From Hyaloraphidium curvatum SAG 235-1 (lineage: Eukaryota; Fungi; Monoblepharomycota): a stretch of DNA of 64,000 bases. The notes beneath the pieces are model-generated. The model did not search any database, had not been told where the DNA came from, and saw only the letters and a program-made list of their open reading frames with translations. Below are positions 1 to 64,000 of this stretch, piece by piece. The translations under genes were made by a program, and so were the position numbers. Each line of letters starts with the position of its first letter. Positions within the stretch are counted from its first letter, which is position 1. Location of the stretch: assembly GCA_025558095.1 (NCBI GenBank), contig JAIVFI010000017.1:620001-684000 (forward strand), written 5' to 3'.

Positions 1-592
1 CTCGGAAGGCCGGCCGGTGCGGCCCGACACGCCGAACGATCCCGACGACGAAGAGGAGGACGACGGCACGGACTACCCATCGCAGATGGAAGACCACGAG
101 GCGGAGCACGAGCGCGTCGCGACCCTGGTCAAGGACTACTACGCCCATCCGTTCGAGGTCAAGGACCTGCCCGATCCGCTCGGGGAGGAGGGGCACATGT
201 ACCCGACCGTCCTCGTGCACTGCCAGATGGGGGTCGGTAGCAGCTCGTGCACCGACCGCTTTTTGCTTACCTTCCTCAAACCCCAGATCTCCCGCTCCGT
301 CACTGCCACAACCGCGCACCTCCTCCACCTCTCCGCCAAATTCCCCGACCTCCTCCCTCTCCTCCTCCCCACGCCGGACTCGATCCCGCCCAACGCTACC
401 TACCAGCAGGCCCTGGCCTACGTCCAGGAGCGCAGGCCCGTCGCCAACCCCAACCCGGGCTTCAGGAAGCAGCTCGAGGCGTGGCAGAGGATGGGGTCGA
501 CGCGGATCAAGCACGACTCGCAGGCCTGGGCGGACCTGACGGGGAAGCAGCAGGAGCCTTCGAACAAGATGCTCTACGTGCTGACGGTTTGA
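1..592 (+). CDS. Dual-specificity protein phosphatase (5'-partial)
   Basis: Removing the in-frame GT-AG intron 233-286 gives VHCQMGISRS (CX5R loop), followed by the ANPNPGFRKQL motif typical of DSPs; stop TGA at 590-592. Confidence 0.85.
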   Translation, partial: SEGRPVRPDTPNDPDDEEEDDGTDYPSQMEDHEAEHERVATLVKDYYAHPFEVKDLPDPLGEEGHMYPTVLVHCQMGVGSSSCTDRFLLTFLKPQISRSVTATTAHLLHLSAKFPDLLPLLLPTPDSIPPNATYQQALAYVQERRPVANPNPGFRKQLEAWQRMGSTRIKHDSQAWADLTGKQQEPSNKMLYVLTV

Positions 593-721
593 GTCCGCGC
601 TTCTTCGTATGTAAATGCTCTTTCGCCACGTAATGTATCGCATGGACAAGCGACTTTCCCGACCGACCGAAGACCACATCAGCATCGCGAAAATCCATTC
701 TTCCCCCGTCACGTACACCCC

Positions 722-2300
722 TCAAGGCTGCTGCAGCACCTCGACAAACTTGTCGTTCCTCTTCTTCGCGCTCTTTGCCCCCGGCTTCCCGCCCTTTTCC
801 GCCCTGAGCATCTCCTTGCGCCGCAGCACGATCGCGTACGGGTTCAGCCGCGCCAGCACGCCCACGTTGCGCAGGGGGTTCTTGCGCTGCGTGAAGGGGC
901 GCTTGGTGTGCTTCTCCTTCGCGGGGTTGAGGACGGATTGGACCTGTCGGGGGGGACGCGGATGTGAGCAGGAGAGCGGGGCAGAGCGGCGGCGGGACGC
1001 ACCTCGTCCGAGTTGATGATGCGGTCCAGGTCGGGCATCGTCATCGGGCCGTGGGGCAGGGTGAAGCCGGACTTGACCTCGCTCTTCTCCGAGGTCGTGC
1101 CAAAGATCTTGTCCAGCTGGGCAAACGCGGGCTCGGTCCAGACCACGAAGCGGCCGATGTGGCCGCCGGGGGCGAGCTGCAGGAGGTTGAGGGCCGAGAC
1201 GGGGCACTGCGGGGACGCGCGTGAGCGGGCAGCAACTAGGCGGGGCGGGAGGAACGCACGAGCTCGACGCCGGGGATGTTGCGGAAGGCCTTGACGATGC
1301 CCTCGTCCTTGTCGTACACGATGAGCGGGCCCCTGCGCATCCGCCACCTCCGGTTCCGCAGCTTGCCCTTGCCGGCGCGGAGCTTCTTGCTCGCCGCGGC
1401 CTTCTCCACGTCCTCGAACGCGTTGACGGCCTTGAGCAGCTTCACGGCCTCCTTGGTCGTCTTGACGCCCGTCTCGACGGCGGCGTCCAAAACGAGGGGG
1501 ACGTGCTCGACCTTGGAGATGCGGTGCCCGCGGGCCTGGACCAGCGAGGGCACGGCCGAGGCGGCGATGGCCGACACGGTCGCGTAGCGGCGCTGGCCCT
1601 TGGAGATCTTGATGTGCCACCGGCGCCAGGTCTTGGTGGGCGCGAACATGCGACCCTTGCGGACCATGTTGCCGAAGGCGGCCTGGCCGGCGCGGTGGGT
1701 GCCGCCGCCCGACACACGGGGGATACGGGCGACGGCGCGCCCGGTGCCCCACGACTCGGCCGAGGTCTGGTGGCCGGCTGTTCAGGGCGTGTCAGGGCAA
1801 TGTCTACGATGCACGGAGGTTGGATGCTCACCGGTCTCGCTGACGGCGTACGGCTGCCTCTTGTTCTTGTTCATGCGCGTGTGCACGTCCTGCACCACGT
1901 CGGGCCGGATGGGCGCCCGGAACACGGCGGGGAGCACGATGGTGGCGCCGCTGGCCGCGCCATCGACGCCGTACACGGGAACCTGGGGAATGGCGGCCTG
2001 CGAGGGTGTCAGCGGGGTCGGTGGGCGGGACCGCGAAACAGAGGAGGGAGGCCGGGCATCGCGGGGCCGGCGGGGGCGCGGCGGGGCAGCAGGGCGACCC
2101 CGATAGCGCCAAAAGCTCCATCCCGAAGCCTGGTGGCCCGCAAGAGGGGCACGCGCGCGTCCGGTGGTGGCCCGCGAGCTGCCCGCTCCCCGCGCCAGCC
2201 CCCGCCAGGCCCCGCCGCACCCCGTCCCGCGACGACGGCGCGCGCTGCCCGGCCTCCGCTCTCCTCGGATTCGCGCGGCGCGGCGCCGGACACGCACCAT
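722..2300 (-). CDS. RPL4: 60S ribosomal protein L4 (uL4), multi-exon
   Basis: Spliced exons give [53 protein letters not shown] and [15 protein letters not shown]. Exon 1 is the ATG alone (2298-2300), followed by intron 1998-2297. Confidence 0.97.
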
Positions 2301-2457
2301 GGCGGATTCGGTGGGGCGCGAGTCCGTTTGTTTGCCTCTAAGAATAAATCGGGGTTTGGCCTAACCTATGGAAATCCCTCTCGGCAATCGGCGTCCGCCT
2401 TCCCGCATCGCGCAATCCCGCTGCTTCTCAACCCGCTCCTGCTGTCGGCCCGCCGCG

Positions 2458-3962
2458 ATGCCCGACGCATCGGGCCCCGCGGAGCCGTTCCAGTTCCACC
2501 CGTCCCGGGCCGTGTCGCGCTTCCAGGAGTTCCTGCGGATCAAGACAGTACAGCCAGAACCCGATTACAAGGCCTGCAGCGAGTGGCTCCGCGGGCAGGC
2601 CGAGGAGCTGGGGCTGCGCTATGCAGAGTACAACCCGTCGACGGCGGGGTACAAGCCGGTGGTGATCCTCACCTGGCCGTCGTCGCGGCCCGAGCCGGAG
2701 CGCAAGAAGAGGTGGGCTTCCGAACAGCACCTGGCCGCTGGAAGGACCTGACGGGTCTCCCGGCGCTGCCCTTAGCATCCTGCTGAACACGCACACCGAC
2801 GTCGTTCCCTGCGACCCCTCCCGCTGGACCCTCGCCGACCCCTTCTCCGCCGCCATCGTCGCGGGCGAGATCGTCGCCCGCGGCGCGCAGGACATGAAGT
2901 GCGTCGGCGCCGCGCAACTCTCCGCCGTCGCCGCGCTCAAGGCCTCGGGGTGGGACAACCCCTCCCCGCGGGACCTGCACTTTGCCTTCACGCCCGACGA
3001 GGAAATCGGCGGGAAGGAGGGCTGGGGATTGTTCGTGGACACGCCCGAGTTCGACGCGCTGGATGTGGGGTTCGAGATGGATGAGGGGATCGCGGATCCG
3101 GATCCGGAGGGGCTTGAGGTGTTCTACGCCGAGCGCATCGGCGCGGCGTTCCGCGTGACGGCCAAGGGCAACGCGGGCCACGCGAGCCAGTTCATCAAGG
3201 TGCGTCCCGAGCGCGGCAGCCGCCCGGGGCCGACCTGACGTCCGTGCGCGAAGGACACGGCGGCAGCCAAGCTCGTCGCGTTCGCCGGAGCCATGCTCAA
3301 GCTCCGCGACGAGCAGCAGCAGATCCTCGCCGAGGGCGTGCACCCCGACGGGACCAAGTATGCCCTCGGCGACGTGACGACCATCAACCTCACCCTGCTC
3401 GGCGGCGGGAAGCAGGTCAACGTGGTCCCGAACGAGCTCGAGATGACGTTCGACGTCCGCGTACGTGGTCGCCCGCCCCCGCCCCCGACCTCCCCGGCTC
3501 ACCCGCGCCCGGCAACCAGGTAACCCCGCGCGTCGGACACCCCGCCTTCACCTCCCAGCTCCTCTCCCTCGCCGCCTCCCACGGCGTCGAACTGTCCTTC
3601 CTCCGCCCGCCCGTGATCCACCCCCTGCTCCCCGTCTCGGACCCGCTGTACGCGCGGTGGTGGGCCGTCGTCCGCCGCGAGGCCGAGAAGCGCGGGCTGG
3701 AGCCCAGGCCGAGGGTGTTCTCGGCGGCGACGGACGCGCGGTATCTGAGGCGGAAGGGGATCCCCTCGCTCGGGTGCAGCGTGAGTTTCCCTCCAGGTCG
3801 GCGGGGCGACGGGTGCGGAGACTGACAGAGGGGAAGTTCCTGGCAGGGTGCCCGGTCCTGCTGCACGACCACGACGAGAGGCTGCCGGTGGAGACGTACG
3901 AGAGGGGGGTGGCGTGGTACGTGGACGTGCTTAGGGGGCTGGCCGAGGTGGACGGGGAGTAG
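2458..3962 (+). CDS. ACY1: Aminoacylase-1 (peptidase M20A family), multi-exon
   Basis: Motifs FLRIKTVQPEPDY, LNTHTDVVP, ARGAQDMKC, FTPDEEIGG, MDEG, GHAS, ATDARYLR and LLHDHDERL are spread over exons joined by short GT-AG introns. Confidence 0.92.
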
Positions 3963-4032
3963 GTCGATTGCCTTGCGCCGATACATCCAATCCATGCCGC
4001 TGCCCGAAGCAACGGACGTCCGGTCCCGCGGA

Positions 4033-4768
4033 TCAAGCGACCGTGATGGTTCCCTCCATGGTGAAGCAGTGCGGGTTGCAGCTGTACCGCACCGTGCCCG
4101 GGCTGGCAAAGGTCCGCGAGTAGCTCGCGGGCGACGAAAGCACCCCCGAATCGAACCCGCCCGTCTTGAACGTGCAGCCGCCCGAGTCCGTCTCGGTCAC
4201 GGAGTGCCCGGAACCGCTCCAGACCCAGAGCACCGTGTCCCCGGCGGCGATCGAGAGGTCCGAGGGGGCAAAGTTGAACCCCACGACGCCGACGCGCACG
4301 GTGTGCGTGGTTCCCGATCCCCCGGCTGCTTTGGTGGTGGTCGGCACGGGCGCCTTGGTGGTCAGCTTGGCGACCCTCTTGCTGGTGCTGCGCCGGCGGG
4401 AGGTGGTCCGCTTCCGGCGCGTGGTCGTCTGCCGCTTCTTGGTCGTCGTCTTCTTCTTCAGCTGTCTGGCCAACTGCGTTGCGAGCGTCAGTCCCGCCTC
4501 GGGAGGTGGGATCGACGTACGATGCGACGGCCTTCCGCGGCTCCCGTTCCTACTCGGATGTCCTCCCCCGCAAGCTGAAGGACGCGATGGCCACGTCGAT
4601 GAGCGCCGCACGCGGCCCTCTCGCGGTCCCGCCCACCTCGGACCCCGCGATGTCTCCAGAACCCGCAACATCGGCGACCGCACCGTCCGATGCCGCCCGC
4701 GCAGAGGCGACCGCGCCGGCCGCGGCGGAGAACAGGAGCGCGAATATGAGCAGAAGCGCCCCGCGCAT
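4033..4768 (-). CDS. Secreted cupredoxin (plastocyanin/azurin-like blue copper domain) with a polybasic Thr-rich stalk
   Basis: Signal peptide MRGALLLIFALLFSAAAG; one intron ending near 4474; C-terminal FAPSDLSIAAGDTVLW...GHSV...YSCNPHCFTMEGTITV (His, Cys-x2-His-x3-Met copper ligands). Confidence 0.8.
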
Positions 4769-5248
4769 CGCGGGGCGCTCGATCGATTGCGGGGGTGGGT
4801 TCTCGCGGTGCGCGGGCGGTGTTGCCCGCTGGTCCCCTGACTGCTGGTTGCGGGGGAATCGATCGGTCTCCGCTCGCATCAACCGACGAGCTGGCCCTCG
4901 TCTGATCGTTTCGATTGATGCTCAGGCATCGGAAGAATGGCGGAATCGGATTCTGCGGATCGGAGGAGGTCAAGAGGAACGCGGGACAGCACCGAGATTT
5001 TGCCCCGGATTGGGAGCTCTCCCACTCCACCGTCGCTGCATCAATGGACGATGGGAGAGATGAAGCTTAGAATGACTCCATGTCGCTCCCCCTGATTTTG
5101 GGAGACAAGCTGGCGATCCCCTATCGTTAGCTTAACGCTGTGATGGCGCACTGCGACGCCGTTCCTGAGTACCACACGGGGTTCATCTCGACTCCATATC
5201 CCCTCGACGCGTTGCGCATCTCGCTTCCCTCCTCGTGCAGAATCTCAG

Positions 5249-7013
5249 ATGGCATCTCCCGTCGCAGCCGAGTGGTTCGCGGCTTGCCGGAACGCGGACA
5301 TCGCGACCGTCAGGAGGATTCTCAACGACAAGTCTTTCGACGCCGGAGTGCGCGAACCGGGTTCCAAGTTCACCGGATTGCACATCGCTGCCAGCAAGAC
5401 TGGCGATGGTGATTTTATCAAGGAGCTCGCGGACCTCATCTCTAAGCGGGCCACGGGCAAGAGGGACGTCAACAAGGTGACGCCGACGGGCGACACGGCT
5501 TTCCTCCTCGCGGTCAAGTCGGACCGATTCAATTCATTCAAGGGGCTACTTGATGCCAGCGTGACCCAGGACGGTTACAAACTGCGCGATCCCGACGGGA
5601 TGTCGGCCTGGCTGCTCGCCTGCCGGGAAGGGAAGGAGCCATTCGTGAACGAGATGCTCACCCGGTTCGGGTGGATCGAATACAACGACAGGGACCGGGA
5701 CGGCATGACGGGACTTGCCCTGGCTTGCGCTCGAGGGCATTGCGGCGTAGCCAGAGCGATAATGAACGCCGCGCTGCCGGACCAGTACCCAGTGAACCGC
5801 AAATTAGCAGACAACGAAGGCCGCACGCCGTTCTACTGGCTCTGCTCGAGGGATTGCCAGCTAGTTGAGGGCTCAAAGGAGCATACGTTCAACACGGAAC
5901 TCATTCGATTGTTCATGCGCGAGAACCAGCGCACCGGCGCGCACGAAGTGGACTGCCGCGGTCTGTGCACCGAAAGGACGGCCGCCATTGTCGAGAAATA
6001 TCGGATTTACTATGCTGCCGGGCATACGGGCTACAAACTGTCCGACCCGGAGAATCTGCAGATTGTCAAGGGTCGCCAGCTCGGAGAGGGCGGCCTTGGA
6101 AAAGTGGATTTGGGACTCTACAACGGCGAGGAGTTCGCCGTCAAGACGGTACTCCTTGGCACTGCCAGAGGCCAGCTTCCGAAGGAGATGCTTGAGAAAG
6201 AGTTCAATGTCTGGGCTGAGCTGCGGGATCCTTCATATGCCGAGGAGCCCGGGTACCACAACAGTAGGTTGCTGCCTGCGACGAGGGCTGCACCGCGGAA
6301 CCTGATTTCTCCTTAAAATCAACTCCCTAGTCTTGGATGTCAAGGGCTACTTTGCGGAGAAGGACCGTTGGAAGATCTTGTCGCCCGCCGTGAAACCGGA
6401 GAGCCCCCACCACAAGGCCGCCGACCTGCATCACTGGCTGTGGTACAACCGCAACAAGACCAACTACTTCCCCCGGGCGCTGCGTCTTCTTCAGGGTGCC
6501 GCGGCTGGCATGGCTTTCATTCACCGCCGGAACATCGTCCACGGGGACCTGAAAGCTGGCAACTTCGTCGTTGATCGGGGTACGGCCAAGCTCATCGATT
6601 TCGGTATGGCACGCTTCCGAGCAGAAGGCCACTCTGTGCGTTCGTCGGGCTTCAACTTTCGCGGTGGGACTGAAGGCTTCAACGCACCGGATCTCTCTGG
6701 GGGACGTATCGGGCGCACGAACCGCAAAACGGACATCTTTTCGTTTGCTATGGTGGCCTACGAGGTCGCCACCGGTGGGTGCGAGGTCTGGTTCGAAGAA
6801 CAGGGCGGGAGGCAGAACCGGCTGGACAAAGGGTTGCGCCCAGAGGCCCCGAAAGCCATCAAGGAGTGCGATTACGTGCTTCCTCAAAACATACCGGAGG
6901 AGCTCTGGAGCCTGATCAACAGGATGTGGGCGCAGGATCCGGAGGACAGGCCGGGCTCTTTTGAAGAGATTGCCGATGCGATCGGCCGAATTGCGAGCAG
7001 GTTGGAACTGTGA
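5249..7013 (+). CDS. Ankyrin-repeat protein kinase (TKL-like), copy 1
   Basis: ANK-like repeats (TGLHIAA, GDTAFLLA, GMTGLALAC, GRTPFYW) followed by GEGGLGKV, AVK, HGDLKAGN, DFG and DIFSFAMV; intron ~6264-6330 joins the two ORFs. Confidence 0.9.
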
Positions 7014-7227
7014 ACGGTCGGAAATGGCACTTCTAAATTGAGATGCGTCCACCGACCCGAATGAATCGTGGTCCGGAGCATGGATTCGGGCCTTGTCTGC
7101 TTGCACGCTTGCTCAAATCGCTTGCTTGCGCCACGGTCCCTGACGAGCTGCGACTCGATCACGGGTTCCTCTCTCTGACTAGCGATTCCGGTCCAGCCCG
7201 CACGTCTGCCTTAGCTCTGCTGATTGA

Positions 7228-8978
7228 ATGGCTTCCGGCACCGTCGCCGAGTGGTTCGCGGCGTGCCGGAACGCGGACATCGCGACGGTCAAGAGGATCC
7301 TCGGCGACGCGTCGTTCGACGCCGGAGTGCGCGAATCGGGCTCCAAGCTCACCGGATTGCACATCGCTTCCAGCGAGAAGGACGATGAGGCTTTCATCAA
7401 GGAGCTGGCGGAGCTCGTCGCGAAGCGGCCCACGGGCAAGAGGGACGTCAACAAAGTCACGCCGGCGGGCGACACGGCGTTCATCCTCGCGGGCAAGTCG
7501 GGGCACTTCCACTCCTTCAAGGGTCTGCTGGATGCCAGCGTGACCCAGGACGGGTACAAGCTGCGCGATTCCGACGGGATGTCGGCCTGGCTCCTGGCCT
7601 GCCGCGACGGCGCCGGGCACTACGTGGACGAGATGCTCAAGCGGTTCGGATGGATCGATTTCAACGCCAGGGACCGCGACGGCATGACGGGACTTGCCCT
7701 TGCCTGCTCCCGAGGGCACTACGGTGTGGCGAGAGCGATTCTGAGCGCATCACTGCCGGATCAGTATGCCATCGACTGCAAGCTTGCCGACAACCAGGGA
7801 CGCACGCCGTTCCACTGGCTCTGTTTGAGGGACAGAGAGCTTCAGAATGGCACTGAAGATTACGAAATGAATGTGGATCTCATCGTGCTTTTTGTGCGCG
7901 AGTACCATCGGACCGGGGCGCCGGAGGTGGACTATGGCAGCCTCTGCTCCCCCAGAACGGGTACCGTGATTGAGAGGATTCGCATCTATTATGGCTTGGG
8001 CAAAGAGCGCTTTAGACTCAAGGATCCCGCGAAGCTCACCGTGCTTCCTAGCGGACTCGGTGCAGGCACATTCGGGGTCGTCTACAATGCGAAGTACAAC
8101 GGCGAGGATGTGGCCGTCAAGATCGTTCGCATGGGAGGCCAGTTAACCGAAAGGAGGATTCAGAAGGAGTTCAACGTTTGGGCCGAACTGCGGGACAAAG
8201 CGAACGGCGATGAGCCTGGCTACCACAACGGTGAGTGTGCGAAGTGCAGCTCAGATCAGTCAGGAAAAACAGAAACTGAGTATCAAATCAAGTCCTCGAC
8301 GTCAAGGGCTATTTTGTCGAGAAGGACCACTGGAAGATCGTCTCGACGGTCGTCCCGCCGGAGCGGCCTGGTCATGCGGCGTCCGATCTCCATCATTGGC
8401 TCTGGTACCACCGGCGAGATGCCGGCTACTTCAAAGAGGCGCTCAAGGTCCTCCAAGGCGCTGCATTGGGCCTTGCATACATCCACCGCCGCAACATCAT
8501 CCACGGCGACATCAAGGCCGGCAACTTCCTCGTCGCCAACAGAGTGGCCAAGCTGATCGACTTTGGCATGTCGCGTTTTCGCGCGGATGAGTTCTCCTTC
8601 TCGGACTTGTCGACCGAAGACAACAACGTCCGGCTCGGAACGGCGGGTTTCAACGGGCCGGAGCTCCAGGAAGAGCGGAAGGGCAGGACGAATCGCCGCT
8701 CGGACATCTTTTCCTTCGCCATGGTCGCTTACGAGGTTGCATCCGGGGCCTACGAGATATGGTGGAACGATCGAGCAGAAAATCGCCAGCTACGCCTAAA
8801 CAAAGGGGAGCGCCCCTTGGCCCCTGATTGTGAGCCGCCCCAAAAGCCTCCTCCGAACATGCCAAGCGATCTGTGGAAGCTGATCTGCCGGATGTGGGCG
8901 CAGGCGCCCGAGGACAGGCCGAGCTCGTTCGAGGAGGTCGCAAACGAGATCGGGAGGATCGCAGACAGCTTGCGGTAG
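7228..8978 (+). CDS. Ankyrin-repeat protein kinase (TKL-like), copy 2 (tandem paralogue)
   Basis: Same architecture and intron position (~8231-8292); GAGTFGVV, VAVK, HGDIKAGN, DFG, DIFSFAMV. Confidence 0.9.
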
Positions 8979-9046
8979 ACACTATTGGGATAACGTATTG
9001 CATCTAAGTATCATCTATGCCACCTCAATGGGACATCGGTGTCGCT

Positions 9047-9916
9047 CTACAGCAGCAAGTCTGCCTCGCTCGTTTCCTGAACCGGGTCCTCTTCCGGGCT
9101 CTTCCCGACCGCCCGCCCATACAGCAGGTCGATCTGCACGTCGTCACCCATCACAAAGTCATGCTTCGAAAACTGTCGGTACCCGTGCTTCCTGTAGAAC
9201 TTCAGGGCGGCGTGGTTGCTCTCCCACACCCCAAGCCAGGCGACCCCGCGTCCAAAGCCGGGTTGCCGCCTCGCATCCGCCCCTCGGCGCGCCCACCACC
9301 GTGCCACATACTCTTCTGCTCGAGCAACGAACGAGTCCATGAGCAGCGTGCCGATACCGAGTCCCTGAGCGGCCTCGAGCAGGTACAATTTGCTCAGCTC
9401 GATCACGGGAACCTCGCCCTCCGCCCCGGGCAAGAATCGGGACACCAGCTCGGTCATGGCCAGCGGAGGCTGCGCGTCGTGCGGGAACTGGCCGTAGACG
9501 AGGTGCAGGAAGCCGACCGCCCTCCGTCCCGGAACGACCTCCTCGTCCCATTCCGCCGGGTGCGGGTACGAATCCGCCGCGTGCGATGGCAACGAGTTCG
9601 GAATGGTCGCCAGGATCCATTCCGAAGCGGTCCCGCCGTCCTCCGCGCCCTCGAGGCCGTCCCGGCCGAACCGGCAGTTCCACGCTTCGAGCTTCCCCGG
9701 GCCGTACGTGTCGCGAATGTATGCGTTGACGTCCTCCTCCTTGTTCGTCGGGACCACGTGCGGGCCGAACGTCGCGCGGTAAGCGGCCCCCGCCAAGGAG
9801 GAGATGAGGCGCGCGGAAGCGGGGTTCAGAGCCACGGGATCCGCGCGGACGTTTGGCGGTGCGGGGGTCGGCGGACGCGACGTCACGGGCGTGGGAGTGA
9901 CCGGTGTCAACGACAT
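9047..9916 (-). CDS. GNAT N-acetyltransferase, PaiA/spermidine-acetyltransferase-like
   Basis: ELSKLYLLEAAQGLGIGTLLM (acetyl-CoA motif A) and AWLGVWESNHAALKFYRKHGY...HDFVMGDDVQID; no introns evident. Confidence 0.85.
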   Translation of the reverse strand: MSLTPVTPTPVTSRPPTPAPPNVRADPVALNPASARLISSLAGAAYRATFGPHVVPTNKEEDVNAYIRDTYGPGKLEAWNCRFGRDGLEGAEDGGTASEWILATIPNSLPSHAADSYPHPAEWDEEVVPGRRAVGFLHLVYGQFPHDAQPPLAMTELVSRFLPGAEGEVPVIELSKLYLLEAAQGLGIGTLLMDSFVARAEEYVARWWARRGADARRQPGFGRGVAWLGVWESNHAALKFYRKHGYRQFSKHDFVMGDDVQIDLLYGRAVGKSPEEDPVQETSEADLLL

Positions 9917-10439
9917 CGCGTAAAGGAAGGGTCTGCGACGCGATTGAGCCGGGATTCGAGCTGACAACGGAGGAAGAGAAAAGAGGTGGTCGCGCGGTAC
10001 TTCTGCTGTTCCGATCCGTGTCGGGTTCCGACCCTCTAGCTTTCTATTTTGCCACAAGAGAGGACCAGAATACAAGTAGAGTATGTAACACACTAGCTGA
10101 AGAGGCGATCGGACGTGATTCGTGCTTCGCGGGCGGTTTGTCGGCCACGTCCCTGTGTCCGCGGGCCATCAATCAGGGTCCGAGACCTCCGCGCCGAACA
10201 ACATCGGACCTCCGCCCCACGGCCTGCCAAACACCCGCCTCGTACCGCTTTTCGCTCTTGACGTGCTGAGATGGGTCGGTAGCCGGTCCGCGGCGCCCTC
10301 CGAGGGCCAGGCTCACACGATGCCGAACCGTCTCCCGCCGCGTCAACCGCGCGACTCCTCTCCCACCGAATCGCTGCCACACATCGTCATCGCGGTCTTC
10401 CTCCTTCCTCTCACCTTCGTGTGACATTTTTCCTGTCGC

Positions 10440-11424
10440 TTGCCGCCTCTTTTTCTCTTTCGTCGACCGGCACCCGCAGCGGAACCCTTCATCGTCGCCG
10501 GCTCTCCCGAGCCCATGCCCGCCGGCTGGCTCGCTCAATTCGACCGGGCACAGAAGCGGTACTTCTTCGTAAACACGAACGTAAACCCTCCCGAGACCAC
10601 CTGGGTAGGTTCCCCGCCCTCCCGGCGCGGTCGACGCCGAATCAACCGACTTCTTCGGCAGACGGACCCCAGGGGCGTTGAGATGTATGCCCCCGAGACC
10701 GCCACCGAGTCGGTCGAGGACCTGCTGGCGCAAGTGAAAGCGACCAAAGCACAGGCCGACGCCCTCAACGAGGCCCGTGCGCCAAAGCAGTTCGTCCCCG
10801 TCGAACCTACCCAAACCCCCGCCTGGGCGGCGGAGCCCAAGCAGTTCGTCCCCGTCGAGCAGCCCAAAGCCCCCGGCGCGGCGGCCGCGGCTGCAGCCCC
10901 CAAGCCCGTGCAGGTGCCACTGACGCCCGGCGCTACAGGCGTCCCCGCCGGCGAGGTCCCGCTGCCTGCTGGGTGGATCAAGGTCCTAGACCCAGGTTGG
11001 TCGAGGCGACGGTTTCCCTCAACAGTCTTAACAGCCGAACTTACGGGAACCCTATAGGTTCTGGCCACTTCTACTTCGTCAACCAGAACGCCAAGCCCCC
11101 AGTTACCACCTGGGACGACCCCAGGACGGCCGAGGTGGAGAAAGCCCCGGTCAGGCCCAAGCAGCAAGCCGCCGCCGCCGCCCCTGGTATACCTCTCGTG
11201 CCCGTTCGATCAGCGGACGGGCCGGCTGATCCGCTCCCGCCTCCACAGCCCAAGCCACCTACGCTACCGTGCCCTACTCCCCGCCCGGGCCCAAGCCTGG
11301 GGACCAGTACGCCGCGCCGGCCTCGGCACCCCCTGCCGCCGCTCCCGCCGCGGCCCCCGTAGCGCAGGCCCCGGTCGCGGCTGCGGGCGAGCCGACCTAC
11401 CTCGTCGGGACGGGGGGGCAGTGA
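10440..11424 (+). CDS. Two-WW-domain, Pro/Ala-rich protein (start uncertain)
   Basis: MPAGWLAQFD...YFFVN...TTW|TDPR and LPAGWIKVLDP|GSGHFYFVNQN...TTWDDPR, each split by a short intron; PKQFVPVE occurs twice; stop TGA at 11422-11424. Confidence 0.8.
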
Positions 11425-11449
11425 TCGCCGGCAGTGGCGGATCGGAGCA

Positions 11450-12064
11450 TGTCATTGTAGCAAACCAGCTCTGTCGCAGAGAGGCGTACACGAACACGGC
11501 ACCGTCTACTTGATGAGCCGCACGCGGGGTATCGGAGCTCCTCCCAGGAGTAGTCCCACGATTCCAGATGGAGGTACTCGAGAAAGGCGAAATCGGACCC
11601 CGCGAAAGCATCCCCCAGCGCTTCGCCCAACGAGGAGCGACAGCCTGCGAAGCTTCGAGCCGCGCCCGGAGCACCCGCGCAGCAGACGGGCGACCAGATG
11701 ATCCTGCTTCTCTATCCGCTGGGCCGAAGCAATCAGGTCTAGGTCGTCGACGAGGCGGAGGGCGTCACGCGCTTCCAGGAGGTCCAAGGCCGCCTCGGGT
11801 CATGCGCTCGTCGAGCCACGCGAGGCAGAAACGCGACATGTGGTGCGGCAGCATCATCTCGTGGAACTTGTGGCACCCCAGCATCAGCTCCAGCAGGCTC
11901 CGCGATCCGGGCGCGAGCTTCGAGGCGACGAGCAGCAGAAGCTCGTCCGGCAGCGACGCGAGGCAAGGCGCGGGCTCCGCCGCGTCCACGGGCCCGGGCT
12001 GCCCTGCGGCGGAGGTCGCGCGCGCCGGGGATTCGTGTACAGCTCCGACGGCGCGTCGCGGCAT
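11450..12064 (-). CDS. F-box/LRR-like protein with two apparent single-base frameshifts (intact gene or pseudogene unresolved)
   Basis: F-box-like LASLPDELLLLVASKL; continues in shifted frames as EAALDLLEARDALRLV...LRRLSL and GEALGDAFAGSDFAFLEYLHL. The shifts are at CCC (~11797) and GGG (~11626). Confidence 0.55.
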
Positions 12065-12284
12065 CGCTATCGGGGCCGAAAAGGTGGTCGTGGAGGGGCG
12101 AGAAAGGGCAAAAAGACAGCATCCGGTACGCTGGTCCCCAATCTTCCCCCCTTAGGAAGGCGGTCCTCGCGCCAAACAGTTCCGATCACGTCGGAAATGA
12201 CATTGAAACAACGCAGATAACGCAAACACGGTGCCAAGATTGAAAACCGTTGTCCGATCGCGGCCCTCGCTTTCCGTTCCCTCC

Positions 12285-13451
12285 TCACCAGCTCTCCGCG
12301 TCCCCCCACGCCGGCCTCTCCCCCCTCAGCTCCTCCATCCTCGCCGCCAGCCGCGGGTTGCTCACCGCGCTCGCGTACGTCACCCACCCGTTCGAAAACT
12401 CGAACCCCCAGTCCTCGGTCCGCCTGCACCTGTGCGACGGGAAGCTCCCGACCTGCAGCCCGCCGCGCGGGTCCATCCTCCACCTCCTCTCGCGCGGCCA
12501 TCCGAACCGCATCGCGGAGCGCGGGGACCTGACCCGCGTTCCGTCCCGCAAAAACCTTACCGTCGGCTCCTCCGCCTCCTCCTCCACCAGCCGCGCGAGC
12601 ACCCCGTCCACCTCGTCCGCGTCCGGCGGCCCGTCGGACCACCCCGCGCCCGGGCCCCCGCGCGGCTCGGGGTCCTCGAACCCGCGCATGCGGTAGCTCC
12701 ATTCGTACGCGCGCAGCTCGGCCTCTGTCGCGCGTTGGCGGAGGGAGTCGAGCTCCGCGAGAACGTAGGCCGCGTGCCATTTCCCGCAGTTCGAGAGGTC
12801 CGGCGTGCGCGGGGCCGCGGCGCGGAGGAGGGAGATGCGCGGTTCGGAGGCGCGGTGGGGGGTGGTTGTTGCGAGGAGGTCGAGGAGCTTGGTGCGGCCT
12901 TCGGGGGAGGCGGGGAGGGGCGGGTCCGAGGGGGAGAAGGAGAGGAGCGGGTGGTCGGTGCATGCGAGGAGGGCGGGGAGCGGCAGGCCGCGGCCGAGGA
13001 GCACGCCGGCGAGCTCGCGGTCCGAGAGGCGGTGCGCGACGGTCGAGTAGTCGAGGAAGGGCGGCAAACTGGGCGCGGGGTCGAGGTGGCGCTTGAGCGC
13101 CCACCGCTTGGAGCAGTGCGCGGCCCACAGGGAGTCTGACGCCTCGACGAGGTTCTTGAACGCCCTGCACGTGGCGCCGAGGCGGCACAGCTCGACGGGG
13201 CCGAGATACTCGAGCAGCTGCAGCGTCAGCTCGACCGGCTGCTCGGCCAGCGGCGAGCGCGAAGGCGGGCCGGCGGGGCGCGCGGCGGCGGGCGGCCTCT
13301 TGCGGGACAGCAGCTTGGCTTTTGCCGCCAAGATGTGCCACGCATTTTCGACGCGCGCCTTGAGCGACGCCGACGCGGCCGAGCCGGCGGAGGACACGGC
13401 GGACGGCGTGCGCGTGTGGACCGCGGGGGGCGCGGCAACCGATGATAACAT
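12285..13451 (-). CDS. F-box protein with a conserved C-terminal domain of unknown function
   Basis: LAEQPVELTLQLLEYLGPVELCRLGATCRAF...LWAAHC is an F-box; C-terminal region KWHAAY...DSLRQRATEAEL...VGSFPSHRCRRTEDWGFEFSN; single long ORF. Confidence 0.75.
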   Translation of the reverse strand: MLSSVAAPPAVHTRTPSAVSSAGSAASASLKARVENAWHILAAKAKLLSRKRPPAAARPAGPPSRSPLAEQPVELTLQLLEYLGPVELCRLGATCRAFKNLVEASDSLWAAHCSKRWALKRHLDPAPSLPPFLDYSTVAHRLSDRELAGVLLGRGLPLPALLACTDHPLLSFSPSDPPLPASPEGRTKLLDLLATTTPHRASEPRISLLRAAAPRTPDLSNCGKWHAAYVLAELDSLRQRATEAELRAYEWSYRMRGFEDPEPRGGPGAGWSDGPPDADEVDGVLARLVEEEAEEPTVRFLRDGTRVRSPRSAMRFGWPRERRWRMDPRGGLQVGSFPSHRCRRTEDWGFEFSNGWVTYASAVSNPRLAARMEELRGERPAWGDAESW

Positions 13452-13861
13452 CGTCCCAAAAGAGCGGATGCGGAGGGGGCGGGCCGCGCGGGGCGGGTGG
13501 GGCGGCGGCGCGGAAGTTCGAAGAGGCGGGGGGCGCGGAGGCGACACGATCAGCGCCTCAAACACGCCGGGCACTCCGCAGCCAAGATTACGCCTCGGCA
13601 GAGCACGGGAACCACAAATCAGGCGTCAATACGTGCGATGCGCGTAGGAGCGGCACCCTGGCACCGGACAGTCGAATGCATCAGGTTGATTCAGTGATCG
13701 TACCTGTGCCGAGGAAGGACCCGGCCATTACCGGGCCCGAAATTCCCGAGAACGCGGAGTAGGAGCTGGGTTTACGACCGACTCGCGCTGTATTGAGCCG
13801 GGAAACGCCGCAGACGCACTCCTGTACAGCCAATCCCGCCCAGAGACCATCCCAGCGCCCT

Positions 13862-14514
13862 TCAGGCAGGGCAGCTCCCCAGAGTCGTCCCGCACCCGAC
13901 CTTGCTCCCCGTGCGCGACCCGACGGGGACGTCGCCCGAGGAGTGGGACACGATCGACGAGTACAGCATGCAGTCCGTCGTCAAGGGCGGGCCGTACCAG
14001 AGGAACGCCACGCACTGCGCGTTGGCGTCGCACGCGGCCTGGCACAGCGCGAAGCTCGCCACCTGGCCCGCGCCGACCAGCACGGTGCCGCTGCAGATGC
14101 CGTCGCCGGTGCCGCACTCCTCCCACACGGGGGCGTAGCGCCGGTAGAGGCCCGCGCTGCGGGACACGGTCTCGGCGACGCAGGCGACGGAGCCTTCGGG
14201 GGTGCCGGGGTAGCCGAATTCGCTGGAGGGGGGAGGGACGCGCCGCGCGGGTGGGATCAACTGGTGGTGCGGTCCGGGCGGTGCGGGGAGCCCACCAGAA
14301 TGAGTTCGTGTCGCAATCGCTGCACGAGCGCTTGAACACGGCTCCCGGCGTGGGCGATGCGGCGGTCAGGCTGATCAGATTGGCGGGGCGGGAGGCGAGC
14401 GCGAGGCGGGCGGGGGCGGCGGCGGTCAGCTGACGCCGCGGCGGCGGCGCGCGGGACCCACGGCGCGGCCACGGCCAGCGCGGCGGCGATCAGCAGGCGG
14501 GTGGCGGTCCTCAT
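13862..14514 (-). CDS. Small secreted Cys-rich PAN/Apple-like protein, copy 1
   Basis: Three exons: signal peptide MRTATRLLIAAALAVAAP, pro-segment ending in KR, mature region with 12 Cys including CQAACDANAQCVAFLW...CMLY. Confidence 0.8.
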
Positions 14515-15013
14515 GTTGTCGCGGGGCGGGTCGCGTCCCACGTGAGCCTGGATGGGGTCGAATGTGGGATGAGGGACGCGGTGTCCCTGGCCTGGCGCCC
14601 AGGCCATCGCCACCCGCACTAGCCAGAGGGACTCAGGGACCGCGAAAGTGTCGTTCTCACGCCGCCGTCCGCCGCCGGACGAAGCAGGCTAACCAGGAGA
14701 ACATACGTTCACCGGCGATGGGTACTCGGATGCACGGGCCCCGGCCGGCGAGCGTCCGTCGATATTTGGGGACCGCTGACCATGGGCGGCCCGGCGCCCG
14801 CGCGCCAGAACCGGATCAACCTCGCCCGCCACCGTCAATTCCACACCTTTTTTGATGGCGATCTTGGCGATCTCGGGCCGGATGACGCGGATGCGGCGGA
14901 GTGCGCGACGGCTTCGTTTGGCAGTAACTCTTTATGCCATTCGTGTAGCTTCGAGTCAAACCAGGAAGTCGCACTGCACCAAAGCGGCTCCGAAAGCCCA
15001 ACCCCGTCGCCCA

Positions 15014-15646
15014 TCAGATGCAGGCCCCTTGCGTGAACCCGCACCCGGCCTTGCTCCCCGATCGCACCCCGCTGCCGACGGGCGCGTGGGACGCGACCGA
15101 CGAGTACAGCACGCAGTCGTTGCTCCCCCCGCCCCACCAGACGAACGCCACGCACTGCGCGTTCCCGTCGCAGGTGTCCTGGCACGCGGCGTACGAGGCC
15201 TTGGCGCCGGCGTTGAGGAAGCTGGTGCCGGCGCAGATGGCGTCGTTCGTGCCGCACTCTTCCCACGCGGCGGCGTAGCGCCGGTACAGGCCCGTGCTGC
15301 GGGAGATGCTCTCGGCGACGCAGGCGACGGAGCCTTCGGGGGTGCCGGGGTAGCCGAACTCGCTGGAATGGGGTGGGAGTGGGGGGATCAGGTGGTGGCG
15401 GGGCCCGGGGCGGTGCGGGGAGCCCACCAGAAGGAGGTGCTGTCGCAGTCGCTGCACGACCGCTTGAAAACGGCGCCCGGCGTGGGCGATGCGGCGGCCA
15501 GGCTGATCAAAGGGCCGCGGCGCCGCGGGCGTCCGGAGGGGCGGGGAGCGGTGGCGGTTTCAGCGACAGCGCCGCTGCGGGCGTAAAGCGACCCACGGCA
15601 CGGCCGCAGCCAGAGCGGAGATCAGCAGGCAGGCGGCGGACCTCAT
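15014..15646 (-). CDS. Small secreted Cys-rich PAN/Apple-like protein, copy 2
   Basis: Same exon structure; VFKRSCSDCD, GYPGTPEGSVACVAE, CQDTCDGNAQCVAFVW...CVLY. Confidence 0.8.
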
Positions 15647-16126
15647 GTTGTCGCGGGCAGCGTTCGCAGTAGGTTGCGACGGGTTGCGAAGTGGGAGGGG
15701 ATCGAGGGACGCCGCGTCCCTGTCCTTGGGCCTGGACCATCGCCGCCCGCATGCAGAGGGATGCAGGGGAACGCGAAAGCATCATCTCCCGCCGTCTTCC
15801 AGCCCCCATGACAAGCTCCCGCCACTGAGTTGGACCCGCGACGGGCGCTCCGAGTCACGGACGCTGGCCGGCGCGCGGAGGTTTGGGGACTGCGCTGACC
15901 GGGCGGCTCATGGTCCCTCGCGCGAGAACCGGATCTGGCTTGCCGCCGTTCCACCTTCGAACCATCGTCGAGGACCGAAGTTGCGATCCTTGCATGGAAT
16001 CATCGCACGCGACGGTTTCGTTTGCAATGACGCGTCTATCCGTTCGCGCTGCTTCGAGTCGGCATCGCAGAGAAACATACACTTGTGAATACGCCAACAG
16101 AGGTCTTTACAACAGCCCGGCCACCA

Positions 16127-16782
16127 TCAAATGCAGTCATACTTCTGAATACCGCACCCGGCCTTGCTCCACGTGTGCATGTTGCCCGTGGTGTTGACGT
16201 GGCTCCGGATGGCCGACTGGAGCATGCAGTCGAGAGTGTTGCCGGACCAGACGAAGCCGGTGCACTGCACGTTGGCGTCGCACGCGGCCTGGCACAGCGC
16301 GGCCGAGTTCTTGGTCCCCGCGTAGACGAGCCCGTCGGCGCTGCAGACGTTGTCGCCCGTGCCGCACTCCTCCCACACGGGGGCGTAGCGCCGGTACAGG
16401 CCCGCGCTGCGGGACACGGTCTCCGAGACGCAGGCAACCTGGCCCTCGGGGGTGCCGGGGTACGCGAACTCGCTGCAAGGGAACGGTCGCCGCGGGGGGG
16501 GGGGGGGGGGGGTCAGCTGCTGATGGGGACCAGTGCGGTGCTGGCGCCCACCAGAACGATTTGGAATCGCAATCGGTGCACGAGCGCTTGAACACGGCGC
16601 CCGGGGTAGGCGATGCCGTGATCAGGCTGATCAGGGGACCGCGACGGGAGAGGGCGAGGGAGCGCGAGCGTGGATGGCGCCGGCGTCAGCTTCCCGCCGC
16701 GCGCTGCGCGGGGCGCGGGGCGCGGGACCCACGGCGCGGCAACGGCGAGCGCGGCGATCAGCAGGCAGGGAAGCGTCCTCAT
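16127..16782 (-). CDS. Small secreted Cys-rich PAN/Apple-like protein, copy 3
   Basis: Same exon structure; MRTLPCLLIAALAVAAP, VFKRSCTDCD, CQAACDANVQCTGFVW...CMLQ. Confidence 0.8.
16494..16512. repeat. G19 homopolymer in intron 2 of PAN copy 3
   Basis: Directly visible run of G. Confidence 0.9.
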
Positions 16783-17221
16783 GGCTTGGCGCGCGGCGGC
16801 TGCGGCAACTTTCGATTCCGAGTGTGAAATGTGGGGTCGAGGGACTCGGTGTCCCCTGGCCTCGGCCTCTGCGGCGGCGGCACCGAATTGCCGCCCGCAT
16901 CCCCACAAGGATGGAGGGGACTACAAAAGTGCCCGTGGCCGAGGAATCCCACCTCCAGAAGAAGTCGCAAGCTCCCGGCTAGCAGATACGCACCCAAGAT
17001 GAGCGCTCCGATGCATATGCTCTCACCGGCGAGCGTGGCTGGCACTTTGAGGGCCGTTCTGCTCGGGCGGCCCTGGCCCCAATGGCGCCGGCACGAGATC
17101 CGAATCAGCCTCACGCTGCTCGGCCCTTCAGTGTTTGACGATCTCAAGGATTTCGTTTCGCGCCATATTGGCGAGGAAGAGCATTTGCTGGGAAGGGAAT
17201 CATCGACTGCGAGGTGCGAAA

Positions 17222-19350
17222 GAGATCCAGAAACCTCGCGCGCCTAAGGAATAGAAGATCACGATGGAGGACTCAGGTTCTATAGGTATCGCCTGCTTCT
17301 GATGTGGGTTTATGGTCCAGTTTAGGCCCTCAAACGGAAGCTCGAAGATGCGCACGAAGGATGTTGACTCGTTAGACCGCACCGGAGCATCGAAAGCTGA
17401 AGAGCCTGCGGCCATGATACTGTCCAGCGTGTTGTAGATAAATCACCTCCTTCGTCGGAATGATTTCGGCAAGAGGAATGTTCCTTCTCGCTGTAGTCCT
17501 GAGGCACGTCCTGCGGTCGGCGGCGAATCGACGCGCCGACCAAACTTCCACAGCGCGAGACGTCCGAGGTTTACCCTCTTGTTGATCGTCGGTCGGAAGA
17601 GAATATCAGGCTCGTGCCATGAGTGGAGAAAGCAAGCCCGCCGCCGCCGCCGCCGCCGCAATGGGCGTCCCCGCACTCCAAGACCCAACCTCTGCTGCCT
17701 CTCACGGCGACCCGAGCGCGCCGCACGGCGACCCAAGCGCGCCGGACGCCGATTTCTCGCCCGAAGAATGGGTGTGCCTGTTCCCCGCCGCGACGCCGCC
17801 GTTCCGGCCGCTGCTGCAAGACGAGGAAGCAGGGGAAGCGGGGGGCGACCCCGCGGCCGAGTTCCGAGGAGCGCACCCCGTGACGTTCGAAACCATGCTG
17901 GCCGACTTCGACGACCCCGTGCTCCGAATGTTCGCTTTTCTCTCCGCGTCTCCGACCGCGAGCTTCCTGGGCTGGAGGACCACAGGACTTACTGGACTCT
18001 CCGAGTGCTTCATGCTGGCATTCCAGGGGCTGGCATGGGCGTGGAACGACGGCCGTTTCGGAACCAAACAGATGGCGGTGGGAATGGCTTCCCTGGCTAT
18101 CATTGCCTCTATCGGCTTCGGAACTTTCGTTCTCTACGCCCTCGCCGTTCCCAGGGTGCCCAAGGTGCTCGATTTTTCCGCCCCGGCGGTGCTCTGCAGA
18201 TGGCTGCAGCTGACGAGGAAGGAGGGAGGGGGGAAACCTGGAGCACCGGTCAATGCTGGAGCCCGCAATCTCGTCGCGCACGAAGAGGGTGACCGTTTCT
18301 GTCCGTGCTCTGTCTGTGTCGGCAACATCCAGCAGCTTGCAGCTTGTATGACCTTCTTGGACATCGTTCTCAACTTCCTCGTTGGATTTTTCTGGGTATG
18401 GACTCCAGGTTGGACTGCACTTGTTACATATGGAGCCCAGCTGTGGTCCACATGGTGGGTTGCGTTCTCGGAGCAATCTACGGTTAGTGGCCTTGGCGTC
18501 GAGTGCTTCTGTTCACTCATCGCCATCTGCTTTGCAGCTTGCGCTTCGCTGGCGTACTTCAGGAACTGTGCTTGTCGCTTCGTTGGCATAGCCAACATTG
18601 CTTACGCTAGGCTTGAAGCAAGGCTGCACCATCGTGCTGTCTATGAGATCCATGCTGGAAACTGTGCTCAACGGACGCCCGAACAGGCAGGGACCGTGGT
18701 TGTACGTTCGCCTGCACCACAGCTTTGCTGCGTGGTGCAAGACGCGGGAGATCCAAGACCAAGCCATCGTCAGTAAATCGATGTTGGTCATCTTTTTGCC
18801 TTCGGTCGTCATTGCGATCGTTGTCAATGTCGTGAGTGGTTGGGACAGGGAATCGAGCATCCGGGGTGCTGACGCTGCCGCCATCAAACAGGCGGCCGGA
18901 TCCTGCGTCACTGCCTGGCTCCTCTTCGTCACCGGCTTGGTCGTCGTCTACATGCTCATCAACGCCATCAACCTCGCCTAGCGCAACAACCTCATCTCCG
19001 TCGTCGCATCGGCATACCACGATGCCCGGCGGGACCTCCGCACGGCGTGCCTCAAGCTCGGACCGACCCCTCTCGCCGCCGCGCTGGAGCAGCACGACCG
19101 CGTCATTGGCTCGTTCCTCGAGGTGTCGCGGTACAGCGCCAAGATTCTGGGGTTCACCGTCACCTACGGAGGCGTGCGGACCATGGTGGTCACGATGGTG
19201 ACCCTCTCTGTGGCTCTGTGGAGCGTGTTCAGGTCTCTGGGGGTGTTCTTCACGATGGAGAGCTTCTGTCCTTTGGTTGACTAGGAGGTGGAGCCAAAGG
19301 TGGCAAGAATCGCGATCGCCGCGCCGTCTATTCCGCCTCCGGCTCAGAGC
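17222..19350 (+). repeat. Segmental duplication, arm A (inverted relative to 39725-41980)
   Basis: The upstream region (e.g. GGATGTTGACTCGTT.GACCGCACCGGAGCATC, TTGTAGATAAATCAC), the coding region and the 3' flank all match the reverse complement of 39.7-42.0 kb. Confidence 0.92.
17619..19284 (+). pseudogene. Disabled copy of the multi-pass membrane protein (7TMIC/GRL-like)
   Basis: Compared with the paralogue at 39803-41462: -1 G near 18457, 8-nt deletion near 18641, and TCG>TAG nonsense codon at 18979-18981; intron 18483-18537 is conserved. Confidence 0.8.
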
Positions 19351-20601
19351 TTCACCTTGGGATCGTCGCAGCTCACCTTCCACTTCCCTTGGCGGTCCCA
19401 CTCCATCCCCGTGATCCCGCCCGGCGTGCCGGGCTTGCTGCTCCCGTACGAGAGCACCAGGCGGTGGTGCGAGTCGGCGGGGGTGCCCTTCTCCGTGGCC
19501 GAGTGGAGGGCGTCGCCGGGGAGGACAGCGACCTGGCGTGTGGGCAGTCGCGTCAGAAATGGAAACGGGGAAAGGAACGGGGCAAGTACCGTGTGGTCGC
19601 CGTCCTTGTAGAACTCGGGCTGGAACGCGGCGCGCTCGAAGGGCGTGCGCTCCTTCTTGCCCTCCACGAAGGGGCGGAGGTGCGACGCGGTGGGGTAGAA
19701 CTTGGCCAGCTCCGTGAGCTGTCCGCAAAGTCAGCGACGGCAATCCCGGCAGGAACAGCGGACATCGAACCTGGTAGAACTGCGGCGGGAACATCCGCAC
19801 CTCCCCCTTGTTGAACTTGTCCAGCGCCTCCTGCGGCGTCATCCACGTCAGGCTCAGCGTCTCAGTCCCATCCGCCGACGTCGTCCTCGAGTGCGCGCGG
19901 CCGATGGGGTACGGCAGGTACGTGAGGAAGAACTGGGTCCGGAACCGCTTGTGCTCCACGGTTGGCGTGTTCCAGTTGGCCCAGTGCACGAGGCGCCCGA
20001 CGTCGGGGGCCATGCCGGTGCCTTCAAAGACCTTAGGGAAGGTCGGCGCCGAGGCATGGACCTCCTTGCGGATCTCTTGCAGGCCGCTGTCGGTCAGGGA
20101 GGTGGGGCGGCGGGGGTAGCTGAGCAGCAGGCCGACCTCCTCGAAGCTCTGGGTCGGACGTCAGTCCACAGGTCCTTGTCGGCCCAGAAAGGGGGAGAAA
20201 ACCGACCTCCCGCACGGCTCCGATGTAGTACTCCAGCCCGACGTCGATCCCGTCCCCATTGGTCTTGCGGTTCAGCACGGCCTCGGCCTCGGCCTTCGGC
20301 ACACCGTTGCGCTCCCACGTTTCCAGCAGCAGCTTCCGCCACAGCGGGTCCGAATCCACGGGCTCGATCGCGCCGCCTTGGCGGGGGAGACGTTTCAGCC
20401 CGGAACGCGGCGCCACAGAAAACGCGTCCGCCCACCGGGGTACACCGTCAGCCCGCCAAACGGGCCGCGCTGTGCGCGCTGGATCATCAGCACCTTGTAC
20501 TTTTCGGGGTCCGCGCCCTCCTCGCTCGCGCAGACGATGAGCGACGCCGCCGGCTTGAGCGGCGGCGGGTTCGAAGGCGGGGTGCGCAGGAGCTCGGCCA
20601 T
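19344..20601 (-). CDS. Nudix hydrolase, NUDT19-like acyl-CoA diphosphatase
   Basis: KPAASLIV, VYP|GGAIEPVD, AVRE|SFEEVGLL, WANWNTP...KRFRTQFFL and MFPPQFY across several short introns. Confidence 0.85.
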
Positions 20602-21226
20602 GCCGCGGGCGGGGTTCCGGGAAGAAAGAAGCGAAGCTCGGAGGGGCGAGAGCGCGGCGGAGGCCGGGATGCGCGCAAGGAGGAGGGGGACACCGCGGCT
20701 CATCAGGTGCGGGTGGCAAAGCCTAGTAGGCACTTCGCATGGTGCGAGTGCAAGTCGTGCCGATCCCCCCGCACGTGGGACGACGGGCAGCCGGCCTCGC
20801 CGCCGCCGCTGGATGCCATCAGGCAGAAGGGCGAGGTGCACGCTCGTACCGTACCGCAGTCGTCGAAGCCACCACGCGCCAGCCTTGACACCGCGCCGCA
20901 GAACCGAAAAAAGCTCACCTGAGGAGGCGGGTTCCCCGCAGGAGGGCCAAAACCGTTAGTAGGCCCGCCGAAAGGGCCGTTGCCGAGAGGGATCATGAGG
21001 AGGAAGGCGGCGGCGCGGTGAGTAAAGTGCTTGAGGCGGGGCTGGCCCGAGGCGGCGGCGACGACGGCGTCAGGTAGAGTGGATGGATGCAAGCGGTAGC
21101 GCCTCTGTACCTTGACCTTCCCTGATTGATTCGATCCTATACTGTACACAGATTCCATGTCTGAAGGTCCTCTACGTGTCGTCCAATCGAACAGAAAAGT
21201 CCTCCGTAGCTTGCCGGCACAGTCCG

Positions 21227-21651
21227 TCAAGCGGGGGCGGCACAGACCGCGCGATCGCCCCTCATCTCGCAGTGTTCGCTGTACCGCCATAGGCAAGAAA
21301 CACGGTACCGGAAAGAGGCAGGATGAATGGCGAAAACATCATGGGATCGGTAAGGCGATGATTTCTCCACCGGGTCGAAGAAAAGACCCACGGCTCCAAG
21401 CACTCGTTCACCACCTCCTTGCCCTCGAAGCACTCGACCACGTGCCGCCCCTCGCAGTACTGACTTTCGCAAGGCTTGTTCCTGAACGAGAAGCGCGCCG
21501 GGGGGATGAGCGTCGGCTCGGGGAAGATGCCGGCGGGGACAGGGTGCTGCGCCTCTTCCGCGGCCATGGCCGGCCCGGCGACGGCGAGGAACAGCAGGGC
21601 GGCAAGGAGGGCGAAGAGGCAAATGCGGCGCAAAGAGGCGGAGGCGGGCAT
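21227..21651 (-). CDS. Small secreted Cys-rich protein
   Basis: Hydrophobic signal peptide (RICLFALLAALLFLAVAGPAMA), then CESQYCEGRHVVEC...NECLEP, an intron, and EHCEMRGDRAVC. Confidence 0.6.
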
Positions 21652-21924
21652 CGTTGACGCCGGTCACGGAGTTCGTCGGGAACCGAACGGAGTGATGGAA
21701 TGAATCACCGGCGACCAACGGCGACTTCGAATCACTGGCCGGCTGGAGCAAGCTTCGAATCACACGCGGCTGGAGCACCCTCGAGTAAGAGCAAGCAGCT
21801 ATGATCATGGCAATCTGCATTACACATCTCTATGGGAACGTCTATCGGGCGCCGGAAGCCCGCCCCGGCCCCCGCGAGTGCCGTCACGTCCAGGATTCCA
21901 GCATGCAGGTACGGAAAGGAAGGC

Positions 21925-24266
21925 TCAGAGGCCCTTGAGGTCCACCTGCACCTCGTCCCGGAGCTTGTCCTTGTACTGCGCGATGGTGCCCTCCCACTTC
22001 GTGACGGTGCCGTTTTCTGGCAAAGGGAATGGATCAGCATCGTGGCGTTGTCAAGATCCTGAAGGAGACCAACCGCAGACGAGGATGTCCTCGGCCACCT
22101 GACTGATGAGCCGGAAGTCGTGCGAGACGAGCACGACGCCGCCGGTGAACTCGTTGATGGCGTCCGCGAGGGCGTCGATCGAATCGATGTCGCTGGACAA
22201 CAGAGTCAGATGGAGCTTCGGGGCCAATCCACGCGCAACTCACAGAGCGTTGGTCGGTTCGTCGAACAGGATGATGTGCGGCCTGCTGAGCGCGATCTCG
22301 CAAAACACGATCCTCGCGCGCTGCCCGTCCGACAGGTTCCGGATCGGGCAAAGCTGCGAGTTGCCCGTCAGGCCGAACCGGCCGATCTGCTGGCGCCAGA
22401 ACTGCAGCTCCCGCGGGAGGTCGGGGAACTTGCTGCGCAGGTACTCGATGGCCGACGCCGTCATGTCGAGCTGGTCCGCGGCGTGCTGGTGGTACCGGAC
22501 CATCTTCATGTTGGTGTGCCGCGAGACGGTGCCGTTGACGGGGACGAGCTCGCCGGTCATGAGCTTCAGGAGCGTCGATTTGCCTAGCAGAGGCAAGAAA
22601 GTGAGCAAATCATTCCGCCGCAGGTCTCGAAGATTCACGCACCGGCTCCGTTCGGCCCGACGAGCGCCACCCGCGAGTCCATGTCCACGCCGAGGTCCAG
22701 GTCCTTGTAGATCAGGTCCTCCCGCTTCTGGCTCCCGTTGTAGCTGAACGACACCTGGGTGAAGGCCACCAGCGGCGGCGGCAGCTTCCCGATCTCCTGG
22801 AAGTAGAACGCCGTCGTCTTGCGCTTCTCGACCTTCTCCACAAGGCCGTCGGCCTCCATCTTGTCCAGGATCTTCTGGCGCGACTTGGCCTGCCGCACCA
22901 GGTTCGCGTACGTGCCGACCGAGGCGATGAACTCCTTCATGTGCTTGATCTCGGCCTGCTGCTTGTCGAACTGCTTGTTCTGGTTGACCGAGAGCTCGTC
23001 GAAGGTCTGGACGTACTGGTCGTAGTTGCCCGTGTAGTACTGGAGCGTCTTTTTTGGCGTCCAGTCAATGATGTTCTAAACGGCGGTCGCAGGTGAGCAT
23101 CAAGACAACCGGTGTCCAGCACAAGCGATCCCACCGTGCAGACGTTGTTGAGGAAGTCCTGGGAGTGGGAGACGATGAGGAGGATGCGGTCGTAGCGCTT
23201 GAGGTACTCCTCGAGCCACACGCAGGCGCCGAGGTCTGAAGCAGCAGAAGTGAGCGAGGAGAATGATCAATCGCAACGCCTGCGCTCACCAAGGTGGTTC
23301 GTAGGTTCATCCATGATCAAGAGCGTGGGTCTCACGAACAGGGCCCGGGCAAGGCTGACCCTCATCCGCCAACCACCGCTCAGGTCCTTGGTCATCTTCT
23401 TCATCCGCTTCGCGTCGAAGCCCAGACCGTGGAGGATCATCGAGGCGCGCGCCTCGAAGGTGTTGGGGTCCAGCCGGTCAATCGACTCGTAGATCCCGTC
23501 GAGCAGCTCCGACTCCGGGTCCTCGGTGAGGATCTGTTCCATCAAGTCCTCCAGGCGCTGAAGAAAAGAGAGATCAGGTCCACGGGAAACCAAATGGTGG
23601 GCAAGCTCGACCAACCTTGACCTCCTCGGCACCGATAGCAACGACGGCCTCCAAAGCGGTCTGCTCCGTCGCCGCGTACTCCTCCTTCAGCAGATAGATG
23701 TCGATGTGATCCGGGATAGGAGCCTCGCGGGCGGCAAGGGAGCGAAGGAAGGTAGATTTGCCTGGGCAACGACGGTGGTCAGATCAATGCCCAGCGTGGT
23801 TCCGAACTCGCCCAGACAACAGCCCAAAGGCCAGAGCTGATGCGGTCCCTCCACACGTCCAAAGATGACGAGACCCACCGCAGCCGTTGGCGCCGATGAG
23901 ACCATAACGCCGACCAAAGTTGAGTTCGATGGTCGTCTCCTGCAGCAAGATGTTGCTGTAGAAAGAAAGGGAGTACAACTCGATCTTGATGTCCCTCGAT
24001 TGACGGTGAGACGTCAGGACGCCGGAGCTGGTCCGGTTTCCGGCCTCCGGGTCGGGGGCCGTGGTGGAGCCGCCTAGCGAGAGGTTCGAGACGGACGAAG
24101 CCAGTGTTTCCGCCGACTCGTCGCTCCTGTCCGACAGGGCGGGGGAGGCAGCCCGCTTCTCAGCGTCCTTGGCGGCCTTCGAGGAGGGGGCGGCCTTTCC
24201 GTTGGCCTTGGCGGCGCCGTTGGCCTTGGCAGGCGCCGGCTTCGTGGCCTTCGCTTTCGGAGGCAT
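21925..24266 (-). CDS. ABCF2: ABC-F family ATPase (ABCF2/Arb1), multi-exon
   Basis: Two NBDs: [43 protein letters not shown]; and ALVGPNGAG|[30 protein letters not shown]. No TM domain. Confidence 0.95.
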
Positions 24267-24610
24267 GGCGTGTCCGGGAGAAGACAGCGACCTCAGGAGC
24301 GTTCAGAAAAGACCGCCGAAGAAGTCAGAGGGGCCCGAAGAGGTGGCAGGAGGCGGCGTCCGGGTGTGGAACGAGGCAAGAGGTGCGGGAGAAAAATGGC
24401 GGGCCGAGCCTGCGCTGGGACGACCGCCCCAACAAGGCGGCTGACCTGGTGATTTCTCGGACAGGAAGGCCATCGAAAGAGGATGATGTCTATTCTTGGT
24501 CCGCCCTGTCGCTCGGAAGACCCAGGAATCGCTCCATAAAGGCCTTGTAGCGCGGACGCATCAGCTCCAAGAGCTGCCAAGGAGCTGGTAAGCCCGAGGA
24601 CGATGATTTC

Positions 24611-25712
24611 TCAGTCCCGCCGAACCTTGAATCGGGTGCCGACCTCCAGCTTCTCGAAAGACGCCGCAGTGTTGCCGACGGCGATGTCCCGCTCCCCTTT
24701 CGCGAAACCAGCGAACACGGAGGCCACGAACTCGTCCACGGGCATCTCGGCGAGCTTCCCCCGGTCTTCCGCCGACATTTTGTCGAATGCCAGGGTAGGT
24801 TGATGTTTGTGATCGTGCAGCTCGGATGCCACCAACGGCGGAAGGATCTCGATAACGTGGAGGTTAGGGAAGGGGTCAGAGAGCTGTTCTCGAATTGCGA
24901 GGATCAGGTGATGAAGAGCAGCCTGGGACACTCAGTCAGCACATCTATGGCCCTCGCGGGACCGCGAGAATAGGCCTACCTTGGTGGCACAGTAATTCGC
25001 ACACGCCGGCAATGGCACAAGGGCGAGACCGGACGTCACAACCGCGAGGTACGAGTCGGTGCCCGCCTTTGCGAGCCCTTGGAGGTGCGGGAGGAAATGA
25101 ACGATCATGTGGAGGAAAGAAGTATAGTTTGTGTCGACCTCGGCATCCAACTCGTCCAGGCTGATCGAAGAAGGGTCCAGGAAGTTGGTTTGCCGCTGGA
25201 AGAAGCACGAGAACGCGGATAAGTAAGCGCCGCATCCATCTCCTCCGAAGCGAATCACGGTCACCTGCAAGCCAGCGTTCAGGATGACAGCGTTGAGGTC
25301 CGGGTTCTCCTCGACGACCTTCTTGCACCACGGTCCCAACTCCGCGAGCCTGGAACCATCGAGAGGGTAGGCACGCACGCGGTCCCCGTACTTCGAGGTC
25401 ATTTCGTCCAGCCGCTCCTGCCTCCGGCCGGTGACAATGACCTTCGTCGTGGGCGCGACGAGGAAGGCCTCGGCGAGAGCGTAGCCCAATCCGGAGGTCG
25501 CCCCGTGAACTAGGACGGTGTTGAACTTGAACGGCTTGCCAAGAGGATATCTGGATCCAGTGGCACCCAGGAATAGCGCAGGTGTTGGCCATTCGAATGC
25601 GTCAGAACTTCTTGTCGCGCCGCGCTCGCCCAAGCGCTAACCGTTCGTAGTGGTGGGCCGCTTTCCGCGTCCCTGCCGAGGCAGGATCGCCACCGGCATT
25701 GCCCGAGGCCAT
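24611..25712 (-). CDS. Short-chain dehydrogenase/reductase (DltE-like)
   Basis: HGATSGLG, TGRR, LNAG, VTSGLA, YCATK|AALH and VIEILPPLV. First exon MASGNAGG...YE(R) is joined through a phase-2 intron. Confidence 0.85.
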
Positions 25713-25864
25713 GGCGGCGGTTGAGCGACCTCGACGGGGAAACTTTGTGAGGGACGTCGGAATCGGCTCCTCGCGTCGGTGTCGACGGACCAAAACACAT
25801 ATCTTTCTTCGCGCCGCCAGCAAGTACAGATACCGTCCAAGAACGCGTAGACGACAGAGATCGA

Positions 25865-26451
25865 CTAGAGCTTCGGCTTGTGGTCCACGAGAGGCGTCAG
25901 GAACTTCATCGGGCCGTTCGTGGTGTACTGGCCGAGCTTGCTGCCGACTGGCAGAAGAAGGCGAAATAGGTGAGACATGAACGAGCGAAAACAGTGAGCG
26001 GGCGCACGTTTGGCAAAGTGGGGTGACTTGAGGTGGGCAACGAACGCGTCGCGGTCCTTGTAGTGCTCGACCTGGTTGCGAGTTGAGGTTAGAGACGAAC
26101 CAGCGGCAGACAGCAAAGACCAACCATAAAGTACTTTTCGGGCTCCGTCCGGGAAGCCAGCTCCTTCGGGTTCTTCGCCTGCTGCGTCAAAGTGTAAGTG
26201 AGCATGCCTGGCTCCTTCTGTCCTCCGAGAATCGCGTCAGCGGACTTCGGCGCTCCAAAGTCATGTCGTTCCCACGAGCGACTCGGTCATGAGCTCCTTC
26301 ATGAGGGCCTCGAAAGCTTCCCTGAGAAGATGAAAGGGAACGAAGAGGAGAGAGGGGGGAACAGTCGGTTCAACGGCACACTGCGGTCCCGTGTGGCCAC
26401 CGACTTCTGCCCCGGCTTCACGCTCATCTCGGCAATGATCCAGAACGACAT
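25865..26451 (-). CDS. Antibiotic biosynthesis monooxygenase (ABM/LsrG-like) small protein
   Basis: Spliced sequence MSFWIIAEMSVKPGQK...EAFEALMKEL...KEPGMLTYTL...FM|VEHYKDRDAFVAHLKSPHFAK; ends in PKL. Confidence 0.8.
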
Positions 26452-27258
26452 TGTGACGCGCGCTTGGCGATGGGATAGTCTTTGGGTACGGGGAGCGCGT
26501 CCGACGTCCGTCCGAGCCGGCGCGCGGGAGACAGCGCGGCGTCGCGCAATCCCGGTGCCAGAACGAGACGGAAATGGTCAGGTCCGAGGCAGTCGTTCGA
26601 AATCGTTGGGCGTCCTCACGAGCTGCCGTGTAGTGCCGAACTCGCGGGATTGTCGGGACGGTTGATTTCGGCAGCCGATCGAACTTGCCACCGCACCCCG
26701 CGGACCAGAGGACCACAGTTGAGGACGCAGCATTCCTCATCACAAAGCAAGACGAATCCTATACTACGACCGCGACGTGTTTGTCTTCCAGATTCAGCTG
26801 CCTCGCCTATCTTCGGATCACCATCTCTCGCACAGATTGAAAGCGTTTTCACGGCGCAGATGTTCGACGCACCCTCAAAAGCAGCATCAGAGAATGTGGA
26901 TCGGAGGCGACTATCATTGAAGCAGAAGAAGCCACCCGTCGTCCGATAGCTGGCTGTGCTAACTGACTTGGCCACCGAGGGCCTGGGATCCTTGGGAGTT
27001 CCCGCTGCCGCCATCACGCCATTCGATTAATGCAGGGTAAGCGGATGCAAAGTCCCGTCGCGTCAGATTCATCCGACGTTCCGATGGACATGTGAGTGCG
27101 GGACCCTTTGCGGGTGGGGTCGGAGGCGGGGGTTCCTGCCCAGCCTTGAGGACCCTTAAGCGGGTCGGCCGACTTTCTTGACCGCCGCCCGCCTTCCTCG
27201 TCCAGCATCTGCGTCCACTTACCCTCGACTTCCCCTCCTCATCGACAAGGACGCGCAG

Positions 27259-29144
27259 ATGGACGCCAAGAACGCGTCGCCGGTGGAGAGCGGCGTCGGG
27301 ATCAACATCGGCGGCGTGACGGACGTGAGCCGGGGACGCTCGCGCGGTCGTTCCATTCGCTCACAGCAGCCCCCTGAATCCCCGTCGTTGGCCTCGCGCG
27401 ATCTTCATCGGCACCGCTGCCGTCTTTTCCGCCGCGGCTTTGGCGGCATTCGCGCTCTTTTGCCCGGCCGACCAATCCGTTCATCCCCCCCGCTATCTCG
27501 GCCATTGCAGGCCAAAGTCGCCGGCTATGACAAGTTCATGGACCAGGTGAGCAAGCGATGGCCCCGATCTCGGCGACACGTGTCTCATTCGAGCTCTTTC
27601 AGCTGCTCCACTCGTTCCCGGGCGGGAACATGGCCTCTAGCTCGATGCGCTTCTCCTGGGTCCGCTGGTCGGGATCCGTCCGTGGGTTCCTGCATCATAG
27701 GGCCCCTCTTTGGTGGTCGCTTATCTTGTTTCGCAGTGCCCCGGGTCTGGCTCACTGTGGTGTTCTGGACGCTGTATGCCACGGTGATCGTCCTCATCGC
27801 CGAGCTGACTGGGTGGCGGAACACCATGAGCGCGCCCAACACCGGCATCATCAACCTGATTGGTGGGTCTTGTGCTGCGGGCCTGCTCTGGTCCGGATCA
27901 GGCAGTAATCACAAGTCCAGGCTTCGCCGCCGCCCTGCTCCTCGGTTTCCGCACCAACAGCGCTTGTGCGTGATCCCCGTGCTCCCATTTCCGCCCACGC
28001 CTCACCTTCGCCCCGCAGACGAGCGCTGGTACGAAGGCCGGAAGCTCTTCGAGGTCGCCTGCGCCCGCGTGCGCGAGATCGTGCGCTATTGGACTATTTA
28101 CTTCCCGGCCACCACGGACGAGGACAAGGGGCTGCAGCTCGATGCCTGCCGCGCCGCGGTCGCCTACGTATACGCACTCATGTGTACGTTCCTCGCTCCC
28201 TGCGGGCGGTTCCAAACCGTGCTGATCGCCGGTGCTTTCACACAGACCACCTCCGCGACGAGGACCCGCTCGACCACCCGGACTGCTCGGACCTCATCCC
28301 CCGCACCAAGAACGGCAACCTGGCCATCGAGTCCGACAACCCCAACACGCCGCGCTACTACTTCGAACAGGCGCACCGGGTCGTCCAGATGTCCGGGATC
28401 AACCGCACCGCCGGGACCGTAGAGATCAAGAAGAACCTCACGTCCTTCAGGCTGCCGGGCACGTGGCGCAACCCGCAGACCTACGCCGTGCCGTCGCAGT
28501 TGATGGGGCTCATGTACAAGTACACCAAGGAGAAGGCCGGGATCGCGCAGACGGGCCTCTTCACCGACCTCGGCTACACTCAAATGTCTTTGGAGCGCAT
28601 CCTGTCGACTCCCATGGTGGGCTGCTGTGTCGCCACGACACGGTATCGCTCGCTGACACCGCCCCATCCAGCCCCCCGTTTACTCCATTCACCTCAAGAT
28701 GGTCCTCACGATCTACTTCGCCAGCATCCCCTTCCAGTTCCTGCAGTGGTCGTACTTCGGCATCCTCCTCATGGCCGTCACCGCCTTTGTCATGTGGGGC
28801 TTCGAGTCCATGGGCCTCGAGCTCGAGAACCCCTTCGGGTGCGCACCTCCGCCTCCTTGCCGCAGCCTGCGAAAGCTGATCTCCCCCACCCCGACAGCTA
28901 CGACGCCAACGACCTCCCCCTGACCGAGATCTGCGCCATGCTCCGCCGCGAGATCGACTTCCTCTTCGAGAACCCGGTGTCGGACCTCGCGGACTGGGAG
29001 GCCAAGGCGACGCGCACGACGGACGAGCAGCTCGAGGCCGAGATGGCGGCAGAGAACGGGCTCACGGCCGAGGACATGGCGAGGCTGGACAAGAGGATGG
29101 CGGGGATCGACGCCGAGGACGAGAAGAGGATGAAAGCGCAGTGA
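27259..29144 (+). CDS. Bestrophin / UPF0187 family anion channel, multi-exon
   Basis: LLLGFRTNSA|.ERWYEGRK, LERILSTPM|..YSIHL and MGLELENPFG|YDANDLPL, with TM segments. Confidence 0.9.
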
Positions 29145-30111
29145 GCGTTGGGGACGGCAGGAGACCGACACGAACTTGGACTGCGCGGGGAACGCGCGCC
29201 GACGGATCGCATATAGAGAAGGGTGGACAAGCGGATTGTGCACTACCAGGGAGTACCAAGCATGTAAGCATGTAATGTAGGAAACCAACAGTGATCTCAT
29301 CTGGGCACGGGCTTGGAGGACGTTGGAATGCCTCGATTTATGGCGCGTAAGCCCAAGGCCAGATCTGGTTTGGAGGAAGATTGCGTTCGGGGCGTCCCGA
29401 ACCCTCCGCCACCCGCTGCGCCACGTCCAGAAGATCCGATGTTCCGGAGACGTTCCGCGCAGCCCCGCCCCAGCAAGGACGGAAATCTTGACGAAACCAC
29501 ATGCAGGGTGTAAGGGAGGGAGGAATCCGGGCCAGGTCGGTCGGCATTGGTCGGGGGGCAGGGCTTCGCTTTTCGTGTACATTGGTCCTCCAAATCACCG
29601 GCCTGAATTCTCCCGCACCCGAGGGGAATGCCAGTACCGCACCCCTCGCCACCATCTCTCACCATCGGCGATGGATATCTCCGATCTGCTGTGGAGGATC
29701 GTCGGCGGGCTCACGACGAGGTGAACCAGAAGGCTGGGCCGCCGGCGAGCAGGCGACGGCCGCCGCGCGGAAGCGCCGCCGCATCATTCTCAACCGAAGC
29801 GAACATCCGAAGCCAACATCGCACACGGAGGAGAATACTTCGTTCCTGTCGGACTGGCGTCAAGTCGTCTTACTTTATGGCTGCCCGGGGCTCGAGGCTC
29901 CCGATCGATACAAACGGACAGATACTCAGAACAAATGTACTGGAGAAGTTCGATGGATGATGTTATTCAGTTCGCTAGGCCGCCGACGGCATTGCGCAGC
30001 AGCTCGGACGCCAACGGCGGCCCAACGTCGAAAGATCGACCCAAATCCGCAGCCCCGCAAAGTCCCAAAGCAGGTCTCAAGTGTCCGCCCTGCGTCCGCC
30101 GCCAGGATCCC

Positions 30112-30783
30112 TCACACGACCGCCCAGACTATCCTCTCCTCCCCGACGACAAGCACCACCGCCTCCCCCTCCGGATCGTACAGCTCCACCGCCTCGAAGA
30201 ACCTGCCCGCGACCTGCGGCAGCCTCTCGCGCGGGACGAACTCGGCGTGCTCGACGGCGGGCGCGGGCAGCGACGAGAAAGGCACGCGGAGGGCACCGCG
30301 GCCGTGCACGGCGTAAGAGGAGCGCGCGAGGGCTCGGAGGGGGGGAGGGAGGGAGAGGAGGAGCTGGGAGAATGGGTCGGCGGCGTCGTAGGAGCTGTTT
30401 GTGGCGGAATACGAGTAAGACGACAACTGCGGAGTTTCGGGCGAGGAGGCGACCCACCCCTGCCCGCCGGACGAAAGCAGCGCAGTCACGACTGCCTCCA
30501 GCCGCTCCCTGGGCGCCACCAGCCTGATTCGCTCCTCCCTTTCCCGGGCCATCTCGGTCGCCCGCCGCGTCGGCATCCGCCAGCTGGCTTCGGAAGCGCC
30601 CTCTGCCGCCCCGGCGATGTCCCGCCGCATCTCCCACGCGAGCCCCTCGACCTTGCAGCGCTCCGAGCAGTACCCGTCGGCGAGCGAGCCGCGGCGGCGG
30701 TTCGGCGACGACTGCGCGGGGAACAGCGAGCGCAGGCACGCCGGGTTGGCGCACGCGCGCGGCGGCGGGATGAGCGACGCCAT
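30112..30783 (-). CDS. Hypothetical protein with an N-terminal Cys4 zinc-finger-like motif
   Basis: MASLIPPPRACANPAC...YCSERC; C-terminal HGRGALRV...VELYDPEGEAVVLV; single ORF. Confidence 0.55.
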   Translation of the reverse strand: MASLIPPPRACANPACLRSLFPAQSSPNRRRGSLADGYCSERCKVEGLAWEMRRDIAGAAEGASEASWRMPTRRATEMAREREERIRLVAPRERLEAVVTALLSSGGQGWVASSPETPQLSSYSYSATNSSYDAADPFSQLLLSLPPPLRALARSSYAVHGRGALRVPFSSLPAPAVEHAEFVPRERLPQVAGRFFEAVELYDPEGEAVVLVVGEERIVWAVV

Positions 30784-31276
30784 GCCGGGCGGAATCGGGC
30801 GTTCGAAGCGGGGCGGGCGGGAAACGGGGGCCGCTCGGTGCGGGGCCTCGGGGGAGGGTCGGGAGTCGGGAGCAAGGTCGGAAGGCGGACCGTGCGGAAC
30901 GAGGGCAAGCCGGGACGCGTGCGTCACCGGTCGCGGCGCCCGCCTCGGACGGCACTCCACGGCAGGACAGCGCGCCCGCGGTCGGACCGGGGCATGCACT
31001 GCCGCCCCGTTTCCCATCCGCGCAACTCCGGGGCCCGCGGGCGGGTTGACCGGTCGCGGGCGGCGGGGGTGTGGCACGCCGGCCACCACGGTGACGAGGA
31101 GATACTCGGGCTTCGCCCGCCTAGTGTTGTGCATCACCCTCCGGCTCGCCGGCCCGGCCACTACTCGCTCGCTCGCTACCCGCGCACGCATCCGTCGACG
31201 TCCGCCGCGCGATCGGCCCGTCCCCGCGGATAAACGGGCGCGCCCGCCCGTGCTTCCGCACGCACCTCGAACGGCG

Positions 31277-32941
31277 CTAGGAAGCGTGCTTCGCATGGCA
31301 CCGCCCGAGCACCCCCACGTCCCCCGCGAACGCGCGCCACACGGCGTCCAGCGGCCTCGACACCCTCCACCTCCTCCCGCCCTCCTCCACCGCATCTGGC
31401 ACCGCGTCCCCGGCCGTGCCCCCCGCCGGCGGCGCGATCCCGTCCCACGGCTTCCCGGCGTTGTCGAAGTGCGCCGCCGCGGCGTCCAGCACCGCCGCGG
31501 CCATCGCCGCCGGCCGCGGGCGCGAGCCAAAGGCCGGGGTGCCCCAGCGCGGGTGAATGGCGACGCACAGGCCCGTCGCGGCGACGTTGGTGGCGTAGGC
31601 GGTGGCGGAGAGGAAGGGCGGCCAGACGCCCGCGGGGAGGGCGGACTGCAGGAGGAGCAGGGCGGAGAGGCGCGCGGGGTAGCGGTGCCGGCGGGCGGAG
31701 CAGCCGTGGAAGAAGGAGATGCCGCCGCCGTTGACGGCGTCCTCCCACCAGACGTCGGAGCCGTTGGTGCCGCCCGAGCCGGACATGGCGGTGGCGATCG
31801 TGAGGGCGGATTCGATGCGGCTGCGCATGGCGGGGCCGACGGCGGAGGAGGCGGGGAGGGCGGTGGTGGACTCGGCGACGGGGAAGGGGTGGCGGGCGAG
31901 CGTGGGCACGGGGGCAAAGTGCGCGGGGTCGGCGCCGTTGGGGAGGAGGTGCGTGGCGGCGCCGGGGAAGGGCGCGTCCCGCGCGGGGTCGCGGAAGAGG
32001 ACGACGTCCGTGTCGACGAGGAGGAAGACGTCGCAGCCGAGCTCGGGGAACAGGTGCAGGGCAAAGATGCGCGCGAAGCCCGAGGCCGAGCGGACGATGC
32101 GCGCCTTGAAGGACGCCTCCCGGTCGGCCAGGAAGTGCGGGGCGATATCGGCGACGCGGCGAATGGTGAGCGCGCCGTCGGCGGTGCGGATGGAGGCGAG
32201 GTCGGCCACGAGGGGGTCCGCGGGCAGCTGCGCAATGTCGGGGCCGACGAACGGGAAGACGGAGCGGGCGGCGGCGTCCGCGCGGCCGGCGTCGACCACG
32301 CCCGCGCAGACGAGGAACGCGAGCAGCTCCTCGGGGTCGCCGTCGTAGCCGAGGAAGAAGCGCGGCGGGCCGTTGGAGGCGGCGTTGCGCGCGGCGCTGC
32401 GCATCAGCGCGGGCAGCCCGAGGCGGTGCGGGCCCCGGTCGGCGAAGGCGACCACGTTCAGCGGGCGCGCGTACGGCCGCTCGCCGGCCCTCACGGACGG
32501 CGCCGCGGCGCACGGGTCCCCCGCGTCCCCCGGCGGGGACGCCACGGGGTCGTCGGCGGGCGCGGGCGAGCAGCCCGGCATCAGCGGGTTGGTGGCGGCG
32601 GCGGCGAGGGCTGCGCGCTGCTTCAGCCGCTGGCGCTCGGCGCTCGCGGACGGCGGGCGGGCGCGCGCGGCGGCGGCGGCGAGGGCGCTGAGCTCCGCGG
32701 CGTCGAACGGCTGCGGCGGCGGCGCGGCGGCGAACTGCGCGCGCGCGGCACCCACGAGCTCGGGCGGCGCGGGCGCCACCGGCGGCGACGCGAAGCCGTC
32801 GTCGGCGCGGCCGTCGAGCAGCACGTCCGCCGCCAGCGCGACGAGCGCGTCGCCGCGCGGGGGGTGCCGCGGCAGCGCCCCGAGCGCCGCGCACAGCAGG
32901 AAGCCGGCACACGCCGCGAGCGCGGTCCGGGCGCGCGACAT
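31277..32941 (-). CDS. Secretory-pathway GT-A glycosyltransferase, GT8-like
   Basis: N-terminal hydrophobic anchor (ALAACAGFLLCAALGAL), Pro/Ala stem, LMRSAARNAS, and SGFARIFALHLFPELGCDVFLLVDTDVVLFRD (DxD in a GT8 context); no introns evident. Confidence 0.65.
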   Translation of the reverse strand: MSRARTALAACAGFLLCAALGALPRHPPRGDALVALAADVLLDGRADDGFASPPVAPAPPELVGAARAQFAAAPPPQPFDAAELSALAAAAARARPPSASAERQRLKQRAALAAAATNPLMPGCSPAPADDPVASPPGDAGDPCAAAPSVRAGERPYARPLNVVAFADRGPHRLGLPALMRSAARNAASNGPPRFFLGYDGDPEELLAFLVCAGVVDAGRADAAARSVFPFVGPDIAQLPADPLVADLASIRTADGALTIRRVADIAPHFLADREASFKARIVRSASGFARIFALHLFPELGCDVFLLVDTDVVLFRDPARDAPFPGAATHLLPNGADPAHFAPVPTLARHPFPVAESTTALPASSAVGPAMRSRIESALTIATAMSGSGGTNGSDVWWEDAVNGGGISFFHGCSARRHRYPARLSALLLLQSALPAGVWPPFLSATAYATNVAATGLCVAIHPRWGTPAFGSRPRPAAMAAAVLDAAAAHFDNAGKPWDGIAPPAGGTAGDAVPDAVEEGGRRWRVSRPLDAVWRAFAGDVGVLGRCHAKHAS

Positions 32942-33077
32942 CCCCAGCCACGCTCGCGGGGGGAGCGGGAGGGGGAGGGGGAGTCTGTCCCCACTGACGT
33001 CATCGGGCTGGTGTGGGTCCTGGGCCCCCACCGCAGCCCCACGCGCCGCAGCCCCCGCCGAGCGGTTCCGTGGGGCC

Positions 33078-34544
33078 ATGCGGGCGCTGGTCCGCGGGGC
33101 CGTCGCGGGCGCCGCGCTCTGCGCCGCCGCGGTGTGCGCCGCCGTGGCCGGCGAGGCCCGCGGGTGGGCGCCGCGCCCGCCGCCAGCGCTCGCGCCGCTG
33201 CTGCGCGGCCCCGTCGATGCCGCGGCGCTCGGGCGCGGGGCGCCGCGCGCGCAGCTGATCGCGGCGTTCGCGTTCGAGGGCCCCGCGCGTGCGCGCCCCC
33301 TCCGCGCACGCCCCGCGTTCCGGCACTGCCTCGTCGTCGCCGACGTCGCGCACGGCAACCGCTCCGGCCCGTCCAACCAGCTGCTGGCCGTCGTGCGGCT
33401 GGCCGTGCTCGCGCGCGACCTGCTCGGCTGTCGGCTGGCCGAGCCCGCGCTGGGCAGGCCGACGCGGTGGGGCGCCCCCGCGGTGCCGGCGTCGGCGCTG
33501 CTCGAGACGGACGGTGGCGCGTGGGCGCTGGCGGACGGCACGCCGCTCTTTGTCGGGCGCGACGAGGGGCTGCGGCTGGGCCTGCACCCCGCGTGGCTGC
33601 CGCCGCCGCCGGCAACCGCAGATGGCCCGCCGCCGGGGCGCCCGGCCGCCGCAGAGGACCCGCCGCCGGGCATCGCCTGCGCCATCACGCCCACCATCGC
33701 CCTGCTCACGCCGCCGGCCGACTACCCGCCGGCCATCCGCTGCTCCTCGGCGACCGCCGCGTGGGACCGCCCGGGCTGGGACGCGGACCTGCTCGCCGAC
33801 GCCCGGCGGACGCACGCCCCCGGCGGCCTCGCCGTCGTCGGCGTCCCCGTGCCCATGTTCTTCCACACCGCCTTTGCCCCCGACGACCCCGCCGCGGCCC
33901 GGCCCGTCTGGCACCTCAACGCCGCCCCGGAGCACCCGCGCTCGGTCCTCGCCCCGCGGCCGTTCCTGCGCGACCTCGCCCGCGCCTGGCTGGCCAACCT
34001 CACCGGGCTCGCCGTCCCTCCTTCCCGCGGCGGCGGCCCCTGCCCCGACCTGCCGTACGCCGCCGTGCACTCGCGCGCCGCCCCGTCCTACGCGCAGCTG
34101 TGCGCCGAGATCCCCGAGGTCCCCTGCGGCACCACCACCGCCGCCTCCGCCCTCGCCGCCTCGCAGCTCGCCTGCCGCCACCCGCTCGTCCTCATCGGCA
34201 GCGACACCCCCTCCGGCCTCGCCCGCGCCGCCCTCGCCGCCGCATCCGCCCTCTGCCCTTCCCCGGCGCGCATCGTCGACCTCCCATCGCAGCACCACCC
34301 GTCCATCCTCCCCTTCCTGCGCGGCCTCGTCCCCGCGCCTCCGCTGCTCGCCGCGGGCCCGCGCGACGCCGAAGCGCTCGCGCTCTACTCGGCGACGCAG
34401 CTGCTCATGGCGTGCGCGGACGAGTTCGCGGGCACGGCGAGGAGCACCTTCTCGGAGCGGGTCAGGGGACTCAGGGGGTGGCTGGGGAAGGGAGGCGTGG
34501 CGGAGCTGCCGCCGCTGAGGTTCGGGGGGCCGGACGGCGGGTGA
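33078..34544 (+). CDS. GDP-fucose protein O-fucosyltransferase-like (GT-B, PF10250-type)
   Basis: Type II anchor, SGPSNQL (GxxNQ), YAAVHSR (HxR), LIGSD and QLLMACADEFAGTARSTFSERVRGLR (GTxxSTFS); no introns evident. Confidence 0.72.
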   Translation: MRALVRGAVAGAALCAAAVCAAVAGEARGWAPRPPPALAPLLRGPVDAAALGRGAPRAQLIAAFAFEGPARARPLRARPAFRHCLVVADVAHGNRSGPSNQLLAVVRLAVLARDLLGCRLAEPALGRPTRWGAPAVPASALLETDGGAWALADGTPLFVGRDEGLRLGLHPAWLPPPPATADGPPPGRPAAAEDPPPGIACAITPTIALLTPPADYPPAIRCSSATAAWDRPGWDADLLADARRTHAPGGLAVVGVPVPMFFHTAFAPDDPAAARPVWHLNAAPEHPRSVLAPRPFLRDLARAWLANLTGLAVPPSRGGGPCPDLPYAAVHSRAAPSYAQLCAEIPEVPCGTTTAASALAASQLACRHPLVLIGSDTPSGLARAALAAASALCPSPARIVDLPSQHHPSILPFLRGLVPAPPLLAAGPRDAEALALYSATQLLMACADEFAGTARSTFSERVRGLRGWLGKGGVAELPPLRFGGPDGG

Positions 34545-34650
34545 CGTGCGCTCCCCGTCCGCGGGGACCCGATCGTGCGGCGCAGGGCCCGCCGCTTTTC
34601 CCCGCCGCCGCCCCGCGTGCCGGCTGTGCCGCGGAGCGGACCTGCGAACG

Positions 34651-34697
34651 CCGGCGGGCAGCCCCGCGCCGGCGGGCAGCCCTGCGCCGGCGGGCAC
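34651..34697. repeat. Intergenic 18-bp tandem repeat (CCGGCGGGCAGCCCYGCG, ~2.6 copies)
   Basis: Visible directly between two convergent genes. Confidence 0.7.
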
Positions 34698-34900
34698 GCG
34701 GCCGCCGAGCGCGCGGCGCGGGGGTCGGACCCGGGGCGGAACTCCGCAACGGTAGCCTGGGACGGGCGGCGGATGGAAGGGACGAAGGCGAATTCCGCCC
34801 CGAAACTCCGTCGCCCTTTTCACTCGTCGAGAGAGACCGCCTCAAAATACAACCCCGGACTCCCTTCCGCGCCAACTCCGCCCGTCCGCCCGCCCCGCCT

Positions 34901-36301
34901 TCACGCCAACACCTCCGCCACCACCAACCCTCCCCTCTCCGCCCTCAACCTCCGCACCATCCCCGCCATGGCCTCGTACACCACCATCACCCTGATCACC
35001 TCCAGCCCCGGCAAGCTCAGCAGCGCGTCGCCGACGGCCTCCCAGCTCGTCGTTCCCAGCTCTTTGCCGACCCTCCGCAGCTCGACCTCGCGCAGCCGCG
35101 AGAGGCCCGCGGGCGGGGGGCGGGGGAACCACCTGAAGAAGCCGGGCTTGGCGGCGAGCTTTTCCAGGCGGGTCTGTGGGAGCAAGAAGGCGAGCGGGAC
35201 GGAGGCGTGGGTGCCCGCGGCTTCGAGGAACGCGAGGCGCAGGAGGGAGGTGGGCGCGGAGGAGCGCAGCCGCGAGACGGCGCCCGGATCGCGGGGGAAC
35301 CAGCACGAATCCAGCGCGAGGTCCTCCAGCGCGGGGTTGTGCGCGAGGAGGGTGCAGAATGCGTCGTGGGCCGAGAGGAGGTCCACGGATTTAAGGTGCA
35401 GCACGCGGAGGGAGGAGGAGGGGAAGGAGGGGAGCCACATGAAGTTGCGGAGGGAGGTGGTGGCGCGGTCGATCTCGAGGCGGACGAGGCGGGTGGTGGC
35501 GGGTGCCAGAGCGGCGGGGGCGTCGTCCGATTGGGCGGCGTGGAGATTGGCAAGGCGCAGCCCCTCGAGCGCGCCGGGGTCGCGGAGCGAGAAGAGCGTT
35601 TCCAGGTCGTCCAGGCACAGGGGGCGCTCCCTGTTGTCCTGCAGCTGCAGGGTGCGCAGGCCAGGAGGGATGGCCGGGAGGAGCAGCGCGGCGCCGTCGT
35701 CCGTTTTGGGCGCGGCCACCGAGAGGGACGCCAGGTGCGGCCAGTTCCGCAGCATCCCGGCCGCCGCGGCGTCCGGCACGTGGTCGTTGAACAGATGCGG
35801 CACGTTGGAGGCCCGCAGTCCGTCCAAGATAATCGTCCATGCCCCGGGACTTGCTCGAAACGTCCGCGCGAAAGAGACCGTCCTCAACCCTCTGCACCTC
35901 TTCAGCGCCTCGGCCGCCCTCCCGACGTTGTCCTCCGACACTCCGATCACCGCGTGCCGCACGAACGACGCGTAGAGCTCCCCTCTTGGCCCTTCCAGCG
36001 CCGGCAGCACCGGGTCCCTCAGGTTCAGGTGCGCCCACAGCAGCTCCGCGCATGCCGCGTGCCACGAAGCGTCCAGCGCGATCAGATTGAAGAGGGATTT
36101 GCGGTCGGAGGGGCGGCAGCGGCACAGGAGGATGTCGGACCACGCGGTGCAGCGGCACGCGCGGGACGCGCGGCGGACGACGCGGCGGACGAGCTCGAGG
36201 AGCAGCCGGGGGCGCGGGCGCGGAGAGGAGGGGGGCGGCGGCGCGTCCGCCTCGTCCGCATCGCTTTCCGCGGCGCCATCGAGGTCCGGTTCGGAGGACA
36301 T
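34901..36301 (-). CDS. F-box-like / RNI-type leucine-rich-repeat protein
   Basis: SLFNLIALDASWHAACAELLWAHL followed by repeated LxxLxL units (LRTVSF, LASLSV, LRTLQL, LEGLRL, LRVLHL, LEDLAL, LREVEL). Confidence 0.7.
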   Translation of the reverse strand: MSSEPDLDGAAESDADEADAPPPPSSPRPRPRLLLELVRRVVRRASRACRCTAWSDILLCRCRPSDRKSLFNLIALDASWHAACAELLWAHLNLRDPVLPALEGPRGELYASFVRHAVIGVSEDNVGRAAEALKRCRGLRTVSFARTFRASPGAWTIILDGLRASNVPHLFNDHVPDAAAAGMLRNWPHLASLSVAAPKTDDGAALLLPAIPPGLRTLQLQDNRERPLCLDDLETLFSLRDPGALEGLRLANLHAAQSDDAPAALAPATTRLVRLEIDRATTSLRNFMWLPSFPSSSLRVLHLKSVDLLSAHDAFCTLLAHNPALEDLALDSCWFPRDPGAVSRLRSSAPTSLLRLAFLEAAGTHASVPLAFLLPQTRLEKLAAKPGFFRWFPRPPPAGLSRLREVELRRVGKELGTTSWEAVGDALLSLPGLEVIRVMVVYEAMAGMVRRLRAERGGLVVAEVLA

Positions 36302-36519
36302 TGTGGCGAATGGTAAAGCGGGGGCGACGCCGCTTCCTCTGCAGCGATGCGCATCACCATTCGTTGCGTCTTCTGACCATGGAAGGCTATTATTGATGCT
36401 ATTGGATCTTGTCAGACTGTCTTCGAAACAATATGAGGAAGGGTGAAGCATGCAGACCCTGTATCTCCAAGAGTCTCCTCAAACTCCGCCTTCGGACGGC
36501 AGCAACCCAGGCCGCCCGA

Positions 36520-37752
36520 ATGAACCGTCTTTCGCTCCTCGTGGAGCTCGCCTCCCCCTTTATAGCCCCCGATGTGCCCACGATGGCCGCGCTCCAGTCT
36601 TTCATCGCCGCGGACGGTCTCGAAGTGGACACGTCTCCCATGTGGCGGCTCGCGCTCCTGGACGGCAGCCCGAACGCGCTGCTTTCGTGCCTTCCGACGT
36701 ATCTCGGGCGGCCGATGCCCGTGAACATTTTCGCCCGCTTCGTGGAGCCGGAGGACCTGAAGGCCTGCTCGGCCGACGCGTTTGCCCAAGTCGCCGGGCG
36801 GATACGCGACGCGCGATGGCAGCTGCTTGTACCGGACCACGCCTCCGAATCGGCCAACGCGGAGGGCGAAAGCGACCGGTGGGAAGACCGGAGGTGGGGC
36901 CGGCAGGAGGACGATGCGTTCGACTGGCGGCGCCTCGACGAGCGCGCCGCGGAGGTCACCCTCGGCCGCGCCGCGGGGGACCCGTACGCGGCTTACCTCG
37001 AGGAAGAGGTGTTCTCCGCGAAGCCGAGGAGGAGGCGGACGACCTCCGCCAGCCTGCGGCAGGAGGTCCTTTCGGCCGCCCTCCGGGAACGGGGCTACGA
37101 GGGGCTGGCGAAGCACCCTGCATCGCAGAGGTGGATCCTGGGCTACCTCCGCGGCTTCTTCGCCGACGCCGTCGGCCGCGTCCTCGACGAGCTCGAGACG
37201 ATCGGGTTCCTCCTTGCGGAAACGCGGTACCCCGAGATCCTGGCGGCCGCGCTCGCGGAGGAAGGCGTGCGCCCGCGCTGGTTCGCCGGGAGGTTCGGGC
37301 AGCGGACGTACGACGCCGTTTGGAGCGCGGAAACGCGCGCCCGGGACGAGGCGGTCGCCGAGTACGTTGCCTACCGCGGCCCCGTGGGCCTGCCGCGCCG
37401 CGCTGCGTGGATCCACGAGGCGAAGGAGCGGGCCAAGGCCGCGAAAGCCGAGCAGGAGTACCGGACGGCCCGTCACCTTGCTCTGATGGCGGAACAGCGC
37501 AAGGCAAAGGAGGAGAGGCTGGCGCGGGAGGAGGCTGCCAAGGCCGACACGCGGGCCGCGGTCGTCGAGCGGCACCGTTTGGCCTTCGAAGCGCTCGCTT
37601 CGGACCCGGAAGCCGCCCCCGTGCCTCCGATCCACGGCCTGACCTCCAACGAGCGGGCCGCGCTGCACGGCTTTGCACAATCGCTGGGGCTGGAAACGTG
37701 GAGCGACGGGCCGCGGTGGTACAGGGTGTTGCACGTCGCGAGACGGGACTGA
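36520..37752 (+). CDS. Hypothetical protein with coiled coil and C-terminal R3H-like domain, copy 1
   Basis: Intronless ORF; charged helix, then PIHGLTSNERAALHGFAQSLGLETWSDG (R-x3-H). Confidence 0.7.
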   Translation: MNRLSLLVELASPFIAPDVPTMAALQSFIAADGLEVDTSPMWRLALLDGSPNALLSCLPTYLGRPMPVNIFARFVEPEDLKACSADAFAQVAGRIRDARWQLLVPDHASESANAEGESDRWEDRRWGRQEDDAFDWRRLDERAAEVTLGRAAGDPYAAYLEEEVFSAKPRRRRTTSASLRQEVLSAALRERGYEGLAKHPASQRWILGYLRGFFADAVGRVLDELETIGFLLAETRYPEILAAALAEEGVRPRWFAGRFGQRTYDAVWSAETRARDEAVAEYVAYRGPVGLPRRAAWIHEAKERAKAAKAEQEYRTARHLALMAEQRKAKEERLAREEAAKADTRAAVVERHRLAFEALASDPEAAPVPPIHGLTSNERAALHGFAQSLGLETWSDGPRWYRVLHVARRD

Positions 37753-37970
37753 TCTCGAGGGAGGGGACGGCGATCTTCCGTGATCCGATGGGCGGCCGTG
37801 GCTTGGGTGTGGGCGGTGGTCTTTGCGGGCAGATCGGGCTCCGTGGTCTCGGGAGGAGGAAAGTGCGAATCTTTGGAATGCGACGAGTTCTTAGGACGAT
37901 GCAAAGCACGCAATGCTACTGTCCCATGCATTTTCATCACCTGTGCTGAACCAAAGGCATCCCCAGAGTG

Positions 37971-39033
37971 TCAAACAGCGATGCAATCAACCGCTCTCGG
38001 CCCCGCGTCCACAGCGAGCCACGCACCCTGCCCCTCCGCCCCGCCATACCGACCCCAGTCCCCAATGCGTTCCATCTCCCAGAACCACGGATGCGCCAGC
38101 GCCTCCGCGGCCGTTGCCCTCCGCCCCTGGTCCGGGCAAAGCATCCGTGTGACGAGGTCCCCGAAACCGTGCGAGAACCCCGCGGGCAGCCCCGCCCAGC
38201 GGCACTCGCAGATGGCAGCAAACAGCCCGTGGAAGTCCTCCGCTTGCGCGAAAGGGGTGCGGCCGGTGGCCAGCTCAACGGCGATGCAGCCCGCCGCCCA
38301 GACGTCCACACCGCGGCCGTACGGCAGGCAGCGGACGATCTCGGGGGCGAGGTAGAACGGCGTGCCCGCCAGCTGCGAGAACTGGCCCTGCGCATCCGTG
38401 CCAAAGTCCCCGCAGATGCCGGCGTTGTCGAAATCGGCCAGCGCGAGGTCCGAAGGGTCCGCTTCGGGGCGGCGGAGGAGGATGTTGGAGGGTTTGAGGT
38501 CGCGGTGGGCGATGCCTCGCGAATGGAGGTACGCGAGACCGGAGAGTATGGAGCGGAGGACGGGGCGGATGAGGTGCTCGGGGAGGGGGCCGTGCAGGGT
38601 GAGATAGGTGCGGAGGTCCATCGCGCAGAGCTCCATGACGGTGTAGACCTGTCGGAGCGGGGCGGAGTAAATTCAGGCAAACACTCCAATCTTCCAGCGA
38701 CGCAGATCACACCTTTGACCGGGTCTCGAACATCTCGAACACGCGGCAGACGTTCGGGTGGTTCAGCGACGACAGGGCACCGAACCGGTGCCGCGCCGCC
38801 CTGCGCTCGGCGGCGTCCGCGGGGCACCACACGCTCTTGACGGCGACCTCGCGCCTGTTGTCGAGGCACACCGCGGCGCGCACGCGGCCGGACGCCCCGC
38901 TGCCGAGAGTGGCCCCGGACGCGATGCGGCGGCGGCGTGCGCGGCCGGCGGCAAACAGCGCGGCGTCGGCGGCAGGCGGAGCGGGCAATGAGGCCGGTGG
39001 AGCCTCTCCGCCGCTCGCGCTCGTGAGCGCCAT
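37971..39033 (-). CDS. Atypical CAMK-like Ser/Thr kinase (DFD), copy 1
   Basis: FAAGRARRRR, LGSGASGRV, VAVK, HRDLKPSN, ADFDNAG, GTPFYLAPE, DVWAAGC; one intron ~38649-38712. Confidence 0.88.
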
Positions 39034-39724
39034 CGTGTTTGCCGGGGGTTCGGGTTCGATCAGGTGCTACGATGGGTGGCACTGCTCTGGCGGCGGGTGC
39101 CCGCAACAATTCGTCGGACTCCGCCCGGTCAGGTGCACGCGGCCGGCCCCGCGGCGCCCCTCTATTCACACAGTAGCCTTCTCGATGGTCCATTCGCACG
39201 TTTGCAATCTATCCCGCCCTTTCCGGCGCTTCGCCGGCCAGAAACGAGGGAGCTGCCGGGGGTGTCGAACCACGCGCTGACGCACAGCCACCACGCCCGG
39301 CGCACATGGCCCCGCTCACGGCAGGATTGTCCAACCCAACCGCGGACCTGCCCCGCACTATGCCGGCAGCTATGTTCCTCTCGGGACTATCGTTTGGCCG
39401 CGATTGGCCTCGCCGGACTGCCCGTAGCGGCGGCTTCCTTCGCTCGGGCCCGAAGGCACAGCACCGGCCACCCCGCCGACACCCCCGGTACCCGCCGATC
39501 CAGGCCAGGGCCTGACCTGACCTCGAACGAGAGGTCCGTGCTGCACCGCTTTCCACGTGGAGCGCCGGGGTGGGCGCGGGCCGGGAGCCGGAGGGGAGAC
39601 CCGCCCTGCCAGGTGATTCGGCGAGCCACCGGCAGATGCACGGCGACCGCAAGCTCGGGACCTTTTGCTTTTGCTTTGTTCATGTTGCTTGATCCTCTTT
39701 GCAAATGCTGCAACATTCGATGTC

Positions 39725-41980
39725 AGCTGTGAGCCGGAGGCGGAATAGACGGCGCGGCGATCGCGATTCTTGCCACCTTTGGCTTCATTACACGGCCACC
39801 TCCTAGTCAACCAACGGGCAGAAGCTCTCCATCGTGAAGAACACCCCCAGGGATCGAAACACGCTCCACAGAGCCACAGAGAGGGTGACCATCGTGACCA
39901 CCATGGTCCGCACGCCTCCGTAGGTGACGGTGAATCCCAGAATCTTGGCGCTGTACCGCGACACCTCGAGGAACGAGCCAATGACGCGGTCGTGCTGCTC
40001 CAGCGCGGCGGCGAGAGGGGTCGGTCCGAGCTTGAGGCACGCCGTGCGGAGGTCCCGCCGGGCATCGTGGTATGCCGATGCGACGACGGAGATGAGGTTG
40101 TTGCGCGAGGCGAGGTTGATGGCGTTGATGAGCATGTAGACGAGGACAATGGAAAGGCAAAAGAGGAGCCATGCGGGAATGCAGGACCCGACGCCCTGAC
40201 GGATGGCGGAAGCGCTAGATCAGTCCCAGATTGTCTTCCCCGAATCGTGTGTCACTCACGACATTGACAATGATTGTGATTACAATCAGAGGAAACATGA
40301 TGACAAACACGGAGTTGCTGAGCAGTGTCTGGTCCTGCATCTCGCGCACTTTGCACCAAGCTGCGAAGCCGTGGTGAAGCCGAACGTACAGCCAAGGCTC
40401 TGACCCGGTCGGCCGGTCCCCGAGTGCAGTTTGCAGCATGGATCTCATGGAGAGGACGACAGCACGATGGTGCAGCCGCGCTTCGAGCCTCGCGGACGCG
40501 ACGTTGGTCACCCCGACAAAGCGAGCTGCAGAGTTCATGAAGGATGCCACGGCGACACAAACTGCAGGTTGGAGATATGTGAGTCAGCAGAGTCATTCCT
40601 GCGACGGGCGTGCGATGGCCTGACTGTAGATGGCCCCGAGAACACAACCCCACCACGTGGACAAGAGTTTGGAGCCAAAAGTGATCCACGTGGTCCATCC
40701 GGCAGTGAAGGTGAAAAGGAATGAGAACAAGAAGTTGTAAACGATATCCAAGAAGGTCATGCAAGCTGCAAGCCGCTGAATATTGCCAACGCAGCCGGAA
40801 CACGGACAGAACCGGTCGCCCTCTTCGTGCGCGACGAGGAAGAGGCTTCCATCGAATGACCCACGACCAGGTTTTGGCCCTTCTTCCTTCCTCGTCAGCT
40901 GCAGCCATCTGCAGAGCACCGCCGGGGCGGCGAAATCCAGCACCTTTGGAACGCTGGGCATGGCCACCGCGACGAGGCCGATGGCAAAGAATCCAAGCGC
41001 AGTTGCGGAAACAACACCTGCGACCATCTGCTTCGTTCCGAAGAGGCCATCGTTCCATGACCAGGAGAGTCCTTGGAAAGCCAACATCATGCAATAGCAG
41101 AGTCCCACTTGCGCAGCGCTCCTCCACCCGAGGAAGCTTGCGCTCCGAGACGCGCCAAGAAAAGCGAACATTCGGAGCACGGGGTCGTCGAAGTCGGCCA
41201 GCATGGTTTCGAACGTCACGGGGTGCGCTCCTCGGAACTCGGCCGCGGGGTCGCCCCCCGCTTCCCCTGCTTCCTCGTCCGGCAGCAGCGGCCGGAACGG
41301 CGGCGTCGCGGCGGGGAACAGGCACACCCACTTTTCGGGCGAGAAATCGGCGTCCGGTGCGCTCGGGTCACCGTGCGGCGCGCTCGGGTCGCCGTGAGTG
41401 GTTGGGTCTGGGAGCGCAGGGACGCCCATTCCGTCGGCGGCGGGGTTGTTTTCTCCGCTCATGGCGCGAGTGCTATCGAGATGCCTCTTCAGGCCGACGA
41501 GCAACAAGCGAAGAATCCTCCGGCGTCTCGCGCTGTGGAAGTTTGGTCGCGTCGATCGCCTCAGGACGTGCCTCAGAACCAGAGCGAGAGGATAGATCTG
41601 CTTGGCAAGAGGTAGTGGCAAGAGGAGGGGAGAGGCGGCCCTTCGCTCGTCCCTCGCTTCGGCCTTCTCCCCTCTTGCTTCTTGAGCCGCTACGCGACTC
41701 ACCTCTTGCCACTGCTCCGGCCGTAACATCCTTTTGCCGAAATCACGGAAGGAAGTGATTTATCTACAACATGTTGGACCGTATCATTGCCGCAGGCTCT
41801 TCAGATTTGGATGCTCCGGTGCGGTCCAACGAGTCAACATCCTTCGAGCCCATTTTCGAGCCTCCGTTTGAGGGCCCAAACCCACATGAGACGCAGGCGA
41901 TACCTAGCGCATGGCAACTGAGTCCTCCAATCGCGACCTTCTGTGCCTTTGGTGCGCGAACCGCGCGCGTTTCTGCATCG
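39725..41980 (-). repeat. Segmental duplication, arm B (inverted copy of 17222-19350)
   Basis: Reverse-complement match to arm A, with an extra segment at ~41580-41720 upstream of the CDS. Confidence 0.92.
39803..41462 (-). CDS. Multi-pass membrane protein, putative 7TM ion channel / gustatory-receptor-like (GRL, DUF3537-like)
   Basis: Intact after removing intron ~40563-40625; no signal peptide; about 7 hydrophobic helices; C-terminal SFLEVSRYSAKILGFTVTYGGVRTMVVTMVTLSVALW resembles the 7TMIC TM7 region. The family call is an inference. Confidence 0.6.
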
Positions 41981-42197
41981 CGGAGCAAGGACGATCCCCG
42001 AGGGGTACGGCGGTCGCGGGCTGACGAACGGAACCAGGTGTGAAGCCATCGCTGCAGATATCATCTCTCCAAGGGCATCGTGTCCCCGTCCTCGGCGTCC
42101 ATGCGCACGTCCAACGACGGGATGAATTCTGCATCAGCACAAGACCGCACAACCCCATCGCTCTCCGCACAGCGGAAGCCACCGCCTGGCGCGCACA

Positions 42198-43383
42198 CTA
42201 TGCCTCCCCCGCCAGGCACCTCAGCTCCCCCGTCCTTTCGTCGAACGCCACCCACGCCCCCGCCCACCCCTCCCTCCCCATCCGCACCTCCCGCGGATCC
42301 CAGAACCAAGGATGCGCCAGCGCCCCCGCCGCCGTCACCCTCTCCCGCTGGTCCACCACCAGCATCCGCGCGACGAGGTCCCTGAACCCGGACGAAAAAC
42401 CATCCGGCAAGCCCGCCCAGCGCCCGGCGCCGATCGCCGCGTACAGCTCGTGGAAGCTCCCCGCGCCCTCGAAGGGGGTGCGGCCCGTCGCCAGCTCGAC
42501 GGCCATGCAGCCCAGCGCCCAGATGTCCACCTCACAGCCGTAGGGCGAGCCGCGGACGATCTCGGGGGCGATGAAGTACGGGGTGCCCGCGATGGTCCGG
42601 AACGGTGCGTGCGGGCCGAAGCCGGGATGGGAGGAGGGGGGTAACACCCGCGGCGTCGAAATCCGCAAGGGCGAGGTCCGACGGGTCCTCGTCCGGGCGG
42701 CGGAGCAGCACGTTGGACGGCTTCAGGTCTCGGTGTGCGATGCCCCGCGAGTGGAGGTACGCCAGGGCCCAGAGGATCGAGCGCAGGATGGGGCGGATGC
42801 GGTGTTCGGGGAGGGGGCCGTGCGCGTCGAGGTACGCCTGGAGGTCGGATTCGCAGAGCTCCATGACGGTGTAGATCTGGAGGCGGGAGCATCAGAACGA
42901 GCCCCACGGCACCAGCGAACACGCCTGGAGACTAACCTTGTGCTCGGTTTCGATCCGCTCGAACACGCGGCACAGGTGCGGGTGGTCCAGCGCCGCGACC
43001 GCCTCGAACCTCGCGCGGGCGGCTTCCCCGTCCTCCGGCGCGAACGGCGCCCACCCCAGCGCGTGCACCCTGCGGCAGCTCTTGAGCGCCACGCGCCGCC
43101 CGTCGTCCAAACAGACGGCCGCGCGCACGCAGCCCGTCGACCCGCCGCCGAGGGCCGCGTAGGCCGCGAACCGGCGGCGGCGCGCGCGCCCTGCCGCGAA
43201 GGGGCCCGCCGGGTCGACCGGCGGGGAGAGCTCCGACGCCGCGCGGGGGAGCTGCATGTGCCTGGGGCGTGCCGGGCAGGTGGCCGGGGCGGGGCGGCCG
43301 TCTTGCACACGCCAGAGCTGCCCCGGACGCGGGATCGCGACGGGCGCGCTATGGGCAGGCAATTGGTACGCTTCCGCGGCCAT
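42198..43383 (-). CDS. Atypical CAMK-like kinase (DFD), copy 2; +1 frameshift in a G6 run at ~42636-42641
   Basis: FAAGRARRRR, LGGGSTGCV, VALK, HRDLKPSN, ADFDAAG, then (shifted) IAGTPYFIAPE and DIWALGC; same intron position as copy 1. Confidence 0.82.
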
Positions 43384-44228
43384 GCTCGCGGCGGCAGCGG
43401 GCTCGGATAACGTCCGCGGATCGGATTGGTTCCGCGATGGCGTTGCGAATCCTGGGCGGGTAAAGCTCGGAGGGGCAAAGGGTCCGAAGCGAATCCGTGT
43501 TCCCCGGACAGTCCGATCGCCCACTATCGGCGCATCGGAGCGCATTCGGTGCACTTCCGGAGGCTTGCTCGGTATCTTCCACGTTGCCCGGCGGCCCATA
43601 CGCCCTGGTCCGATGAAGTCAAGTCGTTGCTATCGCACCGGCCGATTGGCACAGCCGCGGATCCCTTCCCGGCACCGCCCCGAAGGTGACCGGCCGCACG
43701 ATCGGACGACCGGAACCGATCCATCGGCCACCCTCCCGCGCATATCAATGCAGAACAGAGGGCGGGACATCGAGACGGGCGGTTTCCGCGGCGGGGGACG
43801 GTTCGTCATCCGGCGCCGATTACTCACGATCGGAGCCACTTTGCCCTGGGACCGATCCGGGATCCGGTGGCCGCACCGCACGGCGGGGACCACTGGATGA
43901 GCAATGTACTGCCCGCCGACGGCCAACCTTCGCCGGCGGGTGCCGGGCGGGCGGGATCGGGCACCGAGGCCACGTGCCGTGGGCGAAGTAAGGGGTAATC
44001 GGGGGCCAGTGTCCGCCCTTCGGTGCGGCGATGAGACAGTCCGTTGAAGAAATCAGATGACCTGCATCAAGCCCATGGGGAAGCGAGGACGGAAGACGGC
44101 CTAGGACTGGACGAGGATGACGGGCCCACCGTTGGTCGACGCCAGACCCCCCCCGCATCGACCTGCGTTCCGCATCGCGGGCCTCCACGCGTCCGGCCCT
44201 CTCCGGCGCCTCGTCTCCCCGCACAAAC

Positions 44229-45522
44229 ATGGCGCCGAAGCGCGCCGCGCGCCGCCCCGCCGCCCTCTCCGACTCCGACGACGACGCGCCGCCCGCCCGC
44301 GGCGGCTCCTCGGAGGGCCTCGAGTCGTCCGACGGCGGCGCGGAGGACGCGCCCGCGCCGCCGGCGGGGATGGGGATCGCGCTGCGGGGCGCGGAATCGC
44401 GGCACACCGGTGGGGTCACCGGACGGCACTCCCTGTCCCCCGGCTGAACGACCCCCGGCGACGCGGACGCCAGTCTACGGCAACGTGACCTTCTACGACG
44501 AGCGCACCAAGTCCCCCGTCGGCCTGGCCAAGGTCTGGAGCGTTGATTTCCCCTCGGTCCCGTGCGGTCCGGGCGCCTCCGTCGGGTGGACCACGCAGCG
44601 CGCCTTCGAGGTGTGCGAGCTCGTGCCGATCGTCAGGGAACTGTGGCACGCGCGGTCGGCGGCGCATCTGTCGGTACGAGATCAGGTCGCTCAGTAGGGC
44701 CTGCCGCTGCTGCACCGCGTCGCGGCCCGCTGACGTTCCGGGGCAGCCCAGAGCAAGGTCACCGTCCACATCGGCCCCTCTTCCGTGATCAAACCCCTCC
44801 CCCCCGGCGCGACGGAGGAGCACACGGTGACCGCCGGCCCCGTGAGCAGGATATCCCGGTCGCGGCAACAACTCTGGATCGGGTGCGCGATGGTGGAGGG
44901 GCAGAGGACGGTGGAGCTGGTGCTCAGCTTCGTGGGTTGCCCGCGCAACCGGGGGAGCGTGGTTGGGCTGATGCGCTGCGGCAGAAATCGGTGCCGGAGG
45001 AGGAGCAGAACCCGCGGCTCAAGCCCGGCCCGCTCCCGGCGTGGGTCGCCGAGGCGGACCGGCACCCCGACGCGGCGCTGCTCGGGACCAAGAAGCGCTC
45101 CCTCGCGCTCGCAGATTTGAAGAAGAGGGTGCGTCGGGTATGCGCTTTCCCGGCCCGGCTCACGCCCCGTCCGGCAGCTCGCCCTCGTCGACTGGATCCT
45201 TTCCCGCAACCCCGCGCTCACCCACCCCGCCCTACGCCTCTTCTTCCCCTCCCTCCCCTCGGACCAAACGATGAAGAACCACCGCCGCCAGATCCGCTGG
45301 ATCGAGGCCTGGGCCGAGGACGTACCATCCATCCGGCATGCGGTGGGGGAGGGGACCGGGTTGGGGAAGCTGAGGCGGATGGTCAAGGGGGAGCAGGAGA
45401 GGAGGAAGGGGGCGAGGGAGGGGGATCCGATGGCGGTGAGGAGGTTGGTGGCGGGGGAGGTTGCGGGGGTGGGGAAGGGGGAGGGGTCGTCGCCGATGAG
45501 GAACGTGAAGTCGGGGTGGTGA
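44229..45522 (+). CDS. Hypothetical multi-exon protein
   Basis: MAPKRAARR start; four GT-AG introns join continuous coding segments; one apparent -1 C near 45237; no family recognised. Confidence 0.5.
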
Positions 45523-45697
45523 GGTTGTGGTTTTCAGGAATGAATGCTTGCAATGACGCTGGAAACAAGGTCAAAGAATCACTATGGAGTCGTCCACGAA
45601 AAGGTCACCCCTGCCCAATTTTGTCCCGCGCAACTGCCCTGTCACCACGTAGATCCCCGAATCACCCGCCACAACCGTCCCAACCCTCGAGATTCTG

Positions 45698-46940
45698 CTA
45701 TCCCTCAGGGCGAGCGATGTGGAGCACCTTTGGGCCGGAATACGGTCCCTCGCTCCAGCACTCGAACCCGAGCCACTCGGCATATCCCCGGAGCGCGGAC
45801 CTCCGGTTCGCGAGCAGCCCCTCGATCGGCGGGATCGGCGACGCTTCCGAATCGGAAGCCAGGGCTTGCAGGGAGGGCCGGCCGGAAGCGCTCGACGACC
45901 TCCACGCGCTCCTGGTACCTCGCAGCCTTCTTCTTCGCGTCCCTCTCCTCCTTTCCCTTGCGCTGCTCCGCCTCCCGCGCCCGATGCAGCTCCTGCCGCT
46001 CCTCCTCCGCGGCCTTGCGGGCCTTGGCGCTCTCCCTCGCCTCGTGGACCCACGCCGCGCGGTGCGGCAGGCCCTCGGGACCCCGGGCCGCGACGTATTC
46101 CGCGATCGCCCGGTCCCGCGCGCGCGACTCGGCGCTCCAGACGGCTTCGTACGTGCGCCTGCTGAAATCGCCGCGGTACCAGTTGGCGGCCGGGCCTGCC
46201 GCGGCCAGGGCGCGCGAGTGGATGTCGAGGTAGCGCGTGTGCGCGAGGAGGAACTGCAGCGTTTCGAGCTCGTCGAGGAGACGGGGGAGGCCGTCGGAGT
46301 AGAACTGCCGGAGGTGGCCGAGGATCCAGCGCTGGGATACGTGGAGCTTGCAAAGGCTGACGTAGCCCCGATCGCGCTGCGCGATCGGGTGCACCTCGTG
46401 CCGCAGGCTGTCCGAAGTCGGCAGCCTCCTCGTGGAACCGCGGTTGGCAGGCAGCTTTTCGTCGAGGTACTTCCGGTAAGGATCCGCCGCGCGGCCGAGG
46501 GCAACGTCCCCCGAGACCTCCGCGAGCCGCCTCCAGTCGAACGCGTCGTCCTCCACTTGGGCCTGCCACTGATGCCACAGCTCATCGTCATCCTCGACAT
46601 CCTTGCGGCTGCCGTAAAGAGGGTTGATCTGCATGAGGAAGTCGGGCCGCGCGTCGCGCATCCTCCCGGCGACTCGGGCAAACGCGTCGGCCGAGCAGCC
46701 CTTCAGGTCCTCCGGCTCCACAAAGCGGGCGAAAATGTCCACGGGCATGGGTCGCCCGAGATACATCGGCAGGCAGGACAGCAGCGCGGCCGGGCCGTCC
46801 AGGAGCGCGAGCCGCCACATGGGAGACGTGTCCACTTCGAGGCCGTCCGCGGCGACGAACGCCTGGAGCGCGGCCATCGTGGGCACGTCGGGAGCGACGA
46901 AGGGGGACACGAGCTCCACGAGGAGCGAGAGGCGGGACAT
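45698..46940 (-). CDS. Hypothetical protein with degenerate R3H-like tail, copy 2 (inverted paralogue of 36520-37752)
   Basis: N-terminus nearly identical to copy 1 (RLSLLVEL.SPF.APDVPTMAALQ...); +1 base in a C/G run near 45872 before QALASDSEASPIPPIEGL. Confidence 0.7.
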
Positions 46941-47335
46941 TGAGGGCAAAGCGGGGCAGCTGAGTTTAAGGACGCGACGGGACCGCTTTTGAGACAGTCG
47001 CGACTTGCAACTCCATCCACTTCGCCATTGGATGCCTCAGCTGCTCGAACAGAACATGACACGATGCATGAGGATTAGTCTGTGCCATCCATCCTGAATT
47101 TCTTAGCCAACGTCAGGCCCAGAAGTGGATCACATCCAGGGCGACATCGCTATAGCGCTATCCTCGGGCGCTTGCTCATCCCGCTCCCTTGGCACTCCGC
47201 TTCCGGGCCTCTGCAGAACGCGCTAGACGTGCGCCCGAGCTCTGCCTCCCCGTAATTCTCGTGCCCTGGTTAGTGGCGTGCTGCCCTCCGTGTCGCGAGA
47301 CCCTGCTCGAGCTCCGCGCCCCCGGCAAACAGAAG

Positions 47336-49097
47336 ATGCCCTCCGCCTTCTTCCGCAACGGCGCGGTGTACACGCTCGAGGATGCGCAGCCGTGGGCCGA
47401 GGCCGTCGTCGTGCACGACAGCCACATCGCCTTCGTCGGTTCCGAGGCCGAGGCGCGCCAGCACCTGCGGCCCGACACGCACGAGGTCGACATGCGCGGC
47501 GGCTTCCTGATGCCCGGCTTCATCGACGGCCACAACCACCTCATCGGCGGCGCGACCGCCAAGGTCGGCGTGTCGCTCGAGAACCTCCGCGGCAAGGACG
47601 CCGTACTCGAGCAGATCCGCCGCTACGCGACGACGCACCCGCACAACCACGTCATCCGCGGGCACGGCTGGACGCCCTTCACCTTCGACGGCGAGCAGCC
47701 GCACCGCACGTGGCTGGACGCGGTCACCGACGTGCGACCGGCCTACCTCCACACGTACGACGTGCACGACGTGTGGGCCAACACGGCCGCGTTCAAGGCC
47801 GCCGGCATCGACGCGTCCACGCCCGACCCGCACCCGCCCACGGGGTACTACGTGCGCGACCCGGACGGGTTCCCGGCGGGCAAGTGCTGCGAGCCCGAGG
47901 CGTGGGTGCCCATCGCCCAGGCCCTGGGCATGTTCACGCTCGAGTCGATCAAGGAGGCCATGGAGCTGACGATGGCGGCGGCGCCGTCCTGGGGGATCAC
48001 GACCTACTTCGACGCCGGCACGCTCATAACCTCGGGCAAGCTCGTCGACGAGGTCTGGAGCTACCTTATCGACGTGGACAGGAACAAGGGCGGCATCCCG
48101 GTGCGGCTCGTGGGCTCGCACATCGTCCGCGATGGCACCACCTCGAACGACAAGATGCTGTCGTCGCTCAAGCAGCTCCAGCAGACCGTGCAGTCGCCCA
48201 ACATCACCATCACCACTTTGAAGATGTTCATGGACGGTGGGTGGCGCTCGACGCTGCTGGGGATCTAGCTTCAGCTGACCGCCCGCCCCTCAAGGTGTCG
48301 GTCCCACGCACACCGCCTCCATGCTCGAGGACTACGCCGACGAGCCCCACAAGGGCGGCTGGGTCATGACCCCCGACGCCGCGCTCCGGCTGACGGCGGC
48401 CGCCAACGCCGCCGGCATCGACGTTCACATCCACGCCTGCGGCGACGCGGGCGTGCGCGCCGCCCTCGACGCCTTCGAGAACGTCCGCAAGACCCGGCCC
48501 GACCTCACGCCCCGCAACACCGTCTGCCACCTCGAATTCTGCCACCCCGACGACGTCAAGCGCTTCGCCGAGCTCGGTGTGACGGCCAACGGCACGCCCG
48601 TCTGGGGCTGCGACTACCGCGGCGAGTTCGTCGACGCGTACCCGGCCCTCGTCGGGAGCGAGCGGTTCCCGCGGGACTACTGCCCCTATGGTGCCGTCGT
48701 CAAGACGGGGGCCAACGTCACTTTCGGCGCGGACTGCCCGGGGTGCGAGGTGCACGAGATCGCGCCGCTGGTGCAGATGGAGGTCGCCGTCACAAGGCGG
48801 CGGCCCGGGCGCGCGGACGACAGGCCCGTGGGGCCCGACAACGCCGTGTCGGTGGCCGAGGCGCTGCGGTGCTACACCCTGAACGGGGCCTACGCGCTGC
48901 GGCTGGAGAAGGAGACGGGGAGCATCAGGGCGGGCAAGAGGGCGGACCTGGTGCTGCTGGGCGCGAGCCCGTTCGACGTGGCGCCGCACAGGATCCACGC
49001 CATCCCGGTGCTGTTCACCATGCTCGCGGGGAGGGTCACGCATTCGGCGCTGAATCCCGGGGCGGAGGCGGCGGCGGCGGAGCAGGCCAAGATCTGA
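47336..49097 (+). CDS. Amidohydrolase 3 family (YtcJ/NfdA-like metal-dependent hydrolase)
   Basis: NGAVYT...PWAEAV, MPGFIDGHNH, HDVWANTAA, KMFMDG, HIHACGDAG, YTLNGAYAL...GSIRAGKRADLVLL; single intron 48237-48294. Confidence 0.93.
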
Positions 49098-49330
49098 GCG
49101 TGGTGTCGATCCTGAGGACGAAAAGGGCTATTCTGACACAGACATGTATCGCCAGCAGACAACAATGCCAATGGAGTCAATCAGTAGTCAATCAGCAGTG
49201 AATTAAGCAGTCCAGCGATCCTCGCTCTCTTCCGCGGCCGCAGCACCACGTAGGCTCAGCGAACCCATCGTCTTCCCCCGTGCCTCCGGCCAGCCAGACG
49301 AAACCCGCAACTCAACAAACCGCCGGATCG

Positions 49331-50381
49331 TCAGGCGGCGACGCACCGCAGCTCCCCAGTTCCTTCGTCGAAAGTCACCCAGGCCCCCGCTCCCGTTGGC
49401 CCCTGCTGCCTCCCTCCGCCGCGGGATTCCCAGGACTCCCAGAACCACGGGTGCGCCAGCGCCTCGGCCGCCGTCATCCGCTCCCGCTGGTCCACCACCA
49501 GCATCCTTCCCACGAGGTCCCTGAACGCGGCCGAGAACCCGGCGGGCAGCCCGCCCCACCGGCCGAGCTCGATCGACGCGTACAGCTCGCCAAAGTTGGC
49601 CGCGCCCCCAAACGGCGTGGAGCCGGTGGCCAGCTCCACGGCGATGCAGCCCAGGGCCCACATGTCGACCTCGCTGCCGTAGGCGGCGCCGCGGACGATC
49701 TCAGGGGCGAGGTAGAAGGGGGTCCCCGCGATCGTCTGGAAGGGCGCCTGCGCGAAGAAGAAGTTTGGCGACGAGGAGCACACCCCCGCCGCATCGAAAT
49801 CGGCGACGGCCAGGTCCGACGGGTCCTCCTCCGGGCGGCGGAGGAGCACGTTCGAGGGTTTGAGATCGCGATGCGCGACGCCGTTTGCGTGGAGGTATGC
49901 GAGGGCGGAGAGAATCGAGCGGAGGATGGGGCGCAGGGAGCGCTCCGGGATCGGGCCGTGCGAGTGGAGATAGGCCTCGAGGTCCGTTGCGCAGAGCTCC
50001 ATGACCGTGTAGACCTGGGGCCGGCGGTGGGTCAGAAGACCATGAATCAATAGCAGGGGTATAAATCACCTTGCCCTCGACCTCGATGAGCTCGAGCAGG
50101 CGGCAGAGGTTCGGGTGGTTCAGCTTCGCCACGGCCCGGAACCTGGCCCGCAGCGCGTCGCGCTGGGAGGCGGGCGCGCTGCAGCTCTTCAGCGCGACCC
50201 GCTGCCCGCTGTCGAGGCAAACCGCGCCGCGCACGCGGCCGGACGCCCCGCTGCCGAGAGTGGCAAAGGACGCGATGCGGCGGCGGCGTGCGCGGCCAGC
50301 GGCAAACAGCGCCGCGTCGGCGGCCGTCGGCGGGGGAGGCGAGCCCGGTACTGCGGGCGGGGAGTCTCTCGCGAGGCCCAT
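49331..50381 (-). CDS. Atypical CAMK-like kinase (DFD), copy 3
   Basis: FAAGRARRRR, LGSGASGRV, VALK, HRDLKPSN, ADFDAAG, GTPFYLAPE, DMWALGC; same intron as copies 1 and 2. Confidence 0.88.
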
Positions 50382-51095
50382 GATTCTCCTGGACAGGTTT
50401 CTTGGTGGCGAGATTGAGTGTGCTCGGTGGCGAGATTCGGAGGCGAAAAACTCCCGGTCCCGATCCCGCGGTGACGATCTTGCAGGTGGCCGTCTCTTGG
50501 AACAAAAGCGCCGCTGGAGCCGCGAGTGGTGCACATGGAGGCCCATGACGCACATTGTAGATGGCGACGACACTGTTGAAGGAGCTCTGGGCTGCCGATG
50601 GGAAATCGGCCCGCCGTTGCGCCCCAAATGGACGTCGGAGGTCGGCCGCACCCAGCCTCCAGTTTCGGGCGGGTATCCCCCATTCAATGCCTTGCCCCCA
50701 TAAGCCCCGACGGCATGACCGACGCACGTGCGAATACTGAAATTCGCGAAGCTAGCACTAGATTGTCCGCCCTGGCTTGGCAGAACACTGTGCGGGACCT
50801 CCGGAATGGTCGAGGCGGGGAGGCAAACGGGTGAGGGGTCTTGGCGCTCGGACCATCATTTGCAAAGCCTTCCGGCCGTCGGCCATGCTTTTCCAAGAAT
50901 TAAACTGGGCTTTCGATGAGATGGAGGTTGAATTGAAGAGGGAAGCAGTGAAGTCGCAGGCAGTCCAACCACCGCCGGCTCGGGCATCCAGCAAGTGCTT
51001 GGACCAGCTTTGCCACCGGACGAAGCATGTTGATCAAGATCGGATGGTCATTGTCAAGCTGCGAATACAACTTTGGCTCTGCGATCCGACTTCGC

Positions 51096-52715
51096 CTAGT
51101 TCTTGACGGCGGCCTTAAGCAGCGCGTCAAAGATCTTGGCCGAGCGGCCGTCGCCGAGGAGACCGGCCCGCAGGCGGTTGGGAACGTAGCCGAAGCCCAG
51201 GCCGTGCTCCTTCGACCACTGAAAGACGGACCCGCCGTAGCCGAACTGAAAATCAGGCGCGTGAGCTCGGCAAGTCACAACGGAGACAAAAGACCCACCC
51301 ATCCGTGCCAGGTGACGTCGTTGCCGACCATCGACTCGGTGTAGAGCGGCTTCGGCGGCTGCGCCGTCAGGTCGAACAAGTACACGGGGATCCTGATCCC
51401 GGCCATGGACTCGGCCCACCCGCCGTGTGTGTACGGCACCGGGAACCCGATGCAGGCGTCGGGGTCGTTTTTGACGCCCTCGTGGATCTTGGAGGCCGCC
51501 TCGAAGCCCTTGGGCGACACCAGCTCGACGCCGTCGATCGAGCCGCCCTGGGCCATGGCCCCGGCGAGCCGGCCGAGCGTGCGGGCGTTGGTCACCGTGA
51601 AGGCCGCCGAGGTTTCGGAGGTCCAGAGCTGCGGGTCGTTGGAGCCCACCGACGAGTCGACCAGCTGCTTCTGCACGCCCTTGGGGATGCTGGCAAAGGT
51701 CTTGTAGATGGGCGTGGTCTGGTCGGCCATCATGACCTGGTACTGGGCCACCAGCATGTCCTCCTCCTGGAGCAGCGACACGCGGCCGTGCTTGTCCTTG
51801 GGCAGGCCGCAGTAGACCTCGGCCCCGAGCTTGGCGTTGAGCTCGTCCCGCCACAGGTCGCCGTGGGTCTTGCCCGCGACCCTCCGCACGAGCTCGTTCA
51901 GGAACCAGCCGCGCGTGACGGCGTGGTAGGACTTGGTCGTCTTGCCGCCGAAGTTGTGCGGCTGCGAGGCGATCTTGGCCGCGAGCTTCTCCTGGTTGCC
52001 CATCTGGACGTCCTCGATCGTCGGAAGGTGCTCGTCGTCGAGCCAGCCGACGCCGCCGGAGTGCGCGCTGTCGGTGCGTTCGAAAAAGCGCCCTGTGGTC
52101 AGCGACGAGACAGATCAGCTGGGTGTCCGGCACCAACCAGAGATCAGCGATGGTCACGTTCTCCTTCCCGCCCGCCGCGAACTCGGGCCAGTACTTGGCC
52201 ACGGGGTCCTCGTACTTGAGCAGCCCCTTGCCGACCAGGTGGGCGATGGTCAGCGACATGAGCGCCTTGCCGCTCGAGTGGACGATGTTGAGGCTCTCGG
52301 GCGTGTAGGGCTTCGTCTGGGGCGCGGCGGGGACGGTGAGCGGGCGAACGAGAGCGGGCACAACGGTTCGAGCCCACCTTATCAAAGTCCGAGTGGCCGG
52401 CGTACCTGTTTTTGGTCGGAGCGACGCGAGGGGGCAAGGTGGGGGACACCGCGGACCACGAGTCAGCCTCTCCAGCGGGCGGCACGGGCGACGAGGCTGC
52501 CCACATCTCCACGACGCATTTCCCGTCCTTGTAGATGCAGAGCCCGGCGCCGGTCTCGCCGTCTTTCTCGTCCCAGTTGGACAAGAAGGCATCTCGAACT
52601 CCCTCGTAACTGTCTCCGGGCCGGCGTCAGGGAAGGGCGCGGAGGGTCGGACAGGGGCGGGAACGCACCCGGGAGCGCAGGTGACGACGGTCACGGGGAG
52701 ACCGGCGGGAGCCAT
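51096..52715 (-). CDS. Beta-lactamase-family serine hydrolase (EstB/EstA-like esterase)
   Basis: GAGLCIYKDGKCVVEMW, HSSGK (SxxK), VAKYWPEFAAGGKENVTI, YHAVTRG, FGYGGS, FGYVPN. Confidence 0.9.
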   Translation of the reverse strand: MAPAGLPVTVVTCAPGCVPAPVRPSAPFPDAGPETVTREFEMPSCPTGTRKTARPAPGSASTRTGNASWRCGQPRRPCRPLERLTRGPRCPPPCPLASLRPKTGTPATRTLIRWARTVVPALVRPLTVPAAPQTKPYTPESLNIVHSSGKALMSLTIAHLVGKGLLKYEDPVAKYWPEFAAGGKENVTIADLWLVPDTQLICLVADHRALFRTHRQRALRRRRLARRRAPSDDRGRPDGQPGEARGQDRLAAAQLRRQDDQVLPRRHARLVPERARAEGRGQDPRRPVAGRAQRQARGRGLLRPAQGQARPRVAAPGGGHAGGPVPGHDGRPDHAHLQDLCQHPQGRAEAAGRLVGGLQRPAALDLRNLGGLHGDQRPHARPARRGHGPGRLDRRRRAGVAQGLRGGLQDPRGRQKRPRRLHRVPGAVHTRRVGRVHGRDQDPRVLVRPDGAAAEAALHRVDGRQRRHLARMGGSFVSVVTCRAHAPDFQFGYGGSVFQWSKEHGLGFGYVPNRLRAGLLGDGRSAKIFDALLKAAVKN

Positions 52716-52905
52716 TGCGGTGCGGGAGGTGTGGCGGCGCCGAAAAGAGGATTTGGCGAAGGGCGTCGGCGCCGACTCGGCCGCTCACTTGCCGCTTCCT
52801 CACTCGGGCTCACTCCGAAGTCAGAAGTCAGAATGCAATGTATAGCACAAAGCTGAAGCAGATACAATAAGGATGGTTGCGAGGCGAGCATGCTCGTGAA
52901 CGCGA

Positions 52906-53392
52906 TCACGCCTGCTGCTGCGAGGCTCCGGTCGCCGCGCCCTGCTGGTTGCCGCCGCCGCCTTTGCTCTTCTTCTTCTTGAAGCTTCCCCACCACTCAG
53001 GCTGCTTCCCGCATACCTGTACGGGGCACGAGGACGTTCAGCAGAGCGCCATACAGTGCTGCGACGAGGAAATCACCTGCTTGTGCTCGGGCCAGTCGGC
53101 CCGCTGGCACTCGACCGAACAATACTTCACCATCTTGCACTTTGCGCAGACCTGGAACTTGCGGCCCGCGGGCTCCTCCTTCGTATCTTGGGCGCGCGGC
53201 GCGTCCCAAGAGTTCCAGGTGCCGGGGCGGGTGCGGGCACGAAATGGCTTCGGCCAGCGCGCCGATGACGCCGGTGGTGCTCTGGAACAAGGCAAAGACG
53301 TCGGGCGGCGGCGGGTACGAGGGCCCGTGCTTGCACGACGTCTTTGGCTCGTAGTCGTCGATGAGCGACCCTCTCGGGCCTTTCGGGGGCAT
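52906..53392 (-). pseudogene. Internally deleted MYND zinc-finger gene (paralogue of 55964-57049)
   Basis: Shares the N-terminus (Y.PKT.CKHGPS.P) and C-terminus (C..CKMV.YC...CQ..DW.EHK|.CGKQPEWWG, same intron) with the long copy, but lacks the middle and the first CxxC; the two halves are in different frames. Confidence 0.65.
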
Positions 53393-53552
53393 CTTGGTGG
53401 GGAGTGGGGAACCGCAAGGGTTCACTCCGGACGAGCCGGCACAGTCCGACGATTCGCAGGTCGCCCTTCACCGGATGAGCCTACGATTCGACCTCATCCG
53501 CACTGGAGCGACATCTCGGTCGATCTACGACATCACCTATTAGAAAAATGCC

Positions 53553-55774
53553 TCAGAGTTCCAGCTTGGCGACTGCCGGATGCCATCCCGCCTCCTTCAG
53601 GAGCCTCTTTGGCACGTCCACCAGCTTGGCCCGGAAGTACTCGCCCACGCTCTTGGACAGCATGTCGAGCCGCATGTTGGACATGCAGCCCTTGCCCAGC
53701 AGCCCCCGGATGAGGAAGTGCACCGCGCGCACGTTGGGGAACTCGATCCGCTCAATCGAGATATTCATCCCCTTGCCTTCCTCGGCCAGAAGCTCGGTGA
53801 AGAAGTCGAGGGTGAGCTTGGACCGCAGCCAGTCGTAGGACGAGTCGGTCAGCGTCCCTAATCGACAGTAGGCGCGTCAGAAGATGGCGGAGGCAAACGT
53901 TGGAAAGAGACCCACAGAAGCCGACGTTCGAGTTGCCGCCCTTGTCGCCGGACCGCGCGTGCGCGATGTAGCCGAGCGGTACTCGGATCGTTTCGCCAAA
54001 GTCGTCCGAGGTGGTCGACTGCGGCGGGTTCTGCTCCGCGTACGAAGGCGGGATCGCCGAATCCGGAGCCTGGCCGATCGGCACCACGGTTCCGTCAGGG
54101 AGGGTCGCACGGTGGGGAACCTTGTCGTAGGCGAGGAGGGCGGGGTAGAATTCGACGTAGGAGGGGAAAGCAGGGCCGGCCTTGGGGCCCCAGACGCCGG
54201 TCTGCCGAAAGGGTGAGAGTCAGACCCAACGAGCTTCTGGCAAGCTGGCTGCCACTCACGTATCCGGGGAAGCCCCGGAGGAATTGCTCGCTGGCCACCT
54301 TCCTCAGCCTCATCAGCGCCAGCCGCTCAGGCGCCTGCGCCGTGATGCGGACCAGCGACGTAGCCGCGTTCTCGTCCACCGGGTTGCCCATCGGCCGCCC
54401 GATCAGCTCGAACTTGACGAAATCGAAACCGTCCGCGGACCCCGTGCCCACCGGGATGTCGGCCACGTCCGCCAGGACCTGCTTCTTCAGCGTCTCGAAC
54501 TTGATGTCCACGTCCAGGCCGACCGCGCCCGTGTAGAGCTCCAGCTCGTAGCCGCCAAAGATGTTGATGCCGACCTTGGTCGTCGGCGGCGGGGGCAGGC
54601 CCTTGATCCCGTGGATGCGAACGCGGTCCTTGCCGACCTGCTCCAGGTGCACGGTGCTGAGGTCGACCGTGGCGTCGGGGTTGAGGTAGTAGCGGCCCTG
54701 GATCTCGTAGACGATTTGGGCGAGAACGGTGTCCGTCGTGACGGCACCGCCGGTGCCCTCGAACTTGGTGATCACGGCCGAGCCGTCCCGGTCCAGTTCG
54801 GCCACGGGGTAGCCCTGGGGGCGGGGCAGTGGTGAGTCTTTTTGCCGAAGGTGGCGCCCCCTTGTGCCAACTCACAACAGCCTCGATCCCGGGCAGGGTC
54901 AGGAAGCCGGAGAAGTTGCCGCCGGTACAGTGCCCCGAGCACTCGATCACGTGGCCAACGAGGACCGCTGATGCAAGGACGTCGTACTGGTTTTGTTGCC
55001 AGTCGAACCAGTCTGCCCGGCCAGCGAGATCAGAGAAGTTTATCCCCGGGCCGACGTCAACCCACAGGCCCCGATGCCGGCCGTCAGCGACGCATCCGTC
55101 ACGCGCCCGCAGATGACGATGTCCGCCCCGCCGCGCAGCGCCGCCGCGATCCCAAACCCGCCCATGTACGCGTTGCCGGACAGCAGCTTCTTGTGCTTGT
55201 TCTCCGCCAAATACCCGGCCAGCGTCTGCCCCTTGGCGTCCAGGTTGTCGAAGCCGCACCCTTCGGACTGCAGCCTCGCAATGTCCTCGGGCGACAGCGC
55301 GTCCCCGTCCACGGTGGCCACGGTCAGGTCCAGCCCCTTGCTCGCGAGGAGGTCCCGCACGCCCCGCGCCAGCTTCTCGCACTCGTCCCCGCCGGCGTTG
55401 GTCACCATTCTGATCTTCTTCTCCTTCAGGAGGTGGACGGACTTGGAGAGGTCGCCGAGGAAGAACTGATGGAAGAGGTCCGTCGGCTGGCCATTGAGCT
55501 TGAGGTTCGCGACGATGCCGAACGTGCCCTCGGCGAGGTAGTCGCCGTTCACGAAATCGAGGTGCGTGGGCGTGCCGGGCATGCCCGAGTTCTCCAGCTG
55601 CGTGGAGAGGCCCTTGCTCCAATCGCCCGCGTCTGCGCGGCCGCGGGGGTCAGCGACATTCCGCCGGGCGAGCGCGTCGCACCCACAGCCGTGCCAGTTT
55701 CCGATCCGGACGGGGCGCTTGCCGCGGTCCTCATCGTGGGCCGAGCCGTCGGTCGACTGCGAGATTGGGGCCAT
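53553..55774 (-). CDS. Acyclic terpene utilisation AtuA family protein (DUF1446)
   Basis: GDYLAE, VTNAGG, NAYMGGFGIAAALRGGADIVICGRVTDAS, GHVIECSGHCTGGNF, YEIQGRYYLNPD, HARSGDKGGNSNVG. Confidence 0.92.
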
Positions 55775-55963
55775 CGCTGCTGTTTGAGGGGGACACGGGG
55801 AGACGGGCCGGGGCGGAGTTTACCCGCCATGCGCCGTTGGCGTCTCGCCGCTTCGTGGCAAACTGGTGCGCCATTTGGTCGAGAGATTCTTTTCCAAGGT
55901 ACACATGCATCCAAATATCTAGCTCACGAACCATCTCCCGAGCTGGATTGCCTCTGTGGCTGC

Positions 55964-57049
55964 TTAGCCGGAGCTTGAAGACGAACCAGGACCGTTGGCG
56001 TCTTCGGGCCCGTTCTTGGCCTTCCTCAGCGTACCCCACCACTCGGGCTGCTTGCCGCAGATCTGCAACCGGCCAATGTCAGACAGTCAGTGATCGTTGC
56101 TCGGCAAACATCATCACACGGATCCCCACCTTCTTGTGCTCGTCCCAATCGCTGACTTGGCAATCTTCGGTGCAGTACGCCACCATCTTGCACCGCGAGC
56201 ATTTCTTCAGCGGATGCTTCTTTGTTCCCGTCCCGCGACAGCGGCGGCAGTACGAATCGAACAGCTTGCCGTTGCCCGGGGCGCCGACGCCGGGCTTCCA
56301 CGCCGGATCGTCCTTGAACAGGTCCTCGCGCCCGCACAGCTCGGACTCGGGGTCTTCGACCTCCAGGCAGCGGCACGGCACAGCGGTCTTGAGCTTCGAT
56401 AGAAGATACTCTGGAGTGCATCTCTCCGTGGCTTTGTTGACGAAAGCGGGCAAGATCTCCTTGGCCGGCGCCGGGGATCCTGGGCGGTAAGCCAGGTAGG
56501 GCGTGCCCCAGGGGGTCGTCGAGCTCGGGTGGTCCAGCATCAGCTGGAAGAGACACTCGGTCGGCAGAGGGGAGCTCGTGCGGGCCCGTCGGGCCCGTTT
56601 GTTCCGGGGGAGCTTCCCGCCGGGCCCGGCCTCGAGCGGTTGCACGGCCCGGTGCGGGAGGTACGCGTCCCTCGCGGCCAGGGAAGCGCGCAGCATCTCG
56701 CAACAACCCAGAACCCGAACGAGGCCTCGAAGTCGTGGTTGAGGAAGGCGTCGACCGCGGAGCCGAGGTGGACGTCCGCGAGCGCGGCGTCGACCATCGG
56801 CCGGCCAAAGAGCCGGGAGCACCCGCGCTCCGCCGAGTGCAGCTGGCCTGCAACCTCGCAAAGAATCCGACGCCGCTGCCCGGGGTCGGGGCACGCGAAG
56901 GCGCGGACCAGGGTGTCGGTCGCGCCTTGGACCGCTGTCGCGGCGAAGGTGGTGCAGGGCAGCATGGGGTGCGACGGGCCGTGCTTGCACGCCGTTTTGG
57001 GCACGTATTCGTCGCGCAGGGCGTTGGCAGACGACCTCTGGGTGGGCAT
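55964..57049 (-). CDS. MYND zinc-finger protein
   Basis: C-terminal CRRC...CSRCKMVAYCTEDCQVSDWDEHKK|IC; one apparent -1 G near 56708. Confidence 0.78.
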
Positions 57050-57253
57050 CGTTGCGAGCGAGGGGTGGAGCCTGGGTTGACAGGGTTCTGTGATTGAAGA
57101 CCAGGGGTCGGGATTCGGAGCAGCTTGACTCCACTACGCGCTTCACTCGACAGATCGCTGGCTCCACAGTCGTTCACTGGTCAGATTTGTAAATGAATCA
57201 ATCTGAAAACATCAAGTCCTTGTCAAACTTCGCGCAGTCTGTCCCAGGACCGC

Positions 57254-57853
57254 TCATAAGACGACCACCATCCTCGGCATGCCACCACCAATCTTGCTCC
57301 CGGCAACGGCGTCCCTCAGCCCCGCGTTTCCCGTGGCCACCGGAATCGTCCTATGCCCGTTGCCCTCGACGTGGAACCTGTACCTGTGCCTCCACCACCC
57401 GCCGAAAACGTCGCCCTCCCCCGGATCGCACACCTCCCACGCCTCCTCCACGATCCCCTCCACAACGTGCGCCTCGCTGGCGAAATCTACCTTTCCAACT
57501 CCCGGCTTGTACCCCTTCAGCTTCGCCGAGTCAGCCGGGTCGCACGCGCAGAGGTCTGCGACCAGAAGGATCCTGTCATTGATCGCGATGCCGGGATGGC
57601 AGGGGTGGCCCCATTCCGCGAGGGCGCCGGGGGGTACATTCCTCGCGGCGAGAAGGAAGTGCTCTGCGCAGCGGGAGTTGCTCTTGGCGATAGTGACGGC
57701 GAAGGTGCGAGGGCTGTGCACAGGGCGAGGAGCGGGGCCCGGGGCAGGGGCGGCGGCGGGCCGAGGGACGGAGGGCCGTGAGCGGAGGGAGTAGCTGTGC
57801 TGGGGCGTCGTCCCGATGCCGGAAGCAGCGGTCGGTTGCGCGTCGGGAAGCAT
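57254..57853 (-). CDS. Hypothetical protein
   Basis: Open frame with a globular-looking C-terminal ~140 aa (TFAVTIAK...NDRILLVAD...WRHRYRFHV); no family recognised; start uncertain. Confidence 0.45.
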   Translation of the reverse strand: MLPDAQPTAASGIGTTPQHSYSLRSRPSVPRPAAAPAPGPAPRPVHSPRTFAVTIAKSNSRCAEHFLLAARNVPPGALAEWGHPCHPGIAINDRILLVADLCACDPADSAKLKGYKPGVGKVDFASEAHVVEGIVEEAWEVCDPGEGDVFGGWWRHRYRFHVEGNGHRTIPVATGNAGLRDAVAGSKIGGGMPRMVVVL

Positions 57854-58138
57854 GTCTGGGCGAAATTGGGTGATGTGACGATGACTTGGCCCGCGAGCTT
57901 CGGTGACTCGCCCCGCGCGCCGTCTTCCCCACGCACCACGCCGCTGCGCGCTCGGCGAGACCGATCGTGTTGTCCAGAGCGCATCCATGCTAGCACCACG
58001 CGGCAGAACAGCTCTCCGACTCATCGGTCTCTTAGCGCATTTTCCTAGTCAGCCCTCAGCTCCCTGACCTCCGCTCTAACCGGTCCCTGATCGGACCCCT
58101 AGCCCGCCGTCGGCCGCATCCCCCACCCCCTCCCCGCC

Positions 58139-59657
58139 ATGTCCGCGCCCGCAGCGCCCGTCGTGGGCGGCTCCGCCGCCGCACCGAAGCCCAAAGAGCC
58201 CAACTGCATCGCCAAGGTGGGCGGTTTCGGCGCTGTGGCCGCGCGGGGGAGCTGACGCGGTCCGGCGGCCCGCAGTGCTTCCTGTGCCTCGGCAACTCGC
58301 CCGCGGGGACGACAACCACGGGGAGGCTGATCACGCAGCTCGTTTTTATCGGGTGCCTGGTCGTGACCACGCTCTCGTCGATCCCGGGCGCGCGCTATCT
58401 TTACTGGGGCTGTGGGTCTTCTTCCCCGATCCAAACGCCCCAGGAAGGGGCAACGACGGCCTCTGACCCCTTTTCCGCGCCCTTAGGGATCCTCTCCCTC
58501 CTGTACACAGTGGCCGCCGTGTGCGGCATCTACTTTGCCCTGCAGGACCTCATCTGCCTGAAGCGGGACTGCGCGCACTGGACCACGGGGCTCGTGCACC
58601 CGTGCTGGTACGGCTGCCTGATCTGCCTGGCGGGAGGGGTGGGTTCTACAGTCGGAGAGGGTCAGGAGGGCACGGGGAGGGGTTGGGGAGGTCGGCCGGC
58701 GGGGTCGCGTTACCAGCGCGGGGCGGGCGGCCTCCCTGCCCTTCCGTCGGGCTCCTCGGCCTCATGAGGTCAGATACTGACCGTTTTCTGCTGCCGATAG
58801 TTTGGATTCGCCATCTATGTCCTCATCTGCTTCACGGGACCCATTATCTCCGGGTTCGGCGTCAACTGTGTCGACGTGGGTCTTCCTCTCCCATCCCACT
58901 TCCTTCCCCACTCACCGCCCTTGTTTCCCACCGCCACATGCCTGTTCGGCACGCCAGATCTTCGGCCAGGACCCCTCTCAGATCCAGATCCCCCAGGAGA
59001 ACGCCAACCTGTGCGCGCAGTACAAGGACCTCTGGCGCGCCGGCGCCGGGACCACGGGCTCGGGCATGGGCTTCGCGATTGCGAGCGCGTGCCTGATCAT
59101 GGTGCTCTACATCGGGCTGTGGGTGTCTCGGCGGCGCCGCGGAACGGATGGCGGCTGATCCGGGAGGGACAGGCCGACGATCCAGAAGAAGTACAGGGAG
59201 GCAAACAGCGAGCGGAGGGAAACCAAGGCGGCGGCGGACGCCAAGGCCGCCGCGGACCTCGAGGCGCAGAAGGTGCGGAACACGTCGGCGGCATTGGCCA
59301 CCGGCCCGCTGACCCTCCCCTTCCCTCCCCCCACCCCGCCGATCCCCTTCCCGCGCGCCCGCTCGGCAGGCCAAGATCACCCAGGAGTACAACGTCCCCA
59401 CCGCCGCCCTCGCCGCGGGCACCAAGCTCACCTCCAAGTACGACTACGCGCCCACGCGCGCCGACGAGCTGGAGCTCAAGGCCGGGGACCAGATCACCCT
59501 CGTGGACCAGGGCCGCGTGGGGACGCCGGTGGGCTGGTGGACGGGGACCAACGCGCGGACGGGGCAGACGGGGCTGTTGTGGGTGTCTCGGCGCTGGGTG
59601 CGGTGTGGGTTCGTCGGCTAACGGAGTTCGTTCTGCAGCCCGGCGAATTACATCTAG
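58139..59657 (+). CDS. Four-TM membrane protein with C-terminal SH3 domain (Sho1-like topology)
   Basis: Four hydrophobic segments over several exons, a charged helix, then KYDYAPTRADELELKAGDQITL...GWWTG...GQTGL|.PANYI. Confidence 0.8.
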
Positions 59658-60587
59658 AGTATTATGGATCGTGTTTGGAATGGAGAGCTCTCGCTTTGCG
59701 CACGTGTGGGCCGGCGGAGGACCGGACGGCCGCTCGGGATCGGGCGGCATCCCCCGCGAGTGACCCGCCGCGCCGTCCTCCTGCTCACGGTCGGCCGCTG
59801 TCCCGCTGCCCGCCATTTACTGCCAGTCGTCTGTCGTGCTGGGATCAGTCCCACCGGGGAGGCGGTTCGCTCATCCCTCGCCCGTGGCGGGCGGTGGTTC
59901 TTGGCGGCGGAAGCAACAGCGCCAATTCGCCGCGCCAGCCCCGGAGCTTCTCGCCTCATTATCGCCCGGGCGCGATCAAGGATTCGCGATGGGTGCCCGG
60001 CCGCGTGGTCGCCGGTGGAAGGTCGCGCGAACGAGGGACGGGCGGGCGGCCGGTGGTGACTCGTCCGGAGGCTATGCTGGGTCCGCCAAAACCTCGTTCG
60101 ACGCCGGGGGCAGCGGGGACGGGGTGCGCCGGGTGACCGAGGACGGGGAGAATGTGTCTAGCCGCAGGGAAAAATTAGGAGCGGTCGCGGGGTGGGAGAG
60201 ATGGGCGTGGCAATTTCTTTGGTCGGTGGGAAAGTAGGTGTCTGGGCCCGCAGAGCCCGCAACCCGGCCGAGTCTGCGCCGCCTTGGAAGGCGGGACAGC
60301 GAGCATCGAAAAAATCGCCCCCAGGAACAGGCACATGGACCATCTCTGCACGGTTTCCAAACATATCGGGTGCAACGGATGCGCTCCCCGGCCGGGGTAG
60401 CCGCGTCAGAATCTTGGGATGGCGCAAGGGAATTCCGCGCGAGCAACGATCCTTCGGATCGGACCCACCGGCCTGACCGCCTGCAAACTCCACACCATTC
60501 ACTTCGAACAGCGCGGAAGCACTACCGCGCATACCGCATAAGCAGACAACACCCGCACTCCCCCGAGGAGTGCCCTCTTTGGCCCCA

Positions 60588-61936
60588 ATGAGCCCGAACG
60601 CCCGCTCGCCGCCGCCGCTGCCGGGGTCGCCCGGCCCGCCGTCGCCGCCGTCGGTGTCCGGCTCGCCGCAGCCGGGCGACTCGGACGTCACGGCGGTCGC
60701 GCAGGACAACGCGCAGTCCGCGGAGATGTCGGCCACGCTGCCGCCGGCGTCGCCGCGCCCGCGGCCCGCCGGCCTGTTTGCCGGCGACGCCTTCCCCGGC
60801 GTGCAGGGCATCCTGCGGCCCGAGCCCGCCGACCCCCCGCCGCCCCCGATGCTGGACGACTCGGCCTTCGCCGCCGGCCGCGCCCGCCGCCGCCGCTACC
60901 GCATCCTGGAGCGCGTCGGCCAGGGCTCGGAGGCAAAGGTGTCGGCCGCCCTCTCGCTCGACACGGGGCGCATGGTCGCGATCAAGGTGTCGCGGAAGCC
61001 CGTGCCCGGCATCGCTTGCCCCACGGAGCAGGCCAGGACCTTTGCCGCGATCGCAGGTGGGCATCCGGGCGGCATCCCGCCGTGCTGGGAGCGCAGCTGA
61101 CTCGGCACCTCCCCCCTTCCCGCAGCTCTGAAGCACCCCAACATCGTCGAAATGATCGAGCAGTTCGAGACCGAGTCGAAATCCTACACCGTCATGGAGC
61201 TGGCCGCCGGGGTGGGCAGAACCGTCGCCCATTATATGAGTCACGTGCTAACGCACCGCCGGCTCCGCAGGACCTCGAAACCTTCCTGCAGTGCCGCGGC
61301 CCGCTCGGCGAGGCCGAGATCCGCACCATCCTGGCCTCCATCCTCCGCGCCCTCTGCTTCCTGCACTCGCGCGGCATCGCCCACCGCGACCTCAAGCCCC
61401 GCAACATCCTCCTCCGCTCCTTCGACGACCTCTCCACCCTCTGCATCTCGGACTTTGGCGGCGCGCACGTGCCCATGGGCCCGCTGTTCCCGCCGCCGGG
61501 CGTGCCCACGATGCACCGCATCGTCGGCACCCCGCTCTACCTCGCCCCGGAGATCGTGCGCGGGCAGACGCCGTACAGCGCCGAGGTCGACCTCTGGTCC
61601 CTCGGCTGCATCGCGTACCAGCTGGCCTGGGGCCGCACCCCCTTCGGCGACTCGGACAGCCTGCTGCACCTCTTTGCCCGCGCCATCGGCGGGCGCTGGT
61701 CGTTCCCGACCGGCGCGAGGCAGGGCGCCTTCGCAGACTTTGTCGCCGCCCTGCTGCGCCCGGATCCCGAGGGCAGGATCTCGGCCGAGGGCGCGCTGGA
61801 GCACCCGTGGATGAAGGGCGTGCCGGTGGTCGACGGGCCGATGTACTCGCCCGCCCCCATGCCGGCGATCGAGGCGCTCGAGGTGATGGGCGGCGAGAAG
61901 GGGGACACGAGGCGCTTCTCCCGCATCTCCGTGTGA
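60588..61936 (+). CDS. Atypical CAMK-like kinase, copy 4 (DFG retained)
   Basis: FAAGRARRRR, VGQGSEAKV, VAIK, HRDLKPRN, SDFGG, GTPLYLAPE, DLWSLGC; two introns at positions different from copies 1-3. Confidence 0.88.
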
Positions 61937-62414
61937 GACTTTATGCACCGCCGGCATGGTGGTGCTTGGTGGCGGCTCGGTGGGACGGGCAGGGGAGGGA
62001 AAAGTCTGGAAGGCAGGGTTGAAGGTCTCCTGGGAACTAGCTTGGCGACGCGGCGGATGGCAACTGTCGTAGCATGGTCGTAATGCAGCGATGTTTGGTG
62101 ATCCCGAGCGCGGTCCGCGATGCGGGTGTTGTCCATGCCCGCGTTCTTCATCTTCATCGTTTTGAGTGCCGCGGCATGGCCCGCACACAGCCGTGTGGCC
62201 CGGAAGGGGGCGGGCAAGTGAAAATGGACAATTCGGAAGAGAAATAGGAATGAAGGAGGGCGACAATGCACAGCTAGTGCACCGTGTGAAGAGATGGTAA
62301 CCGGTGCCAGTTAGGCATGCCCTCGCGTTCCACGACCGGTGACTCGACCCCCAACACTCTCCGCTCTCCCCGCACGCCAGCACGCACCCAGCCCCCCCCT
62401 CCCCCGCACGCAAA

Positions 62415-63314
62415 ATGGACCCGCAGCAGTACTCCCCCGGTGGCTCCGGCTCGCAGGCGGACTACCCGCTCAACGACGCCCGTGGGCTTTCCCCTTTCCC
62501 GGGGCCGGCGTCCGCTCACCCTCCCTCCGAAGCCCTCTCCGGCCCGCCGAAGCCCACCCTCTCGACTTCAGGGCCTCCGTCGGGAATCTACGACGTCCCC
62601 ACCGCGGGCCTGCCCCGCGCGGAGCCGTACGTTCCGCCGACGCAGCACGTGCCCGCCTCGGTGCAGGGAGGCGGGAGGAGGGCGCACCCCGCGTGGATCG
62701 GGGCCGATGCGGTGGCAGCCGCGCTGGTGACGGCGGGGGTGGTGGTGCTGTGGGTTTATGCCGCGGGGTGGGTGTGCGGACGGCGGGGATGGGGGCTTCG
62801 GACTGGGCTCGGCTGGACGCCGAAGGCGCCGGCCGCACGTCCCAATTCAAGGCCTCCATCGTTGCTGAATCGATTCCGCCGTCCACAGGCTCATGACCGT
62901 GCTCTGTGGCCTCGTCAACATGTGCGCCTCCTCATGAGCCGCGACGGACTGATCAGCTGATCACCGCCGCCCCCGCAGCGCCGTCGCGGTCCTCATCGTC
63001 GTCACCGGCGCCATACAGCCCTACCCGATCCGCAAGTGGGCTCTTTTCCTGCTGCACGACACTGGACGTGGATTCAGTGGGTCTCGGACGCGGCGCTGAT
63101 CACCACTGGACTGATCGCGCTTGTGCTCTCCAATGCCCACAGCATGGATCTACCTCGGCGCCTTCATCGTCCCCGGCTACGCCATCGTGCTCATCGTCTT
63201 CGGCTCGCTGCTGATCATCTACGGGGTGGCCAACATCGGGGCCGGTTTCGCGGGTGGGTGGTGCCGGAAGGGACCGGAAACCGGCTGACCGGCAAGCGCA
63301 GGAGTCGGACATAG
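62415..63314 (+). CDS. COPI-associated / Tvp15-like Golgi membrane protein
   Basis: Pro-rich N-terminus; spliced TM region AVAVLIVVTG...WALFLLHDTG(R)|AWIYLGAFI...LIVFGSLLIIYGVANI resembles the FLxxxxGRxxxY motif. Confidence 0.55.
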
Positions 63315-63469
63315 TCTTCTGTGAGGGAGTGCGCCAGGAATGGGAACCAGGGAGGTGCTTCGGGGCGGTCGAGAAGAGGGACGCTGGCCCCGAGTTTGCC
63401 CGATTGTCCGGTCCCGGAAGCGCGCACCGTGCGGACCGATTTTGTTCTCCTCCGGTCCCCCTGCCAAGG

Positions 63470-64000
63470 ATGCCGCGCCACGCCAACGGGCTGCCGATGC
63501 TGTCGAGCGAGAGCGGCGAGGACAGCGAGGCGTTCGACATGGACGAGGCGCTGTCGACGTGGACGCAGCTGGCGGACTTTGACGCGTTCGGCGAGCTGCT
63601 CGCGCCGGGCGGCGAGCTGTTTGGCGGGCTGCAGCCGCTGCCGCTGGAGCACGGCTTCCTGCCGCTGCCGCCGGGCTCGCACTTGCCGCTGATGCCGCTG
63701 GGCGTGCAGGCCCCGCTGCCGCTGGGCAACGGCGCCAACGGGCTCAACGGCCACCACCTGCCCCTGCCGCCTCAGCCCGCGCTAAAGGCGGCGCACCCCG
63801 CGCCCCCGCCCGCCCCGGCCGCCCCCGCCAAACAAACAAAGCGTCCGCCGCCCGAGGACGCCGAGGAGGACGACCGCTCGTCCAAGAAGCCCGCCGCCCC
63901 CAAGCCCCCGCGCCCGCCCAAGCCGCCGGCCCGCGAGCCCGCCGCACCCCGCCCGCCGCGGCAGCCCCGGCCCCCCGCACCCCCGGGCACCGCCCGCCCG
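63470..64000 (+). CDS. 3'-partial protein with an acidic N-terminus and basic Pro-rich region (possible transcription factor)
   Basis: MPRHANGLPMLSSESGEDSEAFDMDEALSTWTQLADFDAFGELL... is open to the window end; the KR...SKK region is NLS-like. Confidence 0.55.
   Translation, partial: MPRHANGLPMLSSESGEDSEAFDMDEALSTWTQLADFDAFGELLAPGGELFGGLQPLPLEHGFLPLPPGSHLPLMPLGVQAPLPLGNGANGLNGHHLPLPPQPALKAAHPAPPPAPAAPAKQTKRPPPEDAEEDDRSSKKPAAPKPPRPPKPPAREPAAPRPPRQPRPPAPPGTARP

What the first reader, a model, noticed from the sequence alone, without database searches (positions are those of the whole stretch)
37971..61936. Four-member atypical kinase family: alphaC Glu missing, DFG>DFD, conserved FAAGRARRRR leader
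Seen: four paralogues (37971-39033, 42198-43383, 49331-50381, 60588-61936) keep the beta3 Lys, HRDLKPxN and APE. The residue 9 positions before the HP(N/H) motif is Arg, Arg, Arg and Thr (RFGALSSLNHP, RFEAVAALDHP, RFRAVAKLNHP, TFAAIAALKHP). Three copies read DFD (38427-38435, 42655-42663, 49793-49801). All four carry FAAGRARRRR just before the N-lobe. Known: in CAMKs that position is normally the alphaC Glu that salt-bridges the beta3 Lys, and DFD is a rare variant best known from MNK1/2. Inference: a lineage-specific kinase or pseudokinase class with a non-canonical activation mechanism, in which the Arg-rich leader may be a pseudosubstrate, NLS or structural substitute.
Basis: partly seen in the sequence, partly recalled or inferred. 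Interest (0 to 1): 0.8.

Follow-up and report, generated by a model that had tools for sequence, protein, structure and literature searches.

The report
Fungal kinase family without αC glutamate
The four genes are real members of a family of about 47 CaMK-like protein kinases in the chytrid-like fungus Hyaloraphidium curvatum. These kinases keep every catalytic residue but have replaced the almost universal αC-helix glutamate with arginine or lysine, which makes them a natural test of whether a kinase needs its Lys–Glu salt bridge.

Summary
There are four intron-containing Pkinase genes, each with FAAGRARRRR before β1. The αC-Glu position holds Arg, Arg, Arg and Thr, and three genes read DFD.

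The family is not four genes. At least 47 distinct paralogues exist in this genome (Hyaloraphidium curvatum), and at least 6 more in one unidentified relative (run SRR26194948). No other organism in two very large protein searches has them.

The family branches from fungal CAMK1/CMK-type kinases. In H. curvatum the αC position is Arg/Lys in 35 of 47 and Glu in only 7. The change arose at least 3 times by parsimony. The DFG glycine is relaxed (D, A, T, S, N, C), and the aromatic G-loop tip is lost (E, Q, S). Among 38 αC-basic members, β3-Lys, HRD-Asp, the catalytic Asn and the DFx-Asp are each kept in 36–38.

The Arg-rich leader is predicted with high confidence to be the N-terminal cap helix that DAPK1 and PhKγ also have. 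It corresponds to the KKKNY patch of fungal CMKs, so it is not a free pseudosubstrate.

Gene B is transcribed but frame-broken.

Best reading: these are active kinases with a re-wired N-lobe. This is inferred, not shown.

The parts
37971..39033 (-). Gene A (equals annotated protein P0002, 332 aa). Exon 1 is 38710-39033, the intron is 38646-38709, and exon 2 is 37971-38645 including the stop. αC Arg, DFD, G-loop GSGASG.
   Evidence: P0002 maps exactly onto the window. Pfam Pkinase hits. An RNA-like contig covers 38065-38501.
38926..38955 (-). Leader FAAGRARRRR of gene A. It is predicted to be part of an N-terminal helix (P0002 residues 21-35) running into β1.
   Evidence: AlphaFold pLDDT is 89-97 over this stretch. 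DAPK1 residues 3-277 align to model residues 26-298.
38785..38787 (-). Codon of Arg83 of gene A, at the αC-Glu position.
   Evidence: Alignment to CaMKIV 2w4o and CIPK23 4czu. Coordinates.
38427..38435 (-). DFD of gene A.
42198..43383 (-). Gene B. Exon 1 ends at 42937, and the start is at 43383 or 43257. The intron is 42877-42936. Exon 2 runs 42198-42876 with a one-base frame change within 42620-42645. αC Arg (RFEAV at 42979-43011) and DFD at 42655-42663. It is transcribed, so it is probably a pseudogene or encodes a truncated product.
   Evidence: Contig record 15 of run X2 (42288-42876) has no gaps and shows the 60-nt intron removed with CT..AC ends. The public model P0126 skips the activation loop and fuses the gene to its neighbour.
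49331..50381 (-). Gene C. Exon 1 is 50070-50381, the intron is 50015-50069, and exon 2 is 49331-50014 including the stop. Leader at 50277-50306, αC Arg (RFRAV at 50112-50144), DFD at 49793-49801, and the tail motif GAWVTFDEGTGELR.
   Evidence: Only a partial gene call (P0001) is in the protein database.
60588..61936 (+). Gene D (equals annotated protein P0127, which starts at 60849). Exons are 60849-61055, 61125-61211 and 61271-61936. Leader at 60867-60896. Thr at the αC position, split across intron 1. G-loop GQGSEA. DFG at 61451-61459.
   Evidence: P0127 maps exactly onto the window..

Best explanation
The four genes belong to a clade-restricted, tandemly expanding family of short (about 320-430 aa) Ser/Thr kinases derived from fungal CAMK1/CMK-type kinases. 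The family is most likely still catalytic, but its N-lobe has been re-wired.

Three changes define the re-wiring:
- The αC glutamate that normally holds the β3 lysine is replaced by Arg/Lys.
- The aromatic G-loop tip is replaced by Glu, Gln or Ser.
- The DFG glycine is no longer required (Asp, Ala, Ser, Thr, Asn, Cys).

My inferred mechanism is that the β3 Lys binds ATP without a Glu partner. The αC Arg/Lys is then held in the 'αC-in' position by an acidic side chain, supplied either by the G-loop tip (Glu) or by DFG+2 (the second Asp of DFD). It may also contact the nucleotide phosphates directly.

The Arg-rich leader is the CAMK N-terminal cap helix, an Arg version of the fungal CMK KKKNY patch. 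A family-specific C-terminal β-hairpin (G..V.[FY]DE.TGEL) is an added element of unknown role. Most members keep a Thr at the CaMKK-type activation-loop site, so activation by T-loop phosphorylation is likely.

Shown here: family membership, the substitutions, their distribution and order, retention of the catalytic residues, and transcription of A and B. Inferred only: catalytic activity and the Arg–acid pairing.
For: - Identity and register: Pfam PF00069 on all pieces. Arg83 aligns to the αC Glu of CaMKIV and CIPK23. AlphaFold models have pLDDT 85.8 and 83.7, and match nucleotide-bound DAPK1 and substrate-bound CaMKII (active PhKγ 1phk at Z 33) at Z 33-34 and rmsd 1.7-2.1 Å. The αC helix spans residues 74-88.
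- Family size: 47 distinct H. curvatum members, with αC R 32, K 3, E 7 and other 5. DFx counts are DFG 19, DFD 14, DFA 4, DFT 3, DFS 2 and others 5.
- Catalytic residues in 38 αC-basic members: G-loop G1 37 and G2 38; β3 K 36; HRD D 37; catalytic-loop K 38 and N 38; DFx D 38; APE E 35; T-loop Thr 30.
- Selection: dN/dS among A, B and C is 0.24-0.54.
- The basic residue is not a GC artefact. A relative with 53% GC has Lys at the same position with DFS/DFT.
- Recurrence: at least 3 Glu↔basic changes by parsimony. A tree forcing a single origin is rejected (AU p 0.024).
- Possible partner: of the αC-basic members tabulated, most carry Glu at the G-loop tip. Of the 14 with S/T/G/N there, 13 have DFD.
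- Leader: a confident helix (pLDDT 89-98) that overlays the DAPK1 and PhKγ2 N-termini. Fungal CMKs carry KKKNY at the same place.
- DFD is compatible with activity in MNK1/2 (PMC3326643).
Against: - No activity data exist.
- An Arg next to the β3 Lys is electrostatically unfavourable.
- In MNKs, DFD favours an inactive DFG-out state.
- dN/dS is high for a kinase.
- Single members have lost β3 Lys (L014 ALTA, P0370) or the HRD Asp (L047 HRA). Gene B is frame-broken.
- The G-loop-Glu versus DFD pattern rests on only 2 independent changes on the tree, so it has no statistical weight.
- Five αC-basic members (Gln tip with DFG) have neither acid.
- The tools return no model coordinates, so no contact could be inspected.
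Confidence: 0.5

Rival explanations
1. The αC-basic members are pseudokinases. They would be nucleotide-binding or scaffold proteins that keep the fold and most motifs but no longer transfer phosphate. The Glu→Arg change would lock the Lys–Glu switch off.
For: - The residue that defines the active αC-in state has reversed charge.
- The DFG Gly and the aromatic G-loop tip are lost.
- dN/dS is relaxed at 0.24-0.54.
- There is rapid birth and death, with a frame-broken transcribed copy, and sporadic loss of β3 Lys or HRD Asp.
Against: Among 38 diverged paralogues (about 35-45% identity), β3 Lys, HRD Asp, the catalytic Lys and Asn, the DFx Asp, APE and the T-loop Thr are each kept in 30-38 of 38. 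Known pseudokinase families typically lose at least one of K/D/D. The models resemble active CaMKII and DAPK1, although AlphaFold tends to give that state anyway.
Confidence: 0.3
2. The canonical salt bridge survives. A nearby acidic residue of αC (for example E76 in AAERR of gene A, the Glu/Asp two positions after the Arg, or the Asp/Glu four positions before it) takes the place of the missing Glu by a shift of the helix.
For: About half of the αC-basic members have Asp/Glu four residues before the Arg ('D-L-R-R-R', 'E-L-R-R-K'). Several have Asp/Glu at +2.
Against: No such position is conserved. Gene A has no acid within one turn (E76 is at -7). Gene C has Asp at -5, and gene D has Glu at -4 only. 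The spacing to the HP motif and the hydrophobic pattern (position +1 Phe, +4 Leu/Val) match CaMKIV without gaps. The predicted αC helix (74-88) places Arg83 in the same helical turn as the canonical Glu. A Glu-type member also carries an acid at -4 (L013).
Confidence: 0.07
3. One reading: FAAGRARRRR acts as a pseudosubstrate or a nuclear-localisation signal rather than as part of the fold.
For: It is a run of 4-5 Arg. In A and C it is followed by Ser, giving RRRRIAS, a basophilic-kinase consensus. In B the same position reads RRRRFAA. A basic run could serve as an NLS whatever its structure.
Against: - It ends zero residues before the β1 aromatic residue, so it cannot reach its own active site.
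- The Ser is not conserved in the family.
- It is predicted as a confident helix packed on the domain.
- It overlays the ordered N-terminal segments of DAPK1 and PhKγ2.
- The same basic patch exists in ordinary fungal CMKs and in Glu+DFG paralogues.
Confidence: 0.1

Closest known systems
Fungal CAMK1/CMK-type kinases (e.g. Puccinia 'CAMK/CAMK1/CAMK1-CMK' P0142, Umbelopsis P0094) and animal CaMKI/II/IV, DAPK, PhKγ
   Same: - They are the best sequence and structure relatives outside the family.
- They share a basic patch directly before the β1 Tyr/Phe.
- They share an HRDLKPxN catalytic loop and GTPxYxAPE.
- They share a Thr at the CaMKK-type T-loop position.
   Different: - αC Glu is replaced by Arg/Lys.
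- The G-loop tip Phe/Tyr is replaced by Glu, Gln or Ser.
- The DFG Gly is relaxed.
- No recognisable autoinhibitory or calmodulin-binding helix is present. Instead there is a short tail with a β-hairpin motif, G..V.[FY]DE.TGEL.
- There is a per-domain profile score gap: 314-487 bits inside the family and at most 241 bits outside.
MNK1/MNK2 (MKNK1/2)
   Same: They are CAMK-group kinases with DFD in place of DFG, and MNKs are active enzymes (PMC3326643).
   Different: MNKs keep the αC Glu and carry MNK-specific inserts. MNKs are not among the 60 best PDB sequence matches or the 50 best structural matches. In this family DFD is one of eight or more alternatives at that position and arose inside the family, so the resemblance is convergent.
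Pseudokinases or atypical kinases lacking the Lys–Glu pair (e.g. HER3 with αC His, WNK with a displaced Lys; recalled from memory, not tested here)
   Same: They depart from the canonical β3-Lys/αC-Glu pair.
   Different: Here only the Glu partner is changed, and to a residue of opposite charge. All three residues used to define pseudokinases (β3 K, HRD D, DFG D) are retained. There is no sequence relationship.

Membership tests
Eukaryotic protein kinase domain (Pfam PF00069) | Profile match above the gathering score across both lobes | tested here: met
   C-lobe exons score 129-154 bits (cut-off 31.7). N-lobe exons score 20-31 bits alone, just under the cut-off because they are short. Whole proteins P0002 and P0127 are listed with PF00069.
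Eukaryotic protein kinase domain (Pfam PF00069) | Catalytic residues: G-loop glycines, β3 Lys, HRD Asp, catalytic Asn, DFG Asp, APE Glu | tested here: met
   Each is present in 35-38 of 38 αC-basic members, and in A, C and D. B has them but in two reading frames.
Eukaryotic protein kinase domain (Pfam PF00069) | αC Glu forming the salt bridge with β3 Lys | tested here: not met
   Arg (A, B, C) and Thr (D) occupy the position aligned to the Glu of CaMKIV and CIPK23. The position is Arg/Lys in 35 of 47 family members.
CAMK group / fungal CAMK1-CMK subfamily | Closest sequence and fold relatives are CAMK kinases | tested here: met
   CaMKIV, CIPK23, DCLK1, CDPK and CaMKII head the PDB sequence hits. 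CaMKII, DAPK1 and PhKγ head the structural hits at Z 33-34. Outside the family the best profile hits are CMK/CaMK-type.
CAMK group / fungal CAMK1-CMK subfamily | C-terminal autoinhibitory and calmodulin-binding segment | tested here: inconclusive
   The proteins end 35-90 residues after the kinase domain. In P0002 the tail is disordered. In P0123 it is a β-hairpin (350-363, pLDDT about 76-80) followed by a low-confidence helix at 379-395. No structural match extends beyond about residue 348. No calmodulin-binding test was run.
MNK1/2 | DFD motif together with αC Glu, MNK-specific inserts and closest similarity to MNK | tested here: not met
   DFD is present in A, B and C, but αC Glu is absent. 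MNK is not among the best sequence or structure matches. DFD arose within the family.
Pseudokinase (sequence definition: loss of β3 Lys, HRD Asp or DFG Asp) | At least one of the three residues missing | tested here: not met
   All three are present in A, C and D and in 36-38 of 38 αC-basic members. Whether activity is lost for other reasons cannot be tested with these tools.

The most novel reading that the evidence does not exclude
This would be a natural class of catalytically active eukaryotic protein kinases that works without the Lys–Glu salt bridge. An αC Arg/Lys of inverted polarity would be clamped by an acidic residue on the Gly-rich loop tip or at DFG+2. The solution was reached at least three times within one fungal lineage and then amplified to about 40 genes.
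Probability: 0.3. Interest if true: 0.75.

Novelty: new variant of a known kind. Interest (0 to 1): 0.58.

Why it matters
The β3-Lys/αC-Glu pair is one of the most conserved features of protein kinases. It is the textbook marker of the active state, and inhibitor design and pseudokinase prediction both lean on it.

This family offers about 40 paralogues with a basic residue at that position while the rest of the catalytic machinery is intact. Sister paralogues that still have Glu+DFG sit alongside them. That gives a ready-made set of natural variants for asking three questions:
- Is the salt bridge dispensable?
- What replaces it?
- What does the DFG glycine contribute?

The result also shows that kinome annotation based only on the K/D/D residues would class these proteins as ordinary kinases.

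If the proteins prove inactive, this would instead be a large, recently expanding pseudokinase family defined by an unusual lesion.

Tried and rejected
- Four-member family: rejected. Genome-wide search and profile chaining give at least 47 members.
- Leader as a unique feature: rejected.
- MNK relationship: rejected.
- P0128 (336 bits) as an outside relative: rejected. It is a two-domain protein with canonical Glu+DFG.
- Multi-domain top hits of the large search: their scores are sums over several domains. Per-domain rescoring removed them.
- Covariation of the G-loop-tip acid with DFD: the pattern is striking in counts. Only 2 independent changes lie on the tree, so no test is possible. It is kept only as a hypothesis.
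- An acid at αC-4 or +2 as a substitute partner: not conserved.
- Naming the organism behind SRR26194948: no paper mentions the run. I only showed that it is a relative. A DEDDh exonuclease is 73% identical to its H. curvatum counterpart, GC is 53%, and the kinases are not in G000.
- Literature: no paper on H. curvatum kinases was found.
- Contacts of the β3 Lys in the models could not be read, because the structure tools return no coordinates.
- Joined (spliced) proteins were not sent to any search tool. Exons were searched by reference, and the stored annotated proteins P0002 (gene A) and P0127 (gene D) stood in for the spliced products. No full-length product of gene C or gene B was searched.
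- In scripts, exon fragments were merged only by profile column, for local column counts and trees.
- The large search lists only 150 proteins (lowest total score 316 bits). Single-domain relatives scoring 241-316 bits in other organisms cannot be excluded by that search alone. The two word searches found none.
Full report
**What is there**

The window is G000:C17:620001-684000 of a 31.9-Mb, roughly 67% GC genome. The database names its proteins as Hyaloraphidium curvatum.

Six-frame reading shows four Pkinase genes with short GT..AG introns:
- Gene A, 37971-39033(-), two exons. It is identical to annotated protein P0002.
- Gene B, 42198-43383(-).
- Gene C, 49331-50381(-), two exons.
- Gene D, 60588/60849-61936(+), three exons. 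It is identical to P0127.

**Register of the αC residue**

HMMER alignments of P0002 to solved CaMKIV (2w4o) and CIPK23 (4czu) are ungapped from αC to the HPN motif. They put Arg83 on the αC Glu.

The AlphaFold model of P0002 has mean pLDDT 85.8. It has αC at residues 74-88 and superposes on CaMKII, DAPK1 and PhKγ at Z 33-34 and rmsd about 2 Å. So Arg (A, B, C) and Thr (D) do replace the Glu.

E76 of 'AAERR' lies seven residues earlier. No acidic neighbour is conserved in the family.

**Size and limits of the family**

The N-lobe exon of gene A finds 49 places in the genome. I fetched 47 loci. I then chained exon fragments by a family profile and added annotated proteins from the searches. This gives 47 distinct H. 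curvatum members. Many lie in tandem arrays, for example C46:0.2-8 kb, C15:700-716 kb and C43:392-424 kb.

All members share three features:
- a leader of the form hG[RKH]xRR[RK]x[YF] running into β1;
- an otherwise canonical kinase core;
- in most members, a C-terminal motif G..V.[FY][DN]E.[TL]GEL.

A word search with a family profile found only H. curvatum proteins at or above 235 bits. An exhaustive HMMER search of 1.84 billion representatives, rescored per domain, gives family domains at 314-487 bits and nothing else above 241 bits.

All named family hits that I looked up are H. curvatum. Five unnamed hits come from one Logan assembly, SRR26194948. A sixth member, unlisted, lies on contig L048. 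That organism differs from G000:
- its best kinase identity to G000 is 45-50%;
- its GC is 53%;
- a DEDDh exonuclease on one of its contigs is 73% identical to the H. curvatum one.

A last word search seeded with those lower-GC sequences again found only these two sources. The family is therefore restricted, as far as the databases show, to H. curvatum and one relative.

**States and their order**

Counts in H. curvatum:

| Position | Counts |
|---|---|
| αC | R 32, K 3, E 7, A 2, L/S/T 1 each |
| DFx | DFG 19, DFD 14, DFA 4, DFT 3, DFS 2, and DFN, DFC, DWD, DLT, DLA 1 each |
| G-loop tip | E 22, S 9, Q 9, others 7 |

The relative has K+DFS twice, K+DFT once, and E+DFG/DYG three times.

I built an IQ-TREE tree that leaves these three columns out and is rooted on ordinary CAMKs of the same genome. 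It places the Glu+Gln-tip+DFG members basally. Arg+Gln+DFG and Arg+Glu-tip+DFG/x members come next. A well-supported derived clade (SH-aLRT 99) has a relaxed DFG glycine. That clade contains all four window genes and three members from the relative.

A, B and C form one tight subclade (Ser/Thr tip, DFD). D (Glu tip, Thr, DFG) lies elsewhere in the derived clade.

Glu↔basic needs at least 3 changes. Forcing a single origin costs 28 log-likelihood units (AU p 0.024), though the group was defined after seeing the tree.

**Are they enzymes?**

In 38 αC-basic members, the following are retained:

| Residue | Kept (of 38) |
|---|---|
| G-loop G1 / G2 | 37 / 38 |
| β3 Lys | 36 |
| HRD Asp | 37 |
| Catalytic Lys / Asn | 38 / 38 |
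| DFx Asp | 38 |
| APE Glu | 35 |
| αH-αI Arg | 38 |
| CaMKK-type T-loop Thr | 30 |

dN/dS among A, B and C is 0.24-0.54.

This pattern is hard to reconcile with a dead fold, so I favour retained phosphotransfer (0.5) over a pseudokinase role (0.3). MNK1/2 show that DFD is compatible with activity, although it favours a DFG-out resting state there (PMC3326643).

**What might replace the bridge**

The columns that best separate αC-basic from Glu-type members include the G-loop tip. That position is Phe/Tyr in ordinary CAMKs, Gln in Glu-type family members, and Glu in most basic-type members.

Among the αC-basic members tabulated, 14 have S/T/G/N at the tip and 13 of those read DFD. Only 3 of the acid-tip (Asp/Glu) members carry Asp at DFG+2. 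This suggests that the αC Arg/Lys is clamped by one acidic side chain, from either the G-loop tip or DFG+2.

The evidence is weak. The tip acid changed state only twice on the tree, so no independent-contrast test is possible. Five members have neither acid. No coordinates could be inspected.

**The leader and the tail**

In both models the leader is a confident helix (P0002 residues 21-35, pLDDT 89-97; P0123 residues 49-64, pLDDT 93-98) running directly into β1. Structural alignments to DAPK1 (chain residues 2/3-277) and PhKγ2 (10-293) begin inside it.

Ordinary fungal CMK-type kinases carry SKKKNY, ERKKNY or RKKKNY at exactly this place. Family members with Glu+DFG carry the leader as well. 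It is therefore an inherited structural cap, made Arg-rich here and in the relative. It is not a device linked to the αC change. An additional NLS role is not excluded.

The C-terminal motif is predicted as a β-hairpin of moderate confidence in P0123 (350-363). It has no structural counterpart in the PDB matches. In gene A it has decayed and is disordered.

**Gene B and expression**

Between DFDAAGV and FRTIAGTPYF the frame of gene B shifts by one base. The region includes a six-base run at 42636-42641.

Run X2 behaves as RNA, because its contigs lack the introns. One of its contigs spans 42288-42876 without gaps and joins 42876 to 42937 across the 60-nt intron. So B is transcribed and spliced, but frame-broken.

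The public model P0126 avoids the problem by skipping the activation loop and fusing B to the neighbouring 7TM gene.

Gene A exon 2 is also covered by an X2 contig. These are contigs, so they show presence and not expression level.

**Limits**

Genes B and C were searched exon by exon only.
- The large search lists only 150 proteins.

Noticed in passing
window 6306-7010 (+) and 8280-8975 (+): Two further kinase-like ORFs of a different family. Their catalytic loops read HGDLKAGN and HGDIKAGN (the HRD Arg is replaced by Gly). One has IDFGMA and GTEGFNAPD; the other lacks a DFG.
   Followed up: no
window 36000-40948, equal to G000:C47:101469-106420: Contig C47 repeats this part of C17 at 100% identity, including gene A. 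It shares further parallel matches (C47:82705-84820 and C17:637236-639351). This is probably a redundant contig or haplotig, or a very recent segmental duplication.
   Followed up: partly
window 39803-41462 (-): The 7TM gene between kinases A and B is by far the best represented stretch in the RNA-like run X2 (word depth 180-530, against about 10 for the kinases). Two introns (40195-40258 and 40562-40624) are removed in its contigs. Public model P0126 fuses this gene to kinase B.
   Followed up: partly
window 38343: One DNA contig of run X1 lacks one base here, inside exon 2 of gene A (depth 9.2 of 14.4). The RNA-like contig agrees with the window. This could be an allele, the second copy or an assembly error.
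   Followed up: no
window 38710-39033 versus 50070-50381: Exon 1 of A and C has dS 0.14, against about 0.6 in exon 2, and the protein is identical from the leader to β2. This suggests gene conversion of the 5' part between the two paralogues.
   Followed up: partly
G000:C25:9416-10345 (+) and 23360-24289 (-) (L022, L023): An inverted pair of identical 572-aa ORFs encodes a family member that reads DLA in place of DFG, with αC Arg.
   Followed up: no
L048-L052 (Logan SRR26194948 contigs): An unidentified relative of H. curvatum (GC 53%) carries at least six family members, including a tandem pair. The αC position is Lys where H. curvatum has Arg.
   Followed up: partly
C-termini of family members, e.g. 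window 49334-49400 (gene C) and P0123 residues 348-363: A conserved family-specific tail, G..V.[FY]DE.TGEL, is predicted as a β-hairpin. It has no Pfam match and no PDB counterpart.
   Followed up: partly

Follow-up and report, generated by a model that had tools for sequence, protein, structure and literature searches.

A predicted seven-transmembrane ion channel of the insect chemoreceptor fold, member of a large family in the fungus Hyaloraphidium curvatum

The gene located at 39803..41462 of the analysed window, a 64-kb stretch of Hyaloraphidium curvatum DNA with a G+C content of 60-80%, codes for a 510-aa seven-transmembrane protein whose fold is predicted to be that of insect odorant and gustatory receptors (OR/GR), i.e., of the seven-transmembrane ion channels (7TMICs). 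It belongs to a large H. curvatum family and, judging from the model of a paralog and by analogy with the solved insect channels, is probably a subunit of a ligand-gated cation channel serving chemical sensing. 7TMICs are known in fungi; their large expansion in H. curvatum would be new.

The gene occupies exactly the coordinates originally predicted for it. No single reading frame covers the whole gene; splicing of two short introns joins three exons into a 1533-nt coding sequence, and contigs of run X1, the sole run listed and presumed to be RNA, contain both joints. The initiator methionine is matched in the paralogs P0002 and 17619. Part of exon 1 corresponds, at 99% identity, to a database protein named as H. 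curvatum. The features of the gene, those of the TM7 region being mapped by alignment from the P0004 model described below, and of its broken copy are as follows:

39803..41462, minus strand: complete gene, ATG at 41462, stop at 39805-39803
40625..41462, minus strand: exon 1, 838 nt, residues 1-279 plus one base; hydrophilic N-terminus, putative TM0, TM1-TM3, and the beginning of TM4
40791..40829, minus strand: H212-C219-C221-C224 cluster, a predicted metal (Zn) site in the first cytosolic loop
40562..40624, minus strand: intron 1, 63 nt, GT-AG, phase 1, with two in-frame stops; X1 joint 40561-40625
40260..40561, minus strand: exon 2, 302 nt, residues 280-380; TM4 with its cytosolic extension, IL2, TM5
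40196..40259, minus strand: intron 2, 64 nt, GT-AG, phase 0; X1 joint 40194-40259 (cut +1)
39803..40195, minus strand: exon 3, 393 nt, residues 381-510 and stop; EL3, TM6, TM7a, hairpin, TM7b, outer tail
40181..40183, minus strand: Cys385 in EL3, C in 135/144 members (8 gaps), candidate disulfide partner of Cys506
39971..40018, minus strand: TM7a helix of the anchor region, residues 440-455 (P0004 model helix 417-432)
39923..39970, minus strand: linker and beta-hairpin with Gly467, residues 456-471, two short model strands; G in 141/144
39851..39922, minus strand: TM7b, predicted pore helix, residues 472-495, with T477, T484, A488, S491, V492 and R494
39818..39820, minus strand: Cys506 in the outer C-terminal tail, C in 139/144 (4 gaps)
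17619..19284, plus strand: broken paralogous copy, with X1 splices at both corresponding positions

The general architecture agrees with the original prediction. No signal peptide is evident, as residues 1-100 contain no hydrophobic stretch (the highest 19-mer Kyte-Doolittle value is 0.82, at 86-104), and hydropathy peaks at about 111-134, 146-170, 231-254, 266-289, 356-384, 386-409, and 466-499 correspond to some seven TM helices. The long Cys-containing loop noticed after TM2 comprises ca. 53 aa and holds H212, C219, C221, and C224. The inside loops of the protein carry 7, 8, and 7 Lys and Arg residues, the outer loops 0, 1, and 0, and the tail none; the family averages, with the P0004 model mapped on the window protein, are 51, 70, and 61 aa for the inner loops and 9, 15, and 4 aa for the outer ones, the numbers of such residues being 4.4, 8.9, and 8.0 inside and 0.6, 0.5, and 0.1 outside. 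The positive charges inside point to a predicted topology with the N-terminus inside, as had been anticipated, and the C-terminus outside. By the same family means, the extracellular loops are shorter than the intracellular ones, a trait of the 7TMIC superfamily.

The fold was predicted for P0004, the closest full-length paralog (38% identity over residues 37-507, E 5e-97), with a 113-row alignment, and its features were mapped by alignment onto the 510-aa protein. The model (pLDDT 93.1, pTM 0.91) has long anchor-domain helices (TM4 242-303, TM5 314-360, TM6 365-413) and a split TM7 consisting of a helix at 417-432, two short strands, and a helix at 449-472; the TM7 helices of MhOr5 span 420-434 and 448-472, according to the accessible part of PMC11100771. 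A helix at 65-80 precedes TM1, and the structural alignments start at model residues 51-68 against chain residues 1-16. Both the hairpin and the split TM7 that had been proposed are thus modelled, the GF hairpin lying between TM7a and TM7b, so that it splits TM7 rather than precedes it. The stretch originally quoted as the C-terminus is present at residues 454-493, followed by 17 further residues which include the nearly invariant Cys506.

A Foldseek comparison of the P0004 model with insect structures gave 15 consecutive OR, GR, and Orco rows whose alignments cover almost the full length; the TM-scores are 0.25-0.38 by query and at most 0.46 by target (insect structures only). A value above 0.5 was not reached; in the available part of the 7TMIC paper this value is the threshold for a network edge among all 7TMICs and no rule of entry. 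The ESM Atlas feature neighbours of the family include 7TMIC families, among them DUF3537 with a score of 0.92 for P0004 and 0.88 for exon 3 of the window gene. Pfam returned nothing for the three exon pieces, and no relevant family, neither 7tm_7 nor DUF3537, for the 113 aligned members at E<=1 (25 of the 37 weak families being shown). Among the families shown, no Pfam match to 7tm_7 (PF08395), DUF3537 (PF12056), or 7tm_6 lies above the curated cut-off, and the family profile had no match among PDB sequences. The predicted paralog fold together with the OR/GR/Orco alignments supports the proposed identity as a divergent 7TMIC, one assigned by fold and lying, by profile, outside DUF3537, GR, and OR. 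TMEM39 (PF10271) was also an Atlas feature neighbour of P0004 (score 0.93) and is possibly an unrecognised 7TMIC-like vertebrate family; no paper was found in the literature pairing TMEM39 with "odorant receptor".

TM7b is the membrane segment of highest conservation (mean pairwise identity 0.48 in 73 long sequences), and TM1-TM5 show the lowest (0.15-0.19). In BmGr9, T429 and T436 form hydroxyl rings, I440 and F444 the gate, and the I440A substitution increases the resting current (PMC11100771, accessible part). In the structural alignments, P0004 V469, equivalent to V492 of the window protein, falls on BmGr9 F444 in three rows and on Orco L473 in two, in a register that is rough, being taken from alignment end points, with one further row off by one and MhOr5 off by three. 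Position 492 is V, I, or L in 140/144 members and, with the same rough BmGr9 register, T484 is kept in 143/144 and T477 in 102/144, while the position of BmGr9 I440 is Gly or Ala in 141/144 and that of the gating Gln, Q443, is Ser, Thr, or Gly in 143/144. The gating chemistry would therefore differ. The strict animal TM7 motif, (T/S)Yhhhhh(Q/K/E)(F/L/M), occurs in none of the 73 long members, its Thr being kept in 143/144 and its last position being V, I, or L; this motif is described as diagnostic, not definitive, in the part of Benton et al. 2020 consulted (PMC7746228). By analogy, TM7b would be the pore helix, with T477 and T484 providing two hydroxyl rings (as BmGr9 T429/T436) and V492 a hydrophobic gate (as BmGr9 F444 and Orco L473).

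Two further family traits are the His/Cys3 loop and a pair of cysteines. The H-C-C-C pattern of the first inner loop is found in 70 of 73 aligned long members and may form a metal (Zn) site, as read from the sequence pattern. Cys385 could form a disulfide with Cys506, the pairing being based on short strands at 362-364 and 476-478 of the P0004 model.

The proposed mechanism is modelled on the solved insect channels. Four subunits would assemble with TM7b lining a central pore, and a small molecule bound by the variable TM1-TM5 helices would move TM7b and open the gate; a bond between Cys385 and Cys506 would hold EL3 at the pore helix end, with the cytosolic His/Cys3 cluster binding a metal ion. 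Variable TM1-TM5 combined with a fixed TM7b is the signature expected of a receptor repertoire.

Compared with insect ORs and Orco (AaegOR10, 8V00/8V02; AgamOR28, 8V3C; MhOR5, 7LIC; Orco, 6C70), with which it shares 7-9% identity, the fungal protein is longer by ca. 100 aa and differs by its 50-aa first inner loop with the His/Cys3 cluster, by a 15-aa outer tail with a Cys after TM7b, and by the lack of the TYhhhhhQF motif. From insect GRs (BmGr9, 8VC1/8UVT; Gr43a, 8JM9; Gr64a, 8JME) the family differs at the I440 and Q443 positions given above, in having Leu, Val, or Ile for the motif Tyr, and in the lack of a Pfam match (7tm_7, Trehalose_recp). Plant DUF3537 (PF12056) is a Class A 7TMIC; close to the family in the Atlas, it had no Pfam match in the 113 members at E<=1 among the 25 families shown. 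Known fungal 7TMICs include the chytrid SpunGRL1 and SpalGRL1, encoded by single-copy genes and of ca. 425 aa; in the accessible part of PMC7746228, these GRLs likewise keep one of the four TM7 motif positions and have a comparable GF hairpin stretch (LYGFVV, against ILGFTV in the window protein), while no His/Cys3 loop is visible in the part of SpunGRL1 shown. By the same source, the two Spizellomyces species have one GRL each, Thecamonas and Vitrella six, and plants 4-12.

The size of the family was assessed with phmmer, exon 3 being the query and the database 1.84 billion sequences representative at 50% identity; there were 252 matches at E<=0.001, of which 150 are listed. Of 151 proteins compared, 150 match a family profile, and the 144 spanning the C-terminal region make up 142 groups at 90%; the mean identity of the 73 long members is 28%. 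Twenty matches drawn from all parts of the ranking, long ones being favoured, comprised 17 from H. curvatum, two Logan proteins, and one spurious ankyrin protein. Ten more, chosen for low GC-type composition, were all environmental proteins, so relatives are present in organisms besides H. curvatum; none of the 30 matches whose source was examined was a Spizellomyces protein. At least 27 members, a lower bound, are named as H. curvatum and lie on 20 contigs. From the 97 listed matches of at least 300 aa, 19 of the 21 examined being H. curvatum proteins, the family of this fungus is estimated by extrapolation at ca. 85-90 or more. The Logan members P0058 and P0060 have a longest contig of 14,807 bp in common, which suggests tandem copies in another organism.

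The broken copy at 17619..19284 has lost 1 nt and 8 nt near 18460 and 18640 and carries a TAG at 18979-18981, a variant present in an X1 contig. Its DNA is 98-100% identical to that of the intact gene in tracts at both ends, and the first and second codon positions differ by 1% in codons 25-100 and 401-505 and by 13-28% between them, the pattern expected from gene conversion. The ligand pocket was likely diversified by duplication, conversion, and loss. The region upstream of the copy, 17236-17482, is 81% identical to 41725-41959, and X1 contigs cover both upstream regions, suggesting that both copies have long 5' leaders with many upstream ATGs. A minus-strand spliced contig at 18984-19700 (feature 19530-19588) overlaps the 3' part of the copy and suggests an overlapping neighbour transcript.

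The non-swimming water fungus H. curvatum has thus likely evolved an extensive array of chemosensory ion channels of its own. More tentatively, this single-celled non-motile fungus may have independently acquired an insect-scale repertoire of about 100 or more genes for OR/GR-fold ligand-gated channels, whose gate design would be particular to them, with the pore helix tethered outside by a disulfide and a metal site in the cytosol. If true, no large expansion of chemoreceptor channels would have been found before in eukaryotes other than animals, and the family would be a ready panel for testing pre-insect roles of 7TMICs. The many diverged members in one culturable fungus are independent candidates for deorphaning, and they raise the question what a cell that does not swim might sense. 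The listed literature on 7TMICs, fungal GRLs, chytrid DUF3537, and Hyaloraphidium contains no report of an H. curvatum 7TMIC family; Hyaloraphidium, Gonapodya, and Monobleph- are absent from the main text of the 2023 7TMIC preprint, and Hyaloraphidium does not occur in the 13 supplementary files covered, out of 53, of PMC9998090 (three or four of them in shortened form). The data sets of the preprint may contain H. curvatum sequences.

It is unlikely that the 7TMIC fold has been kept by descent in proteins that are not ligand-gated channels, e.g., ER-resident scaffolds, leak channels, or lipid scramblases. This would fit the Gly or Ala at the I440 position and the lost gating Gln, given the resting current of BmGr9 I440A, and also the likeness to PHTF-like (Class B) 7TMICs, which have a similar Z to Orco and share the long first inner loop as a class trait, although no PHTF cluster is among the Atlas matches listed. 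According to the Benton papers, most 7TMICs have no established channel activity, and the authors of the superfamily call ligand gating outside insects an open question. However, a housekeeping role gives no need for dozens of paralogs with a mean identity of 28%, nor for TM1-TM5 being variable while TM7b is fixed.

Rather improbable is a repertoire of true 7TMIC channels for defence or non-self recognition, in which bacteria, grazers, or parasites would trigger ion flux or cell death and which would not serve nutrient or habitat chemosensing. Such a role would suit a large family that is dispersed and diverges fast, with dynamics (pseudogenes, conversion tracts) that fit fungal immune gene families, in a cell without flagella (the state of H. 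curvatum, a member of Monoblepharomycota, given in PMC8371127), and likewise the duplicated kinases and ankyrin proteins of the same window; yet no death or signalling domain is attached, and chemoreceptors also show birth-and-death evolution. A convergent likeness to ORs, or a helical-bundle artefact in a family unrelated to 7TMICs, is very improbable in view of the 15 nearly end-to-end rows, the matching TM7a-hairpin-TM7b spacing and threonine register, and the language-model neighbours, which are independently 7TMIC families.

The kinase-membrane fusion (receptor kinase) of the 634-aa NCBI model P0001, in which the kinase encoded upstream is fused to residues 24-199 and 348-510 of the 510-aa protein and TM3-TM4 are dropped, is almost certainly wrong, being contradicted by two X1 contigs inside its supposed introns (one unspliced across 41301-42062, the other, 40259-40914, spliced only at the 63-nt intron), with no kinase-to-gene joint listed in X1 and a Pfam kinase family in 0/72 aligned long relatives. 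The whole family is invisible to Pfam and partly mis-annotated, the 7TMIC gene of the window as a kinase.

Four paralogous Ser/Thr kinase genes lie in the window, at 37974-38998, 42201-43257, and 49334-50349 (minus strand), and 60885-61813 (plus strand); three of them are ca. 70% identical in DNA, and two flank the 7TMIC gene. Other duplications comprise an inverted pair, 36519-37713 and 45743-46941 (73% identity), and tandem genes within 13889-16862 (71-76%), neither with a Pfam family in the frames tested (the long ones in the inverted pair), and two tandem ankyrin-repeat genes at 5144-8953 (plus strand, 70%). An open frame of 1965 codons at 30419-36316 (plus strand, 74-80% G+C) likewise has no Pfam family. 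Further regions match in part Bestrophin_2 (27160-28422, plus strand), Beta-lactamase-like (51099-52784, minus strand), AtuA (54330-55649, minus strand), ABC transporter (22243-23064, minus strand), and short-chain dehydrogenase (24935-25636, minus strand).
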